From Moorella sp. UBA4076 (GTDB lineage Bacteria > Bacillota > DSM-521 > Neomoorellales > Neomoorellaceae): 35,019 nucleotides of DNA. Shown here piece by piece: positions 1 to 35,019 of the stretch. The stretch spans positions 20,525 to 55,543 of the forward strand of contig DFYS01000099.1 of assembly GCA_002383405.1 (NCBI GenBank), read 5' to 3'. The notes under the pieces are model-generated. The model was not told the DNA's origin and did no database searches. It saw only the letters and a list, made by a program, of their open reading frames with translations. Each line of letters starts with the position of its first letter. Positions within the stretch are counted from its first letter, which is position 1. The position numbers and the translations under genes are program-made.

Positions 1-103
1 CGCAACCAGCGCCCGGAGGGAACCTGCCCTACCCCTGATACAGTAACATACTGATCGCCAGAACGTTATTTTCAGGGTAGTACAGGTCTGGGAGTGACTG
101 CAT

Positions 104-2596
104 ATGGAAGCAAGGTATAACTTCAAAGAGATCGAACCCAAATGGCAGCGCCGCTGGGAAGCCGGCGAACTGTACCGGGTAACGGAGACTGATAGTAAGC
201 CGAAATATTATTGCCTGGAGATGTTCCCTTACCCCTCCGGCAATTTACACATGGGCCATGTCCGCAATTATTCCATCGGCGATGTAGTGGCCCGTTTTAA
301 ACGCATGCAGGGTTATAACGTCCTCCATCCCATGGGCTGGGACGCCTTCGGCCTGCCGGCCGAAAACGCGGCCATCCACCGCGGTATCCCGCCGGCGGAG
401 TGGACCTGGAGCAACATCAATAACATGCGCCGCCAGCTGCACGCCATGGGCATCAGCTACGACTGGGAGCGGGAGGTGGCCACCTGTCACCTCAACTACT
501 ACCGCTGGACGCAGTGGCTTTTCCTGCAGATGTACCATCACGGCCTGGCCTACCGTAAAAAAGCCGCCGTCAACTGGTGCCCCTCCTGCGCTACGGTGCT
601 GGCCAACGAGCAGGTGGTGGACGGCGCCTGCGAACGCTGCCACACGGATGTGGTGCCAAAGGATCTGGAGCAATGGTTTTTCCGCATCACCGACTACGCC
701 GACCGGCTGCTGGCCGATCTGCAGCTGTTGCCCGGCTGGCCGGAAAAAGTAAAGATCATGCAGGATAACTGGATTGGTAAAAGCAGCGGCGCGGAGGTAG
801 TTTTCCGCCTGGAGGGCAGCGGTGCGGAAATACCGGTGTTTACCACCCGGCCGGACACCCTCTACGGGGTTACCTACATGGTCCTGGCCCCCGAGCACCC
901 CCTGGTGGCGCAACTGGCGGCCGGCACGCCCTGTGAAGAAGCGGTGGCCGATTTCGTCCGGGCGGCGCGCCATTTGAGCGCCCTGGACCGGACGGCGACG
1001 GAGAAGGAAAAGGAAGGCGTCTTTACCGGCGCCTATGCCATTAATCCGGTTAATAGCGAGCGCGTGCCCGTCTGGATTGCCAATTATGTTCTGATGGAAT
1101 ACGGTACCGGCGCTGTCATGGGCGTGCCGGCCCATGACCAGCGCGACCTCGAGTTCGCCCGCAAGTACAACCTGCCGGTACGGGTAGTGATTCAGCCTCC
1201 CGGGGAGGAGCTGGACGGGAACACCATGAGCGCCGCCTATGTCAATGACGGGGTGATGGTCAATTCCGGCCCCTTCAACGGCGTGCCCAACCGCGAAGGC
1301 ATCGCCAGGGTTACTGCCCATCTGGAGGTCTCCGGTACGGGTAAAGCCCGCGTTACCTACCGCCTGCGGGACTGGCTCATTTCCCGCCAGCGTTACTGGG
1401 GCGCCCCCATCCCCATGATCTACTGCGACCGGTGCGGCATTGTACCCGTACCCGAAGAGGACCTGCCGGTGATTCTCCCCGAAGGGGTGGAGTTTAAACC
1501 CACGGGAGAATCGCCGTTGACCTATTGTCCCGATTTTGTCCACACCACCTGTCCCTGCTGCGGCAACCCGGCGCGGCGGGAGACAGACACCATGGACACC
1601 TTCGTCTGCTCTTCCTGGTATTTCCTCCGCTATACCAGCCCCCACAGCCAGGAGCAGGCCTTCGAGCGGGATAAAGTCGACTACTGGATGAACGTCGACC
1701 AGTATATCGGCGGCGTGGAGCATGCCATCCTCCACCTGATGTACGCCCGTTTCTTCACCAAGGCGCTGTACGACTTCGGCCTGGTGGGGATAGAAGAACC
1801 CTTTCAGAACCTCCTCACCCAGGGGATGGTTTTAAAGGAAGGCAGCAAGATGTCCAAGTCGAAGGGGAATGTGGTCAGTCCCGAGGAGATCATCGAACGC
1901 TACGGCGCCGACACCGCCCGCCTCTTCATCCTCTTTGCGGCGCCGCCGGAAAGGGACCTGGAATGGAGCGACCAGGGGGTGGAGGGCTGTTACCGCTTCT
2001 TGAACCGGGTCTGGCGCCTGGTGGCTGCTTATGCTGATGCAGTCCGCCGGGACAGCGCTCCCCTGGCTGTTACAACCCATACCGAGCGGGAGCTGTGGCG
2101 GCTGCTGCATATCACCATTAAAAGGGTTACTGAGGATATCGAGCAGCGTTTTAACTTCAACACGGCGATCAGCGCCATTATGGAACTGGTCAACGGTTGC
2201 TACCGTTACCAGGATACCGTGCCGGCAGGCGAACAAAATCTGCCCCTCATGGGTACGGTTTTAAAGAAAATGGTAACCCTGCTGGCCCCCTTCGCCCCCC
2301 ATATCGCTGAAGAGCTCTGGCAGGGCCTGGGCGGCCGCGAGAGCGTCCACCTGGAAACCTGGCCCGGCTACGACCCGCAGGCTCTGGCGACGCCGGAGGT
2401 GACCCTGGTGGTCCAGATCAACGGCAAAGTGCGCGACCGCATGCAGCTGCCCGCCGGGTTGCCGCCGGCAGAAGTAGAAAGGCTGGTATTGCAGCGGGAT
2501 AAGGTGGTCGATATGCTGGCCGGCCAGCAGGTAGTCAAAGTAATCGTGGTACCGGATAAGCTGGTCAACGTCGTCGCCCGCAAAAAATGCATCTAA
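104..2596 (+). CDS. leuS: Leucyl-tRNA synthetase
   Basis: 830 aa. Class I HIGH-type motif [18 protein letters not shown] motif, editing-domain FTTRPDT and [15 protein letters not shown], and [21 protein letters not shown] at 91-94. Confidence 0.99.
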
Positions 2597-2600
2597 ATAA

Positions 2601-2627
2601 GCAGGATTTTAAAAGAAGATGTAGAAT
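2601..2627 (+). promoter_or_regulatory. Putative sigma-H (SigH/Spo0H) promoter upstream of the mrp operon
   Basis: GCAGGATTT-N11-GTAGAAT matches the Firmicute sigma-H consensus RNAGGAWWW-N11/12-RNNGAAT, starting 4 nt after the leuS stop. Confidence 0.6.
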
Positions 2628-2693
2628 GATCCATAGGGTATACAGGAAATAGTTGCCGGGCAGAATAATGCCGAAAATCGACCAGGGTGATTA

Positions 2694-3290
2694 ATGATGG
2701 CGAGCAATAACGTAAAAAAAATTGTTGGAGGGACGCGAAGCGGGGAACGTCGTACCTTACTACTCCTCACTCTTGCCCTCTATCTTTTTTGGATAATCCT
2801 GTCGGGAAAGATGGAAGCCAAATATTTAATTATTGGTTTTGCCAGCGCCCTGATTATAGCCCTGATCACGCAACCGCTATTGCAGGTACCCGCCAGGGCG
2901 GATCAGGGCGAAGGTCGTTCGCTCTATAATTTACCCTGGCTCAGGCTGGCAGCATATTTCCCCTGGCTGCTGTGGCAGATAATCCTGGCCAACCTGCAGG
3001 TCACGGGCATAATCTTAAACCCCAGGTTACCTATCCAGCCCCAACTGGTAAGATTTCGCAAGAAACTACCGGGGCCTGTCGCCTACCTGACGCTGGCCAA
3101 CTCCATTACCCTGACCCCCGGCACCATTACCGTCGAGTTGGAGGACGAGCAATACCTGGTCCATGCCCTGGGGGATGCGGCAGCCAGGTCGCTGGTCCCG
3201 GATGAGGGTGAGGGAGAAATGCCCGCCAGGGTAGCTATGGTTTTTGCCGAGGGTGAGTCGAAGCGCACCCACTTGCAGCAGGAAGAATAA
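2694..3290 (+). CDS. mnhE: Mrp Na+/H+ antiporter subunit E
   Basis: Hydrophobic N-terminus, ANLQV...LNPRLPI and LANSITLTPGTITV...LVHAL, which are MnhE signatures. Confidence 0.93.
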   Translation: MMASNNVKKIVGGTRSGERRTLLLLTLALYLFWIILSGKMEAKYLIIGFASALIIALITQPLLQVPARADQGEGRSLYNLPWLRLAAYFPWLLWQIILANLQVTGIILNPRLPIQPQLVRFRKKLPGPVAYLTLANSITLTPGTITVELEDEQYLVHALGDAAARSLVPDEGEGEMPARVAMVFAEGESKRTHLQQEE

Positions 3291-3303
3291 GGAGCTCGGG
3301 TTT

Positions 3304-3576
3304 ATGACTAACTTTTTTTTAATCTTCGCTGCGATTCTAGCCCTGAAGATCCTCATTGTTCTCTACCGCATCTGGAAGGGGCCGACGATTTTTGACCGTA
3401 TTATCGGCCTGGGCGTTATGGGGACAGATGTAATTATCCTGATTTTGCTAATAGGTGCGATTATAAAGCGCCTTGATATGCTGGTGGATATATCCATCGC
3501 CTATGCGGCCCTGGGGCTGATAGCTTACCTGATCCTGGGTAAATATTTTGAAAGGAAAGGCGACCTTGATGGCTGA
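3304..3576 (+). CDS. mnhF: Mrp antiporter subunit F
   Basis: RIWKGPTIFDRII motif and three TM segments. Start moved to ATG 3304 behind AAGGAG (3289-3294), giving 90 aa. Confidence 0.9.
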   Translation: MTNFFLIFAAILALKILIVLYRIWKGPTIFDRIIGLGVMGTDVIILILLIGAIIKRLDMLVDISIAYAALGLIAYLILGKYFERKGDLDG

Positions 3577-3871
3577 TATTATGGCGGTAGTATTAATCAC
3601 GGCGGGTCTTTTTTTTCTTACTGTTGGCGCCATTGGCCTGGTACGCTTGCCCGACTTTTACACCCGCCTCCACGCTGCGGGTTTAGGGGATACCCTGGGC
3701 CTTTCGCTGACCCTTCTGGGCCTGATGGTTTATGAGGGATTGACCCTGACCAGCCTGAAGATGCTGTTTATCGGCATGTTCATCTTGCTGGCCAGCCCCA
3801 CCGCTACCCACGTATTAATCCGTGCCGCCTACCGGGCCGGCCTGAAGCCCTGGACGCGGGGGGAGGGTTAG
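3569..3871 (+). CDS. mnhG: Mrp antiporter subunit G
   Basis: GLVRLPDFYTRLHAAGLGDTLG and SPTATH...RAAY MnhG motifs. Start moved to ATG 3569 behind GAAAGG, overlapping mnhF. Confidence 0.92.
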   Translation: MADIMAVVLITAGLFFLTVGAIGLVRLPDFYTRLHAAGLGDTLGLSLTLLGLMVYEGLTLTSLKMLFIGMFILLASPTATHVLIRAAYRAGLKPWTRGEG

Positions 3872-3874
3872 GTA

Positions 3875-4111
3875 ATGCAATTAATCCAGGTGTTTTTTCT
3901 CCTCTTGCTTATCGGTAGCGCTATTGCCGCTTTTGTTTCCCACGATTTACTGGTGGCGGTGATAATGTTTGGTTTCTTTAGCTTTTTCGCCGCCCTCCTT
4001 TATACCCTGATGATGGCCGTGGACGTCGCCTTTACCGAGGCGGTGATTGGCGGACTGACAACTATTTTTTATATCACGGTTATATACCGGACCAGGAGAG
4101 GGACTTCCTGA
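3875..4111 (+). CDS. Small Mrp subunit, DUF4040/MbhD-like (stand-alone MrpA C-terminal fragment)
   Basis: 78 aa, three hydrophobic segments, DLLVAVI and AVDVAFTEAVIGG (compare APDVALTEA in DUF4040). Confidence 0.82.
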   Translation: MQLIQVFFLLLLIGSAIAAFVSHDLLVAVIMFGFFSFFAALLYTLMMAVDVAFTEAVIGGLTTIFYITVIYRTRRGTS

Positions 4112-4392
4112 TGAAAAAAGTAACCTTCTTTTTTTTAATGTTAATGGCGGTCTTATTTATTTTTGTTTCGTTGGACCTGGCGCCCACCGATGATGTAAAT
4201 TCACCGGCGGCCACCCATGTATCCCCGCGCTATATCGAAGAGGCTCATGAAGAAACAGGAGCTGCCAACATGGTGACTGCGGTACTGGCCGATTACCGGG
4301 GTTATGATACCCTGGGGGAAACGACGGTTATTTTTACCGCCGGTATAGCATGCCTCTTAATACTTGACGTTCGCCAAAAGCAAAAATGGTAG
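4111..4392 (+). CDS. Small Mrp subunit, MbhE-like (stand-alone MrpA C-terminal/MnhB-related fragment)
   Basis: 93 aa. NMVTAVLADYRGYDTLGE matches the N-V-x-x-I-L-x-D-F/Y-R-G-x-D-T-L-G-E motif. TGATG overlap with the upstream ORF. Confidence 0.85.
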   Translation: MKKVTFFFLMLMAVLFIFVSLDLAPTDDVNSPAATHVSPRYIEEAHEETGAANMVTAVLADYRGYDTLGETTVIFTAGIACLLILDVRQKQKW

Positions 4393-4408
4393 GCTGGAGT
4401 GAAAACCT

Positions 4409-4837
4409 GTGCAAAAGCGTTTTGGCAGCAGCATCTTAGATACAGCCATCCGCCTGCTCGTTCCCTTCTATCTCCTTTACGCCGTTTATGTTTTAGTTCA
4501 TGGCCATTATAGCCCCGGCGGGGGCTTCCAGGCCGGCGTCGTGCTGGCTGCCAGTATAATTCTTGTGAATATGGTCCAGGGAGAGGAGATTACCTGGGGG
4601 ATTAAAAAGCAGACGGCGGTTATCCTGGCCTCCTTAGGGACCTTTATTTATGCCGGCATTGGTTTTATAGCCCTCTTTTTTGGCGGCGATTTTCTCAATT
4701 ACGGTGTCCTGCCTCTGGGTGATATAGAGCCCGAGGTGCGGGCTCTGGGGACCCTCGGCATTGAAACAGGAGTCACCCTGGGGGTAATGGGTACTTTTAT
4801 TGTCATTTTCAATTTGCTGACGGGGAGGGAAGAATAG
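4409..4837 (+). CDS. mnhB: Mrp antiporter subunit B
   Basis: HGHYSPGGGFQAG MnhB signature and IETGV motif. GTG start behind GGAG. Confidence 0.9.
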   Translation: MQKRFGSSILDTAIRLLVPFYLLYAVYVLVHGHYSPGGGFQAGVVLAASIILVNMVQGEEITWGIKKQTAVILASLGTFIYAGIGFIALFFGGDFLNYGVLPLGDIEPEVRALGTLGIETGVTLGVMGTFIVIFNLLTGREE

Positions 4838-4841
4838 CTCC

Positions 4842-5213
4842 ATGTTAGCCCTAACTGCCGGTTATATCAACTTCTGGCTGATTGCCATCCTGCTATTGGT
4901 GGGCTTTTACGGGATCATTGCCACCGAAAATCTCCTTAAAAAATTAATGGCATTAAACGTTATTTCCGTGGCCATTATCCTTTTTTATCTCAACCTGGGG
5001 CAAAAGGCAGGAGGGACGGTGCCGATTCTGCCTCCCGGCGTCGAAGCAGGGGTGACTGAGGCCTACGCCAACCCTTTGCCCCATACCCTGATGCTGACAG
5101 CCATTGTGGTGGGTGTAGCTACTACAGGTGTAGGGCTGGCTATGTTGCGTAAGATTTATAAGCGCTACGGCAGCCTGGAGGAACCCGTCGTATTAAAGGA
5201 GATGCGCAAGTGA
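4842..5213 (+). CDS. mnhC: Mrp antiporter subunit C
   Basis: NLLKKLMALN and NPLPHTLMLTAIVVG (NuoK/MrpC family). Confidence 0.92.
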   Translation: MLALTAGYINFWLIAILLLVGFYGIIATENLLKKLMALNVISVAIILFYLNLGQKAGGTVPILPPGVEAGVTEAYANPLPHTLMLTAIVVGVATTGVGLAMLRKIYKRYGSLEEPVVLKEMRK

Positions 5214-6703
5214 CTGCTCATTTACCGGCATTAATCCCTGTAGCACCCCTGGTTATTGCCCTCCTTACTCCCATCCTGGCGCGGTTGTCGGTAACCCTTG
5301 TAAGGATAACGGCCCTGACGGCTCTGTTAATCTCGCTTGCCAGCTCCGCAGGTGCCCTGCAACATGCCCTGGTGGAGGGCACCTGGCATTATCACTTCGG
5401 CGGCTGGGCGCCCCCCTGGGGGATAGAATATGTTATTGACCCCCTGGCGGGCATTATTGCGGTGCTGGTTTCTTTCTTTTGTTTGCTGGTCCTGGTCTAT
5501 GCCGCCCCCTACCTGGCGGGCAAGCCAGCCCAGGAAAAGGGCTATTTTTACACCCTCTATCTTTTGCTCGCCGCCGGTCTGCTGGGCATGGTTGTTACGG
5601 GCGACGTCTTTAACCTCTATGTATTCTTAGAGATATCTTCCCTGGCTGCTTACGCCTTGATAGCGTCCGGTGGCAGCAGAGCCACGGTAGCCGCTTACCG
5701 TTATTTGCTTATTGGCACCGCGGCCGCCTCCCTTTATCTCCTGGGCATAGGTTATCTTTATGCTCTTACCGGATCTCTAAACATGGCTGACCTGGCCGTG
5801 CTATTGCCGCCGCTGGCCGCTACCAACGCCGTAGCCCTGGCGGTGGCCCTGATTACTATCGGCCTGGGGATAAAAATGGCCCTCTTTCCCCTCCATGGCT
5901 GGTTGCCTGACGCCTACAGCAGCGCCCCGGCACCGGTAGCAGGCATTTTAGCAGCTGTTATGGCCAAGGTGAGTGCTTATGCAATTTATCGTATCCTCTA
6001 CTTTGTTTTCAAGACCGCGGCACCGGTACAGGTGGCCCTGGATATTGCCGGGTGGATGGCGGCGGCCGGTATCCTTTACGGATCGATAATGGCCATTGCC
6101 CAGCGGGACCTGTGGCGCATGCTGGCCTACTCCAGCGTCGCCCAGATGGCCTATATTATCCTGGGCCTTGCCCTGGGCAATATTATGGGCCTTTACGGTG
6201 CTCTCTTGCAGATCTTGAGTCATGCTTTTACCAAGGGGTGCCTTTTCCTGGTGGCCGGCAGTATCAGCCATCAGACAGGTATCCGCGATATCCCCCGGCT
6301 GGCCAGATTGAGCCGGCGGATGCCGTGGACGCTGGCGGCCTTTGTCGTGGCCGCCATGTCCATGGTCGGCCTGCCGCCTACAGTGGGTTTTTTCAGTAAA
6401 TGGTACCTGATGCTTGGTGCTGTGGAAGCCGGGGCGTGGGTCTTTGTGGCTGTCCTGGTAGCCAGCAGCCTGTTGACGGCCGTCTACTTTTTTCGGGTCC
6501 TGGAGTATGCTTACTTGAAGGAAGACCAGGGGCAGGTGGAGGGTCAAACCCGGGAGGTTAAAGCGGCTGGCGGTTGGGAGCTAGCCCCAGCCATGCTGGT
6601 ACCTGTTTTAATCCTGGGTCTTGGCATTCTTACCCTGGGCATTTTTAGTGATCAAATTATTTCCGGGTATATTCACTTTGCCTTGCCTTGGAGGATGCCC
6701 TGA
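5210..6703 (+). CDS. mnhD: Mrp antiporter subunit D (first antiporter-like subunit)
   Basis: 497 aa. GGWAPPWGIE, GDVFNLYVFLE (TM5 Glu), IKMALFPLHGWLPDAY (TM7 Lys), MLAYSS and GFFSKW. GTGA overlap with mnhC. Confidence 0.92.
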   Translation: MTAHLPALIPVAPLVIALLTPILARLSVTLVRITALTALLISLASSAGALQHALVEGTWHYHFGGWAPPWGIEYVIDPLAGIIAVLVSFFCLLVLVYAAPYLAGKPAQEKGYFYTLYLLLAAGLLGMVVTGDVFNLYVFLEISSLAAYALIASGGSRATVAAYRYLLIGTAAASLYLLGIGYLYALTGSLNMADLAVLLPPLAATNAVALAVALITIGLGIKMALFPLHGWLPDAYSSAPAPVAGILAAVMAKVSAYAIYRILYFVFKTAAPVQVALDIAGWMAAAGILYGSIMAIAQRDLWRMLAYSSVAQMAYIILGLALGNIMGLYGALLQILSHAFTKGCLFLVAGSISHQTGIRDIPRLARLSRRMPWTLAAFVVAAMSMVGLPPTVGFFSKWYLMLGAVEAGAWVFVAVLVASSLLTAVYFFRVLEYAYLKEDQGQVEGQTREVKAAGGWELAPAMLVPVLILGLGILTLGIFSDQIISGYIHFALPWRMP

Positions 6704-8214
6704 TGAATGCAGACTTTTTTCTGGTCAATCGCCCCTTATGGGCGGTCTTGATTTCCCTGCTTGCGGCGGGCCTGATCCTCTTTAACGACCGCCGGCCCAA
6801 CCTGCGGGAAGGGATAACTGTCCTGGCGGCGGTGGGCAAGTTTGCCATTATTTTTTCCATGTTACCCCAGGTACTGGCCGGGCAGGTTATCGAGACGGCA
6901 CCCTTAACCCTGGCTCCGGGAATAACCCTGCACCTGCAGGCCGATACCTTTGGGCTCCTGTTTGCCCTCCTGTCTTCTTTCCTGTGGATCCTGACTTCGA
7001 TTTATAACTTCGGGTATATGCGCGCCCTGAAATACGGCCATGAAACCGGCTATTACGCCAGTTTTGCCGTCTGCCTTTCCGCCACTATCGGCATCGCTTT
7101 TGCCGCTAACTTGCTGACGTTTTTCCTGTTTTATGAGATCCTGACGATAGCCACCTATCCTCTGGTCATCCATTCCCGGACGGAGGAGGCTATTTACGGG
7201 GGACGGAAATACCTGGCCTATACCCTGACTGCCGGCCAATTTCTCCTGGTGGCCGTTATCTGGAGCCAGGTTCTCGCCCCGGGGGCTGAGTTTCAACCGG
7301 GTGGTTTTTTAGCAGGCAAGGGGTCTGTTCTGGCCCTGCAGATTTTATTCTTCCTTTTTGTGCTGGGGTTGGGAGTCAAAGCGGCCATCATGCCCCTCCA
7401 TGACTGGCTGCCGACGGCGATGGTGGCTCCCACCCCTGTCAGCGCCTTGCTCCATGCCGTGGCCGTAGTTAAAGCCGGTGCCTTCGGTTTCCTGCGCCTG
7501 AGCGGCTATGTTTTTGGGCCGCAACTGGTCAGGGAGATCGGCGCCGGCCAGGTTCTGGCCGTGGTGGCGGGCATCACCATTATTGTTGCTTCTCTGCGCG
7601 CCCTGGGTGAGGACAACCTGAAACGCCGGCTGGCCTATTCGACCATCGGCCAGCTATCTTACGTGGTGCTGGGGGCCGCCCTGGCTACGCCTATGGCCCT
7701 CCTGGGCGGCATGTTTCATATCGTCGCCCACGCCTTTATGAAAATCACCCTCTTTTTTTGTGCCGGCGCTATCTATGTTACCACCCACAAGCAAAACATA
7801 AGCGAGATGAAGGGGATCGGCAGGCAGATGCCGGCGACGCTGGCGGCCTTTACCCTGGGTGCGATAGCTATCGTAGGAACGCCCTTCATGGTAGGGTTTA
7901 TCAGCAAATGGAACCTCGGCCTCGGTGCTTTGCAAGCCAACGAGGGAATATATATCGCGGTATTGATTGTGAGCGCTCTTTTAACTACCGGTTACTTCTT
8001 CCCGATAGTCTTTAATGCCTATTTTGGCTCTAATAAAGCCGGGACTCCAATCCGGGAAGCCAGCCCGGCCCTTCTTTATCCCTTGCTAATAACCGGGGTT
8101 ATAGCTCTGGTCCTGGGGGTTTTCCCCAATTTCGGCTGGGATTTTTATCAACTGGCTCTGGCGGCAGTTAAAAGTATTTTTACAGCCGGTATGGGAATGG
8201 CTGCAGGAGGTTAA
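6703..8214 (+). CDS. Second antiporter-like Mrp subunit (MrpA/NuoL-type core, D-sized)
   Basis: 503 aa from ATG 6703 (GGAGG at 6690-6694, TGATG overlap). FYE, VKAAIMPLHDWLPTAMVAPTPVSALLHAVAVVKAG, KRRLAYSTIGQL and HAFMK. Confidence 0.88.
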   Translation: MNADFFLVNRPLWAVLISLLAAGLILFNDRRPNLREGITVLAAVGKFAIIFSMLPQVLAGQVIETAPLTLAPGITLHLQADTFGLLFALLSSFLWILTSIYNFGYMRALKYGHETGYYASFAVCLSATIGIAFAANLLTFFLFYEILTIATYPLVIHSRTEEAIYGGRKYLAYTLTAGQFLLVAVIWSQVLAPGAEFQPGGFLAGKGSVLALQILFFLFVLGLGVKAAIMPLHDWLPTAMVAPTPVSALLHAVAVVKAGAFGFLRLSGYVFGPQLVREIGAGQVLAVVAGITIIVASLRALGEDNLKRRLAYSTIGQLSYVVLGAALATPMALLGGMFHIVAHAFMKITLFFCAGAIYVTTHKQNISEMKGIGRQMPATLAAFTLGAIAIVGTPFMVGFISKWNLGLGALQANEGIYIAVLIVSALLTTGYFFPIVFNAYFGSNKAGTPIREASPALLYPLLITGVIALVLGVFPNFGWDFYQLALAAVKSIFTAGMGMAAGG

Positions 8215-8220
8215 AAGGCA

Positions 8221-8442
8221 ATGCAACGGCTAACATGGTTCGGGATCGCGAGCCTGGTTTTTACAGTTTTACTGGATATAATCTTCCACGACCCCCATCA
8301 CGCTATAAATTGGTGGCACCGGCTGCCCGGTTTTGACGCCCTGTTCGGCTTTAGCGGCTGCATCGCCATTATCGTCGGCTCAAAGTGGCTGGGCAAACAT
8401 TTGCTGCAACGTCACGAGAAATACTATGAAAAAGGTGAGTAA
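8221..8442 (+). CDS. Small two-TM membrane protein within the mrp operon
   Basis: 73 aa, AGGAGG RBS upstream, two hydrophobic segments, PGFDALFGFSGC and R.E.YYE tail. Tightly packed between the D-type genes. Confidence 0.75.
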   Translation: MQRLTWFGIASLVFTVLLDIIFHDPHHAINWWHRLPGFDALFGFSGCIAIIVGSKWLGKHLLQRHEKYYEKGE

Positions 8443-8449
8443 ATAGCCT

Positions 8450-10207
8450 ATGTCCGTTATTCATCCCTCCCTGGTTTTAATAGCGACCGTTCTGGTTCTC
8501 TATCTCCTGCCGGGACGCCTGTGGCGATGGGGCGTTGTTGGCGGGCCTTTGCTGGCGTTGCTAACTGTAGCCGGCATAAAACCGGGAACGATTCTATCCT
8601 ACAACTTTCTGGGTTATGATTTGCTGGTGCTTAAGGCAGATACCCTGACCCTGGTATTTGCCCTCATATTCAGCATTATGGGCGTGCTGGGCGTCATCTA
8701 TGCTCTGCACGTTAAAAAACGGGGCGAGCACGCCGCGGCGTTACTCTATGTGGCCGGTTCCCTGGGGGTTGTTTTTGCCGGCGACTGGCTCACTCTATTC
8801 TTTTTCTGGGAATTAATGTCGGTGGCATCGGTATTCCTTATCTGGTACCGCGGTAGGCGGGAATCGCTGGCGGCCGGGTTCCGCTATCTGTTAATACACT
8901 TCCTCAGCGGGAATCTGATGCTTTTTGGCACCCTGCTGCTGATCAGCAAGGGGAATCTGGCGATTACTAATTTAACAGCGACAAATGGCATCGCCTTCTG
9001 GCTCATTTTGGGCAGTGTGGCCATTAATGCCGCTATCCCGCCCTTGCATGCCTGGCTGACTGACGCCTACCCGGAAGGGACAGTAAGCGGGAGCGTATTT
9101 TTGAGCGCTTTTACCACCAAAGTGGCTGTCTATGTATTGATCCGGGTTTTTGCTGGTACCGAGCTTCTCCTCTGGGCAGGCGTAATTATGGCCCTCTATG
9201 GCGTGGTCTATGCAGTATTGGAGAATAATATCCGCCGTTTGCTGGCCTACCATATTATCAGCCAGGTCGGTTACATGGTGGCAGCTGTGGGGATGGGAAC
9301 GGATCTGGCTTTAAATGGTGCCACCGCCCACGCTTTCAGCCATATCCTTTACAAATCCCTTTTGTTTATGGGTACAGGGGCGGTTATTTATGCCACTGGC
9401 CGGGAGAAACTGACGGAACTGGGCGGTATTTATAAAGCCATGCCTTTGACGGTTATTCTATATACTGTTGGTGCTTTTTCAATTTCCGGTGTTCCTCTAT
9501 TCAATGGTTTTATCAGCAAATCCATTGTGATCACCGCAGCAGGTGAAAGCGGCTATGGAATTGCCGAACTCCTTTTAACGCTGGCCAGTGTAGGGACTTT
9601 TTTGCATACCGGTTTAAAGCTGCCATATTTCATGTTTTTTGGTGCCGACCGCGGCCTGAAGCCTGTTAAAATACCCCTCAATATGCACCTGGCCATGGCA
9701 GGGGGGGCTTTCCTGTGTATCCTTTTTGGCGTCTTTCCGACCTTGCTTTACAAGATGCTCCCCTATCCAATGAATTACGTGCCGTATACCATGGATCACG
9801 TGATCTCTTCCACCCAGTTACTGCTGGCAACTGCCTTCGGCTTTTTCCTGTTGCTGGCTAAACTGGGTGGCGAACCGACTCTCACTATCGACACTGATTG
9901 GTTTTACAGGAAGCCTGCGGCGGCTGTTTTCCAGCGTCTGGTATATATATTGAAACAGACGAAAGTAAGGCTGGATGCGGGAGGAAATTATCTTTTCCAA
10001 TTCGTGGGCCCGTATTTCACCAACCCCTTCCTGGCCCCCCGGAAACTGTTGCGGGCGATTTACCCGGCCGCGGTAGATGATGAATTTTATGAAGGTGAAG
10101 GTGCGCTTACCTACGACGAAAACCGTTACCGCTTCCCCCTGGGGATAAACCTCCTGGTGGCTGTAATTTTTATCACGTTCGTGGCCACCCTGGCCATTGT
10201 TTTCTAG
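8450..10207 (+). CDS. Third antiporter-like Mrp subunit D with C-terminal extension
   Basis: 585 aa. GDWLTLFFFWE, NAAIPPLHAWLTDAYPE, RRLLAYHIISQVG, HILYKSLLFM, GFISK and DTDWFYR tail. Confidence 0.88.
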   Translation: MSVIHPSLVLIATVLVLYLLPGRLWRWGVVGGPLLALLTVAGIKPGTILSYNFLGYDLLVLKADTLTLVFALIFSIMGVLGVIYALHVKKRGEHAAALLYVAGSLGVVFAGDWLTLFFFWELMSVASVFLIWYRGRRESLAAGFRYLLIHFLSGNLMLFGTLLLISKGNLAITNLTATNGIAFWLILGSVAINAAIPPLHAWLTDAYPEGTVSGSVFLSAFTTKVAVYVLIRVFAGTELLLWAGVIMALYGVVYAVLENNIRRLLAYHIISQVGYMVAAVGMGTDLALNGATAHAFSHILYKSLLFMGTGAVIYATGREKLTELGGIYKAMPLTVILYTVGAFSISGVPLFNGFISKSIVITAAGESGYGIAELLLTLASVGTFLHTGLKLPYFMFFGADRGLKPVKIPLNMHLAMAGGAFLCILFGVFPTLLYKMLPYPMNYVPYTMDHVISSTQLLLATAFGFFLLLAKLGGEPTLTIDTDWFYRKPAAAVFQRLVYILKQTKVRLDAGGNYLFQFVGPYFTNPFLAPRKLLRAIYPAAVDDEFYEGEGALTYDENRYRFPLGINLLVAVIFITFVATLAIVF

Positions 10208-10222
10208 CTGGGAGTTATAATT

Positions 10223-10248
10223 CCGCCCCGGTAGGGCGGTCTTTTTTT
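10223..10248 (+). terminator. Intrinsic terminator of the mrp operon
   Basis: CCGCCC-cggta-GGGCGG stem followed by TCTTTTTTT, 15 nt after the stop. Confidence 0.8.
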
Positions 10249-10298
10249 GGCCACCAATGAAGGAAAGTGTATATCTGCCCTTTGCATCCTTCTGGTGG

Positions 10299-10400
10299 TG
10301 CCCAGCACTCAATTATAGGCGGCTCACTCCTTATGGGGCATGCACTTTTTTGATGGTTTCCATTCTCAAAGCTGCCGTATTGCAGGTTGAGTGCTGGGCA
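10299..10400. repeat. MITE-like 102-bp element with perfect 14-bp terminal inverted repeats
   Basis: TGCCCAGCACTCAA (10299-10312) and TTGAGTGCTGGGCA (10387-10400) are exact reverse complements. A partial second copy starts at 11240. Confidence 0.7.
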
Positions 10401-10464
10401 TGAGCGTCTACTCTACCCAGGCTTTATTATTGCGAAATGCTTATAGCACCGGGGTGGTTGCTGT

Positions 10465-11205
10465 ATGTGGGAGTGGGACGGTCGCGTGCGCTGGCTGGCG
10501 ATAGGGTTGATAGCGGCCCTGCTCTTCGGCCTCGGGCTCCAGTACGGCCGCTGGCAGGAAAGGAAGGCCGCTGATGACCTGCCGCGGGTGGTAACGGGAG
10601 ATGCGGCGTTAACGGCGGCCACCGGGAGCGGGATGCCGGTTGCGGGTACCGGAGCGGTGCCGTTGGATGGAGAAAAGAGTGGCAGCGGGACGGGGGCTTT
10701 TGCCGGCACCCAAACGGCCACCATCCAGGTCCACGTCGCCGGAGCGGTTGCGCGGCCGGGTGTCTATGAACTGCCCGCTGGGGCCAGGGTTAACGAAGCC
10801 GTCAGCCTGGCGGGTTTGCTGCCGGAAGCCGACGCTAATGCCCTGAACCTGGCCGCGCCTTTAAGCGACGGCCAGCAGGTGATCGTCCCCCGCCAGGGCG
10901 AGGCGGTGGCGGCGGGAGGCGGTGGCCTCCCACCCGTTCCCGGGACTACGGGCGGGATTGGCGCCGGCAGTACTGCCGCCGGGACAGCCGCGGCCGGGGC
11001 ACCTGCCGGCGGCAAGGTGAATATCAATACTGCCCCCCTGGCGGAGCTGGATACCCTGCCGGGCATCGGGCCGACCCTGGCGCAGCGCATCATCGATTAC
11101 CGCCAGGAAAAGGGGCCCTTCCGCAGTATTGAAGACCTGCAGAACGTCTCCGGCATCGGCACGAAGAAGTTTGCCGACCTGAAGGACCTGGTGACGGTGT
11201 ATTGA
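10465..11205 (+). CDS. comEA: Competence DNA-binding protein ComEA
   Basis: N-terminal TM anchor, SLBB-like domain (VHVAGAVARPGVYELPAGARV...LNLA..LSDGQQV), Gly/Ala linker, and C-terminal HhH domain (VNINTA...LPGIGP...VSGIG). Confidence 0.93.
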   Translation: MWEWDGRVRWLAIGLIAALLFGLGLQYGRWQERKAADDLPRVVTGDAALTAATGSGMPVAGTGAVPLDGEKSGSGTGAFAGTQTATIQVHVAGAVARPGVYELPAGARVNEAVSLAGLLPEADANALNLAAPLSDGQQVIVPRQGEAVAAGGGGLPPVPGTTGGIGAGSTAAGTAAAGAPAGGKVNINTAPLAELDTLPGIGPTLAQRIIDYRQEKGPFRSIEDLQNVSGIGTKKFADLKDLVTVY

Positions 11206-11207
11206 AT

Positions 11208-11580
11208 AGATGTGAGAAGTGAGAGGTGGGATGTGGGAGGCCCAGCACTCAATCCTGGCTTATTAAAACTGCTGATATAATCCTGAACATGATGGTTTCT
11301 ATCCCAACCCGGCATAGCCTTAAACCAAAATCCTGCCGCGATATTTTCTTCCTGCTCGCATCAAATTATGGCCGTAACAAATTTCGTACACCCGTCCGTG
11401 CCATTAATGCTTGACACGATGGCAGGCGGGGTTTAAACTTGCTTTATCGGAGAAGCACCTCATGGCGGCACGCCGTCACAACGAACGCCGGAAATAGGAG
11501 GTAGCAGGGTTTAATTAGAAACTGGCGTAGCCAGTTTCAACAAGCTTTCCACCTCCCACTGCTCACTTCCCGCATCTCAT
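11208..11580. repeat. Heptamer-bracketed intergenic element, copy A (comEA-uppP)
   Basis: Left array AGATGTG AGAAGTG AGAGGTG GGATGTG GGAGG (11208-11240). Right, complementary array CACCTCC CACTGCT CACTTCC CGCATCT CAT (11550-11580). Perfect 9-bp hairpin GAAACTGGC-gta-GCCAGTTTC (11518-11538). Homologous to 34135-34357. Confidence 0.8.
11411..11439 (+). promoter_or_regulatory. Sigma-A promoter for uppP
   Basis: TTGACA (11411-11416), 17-nt spacer, TAAACT (11434-11439). Confidence 0.65.
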
Positions 11581-11600
11581 TACGGAGGGAAACAGTAGAA

Positions 11601-12386
11601 ATGGATATTCTACAGGCCGTCATCCTGGGTCTGGTCCAGGGCGTGGGTGAGTTTTTGCCCATCTCCAGTTCCGCCCACCTGGTTTTGACACCCTGGCTTT
11701 TCGGCTGGCCCGACCAGGGTCTGTCCTTTGATGTCGCCCTGCACCTGGGCACCCTGGTCGCGGTGGTGGCCTATTTCTGGCGCGATATTATCGAAGTGGT
11801 AATCTGCGGCCTCTTTCAGCCCCGCAGCCTGGACGGCCGCCTCTTCTGGTACCTTGTCGTCGCTTCCATTCCGGGGGCTGTTTTTGGTTATCTCCTGGAA
11901 AACCAGGCGGAAACGGTTTTCCGCTCACCCCTGCTGATAGCTTTAACCCTGACCCTGATGGGTATCGGCCTCTGGCTGGCCGACCGCAAGGGCGGCAAAA
12001 CCCGGGATATAGAGGATATCACTTTGATGGATAGTATTATCGTTGGTATTTCCCAGGCCCTGGCCATTATTCCCGGCGTCTCCCGTTCCGGCATTACCAT
12101 GTCTGCCGGTCTTTTAACCGGCATGAAGCGGGAGACGGCGGCCCGCTTTTCTTTCCTTATGTCAGTGCCCATCATCGCCGGCGCCGCCCTTTTAAAAGTA
12201 CCGGATTTGCAACCGGCTGATTTTAACCTGGCCTTTATTCTGGGGGTGCTGACAGCAGCCGTCGTTGGTTTCCTGGCTATCAGGTTTTTGCTCCAGTACC
12301 TACGCCACGGCAGCTACCTCCTGTTTACCTGGTACCGCATCCTGCTGGCGGCCCTGGTGGTAGCAGTTTTCTTCCTGCGCCGGTAA
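11601..12386 (+). CDS. uppP: Undecaprenyl-diphosphate phosphatase (BacA family)
   Basis: GLVQGVGEFLPISSSAH and QALAIIPGVSRSGIT motifs, AARFSFLMSVP. GGAGG RBS. Confidence 0.97.
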   Translation: MDILQAVILGLVQGVGEFLPISSSAHLVLTPWLFGWPDQGLSFDVALHLGTLVAVVAYFWRDIIEVVICGLFQPRSLDGRLFWYLVVASIPGAVFGYLLENQAETVFRSPLLIALTLTLMGIGLWLADRKGGKTRDIEDITLMDSIIVGISQALAIIPGVSRSGITMSAGLLTGMKRETAARFSFLMSVPIIAGAALLKVPDLQPADFNLAFILGVLTAAVVGFLAIRFLLQYLRHGSYLLFTWYRILLAALVVAVFFLRR

Positions 12387-12507
12387 ATTGGTTATATATC
12401 AACCAGCATAACAACCTGACCGGAGGCAGAAGTGACGGCTGGCGGCGATTCTTTTTATAACAAAAGCGCGATAGAACAAAGACGTTTTAAACGTATGAGG
12501 GCAAGGC

Positions 12508-12550
12508 AGCCCCCGGGTGTAAAAGTTGCATTCGGGGGCTTATGTTTGGT
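12508..12550 (+). terminator. Probable terminator hairpin after uppP
   Basis: 15-bp stem AGCCCCCGGGTGTAA-aag-TTGCATTCGGGGGCT (three G-U pairs on the + strand), followed by U-rich TATGTTTGGT. Confidence 0.55.
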
Positions 12551-12625
12551 TATTAACGGATAGTTTTCCGGTAATCTGGCCATAATAACTGATGCCAGAA
12601 TGATCGGCGTTTAATTTTTGCTGAT

Positions 12626-12653
12626 ACAGGAAATGCGGGGATTCCTGGCGAAT
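12626..12653 (+). promoter_or_regulatory. Putative sigma-H promoter of the sigma-54 activator gene
   Basis: ACAGGAAAT-N12-GGCGAAT matches RNAGGAWWW-N11/12-RNNGAAT, about 45 nt before the start codon. Confidence 0.6.
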
Positions 12654-12699
12654 AATCAAATATATACATCGGATCTCCAAAATGCGGGAGGGAGAGGTC

Positions 12700-14631
12700 A
12701 TGGCGGTCAAAGTGGTGGTAGTCAGCTGGGGTCAATTAACGAACGTGGTCCGGGAGGTGCAGCCCCAGCTTAGTGGGGAAGCTCACATCGAGCTGGTGGA
12801 AGGTTTATTTGACCAGCAGACAACCCTGGAGATGACCCGCCAGATTGAGGCCAGTGAGCAGGTAGATGTCTTTGTCAGCGGTGGTGGTAATGCCTGCATG
12901 CTCAGGGATAATTTGCAGACTCCGGTAGTAGCCATCACCGTCTCCGGTTACGATATGCTGAAAACAATCCTCCAATGCCGCACCGGTAATGAAACAGTGT
13001 ACTTTGTCCATTTTAGTGAAATTATTCATGAGCTCAATGACTTAAAGGCGGTTCTCCCCTTTCCGGTCAATCAAGTCGCCCTGAAGACTACGGCTGAAGG
13101 CGAGGCTCTTTTTAATGAACTCAGCCGTCAGGAACAACCGGTGGTGATTGTGGGCGCCAGCCTGGCCTGTGATTTGGCTCGGCGTCACGGTTTGCAGGCG
13201 GTTTATGTTTATACGCCCAAAGCCGTCCTTGAAGCCCTGGAGCGGGCGGTGGAGCTGGCCAGGGTGCGGCGCCAGGAAATGGAAAAAACCCAGCGCATCC
13301 AGGCTATTCTTGATTTTGCCTGCGACGGGATTATTGCCTGCGACCAGCAGGGGATCATTACCGCCTTCAACCCGGCCGCTGAGATGATCACCGGCATTAG
13401 CTCCCAGGGGGCCACTGGTCGTCCAGTGGATGAGATCGTGCCGGCTTTAAAGCTGGAAACGTTGCTTACTAGTGACCAAGGGCAGTTTAACCAACTGGAA
13501 AAGATCAAAGATAAAGAGGTAATGGTTAATAAAGTGCCGGTAATCGTCCGGGGGGAGCCCCGGGGTGCGGTGGCTACTTTGCATGACATCGTCACCATCC
13601 AGAAAGCCGAGCACCAGATTCGTCTCAAGTCCCGCCGGGAGGGACTTGAAGCCAAGACGACCTTTATGGAGATTGTAGGGGAATCCCAGGCCATGCAGCA
13701 AACAATTACCCAGGCCAGACAATACGCCCGTTCTGAAGCCACGGTCCTTATAATGGGCGAAACCGGCACCGGCAAAGAGCTTTTTGCCCAGGCGATCCAC
13801 AATGCCAGCCAGCGACAGGGCCGGCCCTTTGTGGCCATCAACTGCGCCGCTGTACCGGAGAACCTGCTGGAAAGCGAGCTTTTTGGTTATGAAGAGGGCG
13901 CTTTCACCGGAGCCAGGAAGAGCGGCAAACCGGGACTCTTTGAACTGGCCCACGGGGGGACAATATTCCTGGATGAGATTGGCGACATCTCCCAGGCAAT
14001 TCAGATTAAATTACTACGGGTTCTCCAACAAAGGGAAATTATGAGAGTTGGCGGCCAGCATACCATACCCATTGATGTCCGCGTCATCGCCGCCACCAAC
14101 CGTGATTTACTGGCAGCTGTCCGGGAGGGAACCTTCCGCGCTGATTTGTATTATCGTCTGAACGTTTTACCGTTACATTTGCCGCCTTTAAGGGAACGCA
14201 AAGAAGATATCCCGTTCCTGCTCGGGGACATGCTTTTTAAAGCCAACCGCGCTCTGGCCCGTTATGCTCCGGTAATTGCCCGGAAAATCTTCAACTATTT
14301 ACCTGCCTACTCGTGGCCCGGCAACGTGAGGGAATTACAAAATATCGCGGAAAGAATTATGGCCCTGGCTACGGGTAGTATTAGCGAGAATCAGATTAAA
14401 GAAATTATAGATATAGTTATAAAGCAGGGTTCTTATGAAGAACCTGTCAGGATTAAAACTCGAGATTTAGGTTCCCGGAAGGGCGATCTCAAAAAAGAAA
14501 TTATTGATCTGGAAAAAGAGGTGATCCTGGAGGCTCTCCGGCAGACCCGGGGCAATAAAACCCGCGCGGCACAACTTTTAGGGATCAGTCGTTCTACTCT
14601 GTGGCGAAAAATAAAAGAAGACGTGTCTTAG
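12700..14631 (+). CDS. Sigma-54-dependent transcriptional activator (PrpR-N-like + PAS + AAA+ + Fis-type HTH), likely regulator of the nicotinate cluster
   Basis: N-terminal [11 protein letters not shown]...[13 protein letters not shown] resembles PrpR-N. PAS region [20 protein letters not shown]. Walker [38 protein letters not shown], and C-terminal [21 protein letters not shown]. Start moved to ATG 12700 (GGAGG at 12687-12691). Confidence 0.93.
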
Positions 14632-14641
14632 CGTAGCTTAT

Positions 14642-14678
14642 TGTATCATTTGCGCAACAGATGTTTTATTACAAGACG
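14642..14678. promoter_or_regulatory. Candidate upstream activator sequence(s) for the sigma-54 activator
   Basis: TGT-N12-ACA at 14642-14659 and a similar TGT-N11-ACG at 14662-14678, about 80-115 nt upstream of the predicted sigma-54 start. This is a typical enhancer position. Confidence 0.4.
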
Positions 14679-14730
14679 GTTATTAAACAATTACAAGTTT
14701 CAAACCTTAATATTTCTATGCTTTGTTTTA

Positions 14731-14746
14731 TGGCATGTCTTTTGCA
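14731..14746 (+). promoter_or_regulatory. Sigma-54 (SigL) -24/-12 promoter
   Basis: TGGCATGTCTTTTGCA fits TGGCACG-N4-TTGCW with exact GG-N10-GC spacing and lies directly downstream of a sigma-54 activator gene. Predicted +1 near 14757. Confidence 0.88.
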
Positions 14747-14981
14747 TGTATTAAAATGTTGAGGAGATAAAACTTAAATTGCAGAGAGAGGGGGATTGCG
14801 GTATTGCCGATACCAGAAACGGCCTGCGCTGAAAAGTCTTTTTAATACCCAGGTTGTTGGCTTGTTGGAATTTATTCCGACGGTGCCAGCTATGTACAAG
14901 TGGGCTCCAGGATTTTTAATCTCTCCGTTATATCTGAGATCCCGATGGAACTTTTTTTAACAGAAGGGAGGAAAAACGTAA

Positions 14982-15221
14982 ATGGAAACCAGTCCGAAGA
15001 CAAACGGACCAGCGCCGGCTCCCAAAGACAACTTGAGTACTGCCAGGCGGAGATGGACCTGGGTATTCGTAGTTCTTGTTTTACTAGCATACGTGGTGCC
15101 GTTCACAGTACTGTCCGGCGTCCATAAGATTTACGGGGCGTTCCTGTTCTGGACCCTGTTTGCCGTTGTGTCCATCGCCTGTATGATTGTGATTACCGGG
15201 AATTGGAGGGATTTAAGTTGA
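14982..15221 (+). CDS. Small two-TM partner protein of the solute:sodium symporter
   Basis: 79 aa, strong GGGAGG RBS, two TM segments (AYVVPFT...YGAFLFW). Its stop overlaps the symporter start, as in small-protein/SSS gene pairs. Confidence 0.8.
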   Translation: METSPKTNGPAPAPKDNLSTARRRWTWVFVVLVLLAYVVPFTVLSGVHKIYGAFLFWTLFAVVSIACMIVITGNWRDLS

Positions 15222-16699
15222 GCGCAACTCTTGTTTATGCCGCCATGTTTATCTATATTATCATTGCTACGGTTTTTGCCTTCATGTCCAAGAGAGGCAT
15301 GGGCAGGGGGATGACCGAATATTTCCTGGGCAACCGGGCCATGGGCGGTTTTGTATCTGCCCTGACCTACAGCGCTACCACCTACAGCGCCTTTATGATG
15401 ATAGGCTTGGCGGGTCTTACTTATACCGGCGGAGTTGGCGCCCTGGGTTATGAGCTACTTTATCTTTGCGGCCTGGTTCTGGCTGTTTATTTTGGTCCCA
15501 GGTTCTGGCTGGCAGGGAAAAAATACGATTATGTAAGTCCGACCGAACTTCTCGGGCACCGTTACGACAGCAAGGGAGTAGCTATATTAACCGCCCTGGC
15601 CTGCTGCATCTTCCTTATTCCATACAGTGCCGTCCAATTGATGGGGATAGGCTATCTGATGGAAGGCCTGTCCGGGGGAACTATTACTTTTATGACGGGA
15701 TTGATTATCGCCGTCCTGGTAGCTGTCTTTTGGGCCTTAATTGCGGGTCTCAGGTCGGTAGCCTGGACTGATGCCCTGCAGGCGTTATTGATGATAGTCG
15801 TTGCCATTGCGGTATTGCTGGTTGTGGTATACAAAGGGCTGGGTGGTTTTGGCGGGCTGTTTGCAGCTTTGGAAGCAGACGCCCCATCTCTGCTGGCGGT
15901 TACCCCTAAAGAAGGATATTTCAAGTTTAGCACCTTCCTGGGATTGAGCCTGCCCTGGTTCTTCTTCTGTATATCTAATCCCCAGGTGAGCCAGCGCCTT
16001 TATACGCCCAGGACCCTCAAAGACATGCGTGTCATGTTAATTGGATTCCTTATTTTCGGCCTGGTTTATACTCTGGTTTCAGTTTTGTGGGGCTTTTCCG
16101 CCAGGATGCTGATCCCGGGCTTATCCAAAGCCGACCTGGCAACCCCGTCCCTGCTGGCCTTACCTATAGTTCCCATGCTGCTAGCCCTGCTTGCCATGGT
16201 GGGTATTACGGCGGCAGCTATTTCTACGATTGACTCCATTTTCTTGACCCTGTCTTCGATGGTAGCGCGGGATATCTATAAAAACCTGGTTCCCAATGCC
16301 TCGGATGACTCTCAGCTGTTAGTTAGCAAGATCTTTATCCCCATCATTGCCATCGCTGCGTTCCTGTTTGCCCGCTTACAGCTGGGGTTGATTGCGGTTC
16401 TGTCGACCGCTGCATCTGCCGGTTTATTGGTGATGGTACCGGCGATCTTCGGCGCTTTCTTCTGGAAGAAGGGAACTTCCGCAGGGGTAATTGCCAGCAC
16501 CCTGATCGCGGGCGGCCTCAGCTTTTACCTGCAGTTCAGCGGTTTGCGTCCGCTGGGTTGGTGGCCCGGTATCTGGGCTATCATTGTCTCGATCATCCTG
16601 TTTGTGGGGGTCAGCCTGGTCACCCAACCGAATACTCAAAGAGCGGAAGAATTTATGGGTTACGTAAATAACAACTTAAAGCTGCATAACGCCATTTAA
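15218..16699 (+). CDS. Sodium:solute symporter (SSS, PanF/PutP-like), candidate nicotinate importer
   Basis: EYFLGNRAMG, ATTYSAF, GLRSVAWTDALQA and AAAISTIDS SSS motifs, with many TM segments. Start moved to TTG 15218 (GGAGG at 15205-15209, TTGA overlap). Substrate is inferred from context only. Confidence 0.88.
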   Translation: MSATLVYAAMFIYIIIATVFAFMSKRGMGRGMTEYFLGNRAMGGFVSALTYSATTYSAFMMIGLAGLTYTGGVGALGYELLYLCGLVLAVYFGPRFWLAGKKYDYVSPTELLGHRYDSKGVAILTALACCIFLIPYSAVQLMGIGYLMEGLSGGTITFMTGLIIAVLVAVFWALIAGLRSVAWTDALQALLMIVVAIAVLLVVVYKGLGGFGGLFAALEADAPSLLAVTPKEGYFKFSTFLGLSLPWFFFCISNPQVSQRLYTPRTLKDMRVMLIGFLIFGLVYTLVSVLWGFSARMLIPGLSKADLATPSLLALPIVPMLLALLAMVGITAAAISTIDSIFLTLSSMVARDIYKNLVPNASDDSQLLVSKIFIPIIAIAAFLFARLQLGLIAVLSTAASAGLLVMVPAIFGAFFWKKGTSAGVIASTLIAGGLSFYLQFSGLRPLGWWPGIWAIIVSIILFVGVSLVTQPNTQRAEEFMGYVNNNLKLHNAI

Positions 16700-16821
16700 A
16701 ATAAAGAGTGAATCATATTGCCTTATAAAAAAGGCGCCTAAAGAGGATAAAAACACTATTATCAAGAGGCACATGACCCAAGGCATGGGGAGATAAGGTC
16801 CTGAAGGAACTGGTTTAAATG

Positions 16822-16858
16822 ATGGGCGCGGGAAGCTCAGGTGGGCGCCCGCGCCTAT
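16822..16858 (+). other. Strong intercistronic hairpin without U-tail before ndhF
   Basis: ATGGGCGCGGG (16822-16832) pairs with CCCGCGCCTAT (16848-16858), with an inner GCTCA/TGGGC stem. Confidence 0.5.
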
Positions 16859-16885
16859 AAAACCTATAAAAAGGACGAGATAAAG

Positions 16886-17761
16886 GTGCTCAAGCTACAG
16901 GAATTTTGCCAACCGGTAGAGTTAAAGAAGGCCCTGGACCTACTGGCAGTTGCCGGAGACCAATTAAAGCCCCTGGCCGGCGGGACAGATCTTATACCTG
17001 CTGCTCGCCAGGGCGAATTGAAAATTAAGGGGTTCCTGGATCTTTCCCGGTTAGAGGAATTAAAGGGGATAAAGGAAGAGGGCCGGGAAATACACCTTGG
17101 CAGCCTGACCACCTTTAGCCAGCTGGAATTATCTCCATTAATCAAGGACCAGGTCCCTCTGCTGGCGGAAGCAGCGTCTACAGTCGGCTCGCCGCAGATA
17201 AGAAACCAGGGAACTATTGGCGGGAATATCGCCAATGCTTCGCCGGCAGCCGATACGGTAACAGCCCTGGTAGCCCTGGAAGCGCAGGCCAGGCTGGTTT
17301 CCAGCCAGGGAATAAGGGTGGTACCTGTCGATGAATTGCTGTGTGGCATGGGAGAGACCGGTATTCAACCCCAGGAAATTATCCAGGAGGTATTCTTTGC
17401 CATCCCGCCGCCGGAAAACAGAAACGGTTTTGTCAAACTGGGACGGCGTAAAGCCCTGGCTATCGCCAGGATGAATATGGCTGTGATTATTACCCTGGAG
17501 GACGGCGTCATAACCCGAGCCAGGGTAGCCCTGGGGGCCGTAGGCCCCAATCCCTACCGCAATCAGATCCTAGAAGGAGTGCTGGAAGGTCGGAAACCCT
17601 CACCCTCTTTACTTGAGGAGTTTACCAGCGAAGCGGAACAGGAAGTAGCGGCAAAGCTGGGTCCGCGGCCTTCCGCGCCCTATAAACGGGAAGCAATCAA
17701 AGGAATAGCGCGCGATTTATTATCCAGGTTGTTTTTTGGCAATGGTCAGGTGGTGGCATAA
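16886..17761 (+). CDS. ndhF: Nicotinate dehydrogenase FAD subunit (xanthine dehydrogenase family)
   Basis: PLAGGTDL, VGSPQIRNQGTIGGNIANASPAAD and KLGRRKALAIAR. Start moved to GTG 16886 behind AAGGA (291 aa). Assignment supported by cluster context. Confidence 0.85.
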   Translation: MLKLQEFCQPVELKKALDLLAVAGDQLKPLAGGTDLIPAARQGELKIKGFLDLSRLEELKGIKEEGREIHLGSLTTFSQLELSPLIKDQVPLLAEAASTVGSPQIRNQGTIGGNIANASPAADTVTALVALEAQARLVSSQGIRVVPVDELLCGMGETGIQPQEIIQEVFFAIPPPENRNGFVKLGRRKALAIARMNMAVIITLEDGVITRARVALGAVGPNPYRNQILEGVLEGRKPSPSLLEEFTSEAEQEVAAKLGPRPSAPYKREAIKGIARDLLSRLFFGNGQVVA

Positions 17762-18256
17762 ATGGCAGCTTTTCATCTGGAAATGAAGGTTAACGGTGAA
17801 CTGGTGGCAGTAGATATCGATCCAGGGATGCGTTTGCTGGACGTTTTACGTGAGGTTTTACACCTTACGGGAACAAAAGAAGGATGCGGCGAGGGCGAGT
17901 GCGGCGCCTGTTCCGTAATCCTTGATGGCGAATTGGTGGATTCCTGCCTGGTAATGGCGCCCCAGGCCTATGGTAAAGAAGTAGTCACTATCGAGGGCGT
18001 TGCCGCTCTGGGGCAACTCCATCCCTTGCAGGAGGCTTTTATAGAGGCCGGCGCTGTCCAGTGCGGTTTTTGTACCCCGGGGATGATTCTGGCGGCCAAA
18101 GTTCTCCTGGATCACAACCCCAACCCTGATCGTCAGGAAATAGCCCGGGCGATTTCCGGCAACCTTTGCCGTTGCACCGGCTATAGCAAGATTATAAAGG
18201 CTGTGGAGATAGCAGCATCTAGAATAAAAGCGGAAGCAGGTGCTGCCAGTGATTGA
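17762..18256 (+). CDS. ndhS: Nicotinate dehydrogenase 2x[2Fe-2S] subunit
   Basis: GTKEGCGEGECGAC...SCL and QCGFCTPG...NLCRCTGY. Confidence 0.88.
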   Translation: MAAFHLEMKVNGELVAVDIDPGMRLLDVLREVLHLTGTKEGCGEGECGACSVILDGELVDSCLVMAPQAYGKEVVTIEGVAALGQLHPLQEAFIEAGAVQCGFCTPGMILAAKVLLDHNPNPDRQEIARAISGNLCRCTGYSKIIKAVEIAASRIKAEAGAASD

Positions 18257-19523
18257 AAAAAATATTGTCGGCCAGTCAGTACCAAAGGTAGACGCTTTCG
18301 GAAAAGTAACGGGCCAGACGCGATATGCAGCTGATCTGGATATAGCGGGCGCCCTGCATCTTAAGGTCCTGCGGAGTAAAGTAGCCCATGGCCTGGTAAA
18401 GAAGATAGACACTTCCCGGGCCTTAAAGATACCTGGGGTAACGGCTGTATTTACCCATGCCGATATTCCCGGCAGCAATAGTTATGGTATTATCGTCAAG
18501 GATCAACCGGTCCTTACCAATAAAGTACGTTTTAAAGGTGATGCTATAGCCCTGGTAGCCGCAGAGGAAGAAAGCATTGCCGTAAAAGCACTGGATGCTA
18601 TTGCAGTAGAAATTGAAGAACTGCCGCCCCTGTTTGACATCCAGGCGGCTATGGCCGCAGGAGCCCCGGCCATTCATGACAATGGCAATGTCCTTACGGT
18701 AACGAAAATCAAAAGGGGTAACGTCGAAGCGGCCCTGGACCAGGCAGCTGCGGTAGTAAGCAGGCGGTATACCACCCAGAGGGTGGAGCACGGCTATATC
18801 GAAACCGAAGCCGGTATTGCCTACATGGAGAATGATATGCTGATTATTAAAGCAGGCACCCAGAATCCCCACTATGACCGCAGGGATGCAGCTCGTGTCC
18901 TGGGGCTTCCGATAAATAAAGTCCGGGTCATCCAGACGGCGACCGGCGGCGGTTTTGGCGGCAAACTGGATATTTCCGTTCAGTGTTTCCTGGGCCTGGC
19001 CGCCCTGAAGCTGGGGAGGCCGGTGAAGATAGTTTATGACCGCCAGGAATCCTTCGTGGCTACCGCCAAAAGGCATCCCTTCATTGTCGATTATACCAGC
19101 GTAGCAGCAGCAGACGGGCGATTGCTGGCGGTTAAAGCCAGGATTTTCGGTGATACAGGGGCCTACGCCTCTTATGGGCCGGCAACATTGACGCGGGCGG
19201 CGGTACACGCTACCGGCCCCTACGAGGTCCCCAATGTTGATCTAGAGGCCTTCTGTGTATATACCAATAACTCTTTCAGTGGTGCCATGCGCGGTTTCGG
19301 TACGCCGCAGATAGCCTTTGTTTTTGAGAGCCAGATGGATTTGCTGGCGCGAGAACTGAAAATGAGCCCCCTGGAAATCAGGCGGCGCAATGTTTTACGT
19401 CCTGGCTCGATTACTGCCACCGGGCAGGAATTAACCAGCAGCGTAGGCATTGCCAAAACCCTGGAGGCGGCCTGGGCCAGGGCCCTGGAAGTCATGCCCG
19501 GCCTGGGGGGTGATTGCAGGTGA
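18249..19523 (+). CDS. ndhL: Nicotinate dehydrogenase large molybdopterin subunit
   Basis: N-terminal half of a split Mo-hydroxylase, about 425 aa: TQNPHYDR, TGGGFGGKLDISVQC, KRHP, GDTGAYASYGPA..TR and GAMRGFG.PQ, closely resembling E. barkeri NdhL as I recall it. GTG 18249 is preferred over 18240 on RBS spacing. Confidence 0.88.
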   Translation: MIEKNIVGQSVPKVDAFGKVTGQTRYAADLDIAGALHLKVLRSKVAHGLVKKIDTSRALKIPGVTAVFTHADIPGSNSYGIIVKDQPVLTNKVRFKGDAIALVAAEEESIAVKALDAIAVEIEELPPLFDIQAAMAAGAPAIHDNGNVLTVTKIKRGNVEAALDQAAAVVSRRYTTQRVEHGYIETEAGIAYMENDMLIIKAGTQNPHYDRRDAARVLGLPINKVRVIQTATGGGFGGKLDISVQCFLGLAALKLGRPVKIVYDRQESFVATAKRHPFIVDYTSVAAADGRLLAVKARIFGDTGAYASYGPATLTRAAVHATGPYEVPNVDLEAFCVYTNNSFSGAMRGFGTPQIAFVFESQMDLLARELKMSPLEIRRRNVLRPGSITATGQELTSSVGIAKTLEAAWARALEVMPGLGGDCR

Positions 19524-20524
19524 AGAAGCGTGGTTTTGGCATCGGCTGTATGTCGTACGGCATTGGTAATACGGGTCTTCCCAACCCGGCCGGAGCTTTT
19601 GTCGATTTCCTCGATGATGGCACAGTTATCGTCCTGACGGGCTGTGCCGATATCGGCCAGGGGTCCAGTACCATTCTGGCCCAGATAGCAGCTGAGACTC
19701 TGGGAGTTGCCTTTGAAGATGTAGTTGTTGTGGCTGGGGATACAGGGGTGACACCGGATGCCGGAGCAACCTCGGCTTCCCGTCAGACGTATATTTCGGG
19801 TAATGCAGTTTTTGAGGCGGCCCGAAAGGCCAGGCAGGAGGTTATCGCCGGGGCTGCGGCTGTCCTGGGAGTGCCGCCGGAAGAGATCAACCTGAAAAAC
19901 GGCCGGGTATGGCATGGTGAAGAACCAACCAGTCTAAGCATTAAAGAAGTTATCTCTAAATGCCGGAGTGAAGGGATTTTAACCCTGGGTCACGGCTGGT
20001 TCAACCCCGCCACTACCAGACTGGACCCGGCTACCGGCCAGGGTATACCCTATGCCACTTATGCTTTTGCCACCCAGGTGGCCGAGGTCGAAGTGGACAC
20101 GGAAACAGGTATCGTCGAAGTTAAAAGAATAGTTGCCGCCCATGATGTTGGCCGGGCGATTAACCCGCAGAACGTCGAAGGTCAAATTGAGAGCGGTTGC
20201 AGTATGGGTATCGGCTACGCTCTTTTGGAAGAAGTAGTAGTTAAAGAAGGCGAGATTCAAAATCCGGCTTTTTCCACCTATTTAATGCCAACGGCTATGG
20301 ATGTACCGGAAGTATATCCGATAATTGTTGAAGAACTAGAACCAACCGGCCCTTACGGCGCCAAAGGGGTGGGGGAGCCGGCCCTGGTGCCCACGGCGGC
20401 GGCCATCACCAACGCTGTTGCCGACGCATTGGGACTCCGCTTTTATGATTTGCCGCTAACACCCGAAAGGGTTGTGGCCGAAATAAAAAAGTCCAGAGAG
20501 AAAAAGGAGGATGATGGTCAATGA
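19520..20524 (+). CDS. ndhM: Nicotinate dehydrogenase medium molybdopterin subunit
   Basis: Begins MKKRG.G.G.M.YGIGNTGLPNPA, as E. barkeri NdhM does. ADIGQGS, ATSASRQT, and catalytic Glu in GAKGVGEP. GTG 19520 overlaps the ndhL stop (GTGA), with GGGGGTG RBS. Confidence 0.88.
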   Translation: MKKRGFGIGCMSYGIGNTGLPNPAGAFVDFLDDGTVIVLTGCADIGQGSSTILAQIAAETLGVAFEDVVVVAGDTGVTPDAGATSASRQTYISGNAVFEAARKARQEVIAGAAAVLGVPPEEINLKNGRVWHGEEPTSLSIKEVISKCRSEGILTLGHGWFNPATTRLDPATGQGIPYATYAFATQVAEVEVDTETGIVEVKRIVAAHDVGRAINPQNVEGQIESGCSMGIGYALLEEVVVKEGEIQNPAFSTYLMPTAMDVPEVYPIIVEELEPTGPYGAKGVGEPALVPTAAAITNAVADALGLRFYDLPLTPERVVAEIKKSREKKEDDGQ

Positions 20525-21684
20525 GCGTGGTGGTTATTACAAACATCGGCACCATAGTCAGCGGTGACATCAACCAGCCTCTGCTGGAGGGTAACACCAT
20601 TCTGATCAAAGACGGCTTGATTACTGCTGTGGGTGGCGAGGACATCCTCCAGGGAATAAGCCCGGAGGTGACAATCGACGCCGGCGGGATGACCGTAACC
20701 CCAGGACTGATTGACTCCCACGTTCACCCGGTGCTGGGAGATTACACGCCCCGGCAAAAAACGGCGGATTATATTTCCAGTTCCCTGCATGGCGGCGTGA
20801 CTACCATGATTTCCGCCGGCGAGGCCCACACCCCCGGGCGGCCCAAAGACCCGGCCGGCACCAAAGCCCTGGCTGTTTTAGCCCACAAATCCTTTGCTAA
20901 CGCCCGGCCGGCGGGAGTAAAAGTCCACGGCGGCGCCCTCATCCTGGAACCGGGCTTGACGGAAGCCGACTTTGCCGAACTGGCAGCGGCTGGTGTCTGG
21001 CTGGTAGGCGAGATTGGCCTGGGCGGTGTCAAGACGGCGGAACAGGCAGCGCCGATGGTGGCGTGGGCCCATAAGTATGGCTTCAAAGTAGCTATGCACA
21101 CCGGCGGCACCTCCATCCCGGGAAGTTCTACGGTTACCGCGGCCCAGGTGATGGCCACCAAACCGGATGTCGTTTCCCACCTCAACGGCGGCCCCACCGC
21201 CATCCCGGAGGAAGAGGTGGTGAAAATTATCGATGAGACTGATTTTGCGGTGGAAATAGTCCAGTGCGGCAACTTCCGCATCGCCGACCTGATGGCTAAA
21301 AGGTTGCAGGAACGCAACGAGCTGTACCGCCTGATCCTGGGCAACGACGCTCCTTCCGGTACCGGTATTATTCCCCTGGGCATCTTAAGGAATATCGCCT
21401 TCCTGGCCTCGGTATCCGGGATTCCGGCTGCCGAGGCAGTAGCGGCGGCTACGGGTAATACCGCCCGCGTCTACGGCCTTAACACCGGTGTTATCGCTCC
21501 GGGAAAAGAAGCCGACCTGGTACTCATGGACGCCCCCCTGGGTTCAGCGGGCAGGGATGCCCTGGCTGCCCTGGCTGCCGGCGACCTGCCTGGCGTAGCC
21601 CTGGTCCTGGTCGACGGGGAAATCAAGGCTGAAATCAGCCGCAACACGCCGCCGGCTACCAGAAAGGTAAACATAAAAAAATAG
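20521..21684 (+). CDS. ena: Enamidase (6-oxo-1,4,5,6-tetrahydronicotinate hydrolase, amidohydrolase superfamily)
   Basis: 387 aa. NIGTIVSGDI, DSHVH, GDYTPRQ, LHGGVTTMISAG, GEIGLG, MHTGGTSIPGS, SHLNGGPTA, GNDAPSGTG and SRNTPPA. Binuclear metal ligands are intact and the sequence closely follows E. barkeri Ena. Confidence 0.93.
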   Translation: MSVVVITNIGTIVSGDINQPLLEGNTILIKDGLITAVGGEDILQGISPEVTIDAGGMTVTPGLIDSHVHPVLGDYTPRQKTADYISSSLHGGVTTMISAGEAHTPGRPKDPAGTKALAVLAHKSFANARPAGVKVHGGALILEPGLTEADFAELAAAGVWLVGEIGLGGVKTAEQAAPMVAWAHKYGFKVAMHTGGTSIPGSSTVTAAQVMATKPDVVSHLNGGPTAIPEEEVVKIIDETDFAVEIVQCGNFRIADLMAKRLQERNELYRLILGNDAPSGTGIIPLGILRNIAFLASVSGIPAAEAVAAATGNTARVYGLNTGVIAPGKEADLVLMDAPLGSAGRDALAALAAGDLPGVALVLVDGEIKAEISRNTPPATRKVNIKK

Positions 21685-21760
21685 GATCTCTACGTCGCTA
21701 GACAACATTAATACCGGTGAAAACCTAGAAGCTATTCATTAGTGTAACCAGGAGGCCTGG

Positions 21761-23272
21761 ATGATGGTCAGGATTGACCTGGAACTATGCAACGGCTGTG
21801 GCCTTTGCGCCCGGAATTGCCCCCTGGAATGCATAACCATAGCCGAAAAAAAGGCCGTTATAGGGGCCGGGTGTTCTTCCTGCGGTATCTGTACCCGGGT
21901 CTGTAACCGGGGTGCGGCGCAAAAGGTAGATGAAGCTTATGCGGGGAGTGTCACCTGCAGCCATTGCCCGGTCCAGTGCCAGGTCCAGGAGGGCTTTACC
22001 GGCGCCTGCCGCCGTTATACCAATATTAAAGGGCAACTGGTCCGCAACCGGCCGCTGGTAACCAGCGTCCCCAAACCCACCCTGCCGCCACCGGAAATAG
22101 AATGGCCCTTAATCACGGCCATCGGTGCCGGGACCGAGTATCCCTGCCCGCGCCCGGCTCCCTATATCGTCCAGGGCCAGCGGGGCGGCATCGAGGTTGT
22201 AACCGTTGTTACGGAAGCTCCTTTAAGCTATAGCGGTATTAAAGTCAAGATCGATACTAACTTGCATATTGGCGAAGAAGGCGCCAGGGTGCGCCGCGAC
22301 GGCCAGGTAGTGGGGATGGTTGATACTGAGGAATATGGCTCCAAAATGCTCTATATCGGCGGCGCTAACCTCTTAACCGGCAAGTCGGGTTTTATGGCCG
22401 CCCGGACGATTGTCGACCTGGCCAACGGGCGGCGGGTGACCTTAAAGGTTGAAAACGGTGGTAAGCTGGTACTCCAGGTGGGGCACCGCCCGGTGATCGA
22501 CGGTCAGGAAGATACTACCATGCGGGTGGGGTGTGGCAGCGCCACCATCGGTCTCTTCGCCCGTGACCTGAAAGGGGTGGTGGATGAAGCCATTATCCTC
22601 GACCACCATATTATCGGCCTCTTTTCTGAGCACCTGGCCGGCCAGGAAGTCGGTATGACCTACAGTGGCGTCGTCCCGGCCGGGCGCAAGAGCACCCGCG
22701 GTCGATATTTCGGCGATCCCGGCAACGGTTGGGGAGGTACGGCCATTACCGACCCCCGCCAGGCCATCAAAGCCGTTGATATGAATGTCGCCAGGCCGGG
22801 GATGCGCATCCTCGTCACCGAAACTACGGCCCGTAAGGCGGCTCTGTTTGAGGTACAGCCTGACGGGGATGTCCGGGAGATACCCCTTACACCGGAGGTG
22901 CGAAAGGTAATCGAGCTTATTGCTTCCAACTGCGAGGAAGCCCGGGTGGCGGCCCTGTACGTCGGCGGTACCGGCGGTTCGGCCCGGGCCGGGGTGACTA
23001 CATTGCCGGTAGAGCTTACCAGGGCCGTCCACCGGGGTGAAATAAAACTGACCATCGGGGGAGCGCCGGCCATGCTTCTGCCCGGTGGCGGTATCAATTT
23101 CATGGTGGATGTGGAAAAGGTGGCTGCCCCGGAGGCCTTTTACTGGGTGCCGACGCCGGCTACGGTGGCTCCGGTGGAATATACCATGTTGAAGAGTACC
23201 TATGAACGTATCGGCGGCCACTTACACCGCCTGCGCTTTGTGGAAGAAGTTGTAGCCGGGGTCAGGGATTAA
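21761..23272 (+). CDS. hnr: 6-hydroxynicotinate reductase (Fe-S flavoprotein)
   Basis: About 503 aa. N-terminal 2x[4Fe-4S] motifs (CNGCGLC...CP and CSSCGIC...C), extra CSHCPVQC...C cluster motif, VTVVTE..LSY.G.KVKIDT, MRVGCGSATIG, GGSARAGVT, PGGGI and VPTPA.VAPVEYT. AGGAGG RBS; the start could be 21764. Confidence 0.9.
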   Translation: MMVRIDLELCNGCGLCARNCPLECITIAEKKAVIGAGCSSCGICTRVCNRGAAQKVDEAYAGSVTCSHCPVQCQVQEGFTGACRRYTNIKGQLVRNRPLVTSVPKPTLPPPEIEWPLITAIGAGTEYPCPRPAPYIVQGQRGGIEVVTVVTEAPLSYSGIKVKIDTNLHIGEEGARVRRDGQVVGMVDTEEYGSKMLYIGGANLLTGKSGFMAARTIVDLANGRRVTLKVENGGKLVLQVGHRPVIDGQEDTTMRVGCGSATIGLFARDLKGVVDEAIILDHHIIGLFSEHLAGQEVGMTYSGVVPAGRKSTRGRYFGDPGNGWGGTAITDPRQAIKAVDMNVARPGMRILVTETTARKAALFEVQPDGDVREIPLTPEVRKVIELIASNCEEARVAALYVGGTGGSARAGVTTLPVELTRAVHRGEIKLTIGGAPAMLLPGGGINFMVDVEKVAAPEAFYWVPTPATVAPVEYTMLKSTYERIGGHLHRLRFVEEVVAGVRD

Positions 23273-24108
23273 TGTTCCAAATGCTGGACCCCTTTCGCGC
23301 CCTGCTGGATATCGGCCCGGTGCAGATGAGCATTATGGCTGAACGCCGGGGGCAGCCTCTGGGACGGGAATGGCACCGGCTGGAAGGGCTGGTAACAGGA
23401 TGGCTGGAGGATTTAAAACGCTACCTGCCTCTCGCCCGGAAGCCGTGGCCTTTGCTTGCCAATCCGGAGGGCTGGCCGCGGGTCCTGGACCGGATGTATG
23501 CTGCCGTTAAAACTGCAGGAGATCCGAGTCTTACCCCCATGGCAGCCGTCGCCGGTACCATGGCGGAACTGGTGGGCGATTACCTGGTAAAACAGGGGGC
23601 AACCAAAGTCCTGGTCAATAACGGCGGCGATATTGCTCTCCGCCTCGGCCGGGGCGAGAAGACCCGGGTCGGCATCGCCCCCCGCCTGGGGGCGCCGCCC
23701 TCCCACTACCTGGACATCAGGGCGGGGGATCATATTGGCGGTATTGCCACCAGCGGCCGGGGCGGGCGCAGCTTTACCGTGGGGATTGCTGACGCAGCCG
23801 TAGCTATTGCTGCTTCGGCGGCGGTCGCCGACGCCTCTGCCACCGTCCTGGGCAATGCGGTGAATGTAGATTCCCCGTTGATCCAGCGCCGGCCGGCGCG
23901 GGAGCTTGACCCGGCTACCGATATCCCGGAACTCCTGGTGACCACGGTCGTCGGTCCCCTGCCGGAAGAATTACAGGTCGCGGCCCTGGAAAGGGGCATA
24001 GCAACAGGGCGGCGATTGGTAGAGGACGGGGCCCTCCTGGGGGCGGTAGTATACCTGAACGGTTTTACGCGCCAGTACCCGGAGGGCCTGGTCCATCCAA
24101 TTAACTGA
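23272..24108 (+). CDS. UPF0280 / ApbE-superfamily protein (putative cytoplasmic flavin transferase)
   Basis: LTPMAAVAG, VLVNNGGDIA, GIATSGRGGRSFTVGIADA and ADASAT..GN. No signal peptide. TAATG overlap with hnr. Confidence 0.82.
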   Translation: MFQMLDPFRALLDIGPVQMSIMAERRGQPLGREWHRLEGLVTGWLEDLKRYLPLARKPWPLLANPEGWPRVLDRMYAAVKTAGDPSLTPMAAVAGTMAELVGDYLVKQGATKVLVNNGGDIALRLGRGEKTRVGIAPRLGAPPSHYLDIRAGDHIGGIATSGRGGRSFTVGIADAAVAIAASAAVADASATVLGNAVNVDSPLIQRRPARELDPATDIPELLVTTVVGPLPEELQVAALERGIATGRRLVEDGALLGAVVYLNGFTRQYPEGLVHPIN

Positions 24109-24154
24109 GGTGCCTTTCATGGGGCTAACGCCTCCGCCAGCGCACAAGGAAAAC
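24109..24154 (+). repeat. Short REP-like intergenic repeat (TCATGG-hairpin-...-GAAAA family)
   Basis: TTCATGGGGCTAACGCCTCCGCC...GGAAAAC resembles modules at 11452-11495, 34219-34263 and, on the minus strand, the flanks of 10281-10409. The match is degenerate. Confidence 0.35.
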
Positions 24155-24348
24155 CTGCCCGGATCGCCGGGTGGGGATATACTTCCACCAGAAGATGCCA
24201 TTTCTGGCAGAAGTCTATTTTTGGAGCATGCCACCTGACATTTTGAGCGGATTATGCAAAGCAGTTTCGTAAAGGGGCGGACATCTGTTACCAGGGACAA
24301 AAACAGATGCCGGCTGTTAAAATTATTTTTCATCAGGAGGTAGTAGAC

Positions 24349-24927
24349 ATGGAAATCAGGAAAATCGTCACCATCGTTGAAGAGACGCTGATCGAAGGGG
24401 AAAAAACCCTGGAAAAGCCGGTACGTAAGGCAGCGGCGCTGGCAGTCATCAAGAACCCCTTCGCCGGCAGGTATGTAGAAGATCTTTCCGAACTGATGGA
24501 TGCCGGTGAAGAGCTGGGCGGATTATTGGGTAAAAAGGCAGTCGACGCCCTCGGCATTGATCCCAAAGATGTAGACAGCTACGGCAAAGCCGCCATTGTC
24601 GGCGAGAACGGGGAACTGGAGCATGCGGCCGCCATTTTACATCCCAAACTCGGCAAACCCTTCCGGGCGGCCGTCTTTGAAGGCAAGGCCATCATCCCCT
24701 CGGCCAAGAAACGGGGCGGCATGGGCACGCCTATCGACGTCCCCCTGCATTTTAAAAATGCCTGTTTTGTGCGCAGCCACTATGATGCCATGGAGGTACG
24801 GGTACCAGATGCGCCTAAAGCCGACGAGATTGTCGTCTGCGCCGTTGTAACCGAAGGGGGCCGGCCCCTGCCGCGGATCGGCGGGTTAAAGAAAGAAGAG
24901 GCCAAGTGTGAAGATGGTTTGCGGTAG
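24349..24927 (+). CDS. DUF1185 / AA_synth family protein of unknown function
   Basis: IRKIVTIVEE, VIKNPFAGRYVEDL, SYGKAAIVGENGELEHAAA, IDVPLHFK.A..VRSHYD and DAPKADEI. Start moved to ATG 24349 (CAGGAGG at 24334-24340), 192 aa. Confidence 0.88.
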   Translation: MEIRKIVTIVEETLIEGEKTLEKPVRKAAALAVIKNPFAGRYVEDLSELMDAGEELGGLLGKKAVDALGIDPKDVDSYGKAAIVGENGELEHAAAILHPKLGKPFRAAVFEGKAIIPSAKKRGGMGTPIDVPLHFKNACFVRSHYDAMEVRVPDAPKADEIVVCAVVTEGGRPLPRIGGLKKEEAKCEDGLR

Positions 24928-24930
24928 TTA

Positions 24931-24965
24931 GTAGCAGGCGGCAGGGCAACCTGCCGCCCCACTAC
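24931..24965 (+). other. GC-rich GNRA-capped hairpin without U-tail after the DUF1185 gene
   Basis: GGCGGCAGG-GCAA-CCTGCCGCC (24937-24958), extended by GTAG/CTAC. Confidence 0.6.
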
Positions 24966-25149
24966 ATTGGCAAGGGATAATCGCCTGTTACCATTACTGT
25001 ACGAAGCCAGCATTGACCGGACGAACTCAGCAATATCAACGATAGCGCCACCATCGTTCAGGCTAAGGACCACCGTTGGGCAGGTAGCTGCCAACAAAGA
25101 TATAAAGATGGGAATTAGAGATTTAGCAGTTTGTGAGGAGGAACGGCGG

Positions 25150-26049
25150 ATGCGCCTTGGCTTTATCGGCCTGGGTAATATGGGCCGGCCCATGGCTTTA
25201 AACCTGATTAAAAACGGGCACGAATTGATAGTTAACGATGTTATCCCAGCGGCTGTCGCGGAACTGGTTATGGCAGGAGCCCGGGCAGAGGAGACACCGG
25301 CGGCGGTGGCCGGGCAGGTAGAGGTTTTAATTACCATGCTGCCCAACGCCGCTATTGTAGCCGGAGTCATGACGGGAGAAAACGGTGTCCTGGCCGGGGC
25401 GCGGCCGGGACTGGTGGTCGTTGACATGAGCAGTGTCGGTCCCGGTGACAGCCGCAAGATGGCGGCCCTGGCCGCCCCAAAGCAGGCAGCCTACCTGGAC
25501 GCCCCGGTATCGGGAGGTGTCACGGGAGCCGCAGCTGGCAAACTGACAATCATGGCCGGCGGCTCCAGAAAAGATTTTTTGAAAGTCAAGCCGGTCCTGG
25601 AGTGCCTGGGGGAGAAGGTCTACCACGTCGGCGATGTCGGCGCCGGGGACGCCGTGAAAATAGTCAATAACCTGCTGCTGGGAATTAATATGGCCGCCGT
25701 GGCCGAGGCCCTGGTACTGGGAGCGAAAGCCGGCCTGAAACCGGAAGTTATGTTAGAAATCATCGGCAGCAGCTCCGGCCAGAGCTACGCCTTCAAGGCC
25801 AAGGTCCCTAATTTTATCCTGCCGGGCCGCTTCGAGCCGGGCTTCGCCATCGACCTCCAGGCCAAGGACCTGGACCTGGCCCTGCAGACCGCCAGGGAAA
25901 ATGATGTACCACTAATGCTCGGCGGCCTGGCGCGCCAGGTATTCGCCCTGGCCCGGGCCCGGGGCCTGGGGGGCCAGGATATAGCCGCCGTTATTAGGGT
26001 CTGGGAAGAAGCAACGGGAGCGGAGGTACGTTATGATCCGCAGGGATAA
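25150..26049 (+). CDS. hgd: 2-(hydroxymethyl)glutarate dehydrogenase (beta-hydroxyacid dehydrogenase family)
   Basis: LGFIGLGNMG, DAPVSGG, GAGDAVKIVNNLLLG (catalytic Lys) and F.IDLQ.KDL. Start moved to ATG 25150 (GAGGAGG at 25135-25141), 299 aa. Specificity inferred from context. Confidence 0.85.
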   Translation: MRLGFIGLGNMGRPMALNLIKNGHELIVNDVIPAAVAELVMAGARAEETPAAVAGQVEVLITMLPNAAIVAGVMTGENGVLAGARPGLVVVDMSSVGPGDSRKMAALAAPKQAAYLDAPVSGGVTGAAAGKLTIMAGGSRKDFLKVKPVLECLGEKVYHVGDVGAGDAVKIVNNLLLGINMAAVAEALVLGAKAGLKPEVMLEIIGSSSGQSYAFKAKVPNFILPGRFEPGFAIDLQAKDLDLALQTARENDVPLMLGGLARQVFALARARGLGGQDIAAVIRVWEEATGAEVRYDPQG

Positions 26050-27469
26050 AGTTCAGGCCCTGGTAGATTACCTGGCGGGTCGGCCCCAGCCATTTAACCC
26101 CTTAACCCTGGGGGGCCTTTTACACCTGGCGGATCAATATGTTACCAGGGTAAGCGAGATAGTGGTGGCCGAAGCCTGCTTTAACGAACACCTCGCACCG
26201 GAAGAAGTGCTGGCCAGGGTAGAGACCGCCTTTGACCACAACCTGGAAACCGTCCGGCTGGGGATGGACCGGGACAGCCAGAGCTTTCTTATGGGCCGGG
26301 TCGGCTATGAATTAACCCGGCAACCGGGTCAGATTACTAACGATTCTTTTCTCGATCGAGCCATCAGCCTTACCCTGGCGGCCCAGGTGGGCAACCACCT
26401 GGTGGGCCTGGCCCCCTGCGCCGGAACCGGTGACGCCTGTGTTTTCAGCGGCCTGACGGCGGCCATGTTGGAGGCATACCCGCGGGAAGAGGTATGGCCG
26501 GCTGTAGCTGTAATGCTCCGGGTCGGTACTTTTTTCCGAGCCGGCAAGACGACCACAGGTTGTAATATGGAAGGCCTGGGCGCCGGCGCATGCGGCACGG
26601 CGGCCGCGCTGGTGGAACTGGCCGGCGGCGGCCCCCGGGAAATGGACAGGGCCATGGTCCTGGCCCTGTCGCCGACTATCAGCGTGCCCTGTACCCCCAG
26701 GGTAATGGTCCCGGGCTTGTGTGCCACCCATATCGGCGGCGCGCTGATGCTGGGGCAGCTGGCCGCCGGGCTGGCCCTTAAAACCTCGATACCGGTCAAT
26801 GTTCCCGTGGATGTAATGCTGGCCCTGGCTGCCAGGGTCCACCAGGTTTCAGCGCGGACAATTGTACCTGAGGTTATTCGTTACATGGAGGCCTACTTCA
26901 AGAGCGACCCCCGGGTTGATCGCTATATTGAAGAACAGGTTAAAAGTGAAGAAGAACAAAGGCGGGCGGCGGTAGCCGGCCGGGCCCGGGAAGAGGTCGG
27001 CCGGCTGGCCGAGCTGGCCAATCCCGTTATCAAACCCTTTGGCGAGGTAGTAGTGGGCGGCAGCAGCCAGGCCGTAGGTTCACCCACCAATACCGCCCGG
27101 ATCGCCCACGCTCTGGCGGGAGACGCAACGATCCAAAAGGTGCTGATCGAACTCTACCCGGAGCTTTTTGCCCGGCGGGCAATCAATGTGCCCGGTATTC
27201 TTATGGGGGCTGTTTACGGCGCCAGCACGGCCGACAGCCAGAGCTATCACCAGATTCTGAACGAATTGCCCCGGCTGGGTATCACGGTAGAGATTAAAGA
27301 AGCCAATGAACCGCAGCTCCAGCGGGTGACGCTAGAGACCAGCGCGGGCCGGGTTATAGTTGACGCCCGCAATCGTGGCGGCGGTCGCCTGGCTCTGGTA
27401 GAGGCCATCCCTTCCCTGGAGGCAGCCCTGGAAGCAGCGCAAAAGCTGGGCATTGTAATTGTACCTTGA
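26033..27469 (+). CDS. hmd: 2-(hydroxymethyl)glutarate dehydratase ([4Fe-4S], serine dehydratase alpha+beta-like fusion)
   Basis: 478 aa. Alpha-like region with APCAG and C-X42-C-X9-C (GCNMEG...[13 protein letters not shown]), then a beta-like region [19 protein letters not shown]. Lies between hgd and mgm. Confidence 0.82.
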
Positions 27470-27507
27470 AGTGGATATTTAAGAGTGAAAGTATAGGAGC
27501 GAAGACC

Positions 27508-29361
27508 ATGCAGGAAAAGACGCAAGCTATTATCAGGGAAGATATCGACCGGGTGCGGGCCTACGCCCGGCTCTTCGGCGTCACCATGCCGGAAGTGGGA
27601 CCCGACGGCTCGGTTAAGGGGCTACCGGCGCCTTACCCGCGGGAAGTGGCCGGCATGATTCGCGACGGGCATCGCCTGACCGCACTGGCGCGCCAGGCCG
27701 CTCATACCGGTATACCGGTCCAGAACCCCATCCTGGGCCGCAATTCCGGGGCCGAGACCTTGGCGCAATCCCGGGACATGTATGCCATTGCCGATCAACT
27801 GGGCATTAAGCTCTTCCATTTTGTCCATTCTGAAGCTACCCGCCATATCGACCCCCTGGATGGGGCGGAACTGATCGAGCAGTCGCGGGGGAAAGGGGGC
27901 ATAACTCCCAAAGGGGAGCGGGAGTTTGTCCAGATAGGCGGGGGTGCCGTCCACCCCCTGCGCATTAACGCCACCGGCGATACGCCGCACCTATCCATTT
28001 TGAATGCCTTTATAGCCGGCTTTGACGGGACGGACATCGGCCCGGTCATTCACGTTCATTTTGGCGGCCGGGGCATCCACGATTATAAAACCAAAGTCAA
28101 AAATGGCTTTAAGGCGCTGGAAATTTGCGCTGAAAACAATATCTATGTTCAGATAGAGTCCCATAAGCACCTGAACAATATCGGCGGCACCGACGGTGCC
28201 GGGTTAGCCGGTTGCCTTCTGGCTGAAGGACTGGCCGTCCTGGCGGGGTTGCCAGCGGAACTGGGCGCCCTGCAGATGAATGTCGCCGGGATTAACCTCC
28301 TGGCTGATCTGGCCGCTATCCGCGCTTTCCGCCGGGTGATGGGGAGCGAAGCCCTTATCGTCGTGCCGGAGACCTTCCAGAACCCACCTCCGGATTTAAT
28401 CGCTGAGCAGGGGCACTTCGCCCGCATGGCCATGGCGGCCAGGCTTGGCGGCGCCAATTTCTACCGGCCCAAGGCAGCCGAATCCGTTGGCATTCCTACA
28501 GGTGAATCCATGGGCCATGCTATCTGGGCCACCCAGAATATCTTTGAAAACATGGCTTCCATCACCATTAATGACCCGGCCATCGACCGCCGGGAAGAAA
28601 TCATTTTGACCGAAGCCATGGCCGTCCTGGCGGCTACCCTGGGATTAAAATCCCTGCCGGCCCCCGAAGATATAACGGCTGCCTTCTGGCGGCGCTATGA
28701 GCCGGAGGAGTTAATCGAGAAGATTGTGACTGCCGGCAAGCAGGGAATATTGGACGCCCCCCGGGCCGGGGGCTGGGATCTCAAGCGGGCGGTTAAAACC
28801 CACCGCGACCGGGACGGCATTCGCCGTTACGTGCCCGGCTACGGGCCGGCCATGATTGACCCCAGATATCTGGATTTCAGCCAGGAAGAAGTTTCAGTTC
28901 CAGCTCTACCTCCGGTTTCAGAAAAGGCCAGGGTTGTCCTGGCTACAGTAGGAGCTGATGCTCATGTCGTAGGGATTAACCAGATCCGGGAGGCCTTTCA
29001 GCAGGCCGGCTTTGAAGTCATCTACATGCGGGGTATGAATTTACCGGAGACGGTGGCGGAAGTTGTTGCCGAGAGCAAGGCACAGGTAGTCGGCGTGAGC
29101 AACCTCCTGGGCCTGGGGATCACCCTGTTCCCCCGCCTGGATAAACGCTTGAAAGAACTGGGCCTGCGGGATAAAGTACTGGTAATAGCCGGCGGGCGGA
29201 TCGCCGAAAAAGAGGAAGAACACGCCGAACTGGAAGCAAAGATCAAAACTGAAGGACCGGAATTTATCGGGGTGGACGCCTTTTTCGGACCGGGGACCGA
29301 TCCCCAGGAACCGGTAGCCTGGGTCCGGGCCCATTTAAAGGAGGTTATGGGTGATGAGTGA
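27508..29361 (+). CDS. mgm: 2-methyleneglutarate mutase (adenosylcobalamin-dependent)
   Basis: 617 aa from ATG 27508 (AGGAG RBS), starting [49 protein letters not shown], and a C-terminal B12 domain with DxHxxG (GADAHVVG), GVSNL and AGG. Closely follows E. barkeri Mgm as I recall it. Confidence 0.93.
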
Positions 29362-30508
29362 GATGCTGCGCGTGCGCTGTGCCATCTTACGCGGGGGGAC
29401 CAGCAAGGGCATATTTTTACATGAAAATGATTTGCCCTGCGATCGGGTTTTAAGGGACCGGATGATCCTGGCTATTTTCGGCAGTCCTGATGTGCGCCAG
29501 ATTGACGGCCTGGGCGGGGCCGATCCCCTGACCAGCAAGTTGGCCATTATCGGCCCTTCCTCCCGGCCCGACGCCGATGTTGATTATACCTTCGGCCAGG
29601 TAAGCATCAAGGAGCCGTTGATCGACTACTCCGGCAACTGCGGCAATATCTCGGCAGCTGTAGGTCCTTTTGCCATTGACGAGGGTCTGGTTCGCGCTCA
29701 GGAACCGGTAACTGACGTCCGTATTCACAATACCAACACCGGTAAGATTATCGTCGCCGAGGTGCCGGTCCAAAACGGTAAAGCCAGGGTAACGGGGGAT
29801 TATCAAATCGACGGGGTTCCCGGAACGGGTGCGAAAATCATGCTCGACTTTGCCGGGACGGCCGGGGCGGCCACCGGCAGGCTGTTACCGACAGGGCGGC
29901 CGGTCGATGTCCTGGACGTTCCCGGTTACGGCCGTCTGGAGGTCTCTTTGATCGATGCAGCCAACCCCATGGTTTTTGTCCGGGCGGCTGCCCTGGGCCT
30001 TAAAGGGACCGAAGCACCGGCAGAGATTGACAGTAACCCGGGACTTCTGGAGTTGTTAGAGACGATCCGCGCCCTGGGGGCCTGCGCCATGGGCCTGGCT
30101 GCCACCCCGGAGGAAGCCAGCCGGCGCATCCCGGCCTTCCCCATGCTGGCCTTCGTCGCCCCGCCCCAAGATTATCATAGCTTTACCACCCAGAGATTGA
30201 TCAAGGCGGAAGAGGTCGACTTTGTTTCCCGGTTGATGTATATGCAAGTAATGCACAAAACCTACGCCGGTACCGGCACTACCTGTACCGGGGCTGCCGC
30301 CGCCATTCCCGGGACTATCGTCAATGAAGTTTCGCATCGTCATAAGGGACTGATCCGCATCGGCCACCCGGCGGGGGTTATTTCCATTGAAGTGGCTGCC
30401 GCCATTCAGGGGAATGAAATAACCCTTACCCGGGCGGCCGTCGGCCGCACGGCGCGGCGGCTGATGGATGGTTATGTTTATGTAGTCGCGGAAAATATGC
30501 AGGCCTAA
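29354..30508 (+). CDS. mii: 3-methylitaconate isomerase (PrpF family)
   Basis: [47 protein letters not shown] and RTARRLMDG. Overlaps the mgm stop. AGGAGG RBS; the start is 29354 or GTG 29351. Confidence 0.88.
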
Positions 30509-30522
30509 AGGGATAAGAAGTT

Positions 30523-31956
30523 ATGGAAATAAAAGCCTTTGATGTCGGCAGCACTTTTACTAAGGTTAATGCTTACCGGCTGGAAGCCGGCCGTTTACAG
30601 TGGCTGGCCCGCGCCCAGGCGCCGACGACGGTTCAGGATATCCGCGTGGGGCTGGAACAGGCGCTGAAAGGCTTACCGGGAGGCCCCGGCTTGCCAGACC
30701 TGGCGGGCCAGCAGGTTTTGGCTTCCAGCAGTGCCGCCGGGGGCCTGCGGATGGTGGCCATCGGCTATATGCCGCGGGTGACGGCCAAGGCTGCCCTGGA
30801 GGTGGCCATGAATGCCGGGGCCAGGGTCCTGGAGGTGTTATCCGAAGAGGATACCCCGGCCTATCGCCGGGAGGTCCTGCTGGAGATCAAGCCGGACATT
30901 GTTCTTCTTACCGGGGGGACCGACGGCGGCGATACTGACGCCCTATGGCAGAATGCCTGCCTCCTGGCGGATTTAAAGCTCCCGGCAGTGGTTATTATTG
31001 CCGGTAACAGCCAGGCCCAGGCCCGGGCGGCCGAGATTTTGGCAGCCGCCGGAGTCAGGCACCGGCGGGTGGCCAACGTTATGCCCACCATCCACGAATT
31101 GCGGGTCCAGCCGGCCAGGGAGGCCATTCACGGGGAGTTTATCCGCCAGATTACCCGAGCGCCGGGATTGCGTTACCTGGAGGGCCTGGTTCCCGGGGGT
31201 GAGGTTATCCCTACACCCGGGGCCGTCCTCATGGGGGCCGAACTTTTAGCCCGCGGCTATTATGAAGAAAAAGGGCTGGGGAGCCTGGTGGTTATTGACC
31301 TGGGCGGGGCGACTACGGATGTCCATTCTGTTATCCCCCAGTTAGAAGGACTTCCCCTGGAAGAGAGGGGCCTCATCTTGACCAATGAAAAACAGGTGGC
31401 CTACCGGACGGTGGAAGGGAACCTGGGCCTGCGGGTCAGTTGCCGGGGGATTGTGGAAACAGTAGGACCGCGCCAGGTTTTACTCCGGGCCAAACTCCCG
31501 GTTACCGAAGAGATGGAGCAGGAACTCCTGGCCTATTGCCAGCGGGTGGAAGGCCAGACGGAGACCCTGGCCGGGAACGAAAAAGAGCGTTGTTTTGACC
31601 GCGGCCTGGCCATAGCAGCCGTAGAAACAGCCTTGAAACGCCATGCCGGGCACTTAAGCCAGGAGTATAACCCGGTGATGGGCATCGCTCCCGGTACGCC
31701 CATGGGTCGGGACCTGCGGCCGGTTAAATATATCATTGCGGTGGGCGGTATTTTTACAGCCCTGCCGGGGGAAGAAGCCAGGGCGATTGTGCGGGAGGCC
31801 TTGGCCAACCGGGGCATTTCCCTTTTACCTCAAGAACCGGAGATCCTCATTGACGGCGACTATTTACTTTATTCCGTGGGCCTTATGGCATCCCGCCACC
31901 CCTATGAAACTCTTAATTTCGCTAAACAGTATTTCGGTTTACTTCCAGATCATTAA
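30523..31956 (+). CDS. GlmL/MutL-type (glutamate mutase L family) accessory ATPase, putative Mgm reactivase
   Basis: DVGSTFTK, SSSAAGGLRM, LLTGGTDGG, PTPGAV, DLGGATTDVHS and RTVEGNLG, the actin-like ATPase motifs of the GlmL family. Confidence 0.85.
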   Translation: MEIKAFDVGSTFTKVNAYRLEAGRLQWLARAQAPTTVQDIRVGLEQALKGLPGGPGLPDLAGQQVLASSSAAGGLRMVAIGYMPRVTAKAALEVAMNAGARVLEVLSEEDTPAYRREVLLEIKPDIVLLTGGTDGGDTDALWQNACLLADLKLPAVVIIAGNSQAQARAAEILAAAGVRHRRVANVMPTIHELRVQPAREAIHGEFIRQITRAPGLRYLEGLVPGGEVIPTPGAVLMGAELLARGYYEEKGLGSLVVIDLGGATTDVHSVIPQLEGLPLEERGLILTNEKQVAYRTVEGNLGLRVSCRGIVETVGPRQVLLRAKLPVTEEMEQELLAYCQRVEGQTETLAGNEKERCFDRGLAIAAVETALKRHAGHLSQEYNPVMGIAPGTPMGRDLRPVKYIIAVGGIFTALPGEEARAIVREALANRGISLLPQEPEILIDGDYLLYSVGLMASRHPYETLNFAKQYFGLLPDH

Positions 31957-31972
31957 GGGAGAGGAAGCAACG

Positions 31973-32851
31973 ATGCGACCTACAACCAAGCTACGGCAGC
32001 TATTAAACCAGAAACAAATTCTAGTAGCACCGGGTGCTCACGATGTACTGGCGGCTAAGATTATTCAACAGGCGGGCTTTGAGGCCGTTTACTTCACCGG
32101 CTACGGCCAGGCAGCCAGCCACCTGGGGCAGCCCGATGTGGGGCTGCTTACCATGACGGAAATGGTAACCAGGCTCAATAATACCGCGGTCGCCGTCGAC
32201 ATTCCGGTTATTGCCGACGCTGATACCGGCTTTGGCAACGCCATTAACACCATGCGCACCGTCCGGGAATACGAGAAAGCCGGGGCGGCGGCCATCCAAC
32301 TGGAGGACCAGGTTTCACCCAAGAAATGCGGTCATATGCTCGACCGCCAGGTAGTCCCTGTGGAAGAAATGGTGAGCAAAATCAAAGCCGCAGTGGCAGC
32401 CAGGCGCGACCCCGACCTGGTAATTATCGCCCGAACGGACGCCCGGACCAGCAGGGGACTGGAAGAAGCCCTCGCCCGGGGGAGGGCCTACGAAGCCGCC
32501 GGTGCCGACGTGCTCTTCATCGAATCGCCGGAAACTGTGGACGAGATGAAGCAGATTTGCTCTTCTTTTAAAGTTCCTGTGTTGGCCAATATGGTAGAAG
32601 GCGGCCGTACTCCCCTCATGAAAGTTAAAGAGCTGGAGGAACTGGGCTACAGGCTGGTTATTTTCCCCACGGCATCGGTTTATACAGCCGCCAAAGCCTT
32701 AATTGATCTCATGGCTAATTTAAAGGCCAGCGGTACTACCAGGTATTTCATGGAACAGATGTTACCTTTTAGCGATTTCAACAAGCTTATCGGCCTGCCG
32801 GAGATTAAAGAACTGGAAAAAAAATACGCCACCAACGGCTGCTGTCATTAA
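31973..32851 (+). CDS. dml: 2,3-dimethylmalate lyase (ICL/PEP mutase family)
   Basis: PVIADADTGFG, LEDQVSPKKCGH, IIARTDA and NMVEGGRTP. Start moved to ATG 31973 (GGGAGAGG RBS), 292 aa. Specificity inferred from context. Confidence 0.85.
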   Translation: MRPTTKLRQLLNQKQILVAPGAHDVLAAKIIQQAGFEAVYFTGYGQAASHLGQPDVGLLTMTEMVTRLNNTAVAVDIPVIADADTGFGNAINTMRTVREYEKAGAAAIQLEDQVSPKKCGHMLDRQVVPVEEMVSKIKAAVAARRDPDLVIIARTDARTSRGLEEALARGRAYEAAGADVLFIESPETVDEMKQICSSFKVPVLANMVEGGRTPLMKVKELEELGYRLVIFPTASVYTAAKALIDLMANLKASGTTRYFMEQMLPFSDFNKLIGLPEIKELEKKYATNGCCH

Positions 32852-32872
32852 TTGTGGAGAGGGATTAAGCAA

Positions 32873-34135
32873 ATGGGCATGACCATTACCGAAAAGATCC
32901 TGGCCGCCCACGCCGGCCTTGAACACGTGGAGCCAGGCCAGCTCATCAACGCCAAGGTAGACCTGGCCCTGGGGAACGACATCACTGCCCCGCTAGCTAT
33001 CCAGGAATTTAAAAAACTGGGCGTCAAGAAGGTCTTTGATCCGGAGCGGGTGGTTCTAGTGCCGGATCACTTCACCCCGGCCAAGGACATCCAGTCCGCC
33101 GAGCAGGCGAAAATATTACGCGAATTCGCCCGCGAGCAGGGGCTCACCAACTACTTCGAAATCGGCCGCATGGGCATCGAACACTGCCTGCTGCCCGAAG
33201 CCGGGCTGGTCGGCCCCGGGGATCTGGTCATCGGCGCCGACTCCCACACCTGTACCTACGGCGCCTTGGGGGCCTTCGCCACGGGGGTGGGCTCCACGGA
33301 CTTAGCCGCCGCCATGGTCACCGGCGAGCTATGGTTCAAAGTACCCGCAACCATCCTTTTTAGATACCACGGCAAGCTCCAGCCCTGGGTCGGCGGCAAG
33401 GACCTCATTATCTACACCATCGGCCAGATCGGCGTCGACGGCGCCCGCTACATGGCCATGGAGTTCACCGGAGAAGCCGTAAGAGAGCTCTCCATGGACG
33501 GCCGCTTCACCATGGCCAACATGGCTATCGAAGCCGGAGGTAAAAACGGCATTTTCGCGGTAGACGAAAAGACGAAGGCTTACATCCAGGGCCGCCTAAA
33601 ACGGGACTACCGCATTTACGCGAGCGACCCGGACGCCAGGTACGCCGAGACAATAGACATCGACGTCGCTAAAATCGAACCCCAGGTAGCCCTGCCGCAC
33701 CTGCCCGAGAACGCTCGGAGTGTTAAAGAAATAGGCGAGATCAAGATCGACCAGGTAGTCATCGGCAGCTGCACCAACGGGCGGCTGGAAGACTTAAGGA
33801 TAGCGGCGCAACTGCTGCGGGGCAAGAAGGTCCACCCGGAGGTACGCTTAATCATCATCCCCGGCACGCAAAAGATCTACGCCGGCGCCCTGGCCGAAGG
33901 GCTCATCACCATCTTTATTGAAGCCGGGGCGGCCGTATCCACGCCCACCTGCGGCCCCTGTTTAGGCGGGCATATGGGTATCCTGGCCAGAGGCGAACGG
34001 GCCGTAGCCACCACCAACCGCAACTTTGTCGGCCGCATGGGCCACCCGGAGAGCGAAGTTTATCTCGCCGGCCCGGCAGTAGCCGCCGCCAGCGCCGTCA
34101 AAGGGCGCATTGCCGCCCCCGAAGAGGCTATTTGA
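32873..34135 (+). CDS. dmdA: 2,3-dimethylmalate dehydratase large subunit (LeuC/HacA-type aconitase family)
   Basis: 420 aa from ATG 32873. [30 protein letters not shown] and [11 protein letters not shown]. Sequence alone cannot separate it from LeuC; dmdA is called from context (no leuA or leuB nearby). Confidence 0.75.
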
Positions 34136-34357
34136 GAGGTGAGAGGTGAGAGATGGGAGGGGGGGACGGGCAAGGGCACAACTGATGCCAATCCCCTATT
34201 CTCTGTCTATTTTGTGAAGAAGCGTCTAGGGGGGCACATGTTCCCCCGGAGAAACATGAAAATGCTGGGGATGAGGATACCGGGGCTTTAATCTGAAACT
34301 GGCGCCGCAAGTTTTGGCAGGCATCCCACCTCCAAATTCCCCTATCTCACATCTCAT
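34135..34357. repeat. Heptamer-bracketed intergenic element, copy B (dmdA-dmdB)
   Basis: Left array AGAGGTG AGAGGTG AGAGATG GGAGGGG (34135-34162). Right array CACCTCC AAATTCC CCTATCT CACATCT CAT (34327-34357). 34287-34357 aligns ungapped to 11510-11580 at 51/71 positions by hand count. Confidence 0.8.
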
Positions 34358-34374
34358 TTTCGGAGGATGATATC

Positions 34375-34875
34375 ATGCTTATTCAAGGGAAGTGCCACAC
34401 CTTCGGCAATGACATCGACACCGACGCTATCATTCCGGCGCGGTATCTGAATACCTCCGACCCTGGAGAACTCGCCCGTCACTGCATGGAAGACGCCGAC
34501 CCCACCTTTGCCGGGCGGGTAAAGGCCGGGGAAATAATAGTGGCCGGGAAAAACTTCGGCTGCGGCAGCTCCCGGGAGCACGCGCCGGTAGCCATCAAGG
34601 CCGCCGGGGTAGCGGCGGTCGTCGCCGCTTCCTTTGCCCGTATCTTCTATCGCAACGCCATCAATATCGGCCTGCCCATCTTCGAGTCGCCGGCCGCGGC
34701 GGCGGGGATAGCCGCCGGGGATGAAATAAAGATCGATGCCGGGAAGGGCGAGATAGTGAACCTGACGAAAGGGGAAACCTACCCGGTGGCATCTTTCCCG
34801 CCTTTCATGCAGGAACTTATTGCCGCCGGGGGGTTAATGCCCTATGTGGCCGGGAAGGTTGGAGGGTATTCTTGA
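34375..34875 (+). CDS. dmdB: 2,3-dimethylmalate dehydratase small subunit (LeuD-type)
   Basis: [30 protein letters not shown] and [24 protein letters not shown]. Called from context. Confidence 0.75.
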
Positions 34876-34876
34876 G

Positions 34877-35019
34877 ATGGATAGATGGATAGTTGCTGCA
34901 GCCCTGGCTAGTAGCTTCCTCTGGCTAATTATCCTGGTTGCTAAAGCCCCGTTGAATGGGGGCTATTCCCTTTTGGTTATTGGCCTCAATCTATTATTCT
35001 ATGGCTATCTTTATTTTAT
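34877..35019 (+). CDS. 5' part of a membrane protein, truncated by the window edge
   Basis: GGAGG at 34861-34865 and ATG 34877. The frame stays open to the window end, reading MDRWIVAAALASSFLWLIILVAKAPLNGGYSLLVIGLNLLFYGYLYF (two hydrophobic segments). Not in the ORF track. Confidence 0.55.
   Translation, partial: MDRWIVAAALASSFLWLIILVAKAPLNGGYSLLVIGLNLLFYGYLYF

What the first reader, a model, noticed from the sequence alone, without database searches (positions are those of the whole stretch)
11208..34357. Two copies of a modular intergenic element that may splint a stop codon to the next gene's RBS
Seen: 11208-11580 and 34135-34357, 23 kb apart in unrelated contexts, share one layout. A purine-rich heptamer array (RGADGTG-like) starts at or just after the upstream stop codon. 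It is followed by a variable interior, a GAAGC..hairpin..GAAAT module, a TTTAAT-nn-GAAACTGGCG-nn-GCnAGTTT module, a complementary pyrimidine heptamer array ending CATCTCAT, and then CGGAGG (the SD) within 2-3 nt. The last 71 nt align ungapped at 51/71. Inference: in RNA the two arrays can form a long-range stem of about 30 bp with G-U pairs that loops out 160-310 nt and brings the upstream stop next to the downstream SD. That would let an insertion sit inside an operon (between dmdA and dmdB) without breaking coupling, or act as an RNase III-type processing site. No transposase is present, so this may be an undescribed non-autonomous element or structured RNA family.
Basis: partly seen in the sequence, partly recalled or inferred. 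Interest (0 to 1): 0.75.

Follow-up and report, generated by a model that had tools for sequence, protein, structure and literature searches.

The report
Heptamer-tailed repeat inserting at ribosome-binding sites
The two spacers share a ~137-base DNA repeat that occurs about a hundred times in this genome and is gained and lost among relatives; it likely spreads by inserting at ribosome-binding sites while supplying a new one, so it is probably a tolerated selfish element and not an RNA splint that couples genes.

Summary
The sequence description is correct, but these are not two copies of one element. The shared part is a polar ~137-bp unit ('A': hairpin, linker, 9-bp core hairpin, pyrimidine heptamer tail, SD). 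This genome has 98 core-plus-tail copies and 229 heptamer arrays (0 in shuffles). A same-genus genome has 86 core copies. Sampled copies are bounded by an SD-containing ~12-bp direct repeat, and relatives lack the unit at orthologous sites. The splint model fails its own tests. Both arms share a spacer in only 10 of 169 array-bearing spacers. In copy 1 the conserved uppP promoter lies between the arms. Own arms pair no better than foreign arms (7 of 19). Sense-strand G·U does not exceed A·C, whereas it does in 23S rRNA intervening sequences (27:1). At copy 2 the insertion replaced an ATGA overlap and supplies its own stop and SD. The positional rule is already published for Xanthomonas and Nostoc heptamers. 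New here are the SD-targeting one-armed unit, the strand test, and the same arms and core inside a 23S IVS. No mobilising enzyme was found.

The parts
11206..11240 (-). Five-unit heptamer array right after the comEA stop (11203-11205); read on the minus strand it is the pyrimidine tail of a separate, reverse-oriented module
   Evidence: absent in 11 of 11 relatives with comEA-uppP
11241..11304 (-). Truncated copy of a ~97-bp element with 12-bp terminal inverted repeats (one repeat left, 11241-11252)
   Evidence: nhmmer E 8e-9, model positions 36-102; family listed
11303..11381 (+). Module M, a second dispersed ~85-bp repeat nested in the previous element (16 copies by pattern)
11411..11439 (+). 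Ancestral sigma-70-type promoter of uppP (TTGACA-17-TAAACT), lying between the two arms
   Evidence: 10/12 match; a similar -35/-10 pair is present in 11 of 11 relatives
11444..11588 (+). A unit, copy 1: left SD-like repeat 11444-11455, hairpin 1, A-rich linker, core hairpin 11518-11538, heptamer tail 11545-11579, SD 11584-11588; uppP starts at 11601
   Evidence: E 2e-7 and 1e-11
34133..34160 (+). Four-unit purine array whose first three bases are the stop codon of the leuC/dmdA-like gene; it begins a few bases after the ancestral SD of the downstream gene
34161..34222 (+). Older spacer shared with G001, ending in an SD-like junction (34208-34222) where the A-type interior begins
   Evidence: alignment A1
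34208..34366 (+). A-type unit, copy 2: hairpin 1 variant, linker, core hairpin 34295-34315, heptamer tail 34322-34356, SD 34362-34366; leuD/dmdB-like gene starts at 34375
   Evidence: (E 2e-3 and 5e-10)
10301..10398 (+). Complete 98-bp terminal-inverted-repeat element inside a reverse hairpin-1 module upstream of comEA (same repeat system)
   Evidence: E 6e-17
24097..24235 (+). Hairpin-1 module with the tail of another family member, without a heptamer array
   Evidence: E 6e-3; 3' end read from the printed sequence

Best explanation
The shared sequence is a polar, gene-less ~137-bp dispersed DNA repeat that occurs about a hundred times in this genome and likely spreads by integrating, through an unidentified recombinase, at a ~12-bp SD-like core that it also carries at its 3' end. 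Shown: copy number, polarity, head-to-tail tandems, SD-like direct repeats at both ends, and empty orthologous sites. Inferred: integration at the core regenerates a target and an SD, which would explain the tandems, the sense orientation and why genes tolerate it. Inferred: it is a one-armed derivative of a palindromic arm-core-arm hairpin of the heptamer class that also frames 23S rRNA intervening sequences. Where a purine arm sits at a stop codon, it is either a second module in reverse (copy 1) or the older palindrome inserted just behind the SD of an overlapping gene pair, supplying a new stop (copy 2). The stem such arms can form is likely a by-product of inverted DNA repeats, not a selected RNA splint.
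For: 98 oriented core-plus-tail copies; of the 95 outside called genes and contig ends, 77 are sense to the next gene; 27 of 37 SD-type copies end 12-26 nt before a start. Tandems at 131-140 nt spacing. Core counts vary from 0 to 87 within the genus; 34 G011 copies have median 81% and up to 97% identity. 24 of 34 have a left SD-like repeat against 1% background, and 21 of 34 follow the end of another module. Empty or differently filled orthologous sites at 7 G011 loci, one of them a target at a GTAG-footed hairpin and not at a gene start. 9 of 9 uninterrupted leuC-leuD junctions printed have the SD in the last leuC codons with an ATGA overlap; the insertion begins a few bases behind it. Core stem changes are compensated (pair 2-20: GC 63, AT 22; pair 6-16: TA 50, CG 29 of 98) but strand-neutral (G·U 29, A·C 28). 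The same arms and core occur between two tRNAs in three genomes and inside a 23S IVS.
Against: No enzyme was identified, and no circular form or transposition was observed. The left repeat is no closer to its own right end than to other copies' right ends (6.27 vs 6.30 of 10, rough end-calling), so it is not a classic target duplication. About 40 of 77 sense copies do not end in an SD motif. In G055 the paired stop-arm/SD-arm layout is common (9 of 20 loci picked as single arrays), including ribosomal-protein operon junctions, which is what a functional splint would also give. The arm pair at the leuC-leuD junction is kept in three genomes.
Confidence: 0.62

Rival explanations
1. One reading: the two arms are selected to pair in mRNA and hold the upstream stop next to the downstream SD, preserving translational coupling across the insertion.
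For: Copy 1 read-through RNA is predicted to form about 29 arm pairs with the SD unpaired (0.76-0.99). The layout recurs at operon junctions in G055, G001 and G009. At copy 2 the ancestral state was a coupled ATGA overlap.
Against: Both arms in only 10 of 169 array-bearing spacers and a purine arm upstream in 1 of 34 G011 copies. Promoter between the arms in copy 1. Own arms beat foreign arms in 7 of 19 (G000), 2 of 18 (G055) and 3 of 6 (G059) pairs. G·U vs A·C on the inferred sense strand: 8:10 and 4:15 in the 4+4 confidently oriented pairs, against 27:1 in rRNA IVS arms. The copy 2 stem nearly vanishes at 60 C. Every window copy carries its own GGAGG.
Confidence: 0.1
2. The arms act as an IVS-like RNase III processing or mRNA-stability site on read-through transcripts.
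For: The same arm class frames 23S IVSs in G011 and G181, and RNase III cuts the heptamer-bearing Coxiella IVS stem (PMC4990558, passages).
Against: Intergenic arms are less complementary (21 Watson-Crick of 28 in copy 1; 32 of 37 in the G011 IVS) and lack the sense-strand wobble bias. Most copies are one-armed.
Confidence: 0.1
3. A REP/BIME-type repeat moved by a Y1 HUH enzyme (RAYT or IS200/IS605 TnpA) as single-stranded DNA.
For: One subfamily starts after a GTAG/GCAG-like tetranucleotide (G, A, G in 9 of 10 at three of the four positions), has two hairpins, is polar and forms mosaics and tandems.
Against: No PF01797 match in G011 (one contig, 99% complete, 86 core copies), G002 or G021. 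The single match in this genome is an IS605 TnpA whose ends do not resemble A. RAYT-like genes of G059 are flanked by unrelated repeats and none of 17 flanking loci hit the A models.
Confidence: 0.1
4. A is a shared cis-regulatory leader (REP2-like) that tunes translation by masking the SD or binding a protein.
For: Predicted SD accessibility is lower behind a tail (0.21 vs 0.35, 70 vs 150 sampled genes, p = 5e-5); 147 of 229 arrays contain CCTCC.
Against: Shuffling the tail gives the same value (0.17, p = 0.17), so this is composition and not order. Orthologous genes in relatives lack the unit. Function of downstream genes was not analysed.
Confidence: 0.08

Closest known systems
Intergenic heptameric repeats of Xanthomonas and Nostoc (Rehm et al. 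2015, PMC4692102; abstract and passages read)
   Same: Purine strand on the sense strand near stop codons and on the antisense strand near start codons; inverted pairs; few units per array.
   Different: Different unit without regular G-tracts; here the array is the tail of a conserved ~137-bp unit with two hairpins, an SD-like direct repeat and empty orthologous sites; inverted pairs are a minority in this genome.
ORF-bearing 23S rRNA intervening sequences (Coxiella, PMC4990558; passages read)
   Same: Heptamer arms of the same class frame the IVS in a same-genus genome; in G181 the IVS holds the same arms plus the core hairpin.
   Different: The window copies are between protein genes, carry no PF05635 gene (none in this 85% complete genome) and lack the RNA wobble signature.
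Geobacter metallireducens paired repeat sites, class 3 (five tandem heptanucleotides) (PMC2700814; passages and supplementary legends read, supplements not opened)
   Same: Five-unit pyrimidine-rich heptamer arrays in pairs on opposite strands at variable distance.
   Different: Interpreted there as regulator-binding sites; no SD-bounded unit described in the passages seen.
TAACTGA repeats of Beggiatoaceae (PMC4679880; first part and passages read)
   Same: Polar heptamer arrays just upstream of start codons.
   Different: Those replace the SD in most cases; here the unit brings an SD.
Neisseria REP2 (reviewed in PMC3184786; passages read)
   Same: 120-150 bp, no terminal inverted repeats, two internal stem-loops, RBS, upstream of genes, unknown spread.
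   Different: REP2 includes a promoter and ATG; A has neither by consensus scan and has a heptamer tail and tandems.
GTAG-family REPs, BIMEs and RAYT/TIRYT (PMC3733652; passages read)
   Same: Tetranucleotide-footed hairpin, mosaics of modules.
   Different: No cognate Y1 enzyme found; the words Firmicutes, Clostridia and Moorella do not occur in that paper's main text.

Membership tests
Intergenic heptamer repeat class (Rehm 2015) | Tandem 7-nt units, mainly non-coding | tested here: met
   216 of 229 arrays outside called genes (my own gene caller)
Intergenic heptamer repeat class (Rehm 2015) | Purine strand sense at stops, antisense before starts | tested here: met
   98 arrays within 30 nt of a start, 29 within 30 nt of a stop, of 213 with a neighbour
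Intergenic heptamer repeat class (Rehm 2015) | G-quadruplex-forming G-tracts | not tested
   Many units lack GGG by inspection; no count or experiment made
23S rRNA IVS | Located in the rRNA gene and enclosing a PF05635 ORF | tested here: not met
   Window copies are intergenic; no Rfam hit in the window; no PF05635 in G000
23S rRNA IVS | Arms co-adapted as an RNA stem on the transcribed strand | tested here: not met
23S rRNA IVS | Excision by RNase III | not testable with these tools
   no RNA holder listed
MITE | Terminal inverted repeats at both ends | tested here: not met
   A is polar with direct repeats; only the nested 97-bp element has TIRs
MITE | Target-site duplication | tested here: inconclusive
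   SD-like repeat on both sides in 24 of 34, but own-versus-foreign identity equal
MITE | Cognate transposase sharing the ends | tested here: inconclusive
   IS110 and RT loci and Y1 loci do not carry A ends; DDE families and integrases were not searched
REP/BIME with RAYT | GTAG-like foot plus palindrome, mosaic arrays | tested here: met
   one subfamily, 10 copies; tandems
REP/BIME with RAYT | RAYT gene flanked by the repeat | tested here: not met
   (10 genomes searched)
Neisseria REP2-like leader repeat | About 120-150 bp, two stem-loops, no TIR, RBS | tested here: met
Neisseria REP2-like leader repeat | Internal promoter and ATG | tested here: not met
   no promoter-like site inside either window A unit; start lies outside at variable distance

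The most novel reading that the evidence does not exclude
A is a minimal selfish element of an undescribed mobility type: a gene-less descendant of the heptamer-armed IVS/four-helix-bundle cassette that excises as a ~137-bp circle and integrates by site-specific recombination at Shine-Dalgarno sequences, rebuilding the SD each time. It would make the unexplained bacterial heptamer repeats the footprint of an RBS-targeting mobile system that needs neither a DDE nor a Y1 transposase.
Probability: 0.25. Interest if true: 0.75.

Novelty: new variant of a known kind. Interest (0 to 1): 0.42.

Why it matters
Heptamer arrays at gene boundaries are widespread and unexplained. This case offers a young burst in a closed genome (G011), defined ends, empty sites and a target motif, which make the spread mechanism directly testable. 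The G·U versus A·C strand test separates arms kept as RNA stems (rRNA IVS) from arms that are only inverted DNA, and argues against the mRNA-splint reading for the class. The window copies themselves are old, mosaic and unremarkable.

Tried and rejected
Rfam: no match in the window. First pattern search of relatives was mis-specified and found nothing even in this genome; corrected. No BLAST match in phage or plasmid collections and no exact pattern match in viral contigs; the strict metagenome pattern gave 0, a looser one 10 loci. No RNA holder was listed, which is no evidence either way. Search for a gene enclosed by A left and right halves gave only ordinary neighbouring genes between separate copies (22 candidates listed, proteins not annotated). 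IS110, RT and Y1 loci do not carry A ends. Core hairpin as a relic of the IVS-protein 3' end: a short resemblance in G011, but cores in G055 and G059 differ at those bases; left unproven. attC-like reading of the core rejected on length (recalled criterion). RNAalifold on the mixed 109-copy alignment gave almost no consensus structure (-1.8 kcal/mol). The wobble count was double-counted on both strands and was replaced. Literature searches with no hit; nothing describing this unit in the listings.
Full report
Observation. Flanking genes are comEA and uppP for copy 1, and a LeuC-type and a LeuD/DmdB-family dehydratase pair for copy 2. The dmdAB label is plausible from context but was not tested. 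Rfam has no match in the window. The genome looks like a Moorella relative to me; that name is recalled and comes from no call.

Copy number and anatomy. BLAST and pattern scans of the window's genome (2.0 Mb, 85% complete) show a large family. A unit matrix finds 229 heptamer arrays against 0 in three 1-Mb shuffles. Read as pyrimidine tails, 82 follow the core hairpin, 30 follow a second element with 12-bp terminal inverted repeats, and 117 fall in neither strict class. A looser oriented search gives 98 core-plus-tail copies. The common unit A is about 137 bp: GGAG or GTAG, hairpin 1, an A-rich linker, a 9-bp core hairpin with a 3-nt loop, about five heptamers, and an SD-like end. It forms head-to-tail tandems at 131-140 nt. 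The ~97-bp inverted-repeat element (42 pairs of 90-104 bp) sits inside either hairpin of A, and a third module is nested in it. The system is a mosaic.

Position. With my own gene caller, 216 of 229 arrays are outside genes. 98 end within 30 nt of a start, peaking at 17-21 nt, and 29 lie within 30 nt of a stop. Between co-directional genes 127 of 162 have the pyrimidine strand sense. About 5 co-directional cases would be expected from independence (my arithmetic).

Copy 1 is two insertions. All 11 relatives with comEA-uppP have a 70-253 nt spacer without arrays and keep a TTGACA...TAAACT promoter. That promoter is at 11411-11439, between the arms. Left of it are a reverse tail, half an inverted-repeat element and module M. 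Right of it is a forward A unit. A transcript from that promoter would lack the left arm (inferred).

Copy 2 is layered. In 10 of the 17 close leuC-leuD loci the genes overlap as ATGA; in the 9 that one search printed, the SD is in the last leuC codons. They include the syntenic orthologues in G007 and G010. In this genome, G001 and G009 an arm pair begins a few bases behind that SD, its first unit is the new stop, and a new SD closes it. G009 has no interior, G001 a short one, and this genome has that interior plus the A-type hairpins. G001 and G009 are the leuB-linked paralogue; paralogues within a genome are homogenised. G011, G002 and G008 carry other long inverted repeats at the same junction.

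Distribution and empty sites. Core counts are 87 here, 86 in G011, 38 in G002, 26 in G021, 11, 10 and 9 in three others, and 0 in G006, G007 and G012; 14 of 61 genomes match. A core-plus-arm pattern is in 7 of 401 genomes of the phylum. Of 34 sampled G011 copies (from the first places listed, not all 86), all have the tail, 25 have an SD and an ORF behind, 24 have a left SD-like repeat (background 1%), and 1 has a purine arm within 400 nt. At 7 G011 loci compared with relatives, the unit is missing or replaced in the more distant genomes; G002 shares it at 2 and lacks it at 5. One empty target is the GTAG foot of a hairpin rather than a gene start, so the preference looks like sequence, with SDs as the commonest match (inferred).

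Is the stem selected as RNA? Copy 1 folds into the long stem (z = -3.0); copy 2 does not beat shuffles (z = -0.9). Own arms pair better than foreign arms in 7 of 19 pairs here, 2 of 18 in G055 and 3 of 6 in G059 (the G055 deficit partly reflects mixing orientations). After orienting, the 4 confident pairs per genome give G·U to A·C of 8:10 and 4:15 (all 18 G055 pairs sum to 26:54, strand uncertain in 14). As a control, 59 four-helix-bundle loci were scored (2 of 61 dropped for short flanks). The 10 tagged as rRNA give 27:1 (15:1 over 6 distinct elements). The 40 of 49 others that passed the score give 138:135. The rRNA tag is a simple motif and may miss some, and the strand tested is the cargo gene's. 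The core stem is compensated but also strand-neutral, 29:28. The tail lowers predicted SD access, but shuffled tails do the same. Against my reading: G055 has both arms at 9 of 20 loci chosen as single arrays and at three ribosomal-protein operon junctions. The paired layout is a real element form, though it shows no sign of RNA-level tuning.

Origin. A palindromic arm-core-arm form lies between two tRNAs in G002, G009 and G021. The 23S IVS of same-genus G011 has arms of the same unit family around a PF05635 gene. The 23S IVS of G181 has the same heptamer class and holds an arm-core-arm hairpin ahead of a 5'-truncated PF05635 frame. A is most simply a one-armed derivative of that palindrome with an added hairpin (inferred; direction not shown).

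Enzyme. No Y1 match in G011, G002, G006, G012, G009 or G021. One IS605 TnpA is present here, and the RAYT-like genes of G059 have other flanks. IS110 and RT loci lack A ends. DDE families and integrases were not searched. The integration mechanism is therefore inferred from the direct repeat, tandems and polarity only.

Known context. Rehm et al. 2015 (PMC4692102) report the same stop and start rule and inverted pairs. Paired five-heptamer sites are listed for Geobacter (PMC2700814; supplements unseen and may bear on this), polar upstream heptamers for Beggiatoaceae (PMC4679880), heptamers in the Coxiella IVS (PMC4990558), and Neisseria REP2 is the nearest leader-type repeat (PMC3184786). PMC2996986 passages added only that Geobacter multicopy sequences cluster non-randomly. 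Nine searches found no description of this unit or of SD targeting. Earlier notes of this scan describe the class often (78 hits); they are unchecked and are not counted as support.

Verdict. Real, abundant, mobile-looking and of a known but unexplained kind. The splint reading is unlikely. The SD-bounded unit, the empty sites and the strand test are the new and testable parts.

Noticed in passing
window 10301-10398: Complete 98-bp element with 12-bp terminal inverted repeats and a variable interior; 42 such pairs in the genome, often inside one of the two hairpins of the A unit or inside itself. No transposase linked.
   Followed up: partly
window 11303-11381; G000 contigs listed: Module M, about 85 bp, 16 copies, with CTAA near both ends and subterminal inverted repeats, which recalls IS1111-type ends (recalled, untested).
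   Followed up: partly
L275:1415-1905 (G181): 23S rRNA intervening sequence whose four-helix-bundle gene has lost its 5' part, with an arm-core-arm hairpin in that place; folds at z = -10.6.
   Followed up: yes
L016 and L027 (G011); L023 and L030 (G010): The two leuC-leuD paralogue pairs within a genome are identical or nearly so, including the spacer, which suggests gene conversion.
   Followed up: partly
L261, L264-L271 (G059): About nine RAYT-like Y1 genes flanked by GGGGAC-type inverted repeats, like the TIRtrons of PMC3733652.
   Followed up: no
G000 C14:24094-24225: An IS605 left end and the start of its TnpB frame lie inside a reverse-oriented A unit, interrupted in turn by the 97-bp element.
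   Followed up: partly
L038 (G010) and L042 (G027): Weak PF05635 matches followed by an AAC-rich repeat of upstream sequence, resembling the accessory gene and template repeat of a diversity-generating retroelement (recalled).
   Followed up: no
G000 C60:273-443, C90:4984-5142, C112, C122, C27, C71: 13 of 229 arrays fall inside called genes, some as whole tandem units in long frames.
   Followed up: no
L100-L103, L104-L115 (G011 and relatives): A ~340-bp long-palindrome module with the same SD-like end is common across the genus, also in genomes without the A core, and is the usual left neighbour of A in G011 (21 of 34).
   Followed up: partly

What the first reader, a model, noticed from the sequence alone, without database searches (positions are those of the whole stretch)
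14731..34875. Complete B12-dependent anaerobic nicotinate fermentation cluster in a Moorella-like organism
Seen: one co-oriented, often overlapping run of genes covering every step of the E. barkeri route. Established pathway: nicotinate -> 6-hydroxynicotinate (NdhFSLM) -> tetrahydro-6-oxonicotinate (Hnr) -> 2-formylglutarate + NH4+ (Ena) -> 2-hydroxymethylglutarate (Hgd) -> 2-methyleneglutarate (Hmd) -> 3-methylitaconate (Mgm) -> dimethylmaleate (Mii) -> dimethylmalate (DmdAB) -> propionate + pyruvate (Dml). Mgm is a rare enzyme and the pathway is biochemically known mainly from E. barkeri. Inference: this host, likely a thermophilic acetogen, can use niacin as a carbon, nitrogen and energy source. 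I know of no description of that for this group, and generic annotation (xdh, prpF, prpB, leuCD, sdaA) would hide it. It would also be a source of possibly thermostable Mgm, Hnr and NDH.
Basis: partly seen in the sequence, partly recalled or inferred. Interest (0 to 1): 0.9.

Follow-up and report, generated by a model that had tools for sequence, protein, structure and literature searches.

The report
Vitamin B3 fermentation operon in Moorella
A heat-loving Moorella-type bacterium carries an intact, complete gene set matching the known oxygen-free route for breaking down vitamin B3, so it likely ferments niacin; the route is known and fairly widespread, and the one oddity is that a near-copy of the cell's own leucine-synthesis enzyme is predicted to carry out one step.

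Summary
Confirmed. Window 14731-34875 is one intact + strand operon. NdhF/L/M, Ena, Hgd and Mii each hit the chain solved for the E. barkeri pathway (recalled) as best PDB match. Hnr, Hmd and Mgm match proteins so named in relatives and keep their cofactor motifs. The host is a Moorella/Neomoorella acetogen with SelD, YqeB and an adenosyltransferase. A PrpR-like activator and sigma-54 promoter are conserved in 7 of 7 Moorellaceae loci. It is not rare: Mgm occurs in 16 of 400 phylum genomes and 6 of 27 class relatives, GenBank already names Mgm, Hnr and enamidase in several Moorella strains, and this scan found the pathway before in four other genomes. New detail: the 'dmdAB' pair is a duplicate of housekeeping leuCD, homogenised with the leucine-operon copy within genomes (identical over 2,109 bp in one; monophyly of cluster copies rejected, p=1e-55). 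25 of 27 non-Moorellaceae loci carry a different aconitase pair. Growth on nicotinate is untested. New member of a known kind; interest moderate.

The parts
12700..14631 (+).
   Evidence: an orthologue (63-89%) lies beside 6 of 6 other Moorellaceae clusters
14731..14746 (+). sigma-54 promoter, TGGCA-N5-TTGCA type
   Evidence: 12 exact matches in the 2.0 Mb genome; present before the first gene in 7 of 7 Moorellaceae loci; rpoN in genome
14982..15221 (+). 79-aa membrane protein, likely partner of the symporter
   Evidence: no family match above cut-off
15218..16699 (+). sodium:solute symporter, predicted substrate importer; relatives have an aromatic-acid MFS permease here instead
16841..17761 (+). 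ndhF, FAD subunit of nicotinate dehydrogenase (start uncertain)
   Evidence: best PDB hit 3HRD_C
17762..18256 (+). ndhS, 2x[2Fe-2S] subunit
   Evidence: Pfam Fer2 and Fer2_2; position
18240..19523 (+). ndhL, large molybdopterin subunit
   Evidence: 3HRD_A, E 1e-119
19520..20524 (+). ndhM, medium molybdopterin subunit; keeps the nicotinate-binding Tyr13M
   Evidence: 3HRD_B, E 5e-99; Tyr in 21 of 21 cluster copies; role from PMC5746545
20521..21684 (+). ena, enamidase
   Evidence: 2VUN, E 3e-166
21761..23272 (+). hnr, 6-hydroxynicotinate reductase; two CxxCxxCxxxC motifs plus four more invariant Cys (66, 69, 73, 83)
   Evidence: named homologues at 65-77% and in its own 90% cluster; Cys conservation
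23272..24108 (+). UPF0280, ApbE-like protein; candidate Hnr maturation factor
   Evidence: follows hnr in 27 of 27 loci; weak Pfam ApbE match in 25 of 27 members; 2O34
24349..24927 (+). DUF1185 / PF06684 protein, function unassigned
   Evidence: in 31 of 34 loci
25150..26049 (+). hgd, 2-hydroxymethylglutarate dehydrogenase
   Evidence: 3CKY, E 5e-96
26033..27469 (+). hmd, Fe-S 2-hydroxymethylglutarate dehydratase (serine-dehydratase-like)
   Evidence: named homologues at 55-61%; five Cys conserved across 118 homologues; weak SDH_alpha
27508..29361 (+). mgm, single-chain B12-dependent 2-methyleneglutarate mutase, DxHxxG at 484
29354..30508 (+). mii, 3-methylitaconate isomerase
   Evidence: 3G7K, E 6e-146, against 1e-88 to 1e-91 for PrpF
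30523..31956 (+). MutL/GlmL-type accessory protein, predicted mutase reactivase
31973..32851 (+). dml, predicted 2,3-dimethylmalate lyase (ICL/PEP-mutase family)
   Evidence: below the prpB cut-off (304 against 354 bits); follows mutL in 32 of 34 loci
32873..34135 (+). leuC duplicate, predicted to serve as DmdA (dimethylmaleate hydratase large subunit)
   Evidence: 87-93% to leu-operon LeuC of the genus
34136..34374 (.). 239-bp spacer holding a dispersed repeat of about 80 bp
   Evidence: matches on more than ten other contigs of the genome
34375..34875 (+). leuD duplicate, predicted to serve as DmdB
   Evidence: 90-94% to LeuD of the genus; same 90% cluster as Moorella LeuD
34945..34972 (+). 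terminator-like hairpin closing the operon
   Evidence: pattern match only; the scan's total was no higher than in shuffles

Best explanation
This is an intact operon of the Eubacterium barkeri-type nicotinate pathway that likely lets this Moorella-type acetogen ferment nicotinate to propionate, pyruvate and ammonium, predicted to be switched on by the adjacent PrpR-like sigma-54 activator. Inferred flow: the symporter imports nicotinate; NdhFSLM (Mo, probably Se via SelD/YqeB) hydroxylates it; Hnr reduces the ring with ferredoxin; Ena opens it and frees ammonium; Hgd and Hmd give 2-methyleneglutarate; Mgm (coenzyme B12, kept active by MutL) and Mii give dimethylmaleate; a duplicated LeuCD hydrates it; Dml cleaves dimethylmalate. 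Pyruvate would go through pyruvate:ferredoxin oxidoreductase and acetate kinase, returning the ferredoxin used by Hnr and giving about one ATP per nicotinate. Shown: genes, order, motifs, promoter conservation, supporting genes in the genome, and the leuCD duplication with within-genome homogenisation. Inferred: every activity, the inducer, growth, and LeuCD acting on dimethylmaleate.
For: Six proteins have the nicotinate-pathway chain as best PDB hit, four by wide margins. Tyr13M is kept in 21 of 21 cluster NdhM copies, while non-cluster paralogues differ just after it. Hnr, Hmd and Mgm carry matching source names and invariant cofactor ligands. The gene set stays together across 34 loci; mgm and ena occur in the same 6 of 22 family relatives. 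The genome holds selD, yqeB, acsB, PFOR, ack, rpoN and a CobA-type adenosyltransferase. leuCD sits 21 nt after dml, follows dml in 7 of 7 Moorellaceae loci, and no orthologue of the alternative hydratase pair was found in 28 class genomes (best 45%).
Against: No growth, enzyme or expression data. E. barkeri Hnr, Hmd, Mgm, Dml and DmdAB were not available for direct alignment. NdhF is only modestly closer to 3HRD_C than to CO dehydrogenase (136 against 119 bits), so its electron acceptor is open. The window's NdhM has Ser where 20 of 20 other copies have Trp or Phe just before Tyr13M. Dml's best PDB hit is petal death protein, so its specificity rests on context. cobQ and NfnA were not found in this 84.7% complete genome, although both complete relatives searched have them. 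G010 keeps the cluster without ndhFSLM.
Confidence: 0.84

Rival explanations
1. The chemistry is the same but the main natural substrate is 6-hydroxynicotinate or another pyridine carboxylate, and nicotinate is a minor or co-metabolised entry that does not support growth alone.
For: G010 has the whole cluster without an Ndh orthologue (best 45%) and a NadB-like flavoprotein gene in pieces upstream; several Sporomusa-type loci have no ndh next to ena. The ndh genes have lower GC3 (0.52-0.57) than ena to mutL (0.64-0.70), so they look like a separable module. The transporter differs from that of relatives.
Against: This genome has all four ndh genes overlapping ena, with Tyr13M and 3HRD as best hit; 6 of 7 Moorellaceae loci have them.
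Confidence: 0.1
2. The terminal leuCD is only a spare leucine-biosynthesis copy, so the hydratase step is slow or done elsewhere and the pathway stalls at dimethylmaleate.
For: No column separates the 6 cluster LeuC copies from 21 leu-type copies; the copies are homogenised with the housekeeping gene; GC3 0.77 equals that of leuS. The window genome's own leu-operon leuACD is not assembled (contig C151 ends inside leuB).
Against: The pair lies inside the operon right after dml in 7 of 7 family loci, in exactly the clusters that lack the other hydratase pair. Isopropylmalate isomerases hydrate substituted maleates (established knowledge, recalled). Some GenBank records name Moorella LeuD '2,3-dimethylmalate dehydratase small subunit', which suggests that the reference DmdB is itself LeuD-like.
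Confidence: 0.04
3. The cluster is a purine hydroxylase plus methylcitrate-cycle set (xdh, prpF, prpB, acn) that only resembles the nicotinate genes.
For: PrpR-like regulator; generic family hits to xdh, prpF and prpB.
Against: All these equivalog scores are below cut-off; Mii, Ena, Hgd and Ndh structures outscore those families; no methylcitrate synthase is in the window; Hnr, Hmd and Mgm have no place in that scheme.
Confidence: 0.01

Closest known systems
Eubacterium barkeri nicotinate fermentation cluster (Alhapel et al. 2006, PMC1562527, not readable here; PDB 3HRD, 2VUN, 3CKY, 3G7K)
   Same: All nine enzyme steps have a gene; split L/M molybdenum subunit; Tyr13M; single-chain Mgm; MutL-type accessory; six proteins hit these structures best.
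   Different: Thermophilic acetogenic host; PrpR-like sigma-54 control (an earlier scan note says E. barkeri uses LysR; not tested here); sodium symporter; hydratase genes homogenised with the host leuCD. The E. barkeri gene order and DmdAB type could not be compared directly.
Nicotinate clusters of Sporomusa, Peptococcaceae, Veillonellaceae and other Bacillota (L003-L015 and G-handle loci; unstudied)
   Same: Same core genes at about 40-75% identity, same hnr-UPF0280-DUF1185 block, often a PrpR-like activator.
   Different: 25 of 27 carry a separate aconitase-like pair between hmd and mgm (about 40% to the window's pair, small-subunit loop GYAM against RYLN); Moorellaceae carry leuCD after dml.
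Azorhizobium/Bradyrhizobium nicotinate cluster (PMC3511419, passages read)
   Same: [quoted passage not shown]
   Different: Those organisms continue through glutarate to the TCA cycle and have no Mgm branch.
Housekeeping isopropylmalate isomerase LeuCD (TIGR02083/TIGR02084) of Moorella
   Same: 87-93% identity; 0, 5 and 12 amino-acid differences between cluster and leu copies of LeuC in three genomes.
   Different: Sits in a catabolic operon after dml rather than in leuA-leuC-leuD-leuB.

Membership tests
E. barkeri-type nicotinate fermentation cluster | Four-subunit nicotinate dehydrogenase with split L/M subunits and Tyr13M | tested here: met
   Tyr13M role from PMC5746545
E. barkeri-type nicotinate fermentation cluster | Selenium ligand on molybdenum | not testable with these tools
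   selD and yqeB are present; the ligand itself needs biochemistry
E. barkeri-type nicotinate fermentation cluster | Hnr with two [4Fe-4S] motifs and a further Fe-S site (cofactor content recalled) | tested here: met
   invariant Cys 10/13/16/20, 38/41/44/48, 66/69/73/83 in 120 sequences; ferredoxin fold of the model's N-terminus
E. barkeri-type nicotinate fermentation cluster | Orthologues of enamidase, Hgd and Mii | tested here: met
   best PDB hits 2VUN, 3CKY, 3G7K
E. barkeri-type nicotinate fermentation cluster | Single-chain B12 mutase Mgm with DxHxxG, flanked by hmd and mii | tested here: met
   no direct alignment to the E. barkeri sequence
E. barkeri-type nicotinate fermentation cluster | Hmd, Dml and DmdAB orthology by reciprocal comparison with E. 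barkeri proteins | tested here: inconclusive
   source names, motifs and synteny agree; E. barkeri sequences were not obtained
E. barkeri-type nicotinate fermentation cluster | Nicotinate converted to propionate, acetate, CO2 and ammonium by cells | not testable with these tools
   needs culture
Isopropylmalate isomerase LeuCD (TIGR02083/TIGR02084) | Score at equivalog cut-off and grouping with leu-operon copies | tested here: met
   large subunit 733 against cut-off 611; small subunit 230 against 246, just under; nests among leu copies in the tree
ApbE flavin transferase and its target | ApbE-like sequence in UPF0280 | tested here: inconclusive
   Pfam ApbE matches 25 of 27 members at E<=0.01; the window's own score 23.8 is under the cut-off 25.6; single-sequence model unusable, pLDDT 40
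ApbE flavin transferase and its target | D-x-x-[S/T]-G-A-[S/T] acceptor motif in Hnr | tested here: not met
   0 of 120 Hnr sequences; motif from PMC12052999
2-methylcitrate cycle (prpBF, acnD) | PrpB, PrpF and AcnD above cut-off | tested here: not met
   all below cut-off

The most novel reading that the evidence does not exclude
Moorellaceae, including some strains of the model acetogen Moorella thermoacetica, ferment niacin at about 60 C and complete the pathway with their own leucine-biosynthesis isomerase. A duplicate of leuCD is held in the catabolic operon and repeatedly overwritten by gene conversion, so one unspecialised enzyme serves both leucine synthesis and vitamin breakdown under two kinds of regulation, where most other Bacillota clusters use a separate, uncharacterised hydratase.
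Probability: 0.65. Interest if true: 0.55.

Novelty: new member of a known kind. Interest (0 to 1): 0.4.

Why it matters
A pathway characterised in essentially one organism can be tested in deposited thermophilic acetogens (for example Neomoorella carbonis ACPs, DSM 116161, which has the full cluster; M. humiferrea LNE, DSM 117358, which has at least Ena to Dml). It predicts an unreported substrate and product (propionate) for part of the genus. It offers likely heat-tolerant Mgm, Hnr and Hmd, for which no solved relative turned up (for Hnr and Hmd; Mgm not searched). The leuCD duplicate is a clean natural case of a moonlighting enzyme kept from specialising by gene conversion. The pathway itself is known and common in anaerobic Bacillota, so the surprise is limited.

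Tried and rejected
Alhapel 2006 and Wagener 2009 were not held, and no call returned E. barkeri Hnr, Hmd, Mgm, Dml or DmdAB; a search centred on G122 gave only 16 genomes and nothing new. No Rfam match and no tRNA in the window. The repeat search showed only chance-level families. Sigma-70 and terminator scans were at shuffle level (14 against 10.6; 25 against 22.9). The single-sequence model of UPF0280 failed (pLDDT 40). The Hnr model was confident (pLDDT 93), but fold searches matched only the N-terminal ferredoxin; the rest was not searched alone, so a new fold is neither shown nor excluded. Hmd has no meaningful PDB sequence match. The complex predictor and the protein atlas were not available, so Hnr-UPF0280 binding is untested. 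No RNA holder was listed for the operon. The idea that UPF0280 flavinylates Hnr at the standard motif was weakened (0 of 120). A link between the cluster and loss of NAD synthesis was not seen: nadA is present in 6 of 7 cluster-bearing genomes. A search for a paper on nicotinic acid as essential vitamin of M. thermoacetica found none. Supplementary files of the papers were not examined; those of PMC11328732 may list substrates or annotations that bear on novelty.
Full report
Observation. The window is contig C11 of a 2.0 Mb, 84.7% complete genome. From 14982 to 34875 there are 18 intact + strand genes; 7 of 17 junctions overlap and one abuts. A PrpR-like sigma-54 activator lies upstream at 12700-14631. 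An exact TGGCA-N5-TTGCA motif begins at 14731; only 12 such motifs occur in the genome, and one stands before the first gene in 7 of 7 Moorellaceae loci examined.

Identity of the enzymes. Six proteins were compared with the PDB and hit nicotinate-pathway chains best: Ena 2VUN (557 bits, only hit), NdhL 3HRD_A (403 against 199), NdhM 3HRD_B (335 against 173), NdhF 3HRD_C (136 against 119), Hgd 3CKY (325 against 217), Mii 3G7K (489 against 308). That these entries come from E. barkeri is recalled; the tool gave molecule names only. NdhM keeps Tyr13M, modelled to bind the nicotinate nitrogen (PMC5746545, passages), in 21 of 21 cluster copies. Hnr is 77% identical to a protein named 6-hydroxynicotinate reductase and has twelve invariant N-terminal cysteines. 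Hmd is 61% identical to a named 2-hydroxymethylglutarate dehydratase and has five conserved cysteines. Mgm is 79% identical to a named 2-methyleneglutarate mutase and has DxHxxG. Such names are automatic transfers, not tests. Dml is an ICL-family lyase below the PrpB cut-off whose best PDB hit is petal death protein; its assignment rests on context. Direct comparison with E. barkeri was not possible for these proteins.

Host and support. LeuS is 85-88% identical to that of the 12 same-genus genomes and at most 80% to others; the closest named loci are Neomoorella carbonis and Moorella naiadis. The genome has acetyl-CoA synthase, selD, yqeB, PFOR, acetate kinase, rpoN and a CobA-type adenosyltransferase. 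cobQ, NfnA and a PduO-type adenosyltransferase were not found; the first two are in both complete relatives searched. Moorella isolates grow best near 60 C (PMC11328732, passages).

Mechanism. By established chemistry (recalled; outline in PMC9304392 and PMC3511419, passages) nicotinate yields ammonium, propionate and pyruvate. Ndh yields one reduced pyridine nucleotide, Hnr uses reduced ferredoxin, Hgd uses NADH, and pyruvate oxidation returns ferredoxin and gives acetyl-CoA for one ATP. The route is redox-balanced overall. In an acetogen, NADPH from Ndh could be exchanged by Nfn or spent in the Wood-Ljungdahl pathway (inference). None of this was tested.

Distribution. Full-length Mgm is in 4 of 12 same-genus and 2 of 10 other same-family genomes, and 0 of 5 others in the class. 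Ena is in the same six plus a partial hit in G027. In 400 phylum genomes, 16 match the Mgm catalytic part; 3 are Moorellaceae and one (G142) is a fragment. Protein clusters show the genes in records of M. thermoacetica, M. humiferrea, N. glycerini, N. carbonis, M. naiadis and Moorella sp. Hama-1, some already annotated as Mgm, Hnr and enamidase; ndh was not checked for the M. thermoacetica and M. humiferrea records. A 2009 survey found Mgm in none of the genomes then sequenced (PMC2667541, passages), which explains the reputation for rarity. Ten paper searches listed no report of nicotinate use by Moorella; the library lacks most subscription papers. The scan itself noted this pathway in four other genomes.

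The hydratase. The last two genes score as isopropylmalate isomerase and are 87-93% identical to the LeuC that 11 of 12 same-genus genomes carry, whether or not they have the cluster; the twelfth has it in fragments. The copies checked lie in leuA-leuC-leuD-leuB. In five relatives both copies were recovered. Cluster and leu copies of leuC share 96%, 97% and 100% nucleotide identity within three genomes of the genus, against 84-92% between those genomes. In G011 the identical tract is 2,109 bp and spans leuC, the spacer and leuD. Neighbouring cluster genes of L001 and G010 share 93-97%, their leuC only 92%. The seven Moorellaceae Mgm proteins form one clade (support 100, 33 rows), but the six cluster leuC copies do not (AU p=1.5e-55 among 26 rows; p=0.001 for the four of the genus; G040 and G015 left out as long branches). 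No alignment column separates 6 cluster from 21 leu-type LeuC. The simplest reading is inheritance of the cluster with repeated gene conversion from leuCD. Against generality: in G018 and G020 the two copies share only 78% and 73%, and the window genome's own leu copy is not assembled, so conversion is shown in relatives only. Outside the family, 25 of 27 loci carry a different aconitase-like pair between hmd and mgm; G142 is degraded and G171 has none in range; G261 and G395 are near-copies. Which type E. barkeri has is open. GenBank names such as '2,3-dimethylmalate dehydratase small subunit' for Moorella LeuD and 'dmdA' in an acetogen gene list (PMC6925170, passage) suggest that it is LeuCD-like, so the Moorella arrangement may be the classical one.

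Accessory genes. UPF0280 follows hnr in 27 of 27 loci and is weakly ApbE-like. Hnr is recalled to carry a covalent flavin, so a maturation role is plausible, but the standard acceptor motif is absent from 120 of 120 Hnr sequences; I put flavin transfer at about 0.3. DUF1185 is in 31 of 34 loci and stays beside ena or hgd where hnr is missing; a role at the enamine/formylglutarate step is a guess, and its structure paper assigns no activity (PMC2954203, passages). The Hnr model is confident, but only its ferredoxin domain matched solved folds.

Other papers opened: PMC8473912 and PMC7617358 (reference-list hits only); bioRxiv 10.64898/2026.02.13.705874 (passages; cites E. barkeri as the example of nicotinate fermentation).

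Verdict. A real and complete operon, most likely functional (0.84), and a new member of a known kind. The host range and the leuCD homogenisation are worth a short experimental study; interest 0.4.

Noticed in passing
window:2694-10207: Complete multi-subunit Mrp-type cation/proton antiporter operon (E, F, G, B parts, C, three D/A-like subunits) after leuS; it could supply the sodium gradient for the symporter.
   Followed up: no
window:10465-12386: comEA and uppP (bacA) genes between the Mrp operon and the activator.
   Followed up: no
window:14982-16699: This genome has a sodium:solute symporter where six relatives have an aromatic-acid MFS permease; homologues at about 60% occur in six class genomes that lack Mgm.
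   Followed up: partly
window:19520-19570: Ser replaces the Trp/Phe found just before Tyr13M in 20 of 20 other cluster NdhM copies.
   Followed up: partly
window:34136-34374: An element of about 80 bp between leuC and leuD recurs on more than ten other contigs; relatives have a similar dispersed repeat upstream of leuC in the leu operon.
   Followed up: partly
L017:14278-17700 (G010): Cluster without ndhFSLM; a different MFS permease follows the sigma-54 motif, and a NadB-like flavoprotein gene in two pieces lies between activator and promoter.
   Followed up: partly
L092-L093 (G122), L098-L099 (G395), L114-L116 (G155): Some clusters carry two enamidase or two DUF1185 genes, and G155 has two separate Mgm clusters, which hints at a second pyridine substrate.
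   Followed up: no
L104-L105 (G142); L110-L111 (G171): Degraded cluster (mgm fragment, mutL, dml) in G142; G171 lacks hnr, UPF0280 and any hydratase pair in range.
   Followed up: no
L034 (G006): The housekeeping leuC has an internal stop codon in a 99% complete genome.
   Followed up: no
window:21761-23272: Confident model of Hnr (pLDDT 93) whose 400 C-terminal residues matched no solved fold in whole-chain searches; a structural target.
   Followed up: partly
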